A stretch of 37,240 bases of DNA. Source: a bacterium (GTDB taxonomy: Bacteria > UBP14 > UBA6098 > B30-G16). The position numbers and the translations under genes were made by a program. Below are positions 1-37,240 of the stretch, piece after piece; position 1 is the first letter of the stretch; each line of letters opens with the position of its first letter. The notes under the pieces were generated by a model. It had not been told where the DNA came from. It ran no database searches and saw nothing but the letters and a program-made list of their open reading frames with translations. The stretch covers positions 1-37,240 of the forward strand of contig JAUXEQ010000001.1 in the NCBI GenBank assembly GCA_030620455.1, in the 5' to 3' direction.

Positions 1-685
1 CGATTCTACCAAGCTCAAATCTATAGGCTATAACCGAATACCAGAACGAATCACCGCTCTCGGGAAGATATCGCCAATTGCTGTCATCAGGACTATATCT
101 AAAATAATAGTTATACAAATTAGTATCTGTTTGTGCAATAAAATCACTAATAAATATTGGAGATGAATATATCCCTAAACTATCGCTTAGCTTAATCCTA
201 TAAGCATTTGCACCGTATACATTACCCCACGCAAATGAAATCCTATCATACCTTGTATGCGACATACTATGGTAAAGACCGAACCAATTTGCCAGAGTAT
301 CACTACTTAGAAAATCAGTTAATATTATTGAATTATCGTGTGAGTAATTTAGAATAAACGTATAAATCCCTGGATCAGGCAGTGTGTCGCTCATTTCTAT
401 ATGTTCTGTAATATATCGTAAATGCCCTGATCCTTTCCAATAGCTTTTCAGTAATAATGTATCATTATTAGGAGTAACGAGTCGTGCTTCGACAATTCCA
501 TTCCCGCCTGCATTAGCCATAAGACCGAACAAATCACCGAATCGCTCGATGAAAACGTCAGCATAAACATCCGCAGGAATGCCATTATTAGTCGGATTAG
601 AAGAATTATCGGAACAACCGACACAAATGTATACTGAAATGAAAATTGAAGCAAAAAGAACAAAGTATCTTTTTTTCGATCTCAT
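1..685 (-). CDS. Partial CDS (first 228 codons; continues past window start): putative lipoprotein/secreted protein, function unknown
   Basis: Missing from the ORF track because no stop lies inside the window. ATG at 685-683, and hand translation shows the frame open down to base 2. N-terminus MRSKKRYFVLFASIFISVYICVGCSDNSSNPTNN has a basic n-region, a hydrophobic core and a Cys in a lipobox-like VGC. The last residues, SGDSFWYSVIAYRFELGRI, resemble the strand motif that ends modules of the neighbouring 609-aa protein. Confidence 0.6.
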   Translation of the reverse strand, partial: MRSKKRYFVLFASIFISVYICVGCSDNSSNPTNNGIPADVYADVFIERFGDLFGLMANAGGNGIVEARLVTPNNDTLLLKSYWKGSGHLRYITEHIEMSDTLPDPGIYTFILNYSHDNSIILTDFLSSDTLANWFGLYHSMSHTRYDRISFAWGNVYGANAYRIKLSDSLGIYSSPIFISDFIAQTDTNLYNYYFRYSPDDSNWRYLPESGDSFWYSVIAYRFELGRI

Positions 686-711
686 AATAAACCTTTAAAA
701 AGTTGATACAA

Positions 712-784
712 AGCTGGCGGTGGGATTCGAACCCACTACCTGCGCATTACGAGTGCGCTGCTCTACCAACTGAGCTACGCCAGC
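712..784 (-). tRNA. tRNA-Thr (anticodon CGT)
   Basis: The reverse complement folds as a 73-nt cloverleaf: acceptor GCTGGCG/CGCCAGC, D stem GCTC/GAGC, anticodon stem GCGCA/TGCGC with loop CTCGTAA, T arm GTGGG-TTCGAAT-CCCAC, discriminator T. CCA is not encoded. Confidence 0.93.
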
Positions 785-818
785 AGTAAAACTGAGTTTC
801 TTAAGTTAAAAAGTTACG

Positions 819-2648
819 TTATCTGTTTATCCTCAAAACACCATTTTTACTAGCCCAGATAAAATATCCAACTCCAGAAAACAACTTATCAGGTTCCACA
901 AACATTTTAGCCTTGGCATCGTATGAAAAGATAATCATAGAGCCAGTTATAAGATCGTCTGGGTATGTTTCAATAGATCGGATAGGAAATCCATCATGTC
1001 CCGCAGGAACACCTATCATATTCCAGCCAGGACTCACAGCAACATCAAAAGAGCGTGCTGGAATATCCCCATGTACAACAAACATCGTATCAACAATAGA
1101 TAGTATCCAATATCCAATGCCGGGTTCGACAGTCTGCACCTCTTCGTACAAGAATCTTTTTGATTCTACATCAAAATTACCCGCATAAGCAATTCCGCCA
1201 ACAGCCATCGGGAAAATGTCAGCAACCGAATCCCTATCAACAAAAACAGGCAGACTAACAAGATTCCAACCTCGTCTTATGTGATAGTATGCTTCGTTAT
1301 CCCTATATTCGACGATATATCGAATCATATAGATGGAATCTCTGACTTCCAACCAATCTGCTCCATTGTAATCGAAAGATTTAGCGCCGAAACATGTATC
1401 CAAACCAATTGCGAAATATCTGTCATCAACTATACAGGCAGCAAAAATCGGTTCATCAACAATAAAGGTCTTCCAACTTGATACATTAACATCTCTCCAA
1501 CCTGGTGTAGCAGAGAGAGCAGCTATCCAATCAACTAACACCGAATCTGGAGTTGTATCCGCAGCAGATGTTAATATTTGAGGTCTAAAGTTGCCAGCAT
1601 TCGTAACCATTATAAGCAGCGAACGAAGTTTGCCAATTCTTTCAAACGGCAAATATGTAGCCCAACCTCTGCCAGAAGTCCAGCTCACTATGGCATCGAT
1701 CAAACCATCATCTACTTTCACTGTATCGTAGGTCGCAGTTACATCGTCGTTTCTGGGAACGGCATAAGCCATTTTCGAAAACTGAGAGTAAGTAGTAGGA
1801 CCGTATTTTGCTCGGACAGCATAGTAATAACCCTTATCGTTTACTGCACTAGTATCATTGTAAAATGTATCAGTATCGCTTGTAGAAGCCAAAAATACTA
1901 GTGAATCCGGATCTGGACTAATCGAACGGGATAATTCATAACCTGTAAGACCTGGAGGAGGCATAAAAAATCTACTCTCGTGCACTGGTTCATTTACGCT
2001 TTTAACTACTTTCGCAATTGGTAATTCTCTCAGCGTACCATCTCTGTATGCAACGATAGCATGAATCCAATAGTCACCATCGAAAGGTTCTAACGAAACC
2101 GGTGCATGATAATGATAGCTTCGTCCCGATGGAATTGTATCTGCCATAACTATTCCAGGTATAGGTATCCATGGTGTATCTATCATTCCCATTCCAATAT
2201 GAAATGTGTCACCAGCATTGAAAACAAGCCCATGATCAGCCAAATAGACGGTGTCCAAACCGGGATGAAGTTCTGTGGTTTCAGGATACGCAAGCAAAGG
2301 AGAAAAAATATCTGGACCACCAATTGTATTATCTTTATAGACCTGAATTTGTGCTCGGACACCGGAAAACATATAAGCTCCGTAATATCTCATAGCCATT
2401 AAGGAACATCGTGCATCTGCAACATATCTTACTGAAATGATATCAAAAACACTAGAATTATCGGTTTTTCTCGATGTTCCGTCGTCAGCTCTCCATAGCA
2501 CTAGTTTAATTGGTTCTATTGGAGGTTTCCAATAGAGTTCCACTCTGGAATCCAAATTGCTAATTGCGACCAATTCTCTTGCAGGTTCCTGTGCTATTAA
2601 TCCTGAAAATAAAAATAAAAGAAACATAAATATAATTGTCCTTCTCAT
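819..2648 (-). CDS. Secreted multidomain surface protein (FN3-like plus two jelly-roll-like modules plus C-terminal GWNL/GYW domain), function unknown
   Basis: The track ORF 819..2651 starts at GTG. The next codon, ATG at 2648-2646, lies 4 nt after AGGAGG and is preferred. Signal peptide MRRTIIFMFLLFLFSGLIAQE. FN3-like strands VELYWKPP and GYYYAVRAKYGPTTYSQFS. Two modules end in YWIHAIVAYRD and IYMIRYIVEYRD. The C-terminal ~155 aa (GWNLVSLP...GIGYWILSIVD...GWNMIGVP...GVGYFIWA) is paralogous to a domain in the 18841..22323 protein. There is no C-terminal sorting domain. Confidence 0.75.
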   Translation of the reverse strand: MRRTIIFMFLLFLFSGLIAQEPARELVAISNLDSRVELYWKPPIEPIKLVLWRADDGTSRKTDNSSVFDIISVRYVADARCSLMAMRYYGAYMFSGVRAQIQVYKDNTIGGPDIFSPLLAYPETTELHPGLDTVYLADHGLVFNAGDTFHIGMGMIDTPWIPIPGIVMADTIPSGRSYHYHAPVSLEPFDGDYWIHAIVAYRDGTLRELPIAKVVKSVNEPVHESRFFMPPPGLTGYELSRSISPDPDSLVFLASTSDTDTFYNDTSAVNDKGYYYAVRAKYGPTTYSQFSKMAYAVPRNDDVTATYDTVKVDDGLIDAIVSWTSGRGWATYLPFERIGKLRSLLIMVTNAGNFRPQILTSAADTTPDSVLVDWIAALSATPGWRDVNVSSWKTFIVDEPIFAACIVDDRYFAIGLDTCFGAKSFDYNGADWLEVRDSIYMIRYIVEYRDNEAYYHIRRGWNLVSLPVFVDRDSVADIFPMAVGGIAYAGNFDVESKRFLYEEVQTVEPGIGYWILSIVDTMFVVHGDIPARSFDVAVSPGWNMIGVPAGHDGFPIRSIETYPDDLITGSMIIFSYDAKAKMFVEPDKLFSGVGYFIWASKNGVLRINR

Positions 2649-3412
2649 CACACACCTCCTATAATACTTTTTACAAGGTCGTCCATCGAATAAAATCCAG
2701 GTGGTTTCCCCTTAATCCAACGGACTGCATTAAAAGCACCCTTTGCAAAAAGTTTTCTATTTTTCGCTCTATGAATAAAAATAATCTCTTCGTCATCATC
2801 AGCAAAAAGAATTTGATGTTCACCTGTAATCTCTCCAGCTCTTAGCGAATGAATTCCTATTTGGCCCTTTGGACGCTCTCCAGTATGACCTTTTCGACCA
2901 AATATTATGGAATCGTTTCTAAGATTTCTCGCTTCGAGTATTTTATTTGCAAAATATAATGCTGTTCCGCTTGGCGAATCTACTTTGTGTCTATGATGAA
3001 TTTCGATAATCTCAGAATCGGCATCAGGAAATGTTTTTGCAGTAATCTTACAGAATTCGCTGAGAATTCCAACTCCCAGCGACATGTTTTCAGCGTAAAA
3101 AATCGGAATAGTAGATGAATATTTTTTCAACCTAAGCTTTAAATCTGAAGAAAGTCCTGTTGTTCCTGAGATAAGCGGTATCATTCGAGAAACACACCAG
3201 TCCGCAATCTTTATTAAACCTTCAGGAGAAGAGAAATCGATAGCACAATCGATATCTGTCGGCAAATCATCAATATCAGAATAAACAGGAATATCCATAA
3301 TCGATGTCCTAGTTTTATCAAAGCCAGCAACTATACACATAGCATTATCTTCTGCTGACTCAGTAAGAGAATGTCCCATTTTCCCAAGAATGCCGGAAAT
3401 TACTATTCGCAA
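2648..3412 (-). CDS. dapB: 4-hydroxy-tetrahydrodipicolinate reductase
   Basis: N-terminal Rossmann motif MRIVISGILGKMG and the DapB signature EIIEIHHRHKVDSPSGTA. TTG start at 3412 is preceded by GGGAGG. Sits directly downstream of dapA. Confidence 0.93.
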   Translation of the reverse strand: MRIVISGILGKMGHSLTESAEDNAMCIVAGFDKTRTSIMDIPVYSDIDDLPTDIDCAIDFSSPEGLIKIADWCVSRMIPLISGTTGLSSDLKLRLKKYSSTIPIFYAENMSLGVGILSEFCKITAKTFPDADSEIIEIHHRHKVDSPSGTALYFANKILEARNLRNDSIIFGRKGHTGERPKGQIGIHSLRAGEITGEHQILFADDDEEIIFIHRAKNRKLFAKGAFNAVRWIKGKPPGFYSMDDLVKSIIGGV

Positions 3413-3422
3413 TATTTCCTCC

Positions 3423-4295
3423 CTAATTTATAATTCCAGAATCTTTAAGAACTTTCCTTAATAAAATAACCGTTTCTTTTGAGGCTTCAGTTAACGGTGG
3501 TCTGAGATTACCGTTCAAAAGACCCATAATTTTCATTGCTGCTTTTAAAGGTACAGGATTGCCTTCGACAAAAAGAGCTTTGACTATAGGATATAATTTA
3601 TAGTGAATCTTTTGGGCTTTAATCAAATTTCCGTTCTCAAAACTCCTTATCATTTCTGCAAAATCCATTGGAACAATATTAGCTGTAGTGGAGATTACGC
3701 CTTTAGCTCCTAAGAGAAGCATTGGAAGAGTCAAAGAATCATCTCCAGAAAGAACAGTAAAACCCGGAGCTTCTAAAAGAATCGCAGAAACCTGATCCAG
3801 ATTGCCGGATGCTTCTTTTATTGCGATTATTCTTTCATTTTTTGATAGTTCCACAACAGTTTTAGGATGCAAATTCGTACCTGTTCGAGAAGGCACATTA
3901 TACAGAATAATTGGAAGTCCGACTTCAGCAATTGTTTCGAAGTAAGCTATATGTCCTCTTTGTGAAGGTTTGTTGCCAAATGATGTAATAACCAATGCTG
4001 CATTTGCTCCCAGTCTTTTCGCTTTATTGGTTCTATCGACGGCTTTCTTCGTCTCTGAAGCTCCAGTTCCCATTATCACAGGGATCCTTCCATCTACAAC
4101 TTCTACTGCCACGGAAAGAAGACTGTCTCTTTCGTCTTCGCTACATGTAAAACTTTCACCTGTACATCCACAGACTAAAATTCCATCAGTTCCCTGTTCT
4201 AAATGCCAATTTATAAGTTTTCGGTATGTGACAATATCGATATTATTTTGATCATCGAAAGGTGTAACCAAAGCTACAATCGATCCTCTATACAT
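3423..4295 (-). CDS. dapA: 4-hydroxy-tetrahydrodipicolinate synthase
   Basis: DHDPS-family motifs: VALVTPF, GILVCGCTGES, ILYNVPSRTG, and the Schiff-base lysine context IIAIKEASGN. 290 aa, adjacent to dapB. Confidence 0.93.
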   Translation of the reverse strand: MYRGSIVALVTPFDDQNNIDIVTYRKLINWHLEQGTDGILVCGCTGESFTCSEDERDSLLSVAVEVVDGRIPVIMGTGASETKKAVDRTNKAKRLGANAALVITSFGNKPSQRGHIAYFETIAEVGLPIILYNVPSRTGTNLHPKTVVELSKNERIIAIKEASGNLDQVSAILLEAPGFTVLSGDDSLTLPMLLLGAKGVISTTANIVPMDFAEMIRSFENGNLIKAQKIHYKLYPIVKALFVEGNPVPLKAAMKIMGLLNGNLRPPLTEASKETVILLRKVLKDSGIIN

Positions 4296-4420
4296 TATTC
4301 CTCCTAAAAGAAAATTATAATTAAGGAATTTTAGTCACGATTTAAAATTTCGCAAGAGGAAAACTATCGAAGCTTGCAGGCTAAAATTTTACAAAAGTTG
4401 TATTACTTCATATGTTCTAA

Positions 4421-5602
4421 TTATTTACGTGAAATAGATTTGAGAATATCCTTAGCCACATTTATTAATTCTTCCCGCTCCGGAATTAAATCAGGTCTCT
4501 TTTTAGTTATATAGTCGTGCAATCTGGAAATTGAATCACCCTTTTCAATTCCAACTTTCGAATCTGCGTGTCTTTCTAAAGTCTCCGTAACAGTGTTATA
4601 ATCAATCTTGCAATATAACGCTCCCATGTCTGTAATTCTTTTTCTTATGACTTTAATATTAGGTTTAAGATCCCGTTGTGTTCTTGTTATTTTTATTCTT
4701 ACCATTTCGTTGAGAAGTTTGTAGCTCTCAATTTTTTTCATAATAATCAAAGTAGGATTTTCTTGATATCTTATATCGATATCGATAGTTCTATATCTCA
4801 GAGTATCAACAGGTTGAAATCGCCATTCAATATTCCATCTAGATTTTTTCCAACCAAATTCCGCATATATAAAACCTTTCTCATCCATCGCCTCGCTGAA
4901 ATTCATTCTCTGAATACTCCCTGGATATATCACTATCGGTCTTGCTAAAATCTTCTGGTACTTATGAATGTGTCCCAGAGCAACATAATCAAATGGAAGT
5001 TTCAAGAAAATATCCGGATAAGTTTGCGGTTCATATTCATAGAGCGAAAGCTTGTGATCACTTCCAGAAAGTCTAGCATTTCTAACAAAAATATGAGTGA
5101 CAAGTATAGAGGGATTGAGTGGATTTATTTCTTTGCTAAGTTCAGCAACAATGTCTTCGAACTGTATATTATGTAACGTATTGTACGGTATTGTAGCAAT
5201 TTGCATCTCGGTATTTTTCAGTTCTAAATTGTAGACAGTTGCATCATCAGCAACGATTATATCCTCGATACCAAGAATTTCATATATTTTCAGAGGATGT
5301 TCTCCCCATCCTGGGACCTCATGATTCCCAATTAAAAAGACTACCTTTGCACCAGTATCAATAATCTTTTTAAGAATCTCGGAAAGCGAATTTAAAACCA
5401 ATGGTGCAGGATTTCCTCTGTTCAGGATATCCCCGGAAAGAATGACTAAGTCAACATTATTCTCTTCGACGAAATTTGCCAGTTCGTTGGCAGCATCGAG
5501 AACAGACTTAAACATTAAGGGCAATTCATTTGCAACTCTTGGCCCAGACATAACACCAAGATGCCAATCTGCGGAATGGACAATTCGTATTTTCTCACCC
5601 AT
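4421..5602 (-). CDS. sbcD: SbcD/Mre11-family metallophosphoesterase nuclease (no adjacent SbcC)
   Basis: Calcineurin-like phosphoesterase motifs in canonical order: IVHSADWHLG, LSGDILNRG, IGNHE, VTHIF, LGHIH. 393 aa with an SbcD-type C-terminal extension. Confidence 0.8.
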   Translation of the reverse strand: MGEKIRIVHSADWHLGVMSGPRVANELPLMFKSVLDAANELANFVEENNVDLVILSGDILNRGNPAPLVLNSLSEILKKIIDTGAKVVFLIGNHEVPGWGEHPLKIYEILGIEDIIVADDATVYNLELKNTEMQIATIPYNTLHNIQFEDIVAELSKEINPLNPSILVTHIFVRNARLSGSDHKLSLYEYEPQTYPDIFLKLPFDYVALGHIHKYQKILARPIVIYPGSIQRMNFSEAMDEKGFIYAEFGWKKSRWNIEWRFQPVDTLRYRTIDIDIRYQENPTLIIMKKIESYKLLNEMVRIKITRTQRDLKPNIKVIRKRITDMGALYCKIDYNTVTETLERHADSKVGIEKGDSISRLHDYITKKRPDLIPEREELINVAKDILKSISRK

Positions 5603-5631
5603 ATCACAATATAAACACTTTACATAAGTTT

Positions 5632-5666
5632 AAATTAAAAAGGGAACCTTACATACTGGTTCCCTT
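5632..5666 (-). terminator. Rho-independent terminator after the TPR-PEGA-NHL gene
   Basis: On the minus strand AAGGGAACC (5666-5658) pairs with GGTTCCCTT (5649-5640... plus-strand arms 5641-5648 and 5658-5665) around a 9-nt loop. The hairpin is followed by TTTTAATTTA and lies 30 nt after the stop at 5696. Confidence 0.6.
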
Positions 5667-5695
5667 CAATATGCAATCAAAAATGTCGATCAATA

Positions 5696-8600
5696 TCACG
5701 GTTTATAATTATTGTCCCAACTTCCTTTAAGAATCTTCAGACCAGAATTATTAGCAATATAAACAATGGATTCAGGTCCTTCACCTCTCTGAGTGATTGC
5801 TCTGGGTGAAAGAAGGTCTTCAGATGCAACAGAAATAGGAACAAATTTATCAGTATATTTGATAAGATTGTTAAGAACATAATCGCTAACGAATATGAAA
5901 CCATCAGGTGTAACATAAACTGAAGATGGCTGCGTTTGATTTTCTAATTCAATTTCGTCAACATATTCACCTGCGATAGTAAACCTAACAATCTTGCCCT
6001 TTCCTATATCAGCTACAAGCAAGTAATCCCCATTAACCGCCACAGAAATCGGATGAATTAATTTCCTTCCGCCAAATTCCTTTTTGAAAGATGGTCCTTC
6101 AAAAATCAGAATTCTATGATTACCTGCATCTGCAATATAATACTCATCCTCAAAAACTGTAACACCAGCAGGCATCCACAAGGGAGCACTACCATATTTT
6201 TCTCCGCTATATGCTATGACATTTATGTCGCCAATTTTCTTAACCGATTCTATATCGCCCTCTTTGGTAATAATCTCCTCTGGAGTTTCCTCAGATTCGA
6301 TCAGCATTGCTGCGCCTGTTCCTTTAGGTTTAAACGTAATAACCTGATGCCTTTTGGGATCTGTAATAACGACCTTGCTGCCATCTAAAGCCAAACCGCC
6401 TATTGCAGATATTTTCAATTCTCTAAGTTTATATTCTTCTTTTCTTTTACCCTGATTATCAAGCCTTTGAAGTCTATTATTAGCAGCATTTGCCACGTAT
6501 GTTTCCAATCCATTCGAGGCAACCGCCAGTGATTTTCTCGTGCCAGAAATATTTCCGGTGGAAGTATATCGCACAGCTTTCTTAAGGTAGATTGTGATTC
6601 TTTCAGATCTGCTTATCTTTATTTGGCTGTCCCAGAGATAGAAACCTTTCTTTTTCACAGTCAGATCGTGAGTGCCTCTATTAGTAGTGATTTTGTAAAG
6701 GGATTTTTTACCAGATACAGGTTTTGCAAGTTCAGGTTTATCATCGAGAACTATTTCTTCTTCGCCTCCAGGTGGCTCAATTGCAATTTCTATAGTCACA
6801 TGAGTTTCCGGAGGTCTATCGGGAACGAGTTCATCGATATCGGGATTCTTTTTAAATTTTGAATCCTTTTGCCATATATAAAGACATTCTCTTTTCTTTC
6901 GACCTCTCTCTGCTTCCTCATCCACAAGATTTTCATATGTCATAGGTGCATCTCTATAGGATGCTAAAGCCCCAGCTGCTGAAGCGTCTCCACGACAACT
7001 AAGCTTTGATAGTTCAAGATTAGCCTTTTGATACCAGTAATTTGTTCTATCTCTTACAGTTTTCAAAATCGATCCCAACGATTTAGCAGCACTACTGCAG
7101 TTGTTTCTCTCAATTTGAATTAGTGCATAAGTATAAGCTGCTCTGATGTGACCCTTTGCTTTGAGCGAAGACAAGATTGGCGAAGCTTTGTCATATTGGT
7201 TAATGTTAAAATAACCAATGCCTATAACATAATTAGCCTCGTTTTTATATGGAGAAGTACAACCGGTAAGCACAGTTTTGGCTTGTTCAATAGTACCGGG
7301 GGCTTGATCTTTTTCCTGAACAGTTGCAAGCTTCACTAATGAAACACCTTTTAAGAATCTCGATCTATTTTTTACTTCACTCGAAACAGATGCATTAAGA
7401 ACTCTATTAAATGCATGGATGGCAAAGTTTAACGCAATCCTTCTCTTATCACCAGCAGTTTCAATACCTTTTTGGAGAAAATACTTACCAGCTTCGATGT
7501 ATTTTTCTGCATCTTTAGGCAAACTAATGCCTGCCAAAGCCATAGCAGCATCGAAAACGCTTACATCTCTCTCTTTGCCAAGGCTTGTTTCAATATTTAT
7601 TAGGAATCGTCTTATAGAAACAAGATTACGTACATCTGATGTAAGATAATTATAGTATTGACCTTTAGGATTCTCAAGAGCTTTAAATATCTCATCCGCG
7701 CTAGCAAGTAGATTAACATTATCAGTTTTAACACCCATCCAAAACTTACATTCAGCTTGTCGGAACTTCGCATCAGCACGGAGTTCCAACATTCGTGTGC
7801 TTCTATCGCTTCCTGTTTTTGCAAGAAAATTGCTGATTTTTGTATTTGCTGCTGGATATACACTGTTAATAAAATGAACCCATCCAAACCAATATATTGC
7901 ATCATTATCCGTAGATATGATTCGCCCGAGATTATTCGTAGCAGATCTCGCAGAACCATTATAGATCAAGAAATTTAGCAATGAAGCATCACCAATTCGT
8001 CTTAACACATCTTTCCCTATACTAACATTATTCCTTAGATCAGCCATTTTCTCAATGGATTTATCTAATTGATCCTTTTGACCTATCGACCCTAAAGTAA
8101 GCATATCAACCAGTTTACTAAGCACTGTAAGGTCCCGAATATCCTTTTGAGTTCCTGCAGCTGTGATTAACTTGTTGTTTAAATCTAATGAGTTTTGAAG
8201 TTTCCCCTCAGTAGCGGCGATTTTGCTTTGGCTCGATAGTTTATACTTTTTCCAATTATCATCAGAAACTCGAAGATAAACCCTTGCATTTGTATAGATA
8301 CATACAGCATCCATATATGTCGAAGCGAGAGCCAATCTCTCATTAGACGATTTCTTAGCCACATCAAATGCTTCTTTTGCATCCCCAAACAGCTTTATGG
8401 CATTACTATAGGTAGCTTCTTTAAAAGTTTTGATAAATCCTAACGAAAATCTGCTAAAACCCAGCAAAAAATATCCATTATCGATAAGCTCCTGAACATC
8501 CTCTGCATTTGCTTTAACATTATCATCCTCAAGAAAAGAAATAAAGTCACCTATTGCATTTTCAAGTAACCTTGCTTCTGTTCTTTCTGACGCAGTTAAT

Positions 8601-9001
8601 TGTGCCATTCTGAAAGAACATAATGCTCTGATATAAAGAGAACGAATATATTCTTCACCCAAGATGTTCAAGTTTTTGAAAGCCATCGCAGCTTCTCTAA
8701 ATGTTTCTGCCGACTTCTCGAGCATGTCGGAGTCCTTCCCAATTCGACCTACATAATACTGTGATGTACCGAGAAAATATTTTGAATAAGCTTCATCGGA
8801 TGGTGGAAGAACACCAGACAAAAGTTCTTCAAATGCTGTAACTGCATTCTCGAATTCCGCTTTAGACTCATCGAATTTTTCAAAATTATAAGCCTTGACA
8901 CCCTTATCGAGTATCTGAGTGGCTGTACCCAAGTCCATTTCTTGTGCAAAAACTACACTTATAACCATTAAAGGTATCATTAAAAATAACAACCTGCGCA
9001 T
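5696..9001 (-). CDS. Secreted 1101-aa TPR-like helical repeat / PEGA-like / six-bladed NHL beta-propeller protein
   Basis: SD AAGGGGG lies 7 nt before the ATG. Signal peptide MRRLLFLMIPLMVISVVFAQE. About 700 aa of helical TPR-like sequence follow. PEGA-like strand set: YKITTNRGTHDLTVKKKGFYLWDSQIKISRSERITIYLKK. Six NHL-type blades: TYVANAANNRLQRLD, VVITDPKRHQVITF, YYIADAGNHRILIF, LLVADIGKGKIVRF, IFVSDYVLNNLIKY, VYIANNSGLKIL. Confidence 0.8.
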   Translation of the reverse strand: MRRLLFLMIPLMVISVVFAQEMDLGTATQILDKGVKAYNFEKFDESKAEFENAVTAFEELLSGVLPPSDEAYSKYFLGTSQYYVGRIGKDSDMLEKSAETFREAAMAFKNLNILGEEYIRSLYIRALCSFRMAQLTASERTEARLLENAIGDFISFLEDDNVKANAEDVQELIDNGYFLLGFSRFSLGFIKTFKEATYSNAIKLFGDAKEAFDVAKKSSNERLALASTYMDAVCIYTNARVYLRVSDDNWKKYKLSSQSKIAATEGKLQNSLDLNNKLITAAGTQKDIRDLTVLSKLVDMLTLGSIGQKDQLDKSIEKMADLRNNVSIGKDVLRRIGDASLLNFLIYNGSARSATNNLGRIISTDNDAIYWFGWVHFINSVYPAANTKISNFLAKTGSDRSTRMLELRADAKFRQAECKFWMGVKTDNVNLLASADEIFKALENPKGQYYNYLTSDVRNLVSIRRFLINIETSLGKERDVSVFDAAMALAGISLPKDAEKYIEAGKYFLQKGIETAGDKRRIALNFAIHAFNRVLNASVSSEVKNRSRFLKGVSLVKLATVQEKDQAPGTIEQAKTVLTGCTSPYKNEANYVIGIGYFNINQYDKASPILSSLKAKGHIRAAYTYALIQIERNNCSSAAKSLGSILKTVRDRTNYWYQKANLELSKLSCRGDASAAGALASYRDAPMTYENLVDEEAERGRKKRECLYIWQKDSKFKKNPDIDELVPDRPPETHVTIEIAIEPPGGEEEIVLDDKPELAKPVSGKKSLYKITTNRGTHDLTVKKKGFYLWDSQIKISRSERITIYLKKAVRYTSTGNISGTRKSLAVASNGLETYVANAANNRLQRLDNQGKRKEEYKLRELKISAIGGLALDGSKVVITDPKRHQVITFKPKGTGAAMLIESEETPEEIITKEGDIESVKKIGDINVIAYSGEKYGSAPLWMPAGVTVFEDEYYIADAGNHRILIFEGPSFKKEFGGRKLIHPISVAVNGDYLLVADIGKGKIVRFTIAGEYVDEIELENQTQPSSVYVTPDGFIFVSDYVLNNLIKYTDKFVPISVASEDLLSPRAITQRGEGPESIVYIANNSGLKILKGSWDNNYKP

Positions 9002-9090
9002 GATTATTCCCCCTTATTTTAAATTTTACTCTTCTAATATCTATTAATTAAAACGATCTATTCCAATCTTGTATTATTTTCAGATTATCC

Positions 9091-9117
9091 AGGAGGGGTT
9101 AAATATTAACCCCTCCT
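9091..9117 (-). promoter_or_regulatory. GC-rich 11-12 bp hairpin between the lipoprotein gene and the TPR-NHL gene
   Basis: AGGAGGGGTTA(A) at 9091-9102 and (T)TAACCCCTCCT at 9106-9117 form a perfect inverted repeat around a 3-5 nt loop. The hairpin starts 8 nt after the stop at 9126. On the minus strand it has no U-tract after it (the T-run precedes it). Confidence 0.5.
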
Positions 9118-9125
9118 TAAAAAAA

Positions 9126-9674
9126 TTAATACATCTCAGCCCGTACAACTGTAAATCCTGTTTGTCTAACTATATCCCTAACGCTTCCAAGTTTGGGATC
9201 AGGTTTCCCCGGTTCAGCTTCGATAAGCCTAATTTGTGATAGATCAACCTCAATTCGCTTTTTTGCAACATCTACTTTAATTCTTATAGGACCATAACCA
9301 TATCGAGTATAAATCCAACTTTGTAGAACCCTAATAATGTAATCATTGAAACGAGGTGAACCGGTTCTTTGAAGTATAGATGGCGATATTACAGCCGAGT
9401 CTACTATGTATTCGACAATCAAGGGTTTATCTGGAATACCATAGCTTTCCTTAACAATATCAAATTCCACATAATCAGTAGCATTAGCAATCCTAAATAT
9501 CGGATCTGGTGGAGGAGTATATCTCAAAGTAATTTTACCTAATCCACCCCTAAAAATAATTTTAGGTCCTTCTGGCAAGTTAATATACGACTCACCACCT
9601 TTACTTGCACAGCCTAACATAACGATGGACAAAAGAATGATTATTAACCCTATTGTAATAAATTTCCTGTTCAT
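9126..9674 (-). CDS. Lipoprotein with a possible TonB C-terminal-like domain (function uncertain)
   Basis: ATG overlaps the upstream exbD stop (ATGA), with AGGAGG 8 nt upstream. Signal peptide plus lipobox: MNRKFITIGLIIILLSIVMLGCASKGG. The segment VISPSILQRTGSPRFNDYIIRVLQSWIYTRYGYGPIRIKVDV resembles the TonB_C pattern (SSG..lD.aal.av..W.f.P....v.v.f). The position after exbB-exbD-exbD is where tonB usually sits. Confidence 0.5.
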   Translation of the reverse strand: MNRKFITIGLIIILLSIVMLGCASKGGESYINLPEGPKIIFRGGLGKITLRYTPPPDPIFRIANATDYVEFDIVKESYGIPDKPLIVEYIVDSAVISPSILQRTGSPRFNDYIIRVLQSWIYTRYGYGPIRIKVDVAKKRIEVDLSQIRLIEAEPGKPDPKLGSVRDIVRQTGFTVVRAEMY

Positions 9675-10240
9675 TCTGATCTCCTCCTTCTGCGAGTACT
9701 TTTGATCTCAACTTTGAGATCAGAAAGTGTTCCTCTTACCCATGCAATTTTAGCAATTCCAATCGAGTGCATATACCCAGTAATCTTCACTACTTCGCTA
9801 TAAGGAAGATCACCGGGAGAACGAATAACAACCGCTGGATCATTGTCCCTAACCTCATCAAGGAATCCTTTAAGTCCCTGATCGTTATATAGCACTCTAT
9901 ATCTGAGGACAGCATTTCTAAATGCTCTGTATGCTGCTACATTCTTGACTAATGCCCGTTTATCAGAGAACCATTTATAGAATTCAGCCGATTCGTCGTT
10001 TCCCTGCAATACAAAATAGTCTAAACCTCCCATCGGATTTTTATACATCTGTATCAAAACCGACGCCTCAGAATCTCCACTTTTAGGTGTAGGGAGGTTC
10101 ATCAATCCCTCCACCTGAGGAGCGGACTTAATCGCAGGCATAATGGACATTGTAACCAAGAAAAATATCATTAATTGGAAAATAATATCTACCATTGAAG
10201 TAAGTTCCGCTTCTGGGAGAGGTTCTGCTCTTCTTCTCAT
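9671..10240 (-). CDS. exbD: ExbD/TolR-family biopolymer transport protein (paralogue 2)
   Basis: N-terminal motif AELTSMVDIIFQLMIFFLVT, a single TM with the conserved Asp. 189 aa. SD GGGAGGTG. Confidence 0.85.
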   Translation of the reverse strand: MRRRAEPLPEAELTSMVDIIFQLMIFFLVTMSIMPAIKSAPQVEGLMNLPTPKSGDSEASVLIQMYKNPMGGLDYFVLQGNDESAEFYKWFSDKRALVKNVAAYRAFRNAVLRYRVLYNDQGLKGFLDEVRDNDPAVVIRSPGDLPYSEVVKITGYMHSIGIAKIAWVRGTLSDLKVEIKSTRRRRRSE

Positions 10241-10252
10241 TATTGCACCTCC

Positions 10253-10798
10253 CTATAGCTCATAAGTTTTCTTGACTTTTGAAAATCGAAACCCGACAAC
10301 CTCAATAGAATCTCTATCGCAAAATTCCATTATATCAAGAATATATCCGAATGGTGTATCTTTATGTGCTCTAAGTTCAAGTCTTGGTGGAAGATTCCCC
10401 ATAAATATATCATCTTCAATTTTCTTTTGAAGTTTTCTTTTTGCGACTTCAAGCGAAAAAGGACCTCGAGAATGAGTTGAATCAGCCTTAGCATCCCTAA
10501 CAGTAGAAATATCTGGATCTAGGATATAAGCTCCTAGTTCACCATTAAAAGGTTTTTCATTAATTTTATTAATGTGAAGAAGATATCCTTCGGATAACTC
10601 ATCCTGAACAGAAGCCAACTTTTCAACCGGAGGTAATTTCGGGAGATCCTTTGTTTCTTCACCTCTAACAGCCGCAGTAGCCTGTTGAATTAAAGTTCCA
10701 AGAGCCATTGTAACCATAAAGAATATCAGAAGCTGGAAAATAATGTCAATCAAAGAAGTCCATTGAGCCTTAGGTAGTTCTTCAGTTCTGTTTTTCAT
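10253..10798 (-). CDS. exbD: ExbD/TolR-family biopolymer transport protein (paralogue 1)
   Basis: N-terminal motif AQWTSLIDIIFQLLIFFMVT with the conserved TM Asp. 181 aa. SD GGGAGGTG lies 7 nt before the ATG. Confidence 0.85.
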   Translation of the reverse strand: MKNRTEELPKAQWTSLIDIIFQLLIFFMVTMALGTLIQQATAAVRGEETKDLPKLPPVEKLASVQDELSEGYLLHINKINEKPFNGELGAYILDPDISTVRDAKADSTHSRGPFSLEVAKRKLQKKIEDDIFMGNLPPRLELRAHKDTPFGYILDIMEFCDRDSIEVVGFRFSKVKKTYEL

Positions 10799-10812
10799 TA
10801 AAGTTCACCTCC

Positions 10813-12156
10813 CTATGCCTGGTTAAGAATCTCGGTCATCAATTCTTCCCATTTACCGAAGATCCAATCCACTTTTCCACGGTAATAATAGTGTATTAAC
10901 ATCATCGGAATTCCAAACATCAAACCTACGATAGTTGTAATAAGAGCTATATAAATGCCACCTGCCAATTGTGGTACTATTACTGTAAGTTGAGCACTGG
11001 GATTTATTCTAATAGTTTCCTCAATTTTACCGAATGCCGATCTAATGCCAACTACTGTACCAAAGAGCCCCATCATAGGTTCAATAGAACCAATAGCCCA
11101 TAATCCGGTAACTTCCCAACCCTTAAGTTCGTCAAGTTCTTTTAGAACTGTGTTTTCAGCAGCTCGGTCCATCTCCTGGGAAGAATAGAAACTATTCCTA
11201 TTAGATCTATGATTTTCAAGGGCTGCAAGCATAACTCTTATTGTAGCATAATCTAAAGGTTTTTTGGGAAGCTTAATCCCGGGAACACCGTTCCGACAAA
11301 TTTCTATTGCCTTTTCAACATTTGGAAGACCTATATCCAACCACAGCTTCTTTGCCATTTCTTCTTCGAGATGTGCATCGGCTTTGATATATTCTTCCTT
11401 ACTCGTAAAATCTTCGGGACTGAGCGACATGGATTCCATAGCCTTTGACCAATATTTAGCAACTTCTCGAACGAAGACATTGCCTTTTGCACTTTGCATT
11501 TCCGTCTTTCCCACTCTATCAACAGGAAATATTCGGTATATAAGTCCGGGTTTATTTGGTGGAAATACATTGGCCAACCATAAACGTCTCCAAATTAAAA
11601 TCCATATAAGAATACCAAAAAAGAATAGCAGATGCTGAGGTATCATAAATACCATACTACCTTCCTTCACAAATTTCCAGTACCATTTAAAAATTCCCTT
11701 TCCTTCTGTTTTTATTGCTACGTGCTCGTGAAGGATACCCTCAGCGAAATCCCATCTGGATTGGAAATCGCCACTAGCTAAAACAACCCGCCACCAATAC
11801 TGTTTTCCAAAGTCCAACCCATCAAATGTATAGGACAATTCACCAGTTTCGCTTCTATTAACAATATTAGAAAAATTAGAATCAACCGCAACCTCAGCTC
11901 TGAATGTCAATCCAAGTTCAGCGGGGTCAGCAACTTTATCCCATTCACCGTAACTCATATTTCTTGCATCATACATTTTCTTGTAAACTTCCCAACCTAA
12001 AACAACCTGAAGATTACCAGCTTCATCCTTAAGGTTATCTGCGAGTGTAATATGAACCCATACGGAGTCCATGTTCTCTTCTTGCGCATTCACCGATCCC
12101 GGAATAAACAGAACTGCTGCCAATAGAACAGTTAGAAACGAAAGTCTCCTTAACAT
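10813..12156 (-). CDS. exbB: MotA/TolQ/ExbB-family proton-channel subunit with cleavable signal peptide and N-terminal FN3-like periplasmic domain
   Basis: C-terminal channel motifs GLWAIGSIEPMMGLFGTVVGI and LAGGIYIALITTIVGLMFGIPMMLIHYY. SD AAGGAGG. N-terminus MLRRLSFLTVLLAAVLFIPGSVNAQEE is followed by ~125 aa ending SYTFDGLDFGKQYWWRVVLASGDFQSRWDF, then TM1 (LLFFFGILIWILIW). Confidence 0.85.
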   Translation of the reverse strand: MLRRLSFLTVLLAAVLFIPGSVNAQEENMDSVWVHITLADNLKDEAGNLQVVLGWEVYKKMYDARNMSYGEWDKVADPAELGLTFRAEVAVDSNFSNIVNRSETGELSYTFDGLDFGKQYWWRVVLASGDFQSRWDFAEGILHEHVAIKTEGKGIFKWYWKFVKEGSMVFMIPQHLLFFFGILIWILIWRRLWLANVFPPNKPGLIYRIFPVDRVGKTEMQSAKGNVFVREVAKYWSKAMESMSLSPEDFTSKEEYIKADAHLEEEMAKKLWLDIGLPNVEKAIEICRNGVPGIKLPKKPLDYATIRVMLAALENHRSNRNSFYSSQEMDRAAENTVLKELDELKGWEVTGLWAIGSIEPMMGLFGTVVGIRSAFGKIEETIRINPSAQLTVIVPQLAGGIYIALITTIVGLMFGIPMMLIHYYYRGKVDWIFGKWEELMTEILNQA

Positions 12157-12342
12157 CAGAACCTCCTTTAATTATTGTTAGATAATTCCATTCAATTTAA
12201 TTTTATATCGATATCACTTCTCATTATCAAAACCGAACCATAAGTTTGTATATATAAGATTCTAACTATTTAATTTACAATATTAATACATTTCTATAAA
12301 TCATTTCAATCTTTGAACCGAATATCCATATAACAATACATA

Positions 12343-14148
12343 CTACAACGTACCTAGAAGCCTTTTCATTGCATCAGCCTGCTTCATTTCACCAAGATTT
12401 TCATATACATTAGCTGCTCTTTGAACCGCTTTTTTCACAACCCTACTTTCTGCATTGGGATAGAAAAGCAAAATATCCAAATATGATATAAGAGCAGATT
12501 CAAGATTGTCATCTCCACCTTTTTCTGCATAAATATCACCCATAAGTAATAAAGCGTTATCCGCAACCGAGTTATCGACATATTTTTCAGGAATCATAGG
12601 ATAGGACAATCTTCCCCAAAGCTCATCATAGAAGCCGTAACCAAAGTTTTTAACAAGTTTCTCGAGAAGATAAATTGAACTATCGGAATCTGCCTTTTGA
12701 ATAAGCTTTGCTAATCTATATAAAGAAAGTGCCCTAACAGGATCCTCAAGTTCATCCTGTTCAGCAATATCGCTGTATATATTCTTTGCACTATCTATGT
12801 AACCAAGAGCTTCAAATGTATATCCAAGATCATATTGAAGTCTTACGTCATATTGTGTGCTATCTCCACCTAAGAAAATTAGTTCTTTAATCAGGTTCTT
12901 TGTATCCTCGTTTAGTTCTTTAAACATTGAAACTTCAGCAAACATGTAATGCGTTCTTTGTGAAAAAATTAGATTAGCGTCTTCCGTAGCCATAATAGCT
13001 TGTGGCCAGTCTGTGCCAAATTTACCAATATATGCTTCTTTGAAATAATAATGTATATCTTTAAAAGCTGGTTCTACATCGAGAGGAGCTTCCTCACTTT
13101 CATACGTAAAATAACAGTCCCCGTAAATAAGGTTAGCTTTTGCACCAATAAGACCGTCTTTGTCTAACAGACCTTCAAATTCAACAAGGTGTTCACATGG
13201 ATTGGTTTGGGCCATCAAATCTCTAATATCATATCGTTCAGGACCATTGAAAGTCAAAGTCAACCGAACAAAATCCTCACCAAGTGGATTCATAGCTGCA
13301 GCTGCATAGTCAAGACTAGGACGTCCAACACCTGCAAGAGAACTAATTAACCTATCCAACGCCAATCCCATTCCAAAAGAAAGTTCGGACATATTATACC
13401 CAGCTCTGAGTTTTAGGAACTTTGAAATCTGAGCTTCTGCACCGATATGTGGTGTAATAATATCATCGACTATCTCGAGGTCAGCCAATATGAAAACTCG
13501 ACGCATAGCTTTAAACATTGCACCCAACCTGAAAGATATAGGATATTCATCCTCAGAAATAGTTGAAGCACCAATATTGTGAACAGATACTCCAAATCTT
13601 AATCGTCTTACAAAATCTCTTGTAACTAATCCTATATCCAAACCACCAAAACCGTTCGATGAACGGTCTTCCATAGATGACATAAGATACTTGGCAGCAA
13701 TACCTACTCTAACTTTTCTTCCCAATACCCATCGACCATATCCAGCGGAAATAGCGGAATTGTTAGATGAAAAATCACCTGTAGGTCTGTTATAAATATC
13801 TCTGCCATCAAAATTAGAAACACCTATATTAGCAAGCGATAAACCGAAATTCCCAATGTTTTGAACTGGATATGCGAATGAGAAATGGTTATATCTTGAA
13901 TCCATAAACAACTGTGCATAGGTCAGTGAAAGTTCCCAACGTTCAAGTTGAGCTAAACCTGCTGGGTTATAAAGAAGCGCATCCCCATTATGAGCAAGAG
14001 TAGAAAATGCTCCACCCATAGCAAGACCTTGAGCACAAGTACCAAATCTAAGATAATCACCCGGTTTACCATACTTCCCATCTTCAGCTAAACAAAAGCT
14101 TAGTAAAAACACCAGGATTAATATTGGTATCGTGAATTTTAATCTCAT
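12343..14148 (-). CDS. Outer-membrane PorV/PorQ-like beta-barrel fused to a C-terminal TPR-like domain
   Basis: SD AGGGGG. Signal peptide MRLKFTIPILILVFLLSFCLAED. Barrel part starts YLRFGTCAQGLAMGGAFSTLAHNGDALLYNPAGLAQL and ends SLDYAAAAMNPLGEDFVRLTLTF (about aa 1-300). The following ~300 aa are helical repeats (LGYTFEALGYIDSAKNIYSDIA; LLLMGDIYAEKGG...LDILLFYPN; AANVYENLGEMKQADAM). Confidence 0.7.
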   Translation of the reverse strand: MRLKFTIPILILVFLLSFCLAEDGKYGKPGDYLRFGTCAQGLAMGGAFSTLAHNGDALLYNPAGLAQLERWELSLTYAQLFMDSRYNHFSFAYPVQNIGNFGLSLANIGVSNFDGRDIYNRPTGDFSSNNSAISAGYGRWVLGRKVRVGIAAKYLMSSMEDRSSNGFGGLDIGLVTRDFVRRLRFGVSVHNIGASTISEDEYPISFRLGAMFKAMRRVFILADLEIVDDIITPHIGAEAQISKFLKLRAGYNMSELSFGMGLALDRLISSLAGVGRPSLDYAAAAMNPLGEDFVRLTLTFNGPERYDIRDLMAQTNPCEHLVEFEGLLDKDGLIGAKANLIYGDCYFTYESEEAPLDVEPAFKDIHYYFKEAYIGKFGTDWPQAIMATEDANLIFSQRTHYMFAEVSMFKELNEDTKNLIKELIFLGGDSTQYDVRLQYDLGYTFEALGYIDSAKNIYSDIAEQDELEDPVRALSLYRLAKLIQKADSDSSIYLLEKLVKNFGYGFYDELWGRLSYPMIPEKYVDNSVADNALLLMGDIYAEKGGDDNLESALISYLDILLFYPNAESRVVKKAVQRAANVYENLGEMKQADAMKRLLGTL

Positions 14149-14186
14149 TGCATTTGCCCCCTATTTGTTATCGATAATAATTTTTT

Positions 14187-17100
14187 CTATTCTCGCTCAA
14201 TCCCTTTCCAAACAGCGATCTTGCGCATAACTACTTTATCGCCAAAATCAACAACAGCAATGTATCCGCCGTTTGCTACAACTTCCCCCTCATCATTCTC
14301 ACCTTTCCAAATAATTTCACCTGCTCTGGAATCGCTTTTAAGGTGCTTTTCACCAGTCCAGACCAAATTACCAAACATATCATAAATTTCAATTTTAATA
14401 ATCGCACCCATTTCTTTTGCCTTAAGCATTATATGGGTAATCTCATTGGTGCTCGGATCGAACGGATTAGGGAAATTTATTACTTCTTTATCTGAAGGAT
14501 CGATTATAATCTTATATGTTCTTGTTTCAGAGGGATTCTCCGCTCTGTCGAGAACTTGTGCATAAAGCAGTCTAGCGCCTTCTCTCAATGCATCCATGTG
14601 CTCATCTGATAACACTGCACCTACTGGATAGTATGGTTCGTCTGCAGCATGATATAACACTACAGGATTGTCAGGGCTAAATTGCAGTATTTGAACATTA
14701 TAGTCGAAATCAGGAGACTCATCTACCATAAGAGCATATACTAATCCCGGATATGTATCCTCAGGATCGAAAATTGTAATCTGCACATCGCTCTTATCAG
14801 ACCAGTTAGGATCACCGGAATCTTCATCTCGAGCCTCTATTTTTTCCATTGTCGGAGTAATTGTGTCCAAAATTATATCATCGTGATTTACAGGACTTTT
14901 ATAGCTTCTATATTTAACCTGACAGAAAACATTTTTAATTTCATTAACCAGAGATGCAAATTCAAACTCAGAGGTTCTACTGAATTTAATCCATGAGCGC
15001 GAATGTAAAGCCTCTTTGGATTCTGCGAACCGCATCGAGTCAGGTTCATCGACTGTGTTTATAACTGTAATAACCGATTTGCTATTTGTAAATTCGCTAT
15101 CGAGAGTGTCATTAGGAGCTACAACTTTGAAATCAAATTTATTCCATATCTTAAGGGAATCCACTATACTCGCATTACCTGCAGAATCGACTACGACTAC
15201 ACCGATTTTATACAGGATTCCCGGATCTAATAAATCAGCCAACGGGAAGAAAACGTTATAATCGTCTTCTCCAACATCCCAGCTTCTATTGTAAACAGAA
15301 CATAATTTTGTGTCAATTTCCGCAACATGGAAACATACTTTCCAAAGATGTGGTTCAACTATATACATCGGAATTGTATCGGGAAATCTCGTGGTATCGT
15401 AGAATTCAAGTGGATTGAAAGAGAAATTTGGAGGAGTAATGTCATAACCACCATTAACAACTGAATTACGCCAGTTACCTGCACCATCCATTGCACCACC
15501 AATAATACGGAAAGCAGCTTCTGTCGTATCTATGATTAACTCGATGCTATCGTTCGGATATCGAACTACTATCCCAGAATCGATGGGTAGATAAGATCGT
15601 CCGGGGTCCCATAATGTCGATGCGAATGGACCAAGGAAATGTAAGGAATCCACACCAGATAATTCGTCGGTTGCAAGTGGTATCGATGCATAAATTTCTC
15701 TCTCATTAGCCCAACCCATGTGAGCTTTCCAAATGTTTGGCCACATTTCAAACGACGTAGTATCCCAAACGGTAAAACCTTCTGGAATATCTGGGAGTGT
15801 TTGATCTAATATTATCGAATCTTTAAACATAGGAGAAACTGTATGAGCAACGGATCTTATCCAACCATAGACAACTTTTATTCCATCTCCAGCAGGTAAA
15901 GTATGTGTAACATCAGTGCCATGAAGATATTCAATCCATCTTGGATCCTCTGGTGGGATTGGCATCGTATCCATTGCCAAATAATATGATTCACCGGTTT
16001 GACCTGTTACGTCAAATTTAATACCTACAATTGTCGAATTAGTATATTGTGTAATCCGGGGTCTATCCAGATCGTAAAGAGTCATCGATGCTGAAATTTC
16101 CTTACTGTATCTAATCGATGCGTTTGCCATAAGGCTTATATTCCCGGCATTGTCTTTTACTGCTATGTAAAGCGTTTTTGTATCTCCCGGTTCCTCGAGG
16201 AAAGTATATGTATCTATACCGGTGGAATTGAACTTTCTCCATCGTGTAGATAGGTCACCGGGCCAATGTCCGGGATTCTCAAAGAAGGCTATGTAAGCTG
16301 GTATATATGGATCATCTGTGGCATCGGTCTCTACAATAACTGTTAGACTATCAGTTTGATCGGAGGATCCAGAGTTTAAATCGCGAAGAGTTACCAAACT
16401 TATCTCTGGTCTCTTTGTATCTAACGTTATTTCAAAATATTTTTCAAGCGACCAATTTCCTGCCGAATCTTGAACGAACCCATTAACTCTATAACTACCG
16501 TCACTACCGGGAAGGTCGAAATTCAATGGTTCTGCAAAATTCCAGGGATCAATTATCTCAAGCGCATCAACCTGGATTTTTCTCATAAATATTCCAGTAC
16601 CATCTGGGAATCCCGGGATAGCTCTATCATATGCAGAAAAAATAGCCTTCACATTAGCTTTATTTGTATAATGTGTATCAGCAATTTCAGATGTGTCGCT
16701 GGCATTAAATCCGGTTGAAATATCTAGAACTTTGAAATCATCAAGAATGGGATTTCTAGTGTCAAGAATTATACAGCGAGTATCTGGGTCAGTAAAAGGA
16801 CCATATTCGCTATAACCTCTCGCGATAATGCATCTTTCCCCATCTCCCTCAGAGAAAACGTGAACGATTGTCGTGTCTTCTCCGGGAGGTAACGGTTCTA
16901 CATCGTATCTAACTTCGATAAGACCGTCATTGAGTATTACGTAATGTATATCATCATTATAGCTAACGGTTACATTAACTCTTGTAGAATCGGTATAAGT
17001 TCCAGTTAGATCTGGTCCGTTAATATCTTTGATGCTTATAAGTTCTACAATACCATTGAAAGGATTGTAACATATTGAATCGTGTGCAGCATTTGAGATA

Positions 17101-18800
17101 TTACCTGCGGAATCCTTAACAACAACCCAAATATGCATCCAGTCACCCTCTGAAAACCCACTGAACCCAAAGCTAACTGTATCATCAAAATCACGCCATT
17201 CAGCGTCAGGAATGTTAGCCAAATCGGCATAATTCTGTGTAAGATACATTTTATAGAATGGTGTACTCCCCGGTTCAGGTACAATGTTAATCAATACATT
17301 CTCAACATCGGTCGAATCGAAAGGCAATCTTGTCGATAAATCAAGAATAGTTACTGAGCGTAAGGATGGTGGGTTAGTATCGAGAATAATATTACCTATT
17401 TTAGATGTAGAATAGTTACCAGCAAAATCCTTTAGCTTAACATAGAACTCTCTTAACCCGTCACCAGGATTCATTATATAAAGATAATGTACAACTGGAA
17501 GGTATTTAAACACCTGTAAATTATCGAGGAAAGTTGGACCTTCAGATACATACACACTTTCAACACCCGATGCATAAACATCACCGAATCGTGGTGGGTC
17601 TGTTGCATTAAATGGATCGACCCATATATTTACACTGTTAGTATAACCGCCTTCTGCAGGGACATCTGTGGGATGTGGTGTTAGTGTCGTATCAGTCGAT
17701 GTTACTCTGTTAAATTCCGGGTCTCGAGTATCGATGTTAATTGTAGCCTTAGGAGCTAAAGCATCCTCAATATTTTCCGCTGAGTCGATAGCCTGAAGGA
17801 AAATTTCATAATGTCCATCGGATACTGGACTAAATAAAAGACTATCGTTAATGTTAAGAGCACCAAAATATTCTCTGACAGTATATTCTGTTATAAGTCC
17901 AAAATCTTTTTTATACAGTAGTTTAATAATATCCACACCACTATATAAATCACCACCATCGAAAAATAGAGAACAGTAAGGCACGGTGTAATACGTCAAA
18001 AGCCCCGATGTTTCTATATTCGACCAAGGTTTTTCCGTATCGAATCTTGTCCATGTCTGCATATCGGCTAAACCACCAGGAACGCTGTTGGGATCTATTG
18101 TATTACCCAACCTATCCTCACCTGCAAGAAAGAATTCATAGTATCCATCACCACCGACAGATGCGGAATTAAAACTCACTGAAGAAGAAATCGGTGATCC
18201 ACCAGGAAGTGGTTCATCACCATACAGAGTCCATGTGGACATGGAATCGGTTCTGAAGTATATGTGAATTTTTCTTACGTCGCTAACAATTGCATCTTCT
18301 GTCTTGAAGAATACGTCCTTTCGAACAACATTAGTCCATCTATTTAATGTATCTATAGCAACAGTTGGTGGTGTATTATCTTGTCGAGAACATGTATATC
18401 GAGACCAATCGGAAAAAACCCATATTCTCCCTGATACCCTTTGCCTATATTGTATTCTATAGCAATATCTAACTCCACTTCGCAATGCATCATCCGCAGG
18501 ACTGGCATCAAGATTCAATCCTATTGTATATTTGTTCCCAGGAGCACTCGATGTGGGAATAGGGAAAATAGAATAAATTGGATCAACTAAATCTGGGAAA
18601 ACAGGAATTCCATCTGCATCAACAACCTGGATATGAAAAGCAATTGTCGGATCGATGGCAGCACTGGGTGGTAATGACCAGCTCAGTTCGCAAGTAGTAC
18701 CCTTTGTATAATCAGGAAGAAGATTCAATGTCGGAGCTGGAATCCCCAAAGCTAAGCCGACAAGGGCAAATATGCATCCTATTATTATATTCCACCTCAT
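14187..18800 (-). CDS. 1537-aa surface protein: N-terminal FN3-like module, about 12 tandem Ig-like modules, T9SS-type/FlgD-Ig-like C-terminal sorting domain
   Basis: SD AAGGAG lies 8 nt before the ATG. Signal peptide MRWNIIIGCIFALVGLALG. Module boundaries D-[TQ]-x-x-P recur (DNTPPTV, DTEKP, DTRDP, DTNPP, DTRNP, DTKRP, DQTLP, DITPP, DTITP), as do late-strand D-x-A-G-N motifs (KDFAGN, KDSAGN, QDSAGN, KDNAGN, MDGAGN, VDSAGN). C-terminus: VINFPNPFDPSTNEITHIML...IEIYDMFGNLV...IIWKGENDEGEVVANGGYIAVV. Confidence 0.85.
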   Translation of the reverse strand: MRWNIIIGCIFALVGLALGIPAPTLNLLPDYTKGTTCELSWSLPPSAAIDPTIAFHIQVVDADGIPVFPDLVDPIYSIFPIPTSSAPGNKYTIGLNLDASPADDALRSGVRYCYRIQYRQRVSGRIWVFSDWSRYTCSRQDNTPPTVAIDTLNRWTNVVRKDVFFKTEDAIVSDVRKIHIYFRTDSMSTWTLYGDEPLPGGSPISSSVSFNSASVGGDGYYEFFLAGEDRLGNTIDPNSVPGGLADMQTWTRFDTEKPWSNIETSGLLTYYTVPYCSLFFDGGDLYSGVDIIKLLYKKDFGLITEYTVREYFGALNINDSLLFSPVSDGHYEIFLQAIDSAENIEDALAPKATINIDTRDPEFNRVTSTDTTLTPHPTDVPAEGGYTNSVNIWVDPFNATDPPRFGDVYASGVESVYVSEGPTFLDNLQVFKYLPVVHYLYIMNPGDGLREFYVKLKDFAGNYSTSKIGNIILDTNPPSLRSVTILDLSTRLPFDSTDVENVLINIVPEPGSTPFYKMYLTQNYADLANIPDAEWRDFDDTVSFGFSGFSEGDWMHIWVVVKDSAGNISNAAHDSICYNPFNGIVELISIKDINGPDLTGTYTDSTRVNVTVSYNDDIHYVILNDGLIEVRYDVEPLPPGEDTTIVHVFSEGDGERCIIARGYSEYGPFTDPDTRCIILDTRNPILDDFKVLDISTGFNASDTSEIADTHYTNKANVKAIFSAYDRAIPGFPDGTGIFMRKIQVDALEIIDPWNFAEPLNFDLPGSDGSYRVNGFVQDSAGNWSLEKYFEITLDTKRPEISLVTLRDLNSGSSDQTDSLTVIVETDATDDPYIPAYIAFFENPGHWPGDLSTRWRKFNSTGIDTYTFLEEPGDTKTLYIAVKDNAGNISLMANASIRYSKEISASMTLYDLDRPRITQYTNSTIVGIKFDVTGQTGESYYLAMDTMPIPPEDPRWIEYLHGTDVTHTLPAGDGIKVVYGWIRSVAHTVSPMFKDSIILDQTLPDIPEGFTVWDTTSFEMWPNIWKAHMGWANEREIYASIPLATDELSGVDSLHFLGPFASTLWDPGRSYLPIDSGIVVRYPNDSIELIIDTTEAAFRIIGGAMDGAGNWRNSVVNGGYDITPPNFSFNPLEFYDTTRFPDTIPMYIVEPHLWKVCFHVAEIDTKLCSVYNRSWDVGEDDYNVFFPLADLLDPGILYKIGVVVVDSAGNASIVDSLKIWNKFDFKVVAPNDTLDSEFTNSKSVITVINTVDEPDSMRFAESKEALHSRSWIKFSRTSEFEFASLVNEIKNVFCQVKYRSYKSPVNHDDIILDTITPTMEKIEARDEDSGDPNWSDKSDVQITIFDPEDTYPGLVYALMVDESPDFDYNVQILQFSPDNPVVLYHAADEPYYPVGAVLSDEHMDALREGARLLYAQVLDRAENPSETRTYKIIIDPSDKEVINFPNPFDPSTNEITHIMLKAKEMGAIIKIEIYDMFGNLVWTGEKHLKSDSRAGEIIWKGENDEGEVVANGGYIAVVDFGDKVVMRKIAVWKGIERE

Positions 18801-18840
18801 ATTTTTATCTCCTTTTCATTATTATTTTCAATTATTAATA

Positions 18841-21800
18841 TTATCTGATTAAAATGACATTACTTATTGAACTGAATTTTTGCCCAGAGGCATCAACTAT
18901 GTATACTCCGCTGGGTAAAGCACGATCTGAATTATCTTTTCCATCCCACACAAGATTCAATATGCCCGGTTGAACAATGTCACTGTAAAGTTCTCTAACT
19001 GTTTTGCCTTTGATATCTCTAATGGAAACTGTCATCATATCCTTAGAGGGTATTGTAATCGCAATATTTACTTGAGCATTGAATGGATTAGGATAGGAAT
19101 TAATATTGAAGACTAAAGGCTTTGGATCGTAAGTAACTTCATATTTACCTGCTTGAAGTGGATATACATCGCCTTCATTAAGCTCATAATGAATACCCAT
19201 TCCTGAAATTTCCCATCTACCGTCAAGCAAACTTTGAACAGTTAGGTTAATCTCTTCGGGAACCTCGACAGTCCAATTCCCTGAATATGACAATCCTTTT
19301 AAAAGCATTTCATCCTCGTCACCAACAATATAAGACGGATAAGTCGTGGTCGGTAACGGAGGCATAATCACGTCATAACCATCGATGGCAAATTTTAACT
19401 TTTGGCAACCAAAAACTAAACTTGCATCGATAGGAAAATTAACAAAGCCCTTCAAGGATCCGCTATATCGAATATTTACTGTGGCATCTGTGGACAAAAG
19501 CATGAAATAACCTTTTCCAGCCTGCAACTCTTCAGCACTCACAAATCCTGAATCTGGATGATAACCTAAGACATTAGTTCGAGGATAAAAAGCTCCCAGA
19601 GGATTAACAGTAAAAACAGCATTACAAGCTGGGTCTCTTTTCGATAACCCTCCAATTATATGCCAACCACTACCGGTCAATCTTAACGAAAGCGATGGTA
19701 TGCTATATCCATCAATAGATTGATAGTGATCAACAATGCTGAGAATCCAATATCCAACTCCAACTTCGAGATCATAGGCATTTTCATACATTTTAGTTGC
19801 CGTATTATATTTGAAACAGTTGCCCAAAGGAATGTATGGGAATATTTCGTCTAACCTCATACTTGAAGGTATTAAAGGAAGACTAATTAAATTCCAACCT
19901 CTATAAAAATGGATCGTATCACTTTTACCTCTAAATAATGTATCTTCAAACTCAATCCATTGTGAATATGCACTTTCGTTACCATATTGGTCAATTGTAG
20001 CAATATGGAAAAATCTAAATGGTGCACCAACAATGATCGTATCTGGAAGTCTAATCGTGTCTCGTCTAATAGGTTTTTCTCTCCAAACAAGAAGAGAGTC
20101 ACCGGTGCATAACCATTCCGCTGCTGCCGTATGTTCTACTCTATACTTATTGAAATCAGACCAGCCAGGTGGTCCATAATCTGAAGGTGTAATATCTGTC
20201 CATGTAACAACAATCCAAATTTTGCTATCATGCGCTATATCCATATATACAGTATCAATTTCCACTGGATATGGTGGTGTATGAGGTGCAAATCCTTTTT
20301 GCCGTGGTTCAGATAGATCTTCTGATAAATTACCAAAACTATCGGCTACAACAATTGTATAGTAATTAGCTCTGAAATTATCCATAGGATCTGGATCGTC
20401 ATCGATAAATTCGTAAGAGGGTGCCCCGCTGTGAGATATCGATGCAATTAGGTCACCAATATTACCTTCAATACTCGATCTATAAATATCATAAGATTCA
20501 ACACCAATACCATCGTCAAAAGAACCGGGAAATGTAACGCTTACCATAAGTTCGTTCGTGCATTCAGCAATAGATTTAAGATCGTTAGCCATTACAGCCC
20601 GAGGTGGTGTTTGATCAAAATGTGTGACAACATAATTAGAAACAGCCTCGTTATTAATATTATCCCAGACCATAACTCTAAAGAAGTATGGTCCTTCAGA
20701 TATTCCATGAATAACGCATGTTAATGTATCCCAATCTGAACAATCGTAATCATCTGGATTTGAGAGCGCGATGTCATGAATCGACGAGAACATATAACTT
20801 ACTATTTCATCGGTAAATCCACTTCTTCGAGACTGTTCTACCATCAAACGAGTGATATCACAATGACTTGTATCTATTATTGTTAAAACAACAGAGTCAG
20901 CTTCACTCCATCGAGGTAGATCAATGAGTATCGGTGGAGCAACGCTTTTATCCGATTTCGTGCGAGTTCCCCCACCGAATACATAATGACCGACATGGTC
21001 AAAAAACAGGAGATAATAATAGTATTCTTTCCCATCAATAAGTCCTTCACCCACGTCCCACCAATAATAGTATCCTGTATCTTTATATTCTTCAATATTA
21101 AATACTTTAATATAAGAACGAGTAGTATCTAATATTGCCTCATCTTCAAGAGTATCGAATTCGTCTGCCAGAAGTCTATAAAGTCGGATTTCGGCTAATC
21201 CCGTTCCGCAATCAATTTCATCCTCAAAAGAAGTCCAAAATCGGATTACAATATCCCCATCATCATTGGGATTCGCAATAATGCTATCCGCACCTCTTAA
21301 AGGACCATTTATATCCGCAATAACGGTTTCTCTTTTATTATACCACTCTAAAATAGTATCGGGGTCTGTTGACCTTGCTCGTATTCCGAATATATATCTA
21401 TGGCAATCTTCCATAGCCCAATCGTTATGAGGTTGATCCCGCCATGCTGAAAGAAATGTGTCCCCCTCAGCTACATCTATTAATCTGTATTGATATTGCA
21501 TTTCCGGTCTTGGATAACAATGTTTGCTACTTTTTACTGTAAAATTGTCGGTAGTAATAACATTCGGAATTGGTTCGAGAATAGCGCACATTGGCATACC
21601 GCACTCCCCTGGACCTGATGTTACTACTTCATGCCATGGATTACCAGTTCTGGGATGATAACCAAGCGGTCCAGGAGGTAATCCTGCGCTGTCGAAAGGC
21701 ACAACGACATAATAGTATCTCTTTCTAAGTTCTATCGATTCATCTGTATAGAAATACATTATTGATCCGTCCTCGAAAACCGAATCGATAGCAAGGGTAA

Positions 21801-22323
21801 TATTATCGATAACACTAACTTTGCGTGGATCTGTAAACCGATATATTTTGTACATATGTATTGCAGATGCATTATCCTCAGCTCTTTCCCAGATAAGCTC
21901 GACCCTCTGAGGTGGATCACCACAGTAAAGAGCAATGAAGTATGGCACTACAGACGGTGGTTTTATGTCGTGAGTGATATCGATGGGAGCTGACCAATCT
22001 GAAGTATCTGCTCCAAAGGTTGCTCTAACCCGATACCAATATCTTTCACCGTCGTTGGCATTCAAAAATTTGCAAGTGTCCGCTTCAATGAATACTGTTG
22101 TTGAATCTGAACCACCAAAACTTCGATGTATGCGTCTAAACTGATATTTAGTTCCCGTGGGATTTCCGCTGCATGCCGAGTCAACTTTTGCAGTTATCGA
22201 AGCATATGGATAATAATAATGTCCTAATACTGGTGGATTCATAAGTTCTGCACATAAAGGTCCTATCTGCCCCAAAGCTAAGGAAAATGCCAAGAGCATT
22301 GTCAAAAAAACCAGCTTCCTCAT
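18841..22323 (-). CDS. 1160-aa surface protein: multiple FN3-like modules, GWNL/GYW domain, T9SS-type/FlgD-Ig-like C-terminal sorting domain
   Basis: The track ORF starts at 22395 and overlaps the M23 gene. The internal ATG at 22323 follows AAGGGGGAG and gives a clean signal peptide, MRKLVFLTMLLAFSLALGQ. FN3-like ends: YWYRVRATFGADTSDWS, YYYVVVPFDSAG, YIFGIRARS, YFFRVMVWDNINNEA, NYYTIVVADSFGNLS, FFHIATIDQYGNESAYS. Then FYRGWNLISLP...VGVGYWILSIVD...GKGYFMLL. C-terminus: INSYPNPFNAQVNIAI...VSIRDIKGKTV...LVWDGKDNSDRALPSGVYIV. Confidence 0.85.
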   Translation of the reverse strand: MRKLVFLTMLLAFSLALGQIGPLCAELMNPPVLGHYYYPYASITAKVDSACSGNPTGTKYQFRRIHRSFGGSDSTTVFIEADTCKFLNANDGERYWYRVRATFGADTSDWSAPIDITHDIKPPSVVPYFIALYCGDPPQRVELIWERAEDNASAIHMYKIYRFTDPRKVSVIDNITLAIDSVFEDGSIMYFYTDESIELRKRYYYVVVPFDSAGLPPGPLGYHPRTGNPWHEVVTSGPGECGMPMCAILEPIPNVITTDNFTVKSSKHCYPRPEMQYQYRLIDVAEGDTFLSAWRDQPHNDWAMEDCHRYIFGIRARSTDPDTILEWYNKRETVIADINGPLRGADSIIANPNDDGDIVIRFWTSFEDEIDCGTGLAEIRLYRLLADEFDTLEDEAILDTTRSYIKVFNIEEYKDTGYYYWWDVGEGLIDGKEYYYYLLFFDHVGHYVFGGGTRTKSDKSVAPPILIDLPRWSEADSVVLTIIDTSHCDITRLMVEQSRRSGFTDEIVSYMFSSIHDIALSNPDDYDCSDWDTLTCVIHGISEGPYFFRVMVWDNINNEAVSNYVVTHFDQTPPRAVMANDLKSIAECTNELMVSVTFPGSFDDGIGVESYDIYRSSIEGNIGDLIASISHSGAPSYEFIDDDPDPMDNFRANYYTIVVADSFGNLSEDLSEPRQKGFAPHTPPYPVEIDTVYMDIAHDSKIWIVVTWTDITPSDYGPPGWSDFNKYRVEHTAAAEWLCTGDSLLVWREKPIRRDTIRLPDTIIVGAPFRFFHIATIDQYGNESAYSQWIEFEDTLFRGKSDTIHFYRGWNLISLPLIPSSMRLDEIFPYIPLGNCFKYNTATKMYENAYDLEVGVGYWILSIVDHYQSIDGYSIPSLSLRLTGSGWHIIGGLSKRDPACNAVFTVNPLGAFYPRTNVLGYHPDSGFVSAEELQAGKGYFMLLSTDATVNIRYSGSLKGFVNFPIDASLVFGCQKLKFAIDGYDVIMPPLPTTTYPSYIVGDEDEMLLKGLSYSGNWTVEVPEEINLTVQSLLDGRWEISGMGIHYELNEGDVYPLQAGKYEVTYDPKPLVFNINSYPNPFNAQVNIAITIPSKDMMTVSIRDIKGKTVRELYSDIVQPGILNLVWDGKDNSDRALPSGVYIVDASGQKFSSISNVILIR

Positions 22324-22381
22324 AAAGCTCCCCCTTAATTTATCAATTTTTTTGGATATTTTACTAAACTTAACTTTGCAT

Positions 22382-23647
22382 CTATCCTTGTTCAAGTGAA
22401 AAATCCTTTTTTAAAGAATTATTTGAATTTGCATTGACAAAAATCTGTACTCCTTTAATAATTGAATCTGCATACTTTTTAAATATTTCCAAATATTTTT
22501 TCTTTACTGGTGGTCCAGTTGGAAAGGCATATTTTTCTGGATTAACAAACTTTCCGTTTACTTTAACTCTGTAATCGAGATGCGGACCAGTGGAAAGCCC
22601 AGTTGAACCGACATATCCTATCACCTGTCCTCGTTTTACTTTCACACCTTTCCTGATACCTCGGGTAAAACGCGATAAATGTCCATACATAGTTTCTATA
22701 TTATCCTTACCGGGGTGTTTTATATGGATAAATTTACCGAACCCTCCTTTCCATCCGCAATATACTACAGTGCCAGAACCCGATGCGGATACAGGAGTAC
22801 CAATAGGTGCAGCATAATCTATACCCTTATGTGGTCTGTATATCTTCAGTATCGGGTGAAAACGGCGATAAGAGAAATGAGAACTTATTCGACTGAAAAC
22901 GAGAGGGCATTTTAAATGAGATTTTTTCATCGACTTTCCTTTAAGATTATAATATCCCTCAGTTCCAGTAGGATCAGAATAATGTATAGCAGTATAAGTT
23001 TTCACTCTATCAACTAGTTTTTTAGTTGCCTTATCTCTTTCTTTGTAAGATTTACTATACTCCGCTAAGAGAATTTTTCCAATTCCCACAATTTCATCCC
23101 TGAAAATAAGTTTCTCGTATACTATTTTAAATCGATCCCCTTTGCGAGTCTCAGTGTTAAAATCGATATCATAAGCAAGGACATCTGTGAAATCGTAAAT
23201 AGCTCTCATTTCAATGGATTTGCTAAACATAGACTCGGATAATGTATTCTCAACAACTCCCTGTGCAGAGAAAATTACTTTTCTCAAAGGTATTGTATCC
23301 TTAGCGACTTGAAATGTATCTCCTATTTTCTTTACAGTATATTTTTCCCAACGAGAACGAGTAACCTCAAATTCTAGAAGATTCTCCAAGCTATCATATT
23401 CAATCGAGAAATGATCCCCAGGATAAATCTTTCCCATATCGAGAACCGATGAAATGCAAGAGATCGCTTGATTAACAGCCTTAAACGGAATGCCACGATC
23501 AATTAGAACCTGTGAAAGGGTTTGATTCGTATATACATCGCCTTGAGCAATGCAAGTCATCCCCTCAATTGGTTCAATCGAGATAAGCAGCATGTTTAGT
23601 ACTGCAAACATTGCGATCGAAGAAATTTTATACTTATAAGAACCCAT
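22382..23647 (-). CDS. M23-family (LytM/MepM-like) peptidoglycan metalloendopeptidase
   Basis: Catalytic motifs HKGIDYAAPIGTPV, MYGHLSRF and GSTGLSTGPHLDYRV. N-terminal membrane anchor plus a MepM/Csd3-type N-domain. No obvious SD, so the exact start is uncertain. Confidence 0.88.
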   Translation of the reverse strand: MGSYKYKISSIAMFAVLNMLLISIEPIEGMTCIAQGDVYTNQTLSQVLIDRGIPFKAVNQAISCISSVLDMGKIYPGDHFSIEYDSLENLLEFEVTRSRWEKYTVKKIGDTFQVAKDTIPLRKVIFSAQGVVENTLSESMFSKSIEMRAIYDFTDVLAYDIDFNTETRKGDRFKIVYEKLIFRDEIVGIGKILLAEYSKSYKERDKATKKLVDRVKTYTAIHYSDPTGTEGYYNLKGKSMKKSHLKCPLVFSRISSHFSYRRFHPILKIYRPHKGIDYAAPIGTPVSASGSGTVVYCGWKGGFGKFIHIKHPGKDNIETMYGHLSRFTRGIRKGVKVKRGQVIGYVGSTGLSTGPHLDYRVKVNGKFVNPEKYAFPTGPPVKKKYLEIFKKYADSIIKGVQIFVNANSNNSLKKDFSLEQG

Positions 23648-23683
23648 TTACATCGTTTTAAAAAATGAATCAACATCCTATTA

Positions 23684-25108
23684 TTATCTTATAATTTTAT
23701 CTAAAGAAATTTCCTTTTCAAAAGCCTTAACAATAAAATAATAGACATCGGTTTCTGAATCGCACCAACTTTTCGACAGAATACCAGCTTGCATACACAC
23801 TCTATCTAATCGCATCGATGGTGATATATCAGAATCTTCCCATGGCATTACAATACCATCTTTAGTTCCCTGTCGAATATAAATACCCAAATCAGGACTA
23901 GGTTCCTCAACTCCCTCGACTATTTTAGTTAACCCAACAACCAATGTAGCATTCTCGAACGTTCTTCTTCTACTCGACGTGTGTTTAAGAGAATATTTCA
24001 AAGACTTACATAAGCTTTTTGCCGTCTCGGAGAAAGGTCTTGTTGAGAAAAGATCCCCATTTCTCACTAGAATTTTGTCATCGATTTTAATAGTGATAAA
24101 TACTCCACATCGAAGATTGGAAATCCTTCGTGGAAGAACCGGTGGATTCTGTCCAATTAGAATATTATAAATGTATTTTAATAACAAATCTCTATCTTTA
24201 TCATTAATTGTTTCTAAAGCTAAAGTATTATGAGATTTATATGTTTTTCTTACATCAATCCACGCTATCGAGGCTATCCCACAAATCTCTGCGGTTGGAA
24301 ATCCTGAATTTACATACCCCTTAACGACAATTCCTGTATCGGCACCAAGCGCTCTTACTAATTTAATTGAAAATGCTGACCCCCAAGGGTTAGAAAGATT
24401 ATATTTCCCAGTTTCAAAATTTTCTACAATGACTTTCTCCATCATAGCTGTCATTATTACCATTGTCGACCTGAAAGTGCGAGTAACTTCCCTTGCATCT
24501 TCGCCCTTTGCCAGATTTGAAACATTTACAATAAGCGGATCATATTCTGAAAATAAATGGGAACAACTGTTAGCAATTCCATCGAGGACGTTATCATCTT
24601 CCTTACCAACAAGGAAAACTATAAGAGGCGTCGATCTAAACGAGTATTGTGTAAAGGGTAATTGAAACCAAAAACTTTTTGGTGGACATTCGTCAACTAA
24701 TTTTATTTTGGGTATTCTTTCACTAATCTTTTTCACGAGTGTAGAGTCAATAATCTGAGTGCCTAAAGGAGTTTTGAAGTATTTGAATTTCATAATTGAA
24801 ACCCCCTTTTGACCCGGTGGAGCTTCCACAATAACAACAATCAACTTTTTCCTTTCCTGAGATGCCAAATTATATGCTGCACCAATAACAGTTCCGGAAA
24901 AAAGATAGCTCTCTTCAGGCACTAAAATTCCAATAATATTACCCCTAAGTGGTCGAGGTTTAACCATATTAATATAATCTGTAATTTGATCCCAAAGGAC
25001 AGTGGGATCAGAGGGGAAAAGACCATTTTCAGCACAATATTCTTCAACTAAGTTCTGGCTAAAAACTACTCCCAAAAAAGCCAAAACCAACAATATGTTT
25101 AATTTCAA
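23684..25108 (-). CDS. Secreted Memo-like / AMMECR1-like fusion protein with degenerate active-site motifs
   Basis: TTG start at 25108 lies 9 nt after GGAGG. Signal peptide MKLNILLVLAFLGVVFSQ. The N-terminal half is collinear with Memo (GILVPEESYLFSGTVIGAAYN; LIVVIVEAPPG; TPLGTQIID; PLIVNVSNLAKGE). The C-terminal half is collinear with AMMECR1 (CGVFITIKIDDKILVRNGDL; LGIYIRQGTKDGIVMPWE; CMQAGILSKSW...YYFIVKAFEKE). Confidence 0.7.
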   Translation of the reverse strand: MKLNILLVLAFLGVVFSQNLVEEYCAENGLFPSDPTVLWDQITDYINMVKPRPLRGNIIGILVPEESYLFSGTVIGAAYNLASQERKKLIVVIVEAPPGQKGVSIMKFKYFKTPLGTQIIDSTLVKKISERIPKIKLVDECPPKSFWFQLPFTQYSFRSTPLIVFLVGKEDDNVLDGIANSCSHLFSEYDPLIVNVSNLAKGEDAREVTRTFRSTMVIMTAMMEKVIVENFETGKYNLSNPWGSAFSIKLVRALGADTGIVVKGYVNSGFPTAEICGIASIAWIDVRKTYKSHNTLALETINDKDRDLLLKYIYNILIGQNPPVLPRRISNLRCGVFITIKIDDKILVRNGDLFSTRPFSETAKSLCKSLKYSLKHTSSRRRTFENATLVVGLTKIVEGVEEPSPDLGIYIRQGTKDGIVMPWEDSDISPSMRLDRVCMQAGILSKSWCDSETDVYYFIVKAFEKEISLDKIIR

Positions 25109-25346
25109 TTTAGATGACCTCCGCCTTCATCGATATACTAGCATTTATTAGGTCATCCTCCTTTCCAACCGGAATAATTATCTACTTTCACCTAATAAAA
25201 GCTTAACCCAAAAAGAGTCAAGAAAAAAGTATGGTGTATTTTTTATAGTAGAAATACCAGAAATCCGTAATTCCCGTTAAAAAGATAACCTAATAATCAG
25301 TTACTATTCACTCCTTATTACAAATTATAAGTTATAAATCTCCATA

Positions 25347-28139
25347 TTAATGCTGAAATTCTCTTCTAATCCTATCTAATTCTTCAAGGCTTTCAACAAA
25401 CACTTTTCGAGCTTTGCTGCCTTCAAAAGGTCCCACAACATTCATCATTTCAAGTTGGTCAATTATCGATGCAGCTCTTGTGTATCCTACTCTTAATTTT
25501 CTCTGCAAATGTGATGCTGATCCTTTCTGAGAAATAACGATGACTTTTGCCGCTTCCCAAAAAAGTTCGTCAAGTTCTCTAATAGCTTGCCTTTTTGCGA
25601 GCTCTTCCTTAAAACTAACCTGTGTAACTTGAGGATTTGTAAACTTACAAAGATACTCGACAATTTTTTTCGATTCACTTGTAGAAACGTAAGATCCATG
25701 AATTCTCTGGGGTTCAGATTTGCCAGTGGACAGGAATAACATATCCCCATGTCCCAGAAGTCGTTCAGCTCCCTGTATATCAAGAATTGTTCTTGAATCT
25801 ACTCTACTTCGCACCTTGAATGCAATTCTTGAAGGGAAATTAGCCTTTATAAGTCCTGTAACAACATCTACCGAGGGTCGTTGAGTAGCAATAATAATAT
25901 GAATACCAACAGCTCTAGCCATTTGTGCTAAACGAGCAATAGGTTCCTCGATTTCTGACGATACAGTCATCATCAAATCAGCCAGTTCATCGATTACGAC
26001 CACAATAAACGGGATTTTACATCCCATATACGGTTTATCTTTTAGCAGCAAATAATATTCGTTAAGGCTTCGTACATGAAGTTCCGCAAGAATTTTATAT
26101 CTAGTTTCCATCTCTTCGACAACCCATTTCAAAGCTGCAGCCGCCTCCTTATTATCAACTACAACCGGAGCTAATAAATATGGTATTCCATTGTATATTG
26201 AAAGTTCAAGGCGTTTAGGGTCCAAGAGCAATAGCCTTAATTCAGAAGGATTACGTTTATACAACAGACTTGTAATAATTGCATTAATACAGACAGATTT
26301 CCCGGAACCTGTCGCACCTGCAATTAATAAATGAGGCATTTCTGTTAGGTCTTCGACACATGTATTTCCTGCAACATCTTTACCTAAAACAATCGGCAAA
26401 GATGCTTTCGAATCGACGTATTTCGAAGATTCCAAAACACTTCTAATATACACTATTTCTGGTTGTAGATTAGGTATTTCAATCCCCACTGTTCCTTTCC
26501 CCGGTAATGGTCCAACAATTCTCACATCCTTCGTTTTAAGCGAAAGTTTCAGATCATCCGCAAGAGCTAATACTTTCGATACTCGGGTTCCCGACTCAGG
26601 TTCAAATTCGAAACGAGTAATAACAGGACCAGGTTTTACAGTTATTATTTTGCCGAATATTTTATAAGTCCCAAGGGCATCACCAAGTTTTTTACCCATT
26701 GTATTCAATTCTATCTCGGTCATATGAGTTTTGGGATATTCTTGAGCTCTGAGAATTGAAAGAGGAGGTAAAGAAAAAAAGCTTTCCTGAAGCTTAATTT
26801 TTGTTCCCTCGATAGGTTCTGGAACTTTTATAGTCCTTGCTATTCCAATATTATTACCTAAATCTTTACTTTCAGCTTCAGCCCCATCTCCTATTGTTTT
26901 ATTCAATTCATTATCATGACTTACATCTGGGGCTTTTTCAACGTCTGGTTTTGCTTCTTTGCTTGTTGTACTTATTTCAGATTGTCTGATAAAATCAGAT
27001 GTCTTTGTTTGGCTTTCCTCTACATCCGATTTTGGATATTCAGGTGGAGTATAGTTATCCTCATGCCTTTGGGCAGAAACCTTTGGTTTCACAGGGATAT
27101 TTACATGAATCACTTGCGAAGTATTGTCGTCCGATCTGCTCGATTCTTTAGGAAGAGGAACATCTATAAATCCTTCTTGATCGTGGGATTTTTCGTTTTT
27201 AATGGTTTTTCTACGACCTAAAACATCGAGAAGACCGGGAACATGGATGTCATATTCATCTAATATCTCGATTCTTCGTTTGTCAGACTTATCAGAAGAG
27301 GTAATCTTTTCATCGGGAGCTATTTCATAATCCATATAAGCTTCAGATTTTGCCTTTGATCTCGATTGCTCTATTTCAGACATGAAAACAATATCAGGTA
27401 CACCGGGAGAACTACGGTCAATATCTACACTTTCAAGTTCTTCGGCCTTCTTGCCTACAAGGAAAACCTCATCGGAAAAATAATCCGGCACATTCTCAAT
27501 AATTCGAGTCCTTCTATAAATTCTATCCTGTCGTTCTGTATAATCATCAATTTCATCTTGCCTTTCCTGATATAACTTACTCAACTTCAGCTTACTCACT
27601 AATAATGTATTAAGTAATCGCCTTGTATGCTCACTAATATATTGTACAGGAATCCTCAAGCCCAATCCTGTAGCTAAAAGAACCCAAAGAGTAAAAATAA
27701 TAAGAGTAACGAGCATTGCTCCAAAGGAACCAAATACTGCAAAAATATTATTCAATCCTACACCGAAAGCTCCAATTATTTCCCGAATTTTAAACGAAAA
27801 GAATCCTGAGATTAAGATATTAAATGCAAAAAACCACCCAAAAAAATATCCTGTCATTTTAATCAACTTATCAAAACGCCATGATAAAACTCTTCCAAGC
27901 CCCCAAATAATAATAAGTATAACAAAAGCAAAACCTATGTATCCAAAATTATTGATAACTACCATCGAACTCCAAGCGCCTGATGGTCCAAGTAAATTCC
28001 CCATCTTTCTCTGAGGCGATATGGGGCTTTCACCCGGATAGAAATCCATGGAATTATATGATAGCAGCGAGATAAGTAATAATGCCGCTAATGATAAAAG
28101 AATTAATCCAGATATGATTCTAACAATTTTAAAGCTCAT
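25347..28139 (-). CDS. ftsK: DNA translocase FtsK/SpoIIIE
   Basis: N-terminal polytopic membrane domain, a long charged linker, a motor with Walker A (LLIAGATGSGKS) and Walker B context (FIVVVIDELADLMM), and a C-terminal winged-helix gamma domain (SASHLQRKLRVGYTRAASIIDQLE). Confidence 0.93.
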   Translation of the reverse strand: MSFKIVRIISGLILLSLAALLLISLLSYNSMDFYPGESPISPQRKMGNLLGPSGAWSSMVVINNFGYIGFAFVILIIIWGLGRVLSWRFDKLIKMTGYFFGWFFAFNILISGFFSFKIREIIGAFGVGLNNIFAVFGSFGAMLVTLIIFTLWVLLATGLGLRIPVQYISEHTRRLLNTLLVSKLKLSKLYQERQDEIDDYTERQDRIYRRTRIIENVPDYFSDEVFLVGKKAEELESVDIDRSSPGVPDIVFMSEIEQSRSKAKSEAYMDYEIAPDEKITSSDKSDKRRIEILDEYDIHVPGLLDVLGRRKTIKNEKSHDQEGFIDVPLPKESSRSDDNTSQVIHVNIPVKPKVSAQRHEDNYTPPEYPKSDVEESQTKTSDFIRQSEISTTSKEAKPDVEKAPDVSHDNELNKTIGDGAEAESKDLGNNIGIARTIKVPEPIEGTKIKLQESFFSLPPLSILRAQEYPKTHMTEIELNTMGKKLGDALGTYKIFGKIITVKPGPVITRFEFEPESGTRVSKVLALADDLKLSLKTKDVRIVGPLPGKGTVGIEIPNLQPEIVYIRSVLESSKYVDSKASLPIVLGKDVAGNTCVEDLTEMPHLLIAGATGSGKSVCINAIITSLLYKRNPSELRLLLLDPKRLELSIYNGIPYLLAPVVVDNKEAAAALKWVVEEMETRYKILAELHVRSLNEYYLLLKDKPYMGCKIPFIVVVIDELADLMMTVSSEIEEPIARLAQMARAVGIHIIIATQRPSVDVVTGLIKANFPSRIAFKVRSRVDSRTILDIQGAERLLGHGDMLFLSTGKSEPQRIHGSYVSTSESKKIVEYLCKFTNPQVTQVSFKEELAKRQAIRELDELFWEAAKVIVISQKGSASHLQRKLRVGYTRAASIIDQLEMMNVVGPFEGSKARKVFVESLEELDRIRREFQH

Positions 28140-28188
28140 TACTCTAAAGAATATATTTGTTAATAACGTTTCAAGAGATATTTTACTC

Positions 28189-28217
28189 TTGACAACAATA
28201 TTGGCAATAAATATTTT
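28189..28217 (+). promoter_or_regulatory. Putative sigma70-type promoter for tRNA-Lys
   Basis: TTGACA (28189-28194), a 17-nt spacer, then TATTTT (28212-28217). The -10 element ends 12 nt before the mature tRNA 5' end. Confidence 0.4.
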
Positions 28218-28229
28218 TGAGGTTTATTT

Positions 28230-28302
28230 GGGGGTGTAGCTCAGGTGGCAGAGCAACGGCCTTTTAAGCCGTGGGCCGATGGTTCGAATCCATTCACCCT
28301 CA
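28230..28302 (+). tRNA. tRNA-Lys (anticodon TTT)
   Basis: 73-nt cloverleaf: acceptor GGGGGTG/CACCCTC (one G-U pair), D stem GCTC/GAGC, anticodon stem ACGGC/GCCGT with loop CTTTTAA, T arm GATGG-TTCGAAT-CCATT, discriminator A. CCA is not encoded. Confidence 0.93.
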
Positions 28303-28357
28303 AATTTTCATTGGTTTGTTTTATTTTCTCCAATCTCAAACATTATAAAAGCACAAC

Positions 28358-28909
28358 TTGATTACATTGAAAAAAATATTCAAAAGTAGAATAATTAAGT
28401 CTCTAATTATCATAGTAGAAGTGGTTTTTCTAGACAGAATAACAAAATCTATTGTTTCGCAAAGATTGATACCTAACAAATCACTTTCTATAATCGGCAA
28501 CTTTTTTAAAGTAACCTTGGTTTTTAATCCTGGTGGTGTGTTTGGAACGAGAATAGGTGGCAATCTATTTTACATATTAGCCGCAATTTTTGCAGCATTA
28601 ATCTTAGTTGTTTGGTTTTTAAAGAAAAAAACATCAGTAGCTCATATTACAGCAATTTCACTTATGCTTGGCGGAGCTATAGGTAATCTTATCGATAGAA
28701 TTAGAATCGGCAAAGTGATAGATTTCCTTGACTTTGGAATTGGAAACTATAGATGGTATACATTTAATATTGCAGATTCTGCAATAACTGTTGGAATAAC
28801 AATTATAATTTTCGCCGAGCTTTTTTTAAGTCATCATGATAATAAAAAGGATCGACAAGAGATTTTCAACGAAACAAAATACCTTGAGAAAATAGATAAA
28901 ATAGAATAG
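28358..28909 (+). CDS. lspA: Lipoprotein signal peptidase (signal peptidase II)
   Basis: LspA motifs VFLDRITK, FNPGGVFG, LGGAIGNLIDR, VIDFLDF and TFNIADSAITVG. TTG start; a second in-frame TTG at 28367 is also possible. Confidence 0.9.
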   Translation: MITLKKIFKSRIIKSLIIIVEVVFLDRITKSIVSQRLIPNKSLSIIGNFFKVTLVFNPGGVFGTRIGGNLFYILAAIFAALILVVWFLKKKTSVAHITAISLMLGGAIGNLIDRIRIGKVIDFLDFGIGNYRWYTFNIADSAITVGITIIIFAELFLSHHDNKKDRQEIFNETKYLEKIDKIE

Positions 28910-29044
28910 AATTCGAATAATATTACCGATAATGAATATAGAATTCCATTATCTTAATAAGAATCACAAGAAGATATTTATTTAATTCAGGATTTTATTA
29001 TGGGATTTTAAGAATTAATTCTCTTTGAATGATAAAATTAACAC

Positions 29045-29073
29045 TTGACAGACTATAGAAAAAATTTTACAAT
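29045..29073 (+). promoter_or_regulatory. Consensus sigma70-type promoter of rpsO
   Basis: TTGACA (29045-29050), an exactly 17-nt spacer, then TACAAT (29068-29073). It is followed by AAGGAGG (29093-29099) and the TTG start at 29105. Confidence 0.6.
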
Positions 29074-29104
29074 TTGCGCCTTAGGGAAAATTAAGGAGGA
29101 AAAT

Positions 29105-29371
29105 TTGCTGGATAAAGAAATTAAAAATGAAGTTATGAAGAAGTATGAAAGACATCCAAAGGATGTAGGCTCATCTGAAGTACAAGTTGCCGTATTAACT
29201 GAACGGATAAAGGTTTTGTCCCAACATTTTTCCCTTCATCCGAAAGATACAAACTCAAAACGCGGTTTTATGATCTTAGTCGGTCGCAGAAGAAGGTTAC
29301 TTAATTACCTTCGTAGAAAAGATTATGAAGGATATTTAAAATTAATCAGAAGTCTCGGATTGCGTAAATAA
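29105..29371 (+). CDS. rpsO: 30S ribosomal protein S15
   Basis: The S15 sequence (GSSEVQVAVLTERIKVLSQHF...KRGFMILVGRRRRLLNYLRRKD...LGLRK) has normal length (88 aa) when started at TTG 29105, which lies 5 nt after AAGGAGG. The track ORF start at 29045 is the TTG of the -35 box. Confidence 0.93.
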   Translation: MLDKEIKNEVMKKYERHPKDVGSSEVQVAVLTERIKVLSQHFSLHPKDTNSKRGFMILVGRRRRLLNYLRRKDYEGYLKLIRSLGLRK

Positions 29372-29551
29372 TCAACCTTTCCGGAAATACTATTTCCGAT
29401 TAATCCAATAATACATGAGTTTTTTTGAGATTAGCTTATCGAATTATATTCATAGAATTCAAACAATAAAAACAAAATTGTATTTTTTAACATATCTCGT
29501 ATATTAGAGAAAATTACAAATTAAATTTTTAACTAAGGAAAATACAAAAAT

Positions 29552-31687
29552 ATGGAATATACAGAACTAAAAGAAAAAATTGGCAATTGTGAAATAACTT
29601 TGCAAACTGGGAAAGTAGCTCGCCAAGCGGATGGAGCTATTTGGGTGCAGACAGGTGGTACAATAGTATTGGTTACAGCTGTTTCATCAAAGAATCCTAG
29701 TTCCTACAAAGGTTTTATGCCGTTAACAGTGGACTATCGAGAAAAATTTTACGCTGCTGGCAAAATTCCCGGAGGCTTTTTTAAACGTGAGGGAAGACCT
29801 TATGAACATGAAATACTTAGATCTCGACTTATAGACAGACCAGTTAGACCACTTTTTCCAAAAGATTATACTTATGAAACACAAGTATTAGCATCGGTTA
29901 TTTCCTTTGATCAAGAAAATGAACCAGATATTCTGGGTATTATCGGTGCTTCCGCAGCACTATCTATTTCCGATATACCTTTTAATGGTCCTTTTGGTGC
30001 TGTGAGGATTGCTTTAATTGAAGGTGAATACGTAGTAAATCCTACTGTTACACAAAGAGAAAAAGCTACTCTTGATTTGGTTGTTGCAGGAACTGATAAA
30101 GATATAATAATGGTCGAAGGGACTGCAATAGAAGTCAGCGAAGCTACATTACTGGAAGTTCTTAAGGCTGCTCAACCTGCATTATCGAAGATAGTTAAAA
30201 TCCAGCAAGAGCTTATTAAAAAAATCGGAAAACCTAAAAGAGAATACGAACCAGATATAATAGACCCAAAACTCGATAAAGCTGTCAGAAAACTCGGAAC
30301 GGAAAAAATTAGAGAATTAATTCAAACTGAATCGAAATCTGATCGACAAGATCTAAGTGATAAACTCAGCAATTCAGTTATCGAAAAACTTATCGAAGAA
30401 TACCCCGAATCCGAAGGTAAAATTAACTTAATTATGGATAGTATCAGGGGTGAAATTATAAGGAAAATGATTTTAGACGAAAAGCGACGATCCGATGGTA
30501 GAGATTTTGATGAAATACGTGAGATTTCAATCGAACTTGGCATTCTCCCCAGAGCACATGGGTCTGCGCTTTTCACAAGAGGAGAAACTCAAGCATTATC
30601 GGCTGTAACTTTAGGTACAAAACTTGACGAACAGAAAATTGAGGATCTCGAGGGAGAATCGTTTAAAAGCTTTATTTTGCATTATAATTTCCCACCGTTT
30701 TCCGTTGGAGATGTTCGACCTATAAGAGGTCCTGGAAGAAGAGAGATAGGACACGGTAACTTAGCAGAACGTTCTTTGCAAAATATTATACCCTCCGAAG
30801 AAACTTTTCCTTATACGATTCGCATTGTCTCAGAAATCTTAGAATCCAATGGCTCCTCTTCAATGGCTACTGTCTGTTCAGGAAGTTTATCGCTTATGGA
30901 TGCAGGAATACCTATTAAAACCCACGTTGCGGGAATTGCTATGGGTCTTGTAATAGAAAATGGGAAACATGCCATTTTAACTGATATTAAAGGTTCAGAA
31001 GACCATTATGGTGATATGGACTTCAAAGTTACCGGTTCCGAAAAAGGAATTAATGCTTTTCAGATGGATGTCAAAGTTCCGGGAATTTCATTCGATATTA
31101 TAGAGAAAGCTCTATCTCAAGCAAAAGATGGAAGGGAATTTATCCTCAGGAAAATGAATGAAGTAATCGATAAGCCAAGGTCAAACCTTGCACCTCATGC
31201 ACCCAGAATCCAGATAATCCATATCAATCACGAGAAAATCGGCGAAGTTATCGGAAGCGGTGGCAAGGTTATTAGAAGTATACAGGAGGAAACCTCAACC
31301 ACAATTGCCATCGAACCAGACGGATCGGTCTTTATTTCCGCTTTAGATACTGATTCTATGAATTCTGCAATTAAAATTATTGAATCTATTGTTGAAGAAC
31401 CAGTAGTTGGAGCTATTTATAATGGAACAGTTGTTCGTATTCAACCTTTTGGAGCGTTTGTGAAAATTACTCATTCCTGCGAGGGATTACTCCACATTTC
31501 CGAAATCGAGCATAGGAGAATTAATAAAGTTGAGGATGTTCTGAAAACTGGGGAAAAAGTTAAAGTAAAAGTTCTTGCTGTCGATCCAGAATCCGGAAAA
31601 ATTCGACTTTCCCGAAAAGCTTTGCTTAAAAAGGAAAGAACTTCCAATATAAATAGAGACGACAAAGAGTATAGAGGAAATAACTAA
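29552..31687 (+). CDS. pnp: Polyribonucleotide nucleotidyltransferase (PNPase)
   Basis: 711 aa. Two RNase PH-like domains (GKVARQADGA; FFKREGRP; HGSALFTRGETQAL; GSSSMATVC), a KH domain (IGEVIGSGGKVIR) and an S1 domain (GAFVKI...GLLHISE). Conserved position after rpsO. Confidence 0.96.
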   Translation: MEYTELKEKIGNCEITLQTGKVARQADGAIWVQTGGTIVLVTAVSSKNPSSYKGFMPLTVDYREKFYAAGKIPGGFFKREGRPYEHEILRSRLIDRPVRPLFPKDYTYETQVLASVISFDQENEPDILGIIGASAALSISDIPFNGPFGAVRIALIEGEYVVNPTVTQREKATLDLVVAGTDKDIIMVEGTAIEVSEATLLEVLKAAQPALSKIVKIQQELIKKIGKPKREYEPDIIDPKLDKAVRKLGTEKIRELIQTESKSDRQDLSDKLSNSVIEKLIEEYPESEGKINLIMDSIRGEIIRKMILDEKRRSDGRDFDEIREISIELGILPRAHGSALFTRGETQALSAVTLGTKLDEQKIEDLEGESFKSFILHYNFPPFSVGDVRPIRGPGRREIGHGNLAERSLQNIIPSEETFPYTIRIVSEILESNGSSSMATVCSGSLSLMDAGIPIKTHVAGIAMGLVIENGKHAILTDIKGSEDHYGDMDFKVTGSEKGINAFQMDVKVPGISFDIIEKALSQAKDGREFILRKMNEVIDKPRSNLAPHAPRIQIIHINHEKIGEVIGSGGKVIRSIQEETSTTIAIEPDGSVFISALDTDSMNSAIKIIESIVEEPVVGAIYNGTVVRIQPFGAFVKITHSCEGLLHISEIEHRRINKVEDVLKTGEKVKVKVLAVDPESGKIRLSRKALLKKERTSNINRDDKEYRGNN

Positions 31688-31726
31688 AATTAAAAAAATT
31701 AACAATTAAATAAGAAAAGGATTGTT

Positions 31727-32044
31727 ATGTTTGCCATTGTTGAAATTGCTGGATTACAAGTAAAAGTCTCACCTGGGGATAAGGTTTGGGTTCCATTTAT
31801 GAGTTCAAAAGAAGAGGGTTCAAAACTCAATTTTGAGGATGTATATCTTTTCTCTGATGATAAAGAAACTATTGTAGGTAACCCTAAAATCGATGGTGTA
31901 ACTATCGAAGCTACTTTGCTTGAACACACTAAAGGACCTAAGCTTATTGTCTTTAAAAAGAAAAGAAGAACCGGCTATCATAAAAAGCAGGGACACAGGC
32001 AGAAATATTCGATCCTACAAATTGACGAAATCTTAGTTTCATAA
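31727..32044 (+). CDS. rplU: 50S ribosomal protein L21
   Basis: MFAIVEIAGLQVKV...KLIVFKKKRRTGYHKKQGHRQKYS is a typical L21 sequence. 105 aa. Confidence 0.93.
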   Translation: MFAIVEIAGLQVKVSPGDKVWVPFMSSKEEGSKLNFEDVYLFSDDKETIVGNPKIDGVTIEATLLEHTKGPKLIVFKKKRRTGYHKKQGHRQKYSILQIDEILVS

Positions 32045-32051
32045 GAGATCA

Positions 32052-34384
32052 ATGAGAATGAAATGGTGCAAATTTTTAGCATGTCTCCTCGGAATTATAC
32101 TATCACTGTGTAGCATCTCCTTCGCACAAAATACAAGAATCAATAAAATCACTGTTGTTGGAACGGAATTCACCAGTCCGGAACTTGTTCGAGTCAATTC
32201 TGGACTTGCAGAAAACCAATTGTTCTCCACTTTAGCTCTCCAGGACGCCGTAAGAAGCATTTATGCTCTTGGAAGCTATGACGATGCAAAAATCCTTGTT
32301 AGCAAAGGTCCCTATGGCTTCGATATTGAAATTCACGTGCATGAACTTCTTCGAGTTGGAAAAATTGAATTTTCAGGTAATAAAAAGATAAAAGATGATA
32401 AACTTGTGAAAGTTATTGGATTTGGGAAAAATGCATTTTTATCAAAATCGAAGATTTTTAACGCTGTTAATTCAGTAAAATCAAAATATTCAAGCGAGGG
32501 ATATGCTGGAGTAACTGTTAAATATGATGCAAAAAAAGCAGATCCGGGATATGTAGACATCGAATTTAAAATCGACGAAGTTAAGACTTCAAGAATCATC
32601 TCGATAGAGTTTGAAGGGAATGAAATTTATTCTGATAGGAAACTTCGTTCTTTAATGGATTCAAAGCAAAAAAGTATCTTAAGAAGTGGAAAATTTGACA
32701 AGCAAAAGTACGATGAAGATCTTCTAAAGATTGAAGATTTATACAGGAACAAAGGATATATAACCGCAGAAATCATAAAAGACTCTATTGGTCGTGTTGC
32801 TGATGGTATTAACATTACAATTTGGATTGAAGAAGGTGAAAAGTTTTACTATAAAGGAATTAGCTTCACAGGTAATGCAAAATTCACAGACGATGAATTG
32901 CTATCAAAAGTAAAGTTGAAAAAAGGAGATGTTTTTAGCCAAAAAAACTTGAAAATACTATTCAAGATATCTACTTTGCATACACAGATGATGGATACAT
33001 CCATGCAAGAGTCGAGCCAAATAGAAAAATCTCTGGGGATAGTGTTAGCCTCGATGTTTCTATCGATGAAGGTCCTCGAGCAAGGATTCGATACCTATAT
33101 ATCGAAGGAAACAATCGAACATTTGAAAACGTGATTAGGCGAGAAGTGATTCTTTTCCCAGGTCAGATTTTTAAACGCGACTTATTATTCATCAGCCAAC
33201 GCAATGTATATTTCTTAAACTTTTTTGAAGATGTCGTACCTGAGTTTAAGGTTTTGCCTAATGGCGATGTCGATCTCACACTTAAAGTTACGGAAAAACC
33301 GATTGGTCGATTTCAGATTGGTGCTGCATATAATGCGAGAGATAAATTAGTGGGAACAATTTCCATTGGATACCCTAATGTTTTGGGTCGAGGGTGGAAT
33401 ACGGATGTTATGTTTGAATTCGGAAAATTAAGAAACAATCTTTCGCTATCATTCACCGAACCCTGGCTCTTCAATACTCCTACAAGTTCCGGGTTTGATA
33501 TTTACAACACAACAACTGAATGGGAAGGTAATTACACAGAATTAAGACGAGGTGGAGCAATACGTCTTGGTCGGAAACTTTTCAAACCAAGGTATTTCTC
33601 AGTCTATGCTCGATACAAACTTGAATCTGTTAAATATTTTAACATATCAGATAGTTATATTCCCTCACCATCTTATGACATTCGAGCTATCGACTGGCCA
33701 CAATCCGAATCCTCGCTTATGCTTACAATTCAACGCGACAGCAGAGATTCACGTCTATTTGCTTCAAAAGGAAGCAAAAACTCGATTAGTTTAGAAAATT
33801 CTGGTGGTTTTATCGGCGGACAAATTGATTTTCAAAAATTTTGGTTCAAATCGGATTGGTACTTTCCGCTTCATAAATACCTGACTTTTGTGGCAAAAGG
33901 ACATTTGGGACTGCTAACAAACTTATATGGCAATTCTGAGAAAGTTCCATATGGCGAAAGATTCTATCCTGGAGGAATAAGCTTTGATGGTCAAATTCGA
34001 GGTTATAACGACCGATCCGTTGGTCCAATACTTCACACCGAACCTATTTACGATTCTATAGCTATACCTGACGCTAATGGAAATTTACCACTTATAAGAT
34101 CCTCATACGATTATCGAGCTGGTGGAAGAGCAGTTCTGATACTAACGTCTGAACTTCGAGTTCCTCTTATTAAAGATCAATTATATTTTGCTACATTTGT
34201 AGATGCAGGAAATGCTTGGATGAAGCCTGAACAAATTAACGTTAGAAAACTGGTAACTGGTGCAGGTTTTGGAGTGAGATTTGTAGTTCCTATGATGGGT
34301 ATTATGGGATTAGATTTTGGTTGGGGATTTGACAGGGAGAAACCGGATTGGCAAATACATTTCCAGATTGGACCGGAATTTTAA
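32052..34384 (+). CDS. bamA: Outer membrane protein assembly factor BamA, interrupted by a 1-nt frameshift in an A7 run (track ORFs 32052..33134 and 33131..34384)
   Basis: Signal peptide followed by POTRA repeats (KITVVGTEF...; IEFSGNKKIKDDKL; IEFEGNEIYSDRKLRSLM; ISFTGNAKFTDDELL). After 32947 the homologous reading continues in the -1 frame (KKLENTIQDIYFAYTDDGYIHARVEPN...IEGNNRTFENVIRRE). It runs into the Omp85 barrel (FGVRFVVPMMGIMGLDFGWGF...IHFQIGPEF). A full-length product would be about 777 aa. Confidence 0.85.
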
Positions 34385-34555
34385 TAATTTCAATGAGATC
34401 TATATTTTTAAACTGTATTCATTTACTTTCTTTATATCAATTGAAACATTATTATTGAATAACCAGATTAAATATTAGTATATTTTCAGATACTGTTACA
34501 AACTGTTGCGTGATAAAAGTTAAAAGGCTTTCTTCATCCATTCAGGAGATATTTC

Positions 34556-35479
34556 ATGAGTCCTAAAAAAGTAGTAATAATTATTTTAGCTGTTATTGCA
34601 GCAGTTTTTATATGGTTCCATGTTGTTACAGAACGAGTATACACCTACACATTCACTTTTTCAGTTCGAACAACTGGAAATGTTGCAAAGAACTTCGTCT
34701 TAGCAAGCGAATTACCCGAGAGTTTACAGGTTGTCATTAACGGTCGAGGAAAAGACCTAATCAGTCAATTTCAAACCAAAGGCGAAATAATTATAGATTT
34801 GAATAAATTATCATATGGTAAAAAGACTATCGATCTTAAGGAGGAAAAAGCTATTCTCGCATCACCAAAATTAACTGTTGTTAATATTAAACCTTCAAGC
34901 GAGATTGAAATACTCCTGGATAGATTGAAATCCAAGGAAGTTCCGGTTAACTCAAAACTTGAGATAATACCTGAAACTGGATTTGTAGTAAGCAGTGAAC
35001 TTGTATTCAGCCCCGAAAAAGTGATAATTTATGGACCAGAAAAGCAAATTTCAGAAATTGATAAGGTTTATACTGTTCAGGAGACACTTGTTAATTTTAA
35101 TATATCTACTTCAAAACCTATTCCACTAGAAATGATTTCAAAGCTAATCCATGCGAGCACTGAAACCGTTATTGTTAGTATCGAAATCGAAGAGCTATCA
35201 GAAAAAAGTTTGGCAGAAATTCCTATAGTAATAAGAAAAGCACCTTCAAGGCCAGGTTATACAATACCAAGAAGTACAAAAGTAAAGCTTAGCGGTCCGA
35301 AAAGCATGATAGATAATTTAACCGCTAAAAATATTGAAGTCTATTTTTATTATCAGGAATATTCTCGAAAAAATAACGGTATTGTACAGTTAAAAGTCGA
35401 TGCGCCTAAGCCTATTCAGGTCATATTACTTGACCCAGAGGAAGTTAAATTTGTACCTCGAAAAATTTCTACAGATTAA
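34556..35479 (+). CDS. YbbR-like (CdaR-type) repeat-domain membrane protein
   Basis: N-terminal TM (VVIIILAVIAAVFIWFHVV) followed by three ~90-aa repeats with YbbR-like signatures (LQVVINGRGKDLISQF...IIIDLNKLSYGKKTIDL; KVIIYGPEKQISEIDKVYT; KVKLSGPKSMIDNLTAKNIEVYF). Confidence 0.6.
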   Translation: MSPKKVVIIILAVIAAVFIWFHVVTERVYTYTFTFSVRTTGNVAKNFVLASELPESLQVVINGRGKDLISQFQTKGEIIIDLNKLSYGKKTIDLKEEKAILASPKLTVVNIKPSSEIEILLDRLKSKEVPVNSKLEIIPETGFVVSSELVFSPEKVIIYGPEKQISEIDKVYTVQETLVNFNISTSKPIPLEMISKLIHASTETVIVSIEIEELSEKSLAEIPIVIRKAPSRPGYTIPRSTKVKLSGPKSMIDNLTAKNIEVYFYYQEYSRKNNGIVQLKVDAPKPIQVILLDPEEVKFVPRKISTD

Positions 35480-35490
35480 TTAATAGATTA

Positions 35491-36492
35491 ATGAAAGTTT
35501 TAGGTATTGAAACATCGTGCGACGAAACCGCAGTCTCGATTATAGAGAACAGCGCTATTCTTTCTGAACAAGTTTACAGTCAAACTGTTCACGAATCTCT
35601 TGGGGGTGTTGTCCCAGAATTAGCGAGCAGAGATCACATAAGAAAATTATACGTTCTTGCATGGGAAATTCTCGATAAATCTGGGCTTGCAATTAGTGAC
35701 ATCGACGCAATTGCAGTAACTGCAGGACCAGGATTACCCGGATCGCTCATAATAGGCGTTTCATTTGCAAAAGCCATAGCGTTAATGAATGAAATACCAA
35801 TTATAGCAATAAATCACCTTGAGGGACACATATTTGGCGTCAAGCTTTCACATAAAATAACGCCACCTTTCTTGGCACTGCTTGTTTCGGGAGGACATAC
35901 TGAACTTATATACGTTCATAATTGGGGTGATTATAAGCTTTTAGGCACAACAAGAGATGATGCTGCAGGTGAAGCTCTCGATAAAGCCGCAAAGGTCATT
36001 GGATTATCGTATCCTGGAGGTCCAGAAATTCAGAAAATTGCGGAAAACGGGGATCCCAAATCATTCCGGTTCCCTATAGCTATGCTTCATTCAAACGATT
36101 TCGATTTCTCGTTTTCAGGCCTTAAAACAGCGTTTGCACTAACAATCCGAAAATTAGGCATTGAAAAAACCAAAAGAAATCTCGCAAATATATTGGCTTC
36201 CTATCAGGATGCTATTGTGGATTCACTTCTTTTGAAGCTCGATAGAGCAAGTAAAAAATTTGGCATAAATAAAATTGTCATAAGCGGAGGTGTGGCAGCA
36301 AGTAAAAGACTACGAGAAAAAGCAACATTCAAAAATTGGGAACTCTATATGCCAGAAACTAAATACTGCACAGATAACGCTTCAATGATTGCATTAGCTG
36401 GAGAGTTCTATTTGCTTAAAGGTCAACAAACACCGATGAACTTCCCAATTAATTCCTCATGGATATTGGGAATCCCTTTATCGATGAAATAA
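35491..36492 (+). CDS. tsaD: tRNA N6-adenosine threonylcarbamoyltransferase TsaD
   Basis: MKVLGIETSCDETAVSI, NHLEGHI, LLVSGGHTEL, DDAAGEALDKAAK and SGGVAAS are Kae1/TsaD family signatures. 333 aa. Confidence 0.95.
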   Translation: MKVLGIETSCDETAVSIIENSAILSEQVYSQTVHESLGGVVPELASRDHIRKLYVLAWEILDKSGLAISDIDAIAVTAGPGLPGSLIIGVSFAKAIALMNEIPIIAINHLEGHIFGVKLSHKITPPFLALLVSGGHTELIYVHNWGDYKLLGTTRDDAAGEALDKAAKVIGLSYPGGPEIQKIAENGDPKSFRFPIAMLHSNDFDFSFSGLKTAFALTIRKLGIEKTKRNLANILASYQDAIVDSLLLKLDRASKKFGINKIVISGGVAASKRLREKATFKNWELYMPETKYCTDNASMIALAGEFYLLKGQQTPMNFPINSSWILGIPLSMK

Positions 36493-36502
36493 GAGGAGCG
36501 AA

Positions 36503-37012
36503 ATGAAAGGTACACCTGTATATCAAGAATTTCAAGGTTTATCAATGGTTCTTAAGATTCTTATAACAGCAGGTTTAATAATCATGGCATGGTATGCATT
36601 TATAAGTCAAATTATTTTGGAAATTCCGTTTGGAAAAAATCCTACACCAGATGCAATTCTTATCATAATATGGATTTTCTTGGGAATCATTTTACCTCTA
36701 TGTTTTATTTTTGGTGGACTTAAAATAATTATTGCCACCGATGGTGTTTATATTTCAATGTTTTGGGTATTTAAGAAATATTTGCCATACGACAGTATTA
36801 AAACATATAAGGTACTCTCTATAAATCCAGTAAGAGATTTTGGTGGAATCGGTTACAAAATTAGTCCAAAATATGGCGTAGGATTTATCATGTCAGGAAA
36901 AGAGGGAATTCAATTCGAACTTAATAACAATAAAAAAATATTCGTTACAACAACGCAAAAGGACAAATTTCTCGAAGCTTTACGGATGTTTATTAAAGTT
37001 AAAGAAGGATAA
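36503..37012 (+). CDS. Small membrane protein, function unknown (two TM helices plus a soluble, possibly PH-like, C-terminal domain)
   Basis: GAGGAG SD just upstream. TM helices ILITAGLIIMAWYAFISQIIL and ILIIIWIFLGIILPLCFIFGGL. I recognised no family with confidence. Confidence 0.55.
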   Translation: MKGTPVYQEFQGLSMVLKILITAGLIIMAWYAFISQIILEIPFGKNPTPDAILIIIWIFLGIILPLCFIFGGLKIIIATDGVYISMFWVFKKYLPYDSIKTYKVLSINPVRDFGGIGYKISPKYGVGFIMSGKEGIQFELNNNKKIFVTTTQKDKFLEALRMFIKVKEG

Positions 37013-37129
37013 TGGGCTTTTAAGCATATTTGCAATAATAACCAATAAATAATAGCAAAATTCAAATAAAGATTAAGTAAAAAACGTGATTTTTGTGTAT
37101 AGTTTCTCGTTCAAAACCATAGATATTTT

Positions 37130-37240
37130 TTATCGGGTTTCCTTGTGCAATGTATGCTTTTTATCCTTTGGACAATACTTCATTAATTTAAGTCTATCGG
37201 GTGTATTTATTTTATTCTTCTGTGTAATGTAAGTGCGCGA
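37130..37240 (-). CDS. rpmG: 50S ribosomal protein L33, 3' fragment (36 codons plus stop; 5' end beyond the window)
   Basis: Not in the ORF track because it is truncated. The reverse complement from 37240 reads [36 protein letters not shown], matching the L33 C-terminal pattern (Y.T.KNK.....KLEL.KYCP...KHT.HKE.K). Confidence 0.75.

Follow-up and report, generated by a model that had tools for sequence, protein, structure and literature searches.

A conserved gene block joining an ExbB/ExbD-type motor to a PorV-like barrel and two giant CTD-bearing proteins in uncultured sediment bacteria

In the T9SS of Porphyromonas gingivalis, PorU and PorZ retain their C-terminal domains (CTDs) and are held by PorV and PorQ, and the Flavobacterium sprB-sprF genes are a cargo and dedicated-barrel pairing that may be comparable to the giant/barrel pair described here. 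The context of the T9SS attachment complex has been reported (PMC11285876). The Agl-Glt gliding (bacterial focal adhesion) machine of Myxococcus xanthus combines a TolQ-like pentamer with two different TolR-like subunits paired as a heterodimer, and in its model TonB-CTD-like domains dock on periplasmic TPR proteins, with outer-membrane barrels and, as output, a surface protein (PMC11761067). In Fibrobacter succinogenes, an exbB-exbD-exbD-tonB operon is up-regulated on cellulose and has been tied to cell-surface polymer handling (PMC6851124). The window analysed here is one complete 37-kb contig (37,240 nt), whose ORF listing returned, between positions 5696 and 25108, all ten minus-strand genes that a sequence-only reading had placed in a row, given here with one spacer and the terminal hairpin:

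23684 to 25108, minus strand: Memo-AMMECR1 fusion, 474 aa, with a signal peptide at the N-terminus; the block's first gene
22382 to 23647, minus strand: M23 peptidoglycan endopeptidase, 421 aa (Csd3_N2 and Peptidase_M23), ShyC/ShyA/MepM-like
18841 to 22323, minus strand: giant1, 1160 aa, with signal peptide, FN3-like repeats, two "GWNLISLP...GYW" domains and a FlgD-Ig / T9SS type-A-like CTD
14187 to 18800, minus strand: giant2, 1537 aa, with about ten Ig-like repeats of Big_13 type (D-T-x-x-P ... DSAGN) between a signal peptide and a CTD that ends in KIAVWKG
12343 to 14148, minus strand: PorV/PorQ-family (FadL-like) outer-membrane beta-barrel (residues ~25-300) with a TPR-like helical tail of ~300 aa
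12157 to 12342, minus strand: AT-rich 186-nt spacer, read directly from the sequence, ending in AAAGGAGG ahead of the exbB-like start
10813 to 12156, minus strand: ExbB/TolQ-class stator subunit, 447 aa, with cleavable signal peptide, periplasmic FN3-like beta-sandwich (~31-126) and enlarged cytoplasmic domain
10253 to 10798, minus strand: ExbD/TolR paralogue 1, 181 aa (Pfam ExbD 1.2e-09), with transmembrane Asp plus ~40 aa inserted in the periplasmic part
9671 to 10240, minus strand: ExbD/TolR paralogue 2, 189 aa (Pfam ExbD 2e-10), with transmembrane Asp
9126 to 9674, minus strand: TonB_C-like lipoprotein, 182 aa, with lipobox Cys22, an FRGGYG..I.Y.PPP.PIF segment and a TonB C-terminal-domain-like globular fold
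5696 to 9001, minus strand: secreted TPR...NHL protein, 1101 aa, with helical/TPR-like repeats (~680 aa), a small beta domain and, at the C-terminus, a six-bladed NHL beta-propeller
5632 to 5666, minus strand: intrinsic-terminator-like hairpin 3' of the last gene, seen in the sequence itself

With giant1 starting at the ATG at 22323, from which its N-terminal signal peptide reads MRKLVFLTMLLAFSLALGQ, the intergenic gaps are 36, 58, 40, 38, 186, 14, 12, -4 and 124 nt, exactly as first read; a longer version of the ORF, from a TTG at 22395, would have 1184 aa. The hairpin claimed after the last gene is real by eye (GGGAACC, a 9-nt loop, GGTTCCC and then the T-run TTTTTAATTT, at ~5634-5664 of the minus strand). 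The terminator scanner missed it because its loop exceeds the scanner's limit of 8, and none of the 8 terminator-like sites that the scanner did give lies between block genes. The next gene in the window is ftsK.

How far is this arrangement kept in relatives? Its eight-gene core (giant1, giant2, the PorV/PorQ-family barrel with helical tail, the FN3-ExbB/TolQ protein, two ExbD, the TonB_C-like lipoprotein and the TPR...NHL propeller protein) has an identical order in each of ~21 species-level MAGs, as far as the contig extends, and recurs in independent metagenome contigs. The order is unchanged where ExbB identity within the clade falls to 45%, and two far more distant variants (L169 and L170; 20-26% identity) carry it as well. 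Intergenic gaps in distant relatives are likewise small or negative. In every related locus, the motor genes adjoin both CTD giants and the PorV-like barrel. The upstream position is visible in three relatives (L166, L167 and L168; barrel identity 42-57%), where a Memo/AMMECR1 gene occupies the equivalent place and an M23 orthologue of 42-57% identity lies between it and giant1. Beyond the block, neighbouring genes vary from locus to locus. With this synteny, chance adjacency of the block genes is excluded. The carriers are an uncultured group of sediment bacteria, in which the block is inherited vertically and apparently in single copy. Loss of adjacency in relatives had been named beforehand as one of three results that jointly would refute the idea, and on this point the outcome is strongly against refutation.

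These observations bear on whether an ordinary FCB-type Ton operon merely happens to lie beside T9SS cargo and its anchor, which we consider very improbable. The layout of one ExbB, two ExbD and TonB is common in FCB bacteria, giant-plus-barrel pairs stand alone in other phyla, and the AT-rich spacer between the barrel gene and exbB may, judging from its sequence, contain an internal promoter. However, this spacer is just 2-48 nt in many relatives, every locus in three deep clades keeps the barrel-motor junction though both outer flanks change, and the ExbB subfamily concerned (FN3 N-domain, 445-470 aa) is seen solely in the block context, with a large score gap to ordinary ExbB. In relatives at 65-68%, an additional gene (signal peptide, FN3-like domain and TM helix) replaces the spacer, and the additional ORF of L167 and L007-L012 (186 aa) is paralogous to residues 1-160 of ExbB. 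The candidate idea that the motor and giant halves are neighbours with independent functions is largely refuted by synteny. In unrelated lineages that have no motor (L164, L165), a large FlgD_ig-CTD gene is followed, with a 4-nt overlap, by a PorV/Q-like barrel-TPR gene, and these pairs therefore support a direct barrel-CTD partnership.

The sequence-only reading had taken the giants for adhesin-like cargo bearing sorting-type CTDs. The domains are present on both proteins, albeit with scores merely around the T9SS-model cut-offs. The giant1 C-terminus matches FlgD_ig above cut-off (35.2 bits against 27) and stays just below it for Por_Secre_tail (24.8 against 27) and TIGR04183 (22.7 against 23); FlgD_ig is found in 14 of 14 orthologues and Por_Secre_tail in 8 of the 14, and the CTD profile matches both FlgD (1.5e-8) and the PorU CTD 6za2 (2.3e-5). 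Giant2, with its Big_13 repeats (Pfam, 1.2e-12), has weak CTD matches, all below cut-off (CHU_C 19.6, FlgD_ig 16.3), and a profile match to the CTD of PorZ (PG93, 5m11) at 0.0067. Since a FlgD-Ig fold is not necessarily a sorting signal, the giants could be periplasmic instead of surface proteins. Variable cargo they are not: giant1 orthologues are nearly full-length in all loci (25-37% identity, ~65 invariant positions), and those of giant2 are full-length (35-50% identity, >150 invariant positions; 25% along the full length in L170). Orthology thus spans the whole of both giants, which behave as fixed structural components.

The barrel exceeds the cut-off of the PorV/PorQ family model NF033709 (110.9 bits against 90), matches PorQ at 3.2e-23 and has weak UPF0164 and Toluene_X matches; its orthologues carry the NCBI name "PorV/PorQ family protein", and several match UPF0164 too. 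Its helical tail, presumably periplasmic, has two invariant Cys (C318 and C345) and, as best PDB sequence match, CpoB (6g5s, 2.3e-4), and the homologous tail of L169 matches CpoB/YbgF at 1.5e-9. Membership in the FadL/PorV/UPF0164 superfamily would suit a TonB-dependent style of uptake, in which the giants catch a substrate at the surface, like the surface glycan-binding proteins of PULs, the barrel admits a hydrophobic or polymer-derived ligand and the ExbBD/TonB-like module powers release or gating. A 1+2+1 exbB-exbD-exbD-tonB operon, Fibrobacter FSU_2400-2403, has been proposed for cellodextrin uptake (PMC6851124), Treponema FadL-like barrels also have periplasmic helical TPR extensions (PMC8407342), and in L001 and L166 there is a SusC-like TonB-dependent receptor 1.7 kb downstream. 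Yet that neighbour belongs to one sub-lineage only, and none of the conserved block genes encodes a plug or a receptor bearing a TonB box. The block likewise has no linked genes for catabolic enzymes, regulators or inner-membrane transporters, a cell-wall endopeptidase is unexpected at an uptake locus, and nutrient-capture proteins usually diverge and swap whereas the giants are conserved end to end. We therefore regard uptake as improbable.

The motor has the claimed composition of one ExbB and two ExbD, each ExbD with a transmembrane Asp. In the 447-aa ExbB-like protein, the MotA_ExbB match (3.8e-18) is confined to residues 308-437, and the NCBIfam models TolQ (57 bits) and ExbB (39 bits) both score under cut-off. 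Its AlphaFold model (pLDDT 76.8) shows a beta-sandwich at 31-126, in agreement with the FN3-type N-terminal domain first proposed, and returns TolQ as top Foldseek match (9ddm, 8odt; 2e-5), then ExbB; distant members have faint fn3 matches. The transmembrane motifs are invariant and the enlarged cytoplasmic domain is highly conserved. In all clades, ExbD paralogue 1 keeps the motif SLIDIIFQLLIFF and paralogue 2, whose gene overlaps that of the lipoprotein by 4 nt, keeps SMVDIIFQLMIFF, and both carry the proton-relay Asp in the motif LIDIIFxLLIFF.

The 182-aa lipoprotein has no Pfam, NCBIfam or PDB sequence match, and its TonB_C-like character, noted from sequence alone, emerged as a TonB-CTD fold when its AlphaFold model (pLDDT 82; >90 across residues 60-150) was searched with Foldseek. 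TonB-family CTDs, HasB and FusB among them, make up 12 of the 15 top matches, the best being 9dc4_T (E 0.035, probability 0.99, target TM-score 0.55), with weak E-values of 0.035-0.7. GltG and GltJ were called TonB-like on similar Foldseek E-values (PMC11761067). Cys22 is invariant in 19 orthologues and the FRGGYG..I.Y.PPP.PIF segment is conserved. The 1101-aa protein matches NHL (Pfam, 1.1e-11), and its profile matches the Pizza, TRIM71 and PknD NHL propellers (down to 2.5e-59; profile positions ~820-1040); orthologues are full-length (31-57% identity), and Pfam at E <= 0.01 did not return the PEGA domain once assigned to it. At the head of the block, the Memo-AMMECR1 protein, whose window copy has the signal peptide MKLNILLVLAFLGVVFSQ (taken from the translation), matches Memo (Pfam, 5e-14), AMMECR1 weakly, and NCBIfam AmmeMemoSam_B (64.6 bits, over the cut-off of 26), and the M23 protein matches Peptidase_M23 (4.9e-31) and ShyC (1.1e-56, under the ShyC cut-off).

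Could these parts instead form a divergent Tol-Pal-type housekeeping system of the lineage, with the propeller in place of TolB, TPR modules in place of CpoB and a TonB/TolA-fold protein, working in outer-membrane tethering and in constriction together with the M23 hydrolase, the giants being an attached surface layer? The conserved M23 gene makes this a live rival, though we judge it unlikely. In both NCBIfam and Foldseek the motor protein is matched best by TolQ, the barrel tail matches CpoB/YbgF, and the succession of TolQ-like, TolR-like, TonB/TolA-fold and beta-propeller proteins parallels tolQ-tolR-tolA-tolB. A second M23 gene lies directly downstream of the block in six loci, ftsK follows in the window, and strict, apparently single-copy vertical conservation, which together with the M23 gene would fit a housekeeping envelope system, accords with a core function. 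Against this, Pal (OmpA_C lipoprotein) and TolB_N/PD40 are both lacking, the propeller being of NHL type, and so are a TM anchor like that of TolA and a long helical domain; Foldseek gives TonB CTDs, not TolA domain III, and the Tol equivalog scores are all far under their cut-offs. Moreover, the PorV-family barrel and the pair of CTD proteins of 1100-1500 aa are conserved as strictly as the motor, and Tol-Pal operons that include such proteins are not known.

The reading we prefer, with confidence about evenly divided between its being right and wrong, is that the block encodes a dedicated PMF-driven trans-envelope machine acting via the PorV/Q-like barrel on two CTD-anchored giants. The adjacency of motor genes, giants and barrel in all related loci, together with the part assignments, which hold, makes it well supported that a dedicated stator is functionally tied to these proteins. 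The original idea of a dedicated energiser for adhesin-like giants is thus partly supported: this tie stands, export or movement of the giants by the machine and replacement of a T9SS are conjectural, and the giants are not adhesin-like variable cargo. In such a machine, an ExbB pentamer would surround an ExbD1/ExbD2 heterodimer in the inner membrane, as modelled for AglR5-AglQ/AglS, and convert proton flow into movement, its five periplasmic FN3-like domains forming a docking crown. Force would pass from the periplasmic parts of ExbD through the lipoprotein and the TPR...NHL protein to the tail of the barrel, which would keep the uncleaved CTDs of both giants on the cell surface in the manner of PorQ-PorZ and PorV-PorU, while the M23 enzyme would make a cell-wall opening for the complex to span. 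A transmembrane helix of TonB/TolA type normally couples to ExbB/TolQ; the lipoprotein has none, and the force path is therefore speculative. As output, two long surface proteins, always the same pair, would change their position or conformation at the expense of energy, which, if true, might serve adhesion to surfaces, movement of the gliding type, or an energised display or release. To cross the outer membrane, the giants would most likely use a translocon encoded elsewhere, because the block has none that could pass proteins of 1100-1500 aa, a role that a FadL-type barrel of 14 strands cannot fill. GldK/L/M/N, SprA, PorU and PorP, which the first reading had not recognised either, have no family match in any window protein.

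With the T9SS attachment pairs PorQ-PorZ and PorV-PorU, the block shares a barrel above the NCBIfam PorV/PorQ cut-off, encoded beside large secreted proteins with Ig-like CTDs whose profiles match those of PorU and PorZ. It differs in the 300-aa helical tail of the barrel and in an ExbB/ExbD-type motor instead of GldL/GldM, and SprA/Sov, GldK/L/M/N, the PorU sortase and PorP were found neither in the window nor in any fetched flank. Like Fibrobacter FSU_2400-2403, it belongs to an FCB-type diderm and has consecutive genes for a single ExbB, a pair of ExbD paralogues and a TonB-fold protein. However, its ExbB carries a signal peptide and an FN3-like domain on the periplasmic side and has an enlarged cytoplasmic domain, its TonB-fold protein is a lipoprotein with neither TM anchor nor TonB_C Pfam match, and the operon is tied to the genes of both giants, the PorV-like barrel, the NHL propeller, the M23 peptidase and Memo-AMMECR1. 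With Tol-Pal (TolQ-TolR-TolA-TolB-Pal-CpoB) it has in common the best motor match, CpoB-like TPR matches, the order from motor to TonB/TolA-fold to beta-propeller protein and an associated cell-wall M23 enzyme, whereas Pal, TolB_N/PD40 and the TolA architecture are missing and two TolR paralogues, the giants and the PorV-like barrel are added. The UPF0164 proteins of Treponema pallidum also join a 14-strand FadL/PorV-superfamily barrel to a helical TPR-like tail (PMC8407342), but their sequence similarity is remote and their genes are unlinked to a motor or CTD proteins. Finally, from Agl-Glt the block differs in having no cytoplasmic platform proteins, a barrel of PorV/FadL type, Ig/FN3 giants with T9SS-type CTDs instead of a vWA adhesin, and a TonB-like protein anchored by lipid rather than by a TM helix, with no sequence relationship detected beyond the common TolQR/TonB_C/TPR superfamilies. 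Nevertheless, both have a TolQ/two-TolR motor, TonB-CTD-like domains, TPR proteins, outer-membrane barrels and surface proteins as output (putative in the block), and Agl-Glt, with the related Nfs, is the closest parallel for how such a machine might work. We found no description of this gene set in the literature, and the evidence points to an undescribed envelope-spanning machine within the Ton/Tol/Agl-type energised envelope systems.

The ten-gene minus-strand row at 5696-25108 encodes, in gene order, a Memo-AMMECR1 protein, an M23 peptidase, two large proteins ending in a C-terminal sorting-type domain, or CTD (giant1, 1160 aa, and giant2, 1537 aa), a barrel-TPR protein, an ExbB-like protein, two ExbD proteins, a 182-aa lipoprotein and a 1101-aa TPR...NHL protein. 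This row and its spacings, as given by the sequence-only reading, agree exactly with our ORF listing when the ATG at 22323 is taken as the start of giant1. Nearly all of the family calls of that reading were borne out by Pfam and NCBIfam scans, among them Memo and AMMECR1 matches in the first gene product and Peptidase_M23 with a Csd3-type N-domain in the second; 'PEGA' in the TPR-NHL protein was the sole family call that the scans did not recover. The terminator hairpin placed 3′ of the last gene can be read in the sequence, its 9-nt loop being the reason why the terminator scanner missed it. The window, a complete contig of 37,240 bp, has a G+C content of about 37% and, outside the block, family scans identified ordinary diderm housekeeping genes (dapA/dapB, sbcD, ftsK, lspA, rpsO, pnp, rplU, bamA and tsaD). 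The following features of the window deserve a separate description:

819-2651, minus strand: secreted 610-aa protein with no Pfam match and no CTD
23684-25108, minus strand: Memo-AMMECR1 fusion with a signal peptide and no radical-SAM partner nearby
32052-33134, plus strand: first bamA ORF, with POTRA repeats and a tail that resembles out-of-frame sequence
33131-34384, plus strand: second bamA ORF, overlapping the first, with the Omp85 barrel

The last ~150 residues of the 610-aa protein (YHIRRGWNLVSLPV...GIGYWILS) are homologous, at 25-38% identity, to a domain present twice in giant1 and in giant1 orthologues; the protein may be one more surface component connected with the system. The 'AmmeMemoRadiSam' trio is normally cytoplasmic, and thus both the signal peptide of the fusion and its missing partner are unusual; in L169, a remote variant of the locus, a stand-alone Memo gene (271 aa) lies ~1.6 kb downstream of the cluster. 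The split bamA is probably an assembly frameshift or a genuine pseudogene or split gene.

How far is this arrangement kept in other genomes? The ExbB-like protein belongs to a sharply bounded subfamily of 57 near-full-length homologues (445-470 aa, 45-95% identity), after which matches drop to E ~1e-9, the level of ordinary ExbB. In a scan restricted to one genome per species, 21 MAGs carried the subfamily; one of them is classified as UBP14_UBA6098 and two carry the submitter label Zixibacteria, while the isolate names of two refer to the Guaymas basin and those of two others match the MAG naming of a Zodletone-spring study. When the window proteins were searched by tblastn, the order and orientation giant1, giant2, barrel-TPR, ExbB, ExbD, ExbD, lipoprotein and TPR...NHL were identical in the 21-MAG loci, as far as the contigs reach, and both giants matched over essentially their full length (35-50% identity for giant2 and 25-37% for giant1). 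The same arrangement was present on independent metagenome contigs. Anchoring on barrel orthologues revealed that the Memo-AMMECR1 and M23 genes, overlapping each other by 4 nt, directly precede giant1 in three relatives (42-57% barrel identity), and therefore the whole ten-gene block is syntenic. The sequence-only reading had proposed that an ExbB/ExbD-type motor powers export or gliding of the two CTD giants, and the adjacency of motor genes to giants and PorV-like barrel was kept in all loci compared, so that the proposal is supported in part. The parts are strictly co-inherited, and this conserved synteny strongly supports a functional link of the motor to the giants and the barrel; the role of the block in export or gliding is inferred. 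The same synteny led us to reject chance adjacency and excludes a motor half and a giant/barrel half that are independent neighbours. A role of the giants as variable adhesin cargo was likewise rejected, the giants being full-length orthologues.

Beyond the block, the neighbours vary (sbcD; GT2/VTT/SusC-like receptor; a second M23 gene; PPDK). In most relatives an eleventh gene follows the NHL gene, adjoining or sometimes overlapping it, and in one sub-clade an extra gene is inserted next to exbB:

L003:16698-18098; L007:16859-18427; L022:16248-17984; L024:16275-18089; L168:18363-19955: TPR protein, 470-600 aa, directly 3′ of the TPR...NHL gene
L167:11794-12354, also in L007-L012: extra 186-aa gene between barrel and exbB, in a 65-68%-identity sub-clade

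The TPR protein is likely an eleventh cluster member. Neither the window nor its nearest relatives have it; there the terminator and sbcD come next. The 186-aa product consists of a signal peptide, an FN3-like domain, a TM helix and a basic tail, and is paralogous to ExbB residues 1-160; a single-pass partner may thus exist in some lineages. In the window this position is taken up by nothing but an AT-rich spacer of 186 nt. In addition to the conserved upstream M23 gene, six loci (L003, L014, L015, L016, L022 and L024) carry a second, shorter M23 peptidase gene (~300 aa) on the opposite strand (minus), just downstream of the cluster at ~18.0-19.0 kb. The MAG 'Zixibacteria bacterium 4484_93' has giant2 as two separate ORFs (L021:67-4643), the result of a frameshift or an assembly error.

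The system predates the clade of the window. An exhaustive search of 1.84 billion representatives with the ExbB-like profile returned 73 proteins at E <= 1e-30, including two full-length remote relatives (26% identity) on contigs L169 and L170; two other distant ExbB relatives sit on contigs shorter than 3 kb. The core of L169 and L170 comprises one or two ~1500-aa giants with a terminal FlgD_ig/type-A CTD, a PorV-family barrel-TPR fusion of 660-680 aa, a long ExbB, two ExbD-like genes, a 200-210-aa protein and an NHL protein of ~1075 aa, and the L170 giant2 is a recognisable full-length orthologue at 25% identity.

With regard to the motor, MotA_ExbB, limited to the last 130 residues of the 447-aa protein, and ExbD both scored above Pfam cut-offs. 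The ExbB-like protein fell below the equivalog cut-offs (39 versus 206 for ExbB and 57 versus 221 for TolQ), and therefore represents a separate subfamily. Its AlphaFold model (pLDDT 76.8) comprises a signal peptide, a seven-strand beta-sandwich (31-126), a linker, TM1, an enlarged cytoplasmic domain and two long TM helices; in Foldseek the core matched cryo-EM structures of TolQ (2e-5) and ExbB (2e-4), and MotA and ZorA far more weakly. The motifs EPMxGLFGTV and ALITT are invariant in TM2/TM3, and both ExbD paralogues keep, in all three clades, the L-I-D-I-I-F-x-L-L-I-F-F helix with the essential Asp. By these scores, fold matches and motifs, an ExbB/TolQ-class pentamer-forming subunit and ExbD/TolR subunits with the transmembrane Asp are both present. 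Two paralogues that both keep the Asp fit a 5:1:1 stator by analogy with AglR5-AglQ-AglS, which has been modelled in this way (PMC11761067). An HMM of the ExbB N-domain had no match in giant1 or giant2, and therefore the FN3-like crown is not a copy of a giant repeat.

The barrel passed the PorV/PorQ family model NF033709 (110.9 bits, cut-off 90) and missed both equivalog models (PorQ 82 versus 220; PorV 23.5 versus 250), which places it, as a profile-based assignment, in the PorV/PorQ family and apart from PorV or PorQ proper. Its 300-aa helical tail contains two invariant cysteines that suggest a periplasmic disulfide, and the best PDB sequence match of this tail is CpoB, a Tol-associated TPR protein (2.3e-4); the L169 barrel homologue matched the YbgF/CpoB model at 1.5e-9. 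The giants are Sec-exported strings of domains, FN3-like in giant1 and Big_13 Ig-like in giant2. The giant1 CTD reached 35.2 bits with FlgD_ig (cut-off 27) and stayed below cut-off with Por_Secre_tail (24.8, cut-off 27) and TIGR04183 (22.7, cut-off 23), while the giant2 CTD gave only sub-threshold matches, to CHU_C and FlgD_ig. Por_Secre_tail was matched at E <= 0.01 by 8 of the 14 giant1 orthologues, and an L169 giant scored 23.4 with TIGR04183 (cut-off 23). As profiles, the CTDs match the FlgD Ig domain and the CTDs of PorU (2.3e-5) and PorZ (0.0067). PorU and PorZ, two T9SS proteins, keep their CTDs and are held by PorV and PorQ. Both proteins act in the context of the T9SS attachment complex (PMC11285876).

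An HMM of the giant CTDs, run on all ORFs of the window and of 25 loci, found no carriers besides the giants; this sample of flanking DNA is too small to weigh for or against a general T9SS. A giant2-anchored metagenome scan with back-translated N[FY]PNPF[ND]P, a generic CTD motif, matched at least 600 stretches; among the matches listed, all confirmed ones fell within the C-terminal ~220 residues and most covered only the ~90-residue CTD. The FlgD-Ig-type CTD variant is very widespread in environmental bacteria, as seen in these metagenome contigs (L085-L163). Distant barrel-TPR fusions in 'bacterium AH-315-J21' and in an Elusimicrobiota MAG are each preceded, with a 4-nt overlap, by a 1065-1193-aa protein with a weak terminal FlgD_ig, and no motor gene was found near either of them. 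The Elusimicrobiota contig (L165, JBNJDT010000012.1) carries two such pairs side by side:

4059-11464 in L165: Por_Secre_tail protein (468 aa) with PorV-like barrel (308 aa), and FlgD_ig protein (1065 aa) with barrel-TPR protein (487 aa)

Elusimicrobiota do not belong to the FCB group, and outside that group T9SS genes are said to be missing. A big CTD protein plus a PorV/Q-like barrel is therefore a general pairing; the ExbBD/TonB-fold/NHL addition is specific to the lineages with the conserved block (the window clade, L169 and L170).

A barrel of the FadL superfamily, together with the precedent of Fibrobacter, makes a TonB-type uptake system a possible alternative; however, the block has no plug receptor, transporter or enzyme, and the giants are unlike fast-evolving capture proteins. 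A TonB-dependent receptor (plug and 22-strand barrel) is absent from the conserved block and occurs nearby in a single sub-lineage, as a SusC-like protein (CarboxypepD_reg, Plug and barrel) ~1.7 kb downstream of the cluster (L001:18061-21356; L166:19936-21815). At least this lineage therefore needs a working Ton system.

In the 182-aa protein the lipobox Cys is invariant, and a FRGGYG...PPPxPIF segment, which includes a short PPPxP, is conserved. Sequence-profile searches gave no meaningful match in Pfam, NCBIfam (including TonB_C) or PDB, and the lead comes from its predicted fold: the model (pLDDT 82, >90 in the globular part) found TonB-family CTDs in 12 of its 15 top Foldseek matches, at modest values (probability <=0.99, target TM-score 0.5-0.6, E 0.035-0.7). 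The Foldseek values behind the TonB-like calls in GltG and GltJ were at the same level (PMC11761067). TonB consists of an N-terminal TM anchor, a proline-rich spacer and TonB_C, whereas the lipobox Cys indicates a lipid anchor in place of the TM helix in the block's protein. The 1101-aa protein is secreted, with ~680 helical, TPR-like residues and a clear C-terminal six-bladed NHL propeller. This propeller, the gene order, the CpoB-like TPR matches and the TolQ-best matches of the motor protein, along with the conserved M23 gene and the ftsK gene next door, would all suit a Tol-Pal-like housekeeping system, the main rival explanation. Yet Pal is absent from the block, whose proteins had no TolB_N, PD40 or OmpA_C match in Pfam or NCBIfam; the propeller is of the NHL type, the CpoB-like similarity of the barrel tail is weak and the lipoprotein is not built like TolA (TM anchor, long helical domain and domain III). 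Moreover, the giants and the barrel are conserved to the same degree as the motor.

For a motor that serves the giants, the following working seems the most likely. A PMF-driven ExbB5-ExbD1/ExbD2 stator in the inner membrane would carry a crown of five FN3-like domains. The ExbD periplasmic regions, the TonB-fold lipoprotein and the TPR...NHL protein would connect it with the tail that the barrel extends into the periplasm, and the barrel would hold the CTDs of both giants at the surface. The M23 enzyme would clear space in the cell wall; the secreted Memo-AMMECR1 enzyme has no assigned part in this scheme. In effect, two long surface proteins, forming a fixed pair, would move or change conformation in an energy-dependent way. 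This mechanism has two weak points: the block has no translocon for the giants, and its TonB-fold protein is devoid of a TM helix, the usual means of coupling to ExbB or TolQ. A bolder version, which we consider rather unlikely, is a self-sufficient surface machine with no need for SprA/GldKLMN, in which an old autonomous module for CTD-barrel anchoring or display acquired a Ton/Tol-type 5:2 motor in place of GldLM, a motor that would move or deploy a fixed pair of giant surface filaments. It draws on the bare gene pairs of the Elusimicrobiota MAG and another unclassified lineage and, if true, the block would stand beside the T9SS/gliding apparatus as a sister solution.

The known ion-driven 5:2 motors (MotAB, ExbBD, TolQR, GldLM, AglRQS and ZorAB) are, to our knowledge, all defined by their coupling partner. 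The block would add a new coupling, in which T9SS-type parts, a PorV/Q-family barrel and CTD proteins, are joined to an ExbB/ExbD-type stator that has a periplasmic FN3 crown of its own and a TonB-fold partner with a lipid anchor. Confirmation would make it relevant to the evolution of T9SS and gliding, in particular to whether the CTD-barrel pair or the GldLM-driven translocon came first, to force transfer to outer-membrane proteins without a TonB box, and to the surface of cells in a little-known sediment lineage, UBP14 and its relatives, sampled in hydrothermal sediment, a sulfidic spring and waste water. The gene set is also a compact and well delimited target for structure prediction and heterologous reconstitution.

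When the block is compared with known systems, no window protein matched SprA/Sov, GldK/N (PorK/N), GldL/M (PorL/M) or PorU, and no Pfam family of SprA/Sov, GldK/L/M/N or PorU was listed for any called gene of the annotated loci. A canonical T9SS elsewhere in the genome is quite possible, because several FCB phyla other than Bacteroidota may harbour T9SS genes and CTD proteins are found together with T9SS, according to the literature (PMC11285876). Our literature search found nothing relevant on this gene combination, nor on T9SS in Zixibacteria or UBP14; the gene set, with no earlier description in the literature found, is best grouped with Ton/Tol/Agl-type energised envelope machines and uses T9SS-type outer-membrane parts. 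NCBIfam and Pfam scans of the window proteins recovered no gliding-specific family, and the resemblance to Agl-Glt/Nfs is architectural, through shared TolQR/TonB_C/TPR superfamilies. By parts, the block comes closest to the T9SS attachment complex and to exbB-exbD-exbD-tonB operons of the FCB type, for example FSU_2400-2403 of Fibrobacter succinogenes (PMC6851124). The closest analogue of its proposed working is Agl-Glt, in which a TolQR-like heteromeric motor is combined with outer-membrane barrels, a surface protein and TonB-CTD-like domains that dock on TPR proteins (PMC11761067).

Follow-up and report, generated by a model that had tools for sequence, protein, structure and literature searches.

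An ExbB/TolQ-family protein that carries a folded FN3 domain in front of its first membrane helix is encoded in the 37,240-nucleotide stretch of bacterial DNA analyzed here (the window). The FN3 domain of this protein, FN3-ExbB, and the constant eight-gene cluster around its gene point to a dedicated, previously undescribed envelope machine. In our favored reading, FN3-ExbB is probably the stator of a dedicated third PMF motor, on which a crown of FN3 domains docks periplasmic partners encoded in the same cluster. The cluster encodes, in order, two CTD giants, a PorV/Q-TPR barrel, FN3-ExbB, two ExbD proteins, a lipoprotein and a TPR-NHL protein (Table 1).

Table 1 Coordinates of the cluster genes in the window and of the parts of the FN3-ExbB gene.
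Feature	Position	Strand	Evidence and remarks
CTD giant, 1184 aa (probably 1160 aa)	18841..22395	-	FlgD_ig 1.2e-8; first cluster gene, conserved
CTD giant, 1537 aa	14187..18800	-	CTD matches CHU_C, FlgD_ig and PorU C-terminal region
PorV/PorQ-family outer-membrane barrel fused to TPR domain, 601 aa	12343..14148	-
Shine-Dalgarno AAGGAGG of FN3-ExbB	12162..12168	-	Sequence reading; 5 nt 5' of ATG at 12156
FN3-ExbB ORF, 447 aa	10813-12156	-
Signal peptide, residues 1-24 (MLRRLSFLTVLLAAVLFIPGSVNA)	12085..12156	-	Predicted cleavage between Ala24 and Gln25
Periplasmic FN3 domain, residues ~25-142	11731..12084	-	AF2, Foldseek, profile matches
Linker	11656..11730	-	Low-confidence stretch 143-151, then amphipathic helix 155-165 (AF2)
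TM1, residues ~168-193	11578..11655	-	AF2 helix 168-193; hydropathy peak 170-188 (2.17)
Enlarged cytoplasmic helical domain, residues 194-345	11122..11577	-	Conservation, structural alignment
TM2, periplasmic loop and TM3 (channel core)	10891..11121	-	Pore threonines T367, T407/T408
Cytoplasmic C-terminal helix, residues 423-447, and stop codon	10813..10890	-
ExbD/TolR paralogue 1, 181 aa	10253..10798	-	Pfam ExbD 1.2e-9; TM Asp D18 in SLIDIIFQ
ExbD/TolR paralogue 2, 189 aa	9671..10240	-	Pfam ExbD 2e-10; TM Asp D18 in SMVDIIFQ
Lipoprotein, 182 aa	9126..9674	-	At TonB/TolA position; conserved neighbor
Exported TPR/NHL-propeller protein, 1101 aa	5696..9001	-	Pfam NHL 1.1e-11 and weak TPR matches

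Domain layout of FN3-ExbB

The open reading frame that the first-pass annotation had assigned to an ExbB-like protein is present, and its strand, which had been left unstated, is minus. Its ribosome-binding site is strong. The N-terminus (MLRRLSFLTVLLAAVLFIPGSVNA followed by QEE) had been described as a cleavable-looking signal peptide. This description is borne out by recognizable n, h and c regions, with a hydrophobic stretch at residues 5-23 (Kyte-Doolittle mean 1.97), and by the conserved Ala-Gln pair at the predicted cleavage site, where almost every family member has Ala at -1 and 23 of 28 have the pair itself. Cleavage at this site is predicted from these sequence features.

The linker behind the FN3 domain is the least conserved region of the protein (22% identity in distant members), and its AF2 pLDDT is below 50 at residues 143-151. 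TM1, which had been placed after the N-terminal domain, was recovered both in the AF2 model and in the hydropathy plot, and positive charges (RR) flank its C-terminal side. The cytoplasmic domain contains the family motifs FPPNKP, GNxFxREVAKYW, NGVPGIKL and AALENHRxNxNxxxxSQEMDRA and is among the most conserved regions. In distant members its identity is 58%, compared with 35% for the FN3 domain; cytoplasmic domain and channel together range from 58 to 62%.

Channel core and family membership

The Pfam model MotA_ExbB (PF01618) matched residues 308-437 of FN3-ExbB with 65.9 bits (cut-off 22.9). In the HMM alignment, the GLFGTV motif of TM2 and the ALIxT motif of TM3 match those of Escherichia coli TolQ, and no variation occurs at T367 and T407/T408 among 28 family sequences. 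T367 and T408 presumably correspond to T145 and T178 of E. coli TolQ. The top Foldseek matches of the AF2 model were 6tyi_A, 8odt_A and 9avi_A, with probability 1.0 and a target-normalized TM-score (TMt) of 0.5-0.6. As modeled, FN3-ExbB has the ExbB/TolQ fold, with an N-out TM1, cytoplasmic helices and a TM2-TM3 hairpin. This fold spans residues ~165-447, and 290 columns were aligned to 6tyi_A. The MotA_ExbB match agrees with the channel helices noticed earlier, but the ExbB-like part is not confined to the last ~110 residues as had been thought. Likewise, the supposed 150-residue cytoplasmic insert is better described as the canonical ExbB/TolQ domain in enlarged form, because this region, like TM1, aligns with experimental structures of ExbB/TolQ. 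We estimate the enlargement at ~60 residues, taking the E. coli loop to be ~90 residues long.

FN3-ExbB scored 57.3 bits with the model of TolQ proper (TIGR02796; equivalogue cut-off 221) and 39 bits with that of ExbB proper (TIGR02797; cut-off 206.2). The PDB-profile match was 1.5e-11 for TolQ and 5.7e-8 for ExbB. Since the TolQ and ExbB scores are both far under the equivalogue cut-offs, FN3-ExbB represents a separate subfamily.

The N-terminal FN3 domain

The N-terminal extension had been annotated as a beta-rich, FN3-like module, and structure prediction agrees with this assignment. AF2 modeled residues ~30-141 as all-beta (mean pLDDT 77), and the seven strands (30-43, 49-63, 85-90, 98-104, 108-114, 119-126 and 132-141) form a beta-sandwich of the FN3 fold. 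After the ExbB/TolQ matches, Foldseek retrieved FN3 modules (1ttf, 2dle, 2dlh, EpoR and RPTP fn3) with probability 1.0 and TMt 0.55-0.63. By its modeled structure, the domain is a true FN3. The Pfam fn3 model (PF00041) gave no match to FN3-ExbB itself at E<=0.1; in two distant fusions (P0074 and P0077) it scored 39.7 and 42.1 bits (cut-off 25). The family profile of the N-terminal domain matched, with its positions 72-135, repeats in large multi-repeat proteins, and both of those checked (P0084 and P0182) contain Pfam fn3. In the core of the FN3, W55, L114 and Y120 are conserved. In some distant long ExbBs, such as P0097, the N-terminal domain lies outside the reach of the profile.

Six relatives (L007-L012) encode a stand-alone FN3 paralogue directly upstream, which consists of a signal peptide, an FN3 domain and a TM helix. 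It shares 35% identity with the N-terminal domain over 113 aa (E=9e-20). We count the paralogue as support for the modularity of an FN3+TM1 unit.

Conservation of the eight-gene cluster

The 21 related genome loci all have the same gene order, and none of them lacks a cluster gene for which its contig has room. The FN3-ExbB gene is single copy in 24 of the 26 genomes of the phylum. The core of the module was also found around the distant long ExbBs P0086, P0121, P0097 and P0080, and one of these lineages repeats the whole order. Distant clusters also have the fusion of a PorV/Q barrel to TPRs upstream of their long ExbB; the two genes are adjacent in L040, and a 359-aa ORF lies between them in L031. 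Both ExbD genes are conserved neighbors directly downstream of FN3-ExbB, and the TPR-NHL protein gene is the last cluster gene in all loci, including those of distant lineages. The cluster neighborhoods surveyed contain no conserved TonB-dependent receptor. The survey of neighbors that the first-pass annotation had proposed returned the same cluster, with CTD giants and the PorV/Q-TPR barrel, throughout; the ordinary TonB-receptor setting that it had named as a potential refutation was not a conserved one.

Individual cluster proteins were assigned as follows. The PorV/Q-TPR barrel matched NCBIfam PorV_fam with 110.9 bits (cut-off 90). For the 1184-aa giant, the Por_Secre_tail scores were just under the cut-offs in both Pfam (24.8 bits, cut-off 27) and TIGR04183 (22.7 bits, cut-off 23). 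Cys22 in the lipobox of the lipoprotein is nearly invariant in 20 orthologues; a search for a TonB-like fold in this protein gave no match among Pfam, NCBIfam and PDB profiles. Counts of promoters and terminators across the cluster were at chance level; the gap upstream of the FN3-ExbB gene measures 186 nt. Genes for an M23 peptidase and FtsK are located near the cluster. Hosts found for the wider long-ExbB family were a 'Calditrichaeota bacterium' and MAGs. A 57.9-kDa MotA/TolQ/ExbB protein with a signal peptide has been reported from Fibrobacter succinogenes (Fisuc_0042; PMC4619616).

A candidate PMF motor and its output

A canonical exbB (208 aa)-exbD-exbD-tonB operon, with a Pro-rich TonB, is located elsewhere in the genome (contig C244). 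Together with the constant CTD/PorV cluster and the lack of a conserved TonB-dependent receptor, this operon upholds the earlier view that FN3-ExbB is not a generic Ton stator.

For the dedicated motor that we favor, we propose the following scheme. FN3-ExbB would be exported by the Sec pathway and cleaved at the predicted site; the folded FN3 domain would then remain in the periplasm, attached to TM1 through the linker of ~25 residues. By analogy with the solved ExbB and TolQ complexes, FN3-ExbB may form a pentamer, and its five FN3 domains would then crown the motor on its periplasmic side and encircle the site where the two ExbD paralogues emerge. Because the threonine rings are kept and both ExbDs have the membrane Asp, proton-driven movement is expected. 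No cluster gene in the phylum codes for a transducer of the TonB/TolA type, with its membrane helix and long spacer, and at the transducer position are found the small lipoprotein and then the large periplasmic TPR-NHL protein. The crown might serve as a docking or force-output module that engages these two partners, through which the motor may reach the PorV/Q-TPR outer-membrane barrel that would handle the two CTD giants. The FN3 domain could instead be a spacer or stabilizer rather than a specific docking site, because it is less conserved than the rest and is lost from the profile in some distant long ExbBs.

Relation to type IX-like secretion and to Tol-Pal

The cluster motor might have a broader role, as the GldLM-independent engine of type IX-like secretion/attachment or of a surface-adhesin conveyor in the phylum. 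In that case, the roles of the periplasmic parts GldM/GldKN/PorW/PorE would fall to the FN3 crown, the lipoprotein and the TPR-NHL protein. We consider this unlikely, but it has several points in its favor. The SprA translocon was found in 15 of 16 genomes and the PorU sortase in 26 of 26, CTD proteins and PorV-family barrels are numerous, and the cluster, which is near-universal in the phylum, itself includes a PorV/Q-family barrel and CTD cargo. As these components are present and GldL/GldM were not detected, the FN3-ExbB motor could be the engine. The models TIGR03513 and TIGR03517 (GldL/GldM) gave no match in 16 genomes, and PF12081 (GldM) gave nothing credible in 26 genomes, its two matches (E~0.015) being under the cut-off. 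These searches were run without a positive control, and the two TIGRFAM models matched nothing anywhere, which counts against this reading. The GldK-like matches were FGE-sulfatase proteins, and the two neighborhoods inspected contained no hidden gldKLMN operon: downstream of the match were metallo-beta-lactamase-fold, OmpA-family and heptosyltransferase genes in one genome, and amino-acid kinase and semialdehyde dehydrogenase genes in the other. The PorV data favor a module dedicated to the two giants of the cluster over a general T9SS engine. Each genome has 9-22 PorV-family matches, which rules out the cluster barrel as the sole PorV. Moreover, three relatives encode a different PorV-family protein of ~830 aa at 1.6-2.5 kb from PorU, so the cluster barrel is not the PorU-adjacent copy.

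It is quite improbable that the cluster is a Tol-Pal-like envelope-integrity/division system, to which the surface-protein genes adjoin by operon history only. Such a system would consist of a TolQ-like stator, two TolR-like proteins, the small lipoprotein and a fused CpoB-like TPR and propeller protein. The channel core is indeed nearer TolQ than ExbB by both measures given above, TPR regions in distant clusters gave weak YbgF/CpoB matches, the M23 peptidase and FtsK genes are close by, and nearly all genomes of the phylum have the cluster as a core feature. We retain this explanation as a minor one because the TolB equivalogue of the genome does not have tolQRA upstream. However, 24 of 26 genomes have a separate canonical TolB equivalogue, the two CTD giants and the PorV/Q barrel are always in the cluster and have no Tol-Pal counterpart, no Pal/OmpA-type protein is encoded in the cluster, and the TolQ score is far under the equivalogue cut-off.

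Relation of the FN3 domain to the giants

The first-pass annotation had found the same terminal strand pattern in the N-terminal domain of FN3-ExbB and in the first modules of both giants, and had taken the shared domain type to suggest direct coupling of the motor to its cargo or to a scaffold. The pattern is literally present, but it is not more than a generic FN3 F/G-strand signature. BLASTP of the N-terminal domain gave a single 28-aa match to the 1184-aa protein (E=0.009), with which it has a GxxYWxRV...W motif in common, and no match to the 1537-aa protein. When orthologue alignments were compared by hhalign, the probability was 0.2% for the first module of the 1184-aa protein. The sole alignment with the 1537-aa protein reached 0.4% and lay at residues 330-414, outside the first module; the best match of all (10.6%) was to an internal module of the 1184-aa protein (509-591). 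Searched with an HMM of the N-terminal domain at E<=10, the 3599 ORFs of the genome gave no match other than FN3-ExbB itself. These generic or absent similarities rule out a specific homology between the domain and the giants. At the level of fold the resemblance is clearer. Residues 1-170 of the 1537-aa protein were modeled with a pLDDT of 85, and Foldseek matched this first module to titin, NCAM and LAR FN3 domains (TMt up to 0.78); by its modeled fold, the module is an FN3.

A direct contact of the ExbB FN3 with the FN3 modules of the giants during their periplasmic transit, for example by homotypic or strand-swap pairing, is therefore very doubtful. It would fit the FN3 fold of module 1, the motif shared with the 1184-aa protein and the strict synteny of the ExbB and giant genes. 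The hhalign probabilities and the solitary HMM match speak against it; a true paralogue of the domain, by comparison, reaches E=9e-20. FN3 is also common in such proteins: the profile search picked up numerous unrelated proteins of giant size that bear FN3-like repeats. Once mature, the giants should reside on the cell surface, but the ExbB FN3 would be at the inner-membrane face of the periplasm. What is left of the proposed link is a similarity of fold and a short generic motif, which does not imply motor-cargo contact. The resemblance of FN3-ExbB to the giants is generic, and their functional link is supported by synteny. A role of the FN3 domain in docking a scaffold or transducer in the periplasm is more economical than contact with the cargo.

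Finally, ordinary Ton nutrient import by an FN3-ExbB with a decorative or stabilizing N-terminal domain, which would suit its ExbB/ExbD family membership and a TonB-dependent receptor ~7 kb downstream in one locus (L001), is hardly credible given the canonical operon with its Pro-rich TonB elsewhere, the lack of a conserved TonB-dependent receptor in the neighborhood, and a lipoprotein without spacer or detectable TonB_C domain at the TonB position.

Implications for motor coupling

The 5:2 motors (MotAB, ExbBD, TolQR, GldLM and ZorAB) represent one engine coupled to many outputs, and a question in the field is how each output is coupled. In the proposed motor, the outer subunit, which forms the pentamer and presumably rotates, has a folded adaptor domain of its own in the periplasm. 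This adaptor and the missing TonB/TolA transducer suggest a different coupling geometry, in which force would be taken from a periplasmic crown and not from a helix docked on TM1. The strictly conserved eight-gene module joins an engine of the Tol/Ton type with PorV-family barrels and CTD giants, in lineages where the canonical T9SS motor seems absent. It thereby makes the energy source of T9SS-like secretion outside Bacteroidota a testable question. If the motor did replace GldLM, a Tol/Ton-type stator would have been recruited independently to the T9SS outer-membrane machinery.

Comparison with known systems

FN3-ExbB resembles the E. coli ExbB5-ExbD2 and TolQ5-TolR2 complexes (PDB 6tyi, 5sv0, 8odt and 9ddm) in its MotA_ExbB core and in its topology, with three TM helices, the N-terminus outside and a cytoplasmic domain made of helices (Foldseek TMt 0.5-0.6). 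TM2 and TM3 likewise contain the pore threonines, and the adjacent ExbD/TolR genes encode a TM Asp. FN3-ExbB differs from these complexes by a signal peptide (predicted to be cleaved), a folded FN3 domain of 118 aa and ~60 additional cytoplasmic residues. At the aligned position of a Glu that we take to be TolQ E173 and ExbB E176, the FN3-ExbB family has Y/Q/H. The cluster also encodes two ExbD paralogues, both long, and lacks a TonB/TolA anchored by a TM helix.

It is known that 'long' ExbBs of Serratia marcescens and Alphaproteobacteria have a signal peptide and an N-terminal periplasmic extension, which in Serratia binds the periplasmic domain of the transducer HasB (Biou et al. 2022, PMC9008036). 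On average these extensions are ~50 residues long; they are rich in Ala/Pro, and disorder is predicted for them (PMC9008036). FN3-ExbB likewise has a signal peptide and a periplasmic extension, but its extension is a folded FN3 domain, its cytoplasmic domain is enlarged, and its context is PorV/CTD proteins instead of haem uptake and hasB.

By description, the cluster is also similar to the AglRQS/Glt gliding machinery of Myxococcus. There, a TolQ/TolR-type motor works with periplasmic proteins rich in TPRs, with barrels of the outer membrane and with an adhesin at the surface; to our knowledge, AglR, AglQ and AglS have no FN3 extension. In the type IX/gliding system of Bacteroidota, GldL5-GldM2 (PorL/PorM) is a 5:2 PMF motor that acts with PorV-family barrels and CTD-tagged surface proteins and has the TPR and propeller proteins PorW and PorE among its periplasmic parts. 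The FN3-ExbB cluster has the same kinds of barrels and CTD-tagged proteins, and its periplasmic parts also include TPRs and a propeller. FN3-ExbB belongs to a different protein family, the GldL and GldM models giving no match in searches without a positive control. The two motors also differ in the part that reaches into the periplasm: in GldLM it is the inner dimer (GldM) that spans the periplasm, whereas in the FN3-ExbB motor this part would be an extra domain on the outer pentamer subunit.

Architecture of FN3-ExbB

The FN3-ExbB gene starts with an ATG at 12156. The sequence shows a strong ribosome-binding motif, AAGGAGG, 5 nt ahead of it, and an AT-rich gap of 186 nt divides the gene from its upstream neighbour. 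MotA_ExbB was the sole Pfam match in the product (residues 308-437, 65.9 bits). Among NCBIfam models, TolQ scored higher on the core (57 bits) than ExbB did (39 bits), both scores being far under the equivalogue cut-offs. The entire architecture was kept across 28 aligned homologues (45-95% identity), from which an AlphaFold2 model was built (mean pLDDT 77). In a Foldseek search of the PDB, ExbB and TolQ chains headed the matches to the model, at probability 1.0 with up to 290 aligned columns and a target-normalised TM-score (TMt) of 0.5-0.6. FN3 modules came next (TMt 0.55-0.63), among them RPTP fn3 domains, the EPO receptor and fibronectin's tenth FN3. Alignment, model and Foldseek search together confirm the anatomy proposed in the first-pass annotation.

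Features of FN3-ExbB and coordinates of related or neighbouring genes
Feature	Location	Strand	Remark
FN3-ExbB ORF	10813-12156	minus	447 aa
Ala24, predicted signal-peptidase site	12085-12087
Gln25, predicted signal-peptidase site	12082-12084
N-terminal helix	residues 2-17		AlphaFold2 model
Seven to eight beta strands	between residues 30 and 141		AlphaFold2 model
Low-confidence linker	residues 143-151		AlphaFold2 model
Amphipathic helix	residues 155-165		AlphaFold2 model
TM1	residues 168-193		AlphaFold2 model
Helical cytoplasmic region	residues about 205-345		AlphaFold2 model
Two long helices containing TM2 and TM3	C-terminal of cytoplasmic region		AlphaFold2 model
FN3+TM paralogue, related genomes	L007:9929-10489; L008:9929-10486; L009:3866-4426; L010:8478-9020; L011:9992-10543; L012:9941-10501		~185 aa
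Listed TTG start and Lys-rich leader, 1184-aa ORF	22323-22395
Memo-like gene	23684-25108; L031:17258-18073; L041:13391-14230		window; two distant lineages
Third TolQ-like gene, own genome	G000 C116, region 447-3647		224 aa
TolB equivalogue, own genome	G000:C4:58-1350		430 aa
Best GldK-like match	L038:6876-8390 (G007:C3)		FGE-sulfatase protein

The N-terminus opens with a basic n-region; residues 5-23 form the hydrophobic core (Kyte-Doolittle mean 1.97), and the c-region terminates in V-N-A. The Ala at position -1 is nearly invariant and is followed by Gln in 23 of the 28 family members, in which cleavage would expose an N-terminal Gln. The signal peptide is thus probably cleaved between Ala and Gln, at a site resembling that of the ‘Q-rule’ (N-terminal Gln), which PMC5837995 reports for Bacteroidetes specifically. 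Cleaved or not, the FN3 domain is expected in the periplasm because of the positive-inside charge distribution, and this predicted N-out topology is shared with ExbB.

Profile alignment matched the GLFGTV (TM2) and ALIxT (TM3) motifs to E. coli TolQ. T367, T407 and T408 were invariant throughout the 28-homologue alignment; we take T367 and T408 to be TolQ T145 and T178 (E. coli numbering). Y, Q or H stands at the position aligned to the TolQ Glu, presumably E173 in the same numbering. Both ExbD paralogues encoded downstream retain the membrane Asp. Judged from these residues, the channel is intact. The cytoplasmic region (194-345) had been described as an insert of ~150 aa. Its extra length stands, at an estimated ~60 residues over the ExbB counterpart (relative to the E. 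coli loop), but it is not foreign, because it aligns with the ExbB cytoplasmic domain. It is among the best-conserved parts of the protein: distant members share 58% identity here and 35% in the FN3.

The N-domain is an FN3 with a generic likeness to the giants

In a search of 1.8 billion representative proteins, positions ~72-135 of the family profile matched repeats in many giant proteins (5-32 in each), and Pfam fn3 was present in the two repeat proteins checked (P0084 and P0182). More distant ExbB fusions with a C-terminal MotA_ExbB (P0074 and P0077) passed the Pfam fn3 threshold themselves. Conserved N-domain residues are the FN3 core (W55, L114 and Y120) and two DS motifs. The N-domain is a true FN3, and the earlier expectation of a beta-sandwich was borne out by the modelled strands, the Foldseek matches and the Pfam fn3 of the two fusions.

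The domain had also been said to echo the first modules of the two CTD giants. Module 1 of the 1537-aa giant (AlphaFold2 pLDDT 85, alignment of 15 orthologues) retrieved FN3 of titin, NCAM and LAR in Foldseek with TMt up to 0.78, and by its model is also FN3. The likeness ends at fold type. BLASTP of the N-domain gave one 28-aa match in the 1184-aa protein (E = 0.009) and none in the 1537-aa protein. When orthologue alignments were compared by hhalign, the 1184-aa protein's first module reached 0.2% probability and the 1537-aa protein gave a single alignment (residues 330-414, 0.4%); the highest match was an internal module of the former (509-591, 10.6%). The N-domain HMM matched only itself among all 3599 genome ORFs. 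These results show no specific relationship, and the echo is generic. As listed, the 1184-aa ORF begins at a TTG that overlaps the M23 gene, and a Lys-rich leader comes after this start. Since a signal peptide of typical form starts at an internal Met (MRKLVFLTMLLAFSLALG), the true product probably has ~1160 aa.

Unlike the giants' modules, a true paralogue of the N-domain (35% identity, E = 9e-20) is encoded between the PorV/Q-TPR gene and exbB in six related genomes, a clade with 65-68% ExbB identity. This ~185-aa product runs from a signal peptide through the FN3 to a single TM helix and a basic tail, and looks like a duplicated ‘FN3+TM1’ module. The own genome lacks it.

A conserved gene cluster

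One gene order was found in 21 of 21 related loci, counting every gene that fits on the contig: CTD giant (~1100-1200 aa), CTD giant (~1530-1600 aa), PorV/Q-TPR (~600 aa), FN3-ExbB, ExbD, ExbD, a ~182-aa protein and TPR-NHL (~1070-1130 aa). It persists down to 45% ExbB identity. Of 26 genomes of the phylum, 24 carry FN3-ExbB as a single copy, as do 17 of the 18 of high quality. Behind each of four distant long ExbBs (P0086, P0121, P0097 and P0080; E 1e-34 to 1e-44 against the profile) come three genes of ~160-210 aa, which are ExbD wherever Pfam gave a match, and then a ~1075-aa protein, with NHL at three of the four loci. The whole eight-gene order is repeated at the P0121 locus, where, as at the P0086 locus, PorV/Q-TPR fusions and CTD proteins were confirmed; the P0097 locus has a confirmed CTD protein. 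The functional link between FN3-ExbB and the giants is thus supported by synteny, not by domain similarity. Extended ExbBs spread widely over ordinary TonB-receptor contexts would have counted against this link; the same cluster in all 21 loci favours a dedicated function. In the window's clade and two distant lineages, a Memo-like gene lies no more than a few kb from the cluster, on differing sides.

Proposed mechanism and alternatives

A canonical Ton operon is found on contig C244 of the own genome: exbB (208 aa), two exbD genes and a tonB whose product is proline-rich. The third TolQ-like gene of this genome is followed by an exported protein of 838+ aa, not ExbD/TolR, with many G-x-D-D-x-Y-type repeats and C-terminal HEAT-like repeats. 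The TonB position of the cluster is taken by the 182-aa protein, in which the lipobox Cys is nearly invariant and a proline-rich spacer is missing; Pfam, NCBIfam and PDB profiles gave no match to it. Therefore, the cluster in this phylum encodes no TM-anchored transducer docking TM1, whereas TonB and TolA are such transducers (structures 9ddo and 9ddm). Mainly for this reason, we favour the FN3 crown for periplasmic coupling: most likely, the proteins form a 5:2 PMF motor whose stator subunit would present a crown of FN3 domains on which periplasmic partners from the cluster dock.

That the motor is instead a replacement engine for T9SS-like secretion seems unlikely. SprA (15 of 16 genomes) and PorU (26 of 26) are present, and GldL and GldM models, searched without a positive control, gave nothing credible in these genomes, as such an engine would predict; the reading is weakened by the PorV-family gene nearest PorU in three relatives, which is a different, ~830-aa protein (1.6-2.5 kb from PorU; G010:C156, G011:C17 and G012:C34). 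A link of the cluster motor to T9SS energisation outside Bacteroidota is plausible but unproven. PorV-family barrels are strongly expanded, with 9-22 matches per genome (C159, C237 and C201 in the own genome), several ORFs being ~960-1000 aa long. GldK-like matches were rejected as FGE-sulfatase proteins, outside any gld operon in two neighbourhoods inspected; the best has N-terminal Big_7 and fn3 domains and lies upstream of genes for a metallo-beta-lactamase-fold protein, a TSP3/OmpA protein and a heptosyltransferase. A Tol-like envelope system is less probable still, since 24 of 26 genomes have a canonical TolB, although the own-genome TolB is not preceded by tolQ-tolR-tolA. By eye, the genes upstream of this TolB resemble Rnf-complex subunits.

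Comparison with known systems

Full-text literature searches found no paper describing the FN3-ExbB fusion or the eight-gene cluster. A 2025 survey of periplasmic force transducers reported other non-canonical TolQ partners, vWA proteins, and the FN3-ExbB type is not among them (PMC12204202). A possible counterpart of the long-ExbB module in a cultured organism is Fisuc_0042/FSU_0435 of Fibrobacter succinogenes S85, a MotA/TolQ/ExbB protein of 57.9 kDa that is predicted to have a signal peptide and was detected in cellulose-grown cells only (PMC4619616). Its locus tag is near that of the TPR protein Fisuc_0038 (PMC4619616). Known long ExbBs carry Ala/Pro-rich extensions predicted to be disordered, whereas that of FN3-ExbB is, in the predicted model, a folded FN3.

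Follow-up and report, generated by a model that had tools for sequence, protein, structure and literature searches.

Gene content of the locus

The window, by which we mean the whole stretch of DNA analysed, spans 37,240 nt and contains a gene for a fusion of a Memo-like and an AMMECR1-like domain in which the signature motifs of both families are replaced (Table 1), hereafter called the degenerate fusion. The open reading frame list confirmed the position that the initial annotation had given for this gene and placed it on the minus strand. Upstream of it, at a distance of 238 nt, is ftsK, and the gap of 36 nt reported earlier between it and the M23 peptidase gene is correct by the reading frame coordinates. 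Two genes for giant surface proteins come after the M23 gene, and the block in the window goes on with an outer-membrane barrel/TPR protein, ExbB, two ExbD and an NHL/TPR protein.

The N-terminus of the degenerate fusion reads MK, then LNILLVLAFLGVVF, then SQ, with 14 hydrophobic residues between MK and SQ and a mean KD hydropathy of 3.2 over 11 residues, and in the AlphaFold2 model this leader is a low-confidence N-terminal helix set apart from the domain. An equivalent leader with n/h/c layout was seen on inspection in all 8 orthologs with a complete N-terminus. By inspection and hydropathy the signal peptide proposed earlier reads as a typical Sec leader with equivalents in the orthologs, and the degenerate fusion is predicted on this basis to be exported by means of a cleavable Sec signal peptide.

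Table 1. Features of the degenerate fusion and its neighbours, with coordinates in the window
Feature	Coordinates	Strand	Evidence or remark
Degenerate Memo-AMMECR1 fusion CDS, 474 aa, TTG start	23684..25108	(-)	Open reading frame list, Pfam/NCBIfam matches, full-length alignment to canonical paralog
Shine-Dalgarno GGAGG, 9 nt before TTG start	25118..25122	(-)	Read directly off sequence
Predicted Sec signal peptide, aa 1-17 (MKLNILLVLAFLGVVFS), cleavage near VFS/QN	25058..25108	(-)	n/h/c layout by inspection, hydropathy
Memo-like (PCAD/LigB-type) domain, aa ~28-285	24254..25027	(-)	PF01875, family profile vs 7m8h, Foldseek vs 7l5c
VPEESY replacing xPHAGY; MEMO1 ligand H49 to E65	24905..24922	(-)	Paralog and profile alignments
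VEAPPG replacing GPSH(H/R) / G.AH(R); MEMO1 ligand H81 to P97	24812..24829	(-)	Profile alignments
CPPKSFWFQLPF replacing xxEHSxExQLPF; PKSFW for EHSLE, H to K144, E to W147	24653..24688	(-)	Paralog and profile alignments
VSNLAKGE replacing S(S/T)DxSHYH; D189/H192 equivalents to N198/K201	24500..24523	(-)	Paralog and profile alignments
LSNPWG replacing xCGxxP (CG(W)GP); MEMO1 ligand C244 lost	24380..24397	(-)	Profile alignments, uncertain by about 3 residues
AMMECR1-like domain, aa ~301-467	23708..24208	(-)	Family profile, PF01871 in orthologs, Foldseek vs 1vaj
ILVRNGDLF replacing LRGCIG, Cys lost	24047..24073	(-)	Paralog and profile alignments
M23 peptidase with Csd3_N2-like domain	22382..23647	(-)	PF01551 107 bits; adjoins fusion in every relative examined
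1184-aa surface protein, FlgD_ig / Por_Secre_tail C-terminus	18841..22395	(-)	Next after M23 in all degenerate-fusion loci
1537-aa Big_13 / CHU_C-type surface protein, fourth gene of conserved block	14187..18800	(-)	Relatives' loci

Domain identity and fold

Collinearity of the N-terminal half with Memo, as first proposed, was upheld by the family models, with Pfam Memo (PF01875) matching residues 31-232 at 52.6 bits (E 5e-14; gathering score 27) and NCBIfam TIGR04336 (AmmeMemoSam_B) scoring 64.6 bits for a cut-off of 26. The assignment of the C-terminal half to AMMECR1 was weak by the same check when the single protein was used, since PF01871 gave 17.6 bits (residues 408-462; gathering score 25) and TIGR04335 (AmmeMemoSam_A) also gave 17.6 bits (cut-off 99), both under threshold, but it was upheld by the ortholog family and by the fold match. 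A word-indexed homolog search returned only the degenerate fusion itself, and HMMER, run in full over 1.84 billion representatives, gave 1271 relatives including eight clear orthologs (E 1e-43 to 1e-67, about 30% identity to the degenerate fusion). All nine proteins of the ortholog group matched both PF01875 and PF01871, the latter at E<=0.01 with a best value of 2.6e-11.

Searching PDB sequences with the single sequence yielded marginal matches only. The N-terminal half of a family profile built from the nine proteins (the degenerate fusion and its eight orthologs) matched the MEMO1 structure 7m8h (E 5e-7), and the profile matched the AMMECR1 homologs 1vaj (E 2e-6) and 1zq7 (E 2.7e-6) across the whole C-terminal domain. 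The AlphaFold2 model, for which 98 sequences were aligned, reached a mean pLDDT of 91.1. Foldseek matched it to MEMO1 7l5c (E 6e-14, TM 0.75) and to three AMMECR1 homologs, PH0010/1vaj (E 1.7e-9, TM 0.60), 1zq7 and 1wsc, with E values near 1e-9 and TM scores of at most 0.60. As modelled, both the Memo and the AMMECR1 folds are retained in the degenerate fusion, and at the level of sequence these comparisons show that its entire length is homologous to Memo-AMMECR1 fusions, that is, to proteins B and A of the AmmeMemoRadiSam system.

Replacement of the signature motifs

The degenerate fusion aligns end to end with the canonical fusion of its own genome (22% identity, E 2e-17), and the alignments with this paralog and with the profiles confirmed each of the motif substitutions listed in the initial annotation (PEESY, EAPPG, PKSFW, VSNLAKGE and VRNGDL). 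The iron or copper ligands of MEMO1 are H49, H81 and C244, and both H49A and C244S abolish iron binding (PMC11081632). All three equivalents are substituted in the degenerate fusion, the alignment columns showing that none of these ligands is retained. Neither Cys, His, Asp nor Glu occurs in aa 235-247, the region of the CG motif, and no Cys occurs in aa 343-356 at the LRGCIG site, where the ortholog consensus is AR.GDLF; the DPRF and LPQV motifs of AMMECR1 are also absent according to the profile alignments.

Each of the 8 distant orthologs has likewise lost the metal and signature residues, and none of those columns holds a conserved alternative ligand; the former ligand columns vary within the group, the H49 column being occupied by E, G, A, D or S. 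Thirty positions are invariant among these orthologs of only about 30% identity, and W147, Q149, G351, L353 and F354 are new invariant residues of the group. From the loss of motifs we infer that the degenerate fusion has lost catalysis.

Canonical paralog and radical SAM partner

A search for canonical Memo and AMMECR1 elsewhere in the same genome found, on contig C12, a Memo-AMMECR1 fusion of canonical type and 536 aa that scores 186 bits for Memo and 163 bits for AMMECR1. Canonical copies in the class carry lipoboxes, e.g. LLLGC, FMSGC and FAGC, and adjoin nusB or UbiA genes, never the degenerate copy. A gene for the radical SAM partner (TIGR04337) was absent from the window, as noted before, the sole copy in the genome being on contig C49 (380 bits). 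Among 80 sampled canonical fusion loci, 35 have a radical SAM gene within 4 kb, as against none of the degenerate loci, and several of the partner radical SAM enzymes have twin-arginine-like or hydrophobic leaders.

Two premises of the initial annotation did not hold for this subfamily. The first was that Memo and AMMECR1 typically occur as separate genes in prokaryotes; fusions are in fact widespread, making up about 120 of the best 150 matches and found at 80 loci from many phyla. The second was that both proteins are cytoplasmic; a signal-like N-terminus was found in 44 of 54 canonical fusions, a sample picked by catalytic motifs alone, versus none of 10 split Memo genes. Since most fusions have such N-termini, the fusion and the leader of the degenerate gene are inherited features rather than special ones.

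Conservation of the M23 and surface-protein neighbourhood

Using the M23 protein as query, we fetched 80 loci, and a degenerate fusion was present in 11 of 11 clade loci with enough upstream sequence. At the five distant-relative loci that retain downstream sequence, the M23 ortholog is always the next gene, followed by homologs of the 1184-aa and 1537-aa proteins where the sequence reaches far enough. The order of fusion and M23 holds across the class; the identity to these distant relatives is 30% for the degenerate fusion versus 57% for M23. Less degenerate relatives have the same gene order, and at the M23 junction their stop and start codons overlap. One such group retains SIE and NDPRF and has RGG for RGC, and another retains LRGCIG with the Memo motifs lost. 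In Zixibacteria, the same site upstream of M23 is occupied at many loci by a fully canonical fusion or by Memo and AMMECR1 as two separate neighbouring genes. The gene that comes after M23 encodes a giant protein in all degenerate loci and in none of the Zixibacteria loci.

The association with M23 is rejected as a general property of Memo-AMMECR1 systems, being found in 1 of 80 diverse canonical Memo-AMMECR1 loci. The link may therefore be a lineage-specific gene order, and it is no general clue to Memo/AMMECR1 function. We also considered whether the HLD motif of the M23 protein (in place of HLH) is tied to its degenerate partner and rejected this, because HLD occurs in 77 of 80 members of the M23 subfamily across phyla, with or without a Memo neighbour.

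Selection and retention across the class

In comparison with two relatives at 92-93% identity, the dN/dS of the degenerate fusion was 0.20-0.30, and the same comparison gave 0.13 for M23 and 0.17-0.22 for FtsK. The degenerate fusion is under purifying selection and is not decaying. For the class that contains the MAG UBP14_UBA6098, 25 genomes were surveyed for Memo matches, and about 21 of them have exactly two, one strong (156-225 bits, frame of 510-566 aa) and one weak (33-108 bits, frame of 476-541 aa); three Zixibacteria genomes have a single Memo copy. The degenerate copy is retained across six families of the class with its frame intact in every relative.

With its catalytic residues lost, as read from the alignments, and its sequence conserved under purifying selection, the degenerate fusion would be a pseudoenzyme in the operational sense. 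The earlier proposal of an exported pseudo-enzyme at the head of an M23 and surface-protein block is thus supported by the folds, the motif loss, the purifying selection and the synteny.

Evolutionary history

A maximum-likelihood tree contained a branch (SH-aLRT 99) with all degenerate proteins on the same side and grouped the canonical copies of the class with other canonical fusions. The constraint uniting the degenerate proteins with M23-linked Zixibacteria proteins gave the highest likelihood found (p-AU 0.85), and the constraint uniting them with the class's own canonical copies also passed the AU test (p-AU 0.54); the tree contains long branches, and both sister placements of the degenerate clade are compatible with it. 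The presence of a canonical single-copy Memo-AMMECR1 at the same M23 site in a subset of Zixibacteria makes the degenerate fusion look like a pseudoenzyme left at an ancestral M23-linked site after duplication. It is gene position that favours this history of an M23-linked ancestor, a duplication and a relocated catalytic copy, and the tree alone is no proof of it. On such a history, a Memo-AMMECR1 gene would have stood upstream of M23 ancestrally and been duplicated in the ancestor of the class, the relocated lipoprotein copy would have kept catalysis, and the resident M23-linked copy would have lost its sites stepwise to become a pseudoenzyme.

Discussion

The Memo and AMMECR1 protein families are of ancient origin and are linked to disease, and we know of no organism in which their biochemical function has been established. 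In this study, we provide evidence that an entire class of bacteria retains a second copy of the Memo-AMMECR1 fusion, predicted to be exported, which is stripped of every conserved site and locked to an M23 peptidase gene and to genes for giant surface proteins. The retention of a site-stripped copy in this company suggests a non-catalytic role for the scaffold, which is probably one of protein binding.

We propose, with somewhat more confidence than doubt, that after duplication the resident copy became a non-catalytic periplasmic accessory protein, a putative binder or regulator of M23 or of the envelope module. The retained copy would act in the periplasm without catalysis, its most likely role being to bind or regulate the co-expressed M23 endopeptidase, or else the envelope module including the giant proteins, and the lost active sites would have been replaced by W147 in the former metal pocket and by G-D-L-F in the former LRGCIG loop.

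Alternatively, the degenerate fusion might help, in the periplasm, to assemble or chaperone the two giant surface proteins of CTD type or the downstream barrel/ExbBD module, its adjacency to M23 being inherited gene order. Giant genes appear downstream of M23 in exactly those loci in which the catalytic motifs have been lost, and the block extends to the outer-membrane barrel/TPR protein and to ExbB/ExbD/ExbD. However, the tight and often overlapping junction is with M23 and not with the giants, and the fold search showed no resemblance to a known chaperone, and we regard this explanation as unlikely.

A broader reading, which we hold to be rather improbable, is that the exported Memo-AMMECR1 of the AmmeMemoRadiSam system works on the envelope together with the MepM/Csd3-like M23 in Zixibacteria and UBP14, with peptidoglycan or a lipid-linked precursor as substrate, and that the degenerate fusion is a natural separation-of-function variant in which catalysis was shed and the M23-binding or regulatory surface was kept. 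Its odds are lowered by the finding that M23 adjacency is not general (1 of 80 loci). If it were true, the pair would be the first handle on the physical role of Memo and AMMECR1 proteins.

Pseudoenzymes often regulate their active paralogs, and the degenerate fusion could in the same way pair with the active lipoprotein-type paralog and modulate the exported AmmeMemoRadiSam system, given that the two copies occur together in almost all genomes of the class and are both predicted to be extracytoplasmic. We think this quite doubtful, as the canonical copy lies beside nusB or UbiA and never beside the degenerate one, the copies are only 22% identical and no oligomerisation is known for this protein family.

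It could also be argued that the degenerate fusion retains enzyme activity, or binds a specific ligand, through a site rebuilt from newly fixed residues such as W147, Q149, D352, R433, C438 and C449, since thirty positions are invariant at about 30% identity and FW(Y/F)QLPF and GDLF stand exactly at the old sites. Yet the former ligand columns are variable (E/G/A/D/S at that of H49), the group shows no conserved new combination of His, Cys, Asp or Glu surrounding the pocket, and residues such as W and F/L more typically serve to fill a pocket, which makes a rebuilt site very improbable in our view. Lastly, that the gene is a decaying, functionless relic is effectively refuted, for although every signature motif is lost and the protein evolves faster than its neighbours (30% identity versus 57% for M23), the frame is intact in every relative with dN/dS of 0.2-0.3, the gene is retained in six families of the class with thirty invariant columns, and its fold is predicted confidently (pLDDT 91).

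Public records name the orthologs 'AmmeMemoRadiSam system protein B', which overstates the capability of the degenerate proteins, and the degenerate fusion is a natural control for future assays of the active paralog. In the open literature, we found nothing on what the AmmeMemoRadiSam system does in bacteria or on degenerate members, and the main comparative study of the Memo families is reportedly that of Burroughs and colleagues from 2019.

Comparison with known systems

The folds and the AmmeMemoRadiSam system are already known and named. The canonical B and A fusion (TIGR04336 and TIGR04335) shares its domain order, length and folds with the degenerate fusion and, like it, has a predicted N-terminal export signal, but the degenerate fusion is without the catalytic and metal motifs and has no radical SAM gene nearby, its partners being M23 and the giant surface proteins where canonical loci have radical SAM within 4 kb in 35 of 80 cases. 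Human MEMO1 (PDB 3bcz, 7kq8 and 7l5c) has a fold in common with the N-terminal half of the degenerate fusion, which differs from it in that H49, H81, C244 and D189/H192 are substituted, in its predicted export and in its fusion to AMMECR1. The AMMECR1 homologs PH0010 (1vaj), MM0484 (1zq7) and ST0229 (1wsc) have their fold in common with the C-terminal half, while the degenerate fusion lacks the LRGCIG cysteine loop, DPRF and LPQV.

Catalytically dead regulators of cell-wall hydrolases are known in the EnvC/NlpD-type degenerate LytM factors and in Csd2 of H. pylori. The fold of these proteins is LytM, which is unrelated to the Memo/AMMECR1 fold of the degenerate fusion, and the likeness would be one of function only, that of an exported, non-catalytic offshoot of an enzyme family that is encoded beside, or acts upon, a peptidoglycan hydrolase.

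Leaders of Memo-AMMECR1 fusions and their radical SAM partners

Among 80 canonical Memo-AMMECR1 loci from many phyla (L100-L179), signal-like N-termini were found in 44 of 54 fused Memo-AMMECR1 proteins versus none of 10 split Memo genes, and fusion and export thus occur together. The canonical fusion on contig C12 of the window's own genome carries a lipoprotein-type leader in its open frame (…MLVFALLLGCVSSGE…) and is followed by nusB and a metallophosphoesterase gene; this lipobox and these neighbours recur in genomes of the same class.

The AmmeMemoSam radical SAM partners of fused Memo-AMMECR1 often present hydrophobic or twin-arginine-like N-terminal leaders, with example motifs DRRTFIK, RRQFLK, TRRAFVQ and SRKEFLKRF, although the start codons are putative (loci L005, L116, L119, L122, L124, L138, L139, L147, L156, L169 and L045:5258-6406). 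In the copy on contig C49 of the window's genome (L005), MRKVLNKYSLIIISLIIIIFFV lies in frame ahead of the usual start, again with a putative start codon. These leaders suggest an envelope location for the whole AmmeMemoRadiSam system.

Coordinates of features around the degenerate and canonical fusions
Feature	Location	Strand	Remark
Weak terminator-like hairpin, then T-run	window 25202-25222	minus	between ftsK and the degenerate fusion
Canonical Memo-AMMECR1 fusion, 536 aa	contig C12, L001:883-2493	minus	all motifs intact
UbiA prenyltransferase gene (PF01040, 113 bits)	same-class genome G019, L098:8454-9380		directly after canonical lipoprotein-type Memo-AMMECR1 fusion

Degenerate fusion and its M23 neighbour

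FtsK lies upstream of the degenerate fusion gene of the window in its closest relatives only, and the fusion therefore probably heads its own transcription unit. Degenerate members RKZ27512.1, MBN1756240.1 and MBN2542401.1, in which all signature residues are absent, are labelled 'AmmeMemoRadiSam system protein B' in public records, and some fragments of the family are labelled AmmeMemoRadiSam protein A.

In three loci fetched with the M23 query (L045, L032 and L039), the M23 gene is embedded within an AmmeMemoRadiSam cluster. The gene order is Lon, Memo, M23, uridine kinase and AmmeMemoSam radical SAM enzyme, where the 274-aa Memo lacks a leader and its stop is overlapped by the M23 start; the retrieved stretch of these loci showed no gene for AMMECR1. 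The M23 subfamily of the window gene (22382-23647) carries the motifs HxGxD and GPHLDYR. While the textbook M23 motif is HxH, HLD stands in its place in 77 of 80 loci from many phyla (window M23 gene, L017-L096), independently of whether a Memo gene is adjacent.
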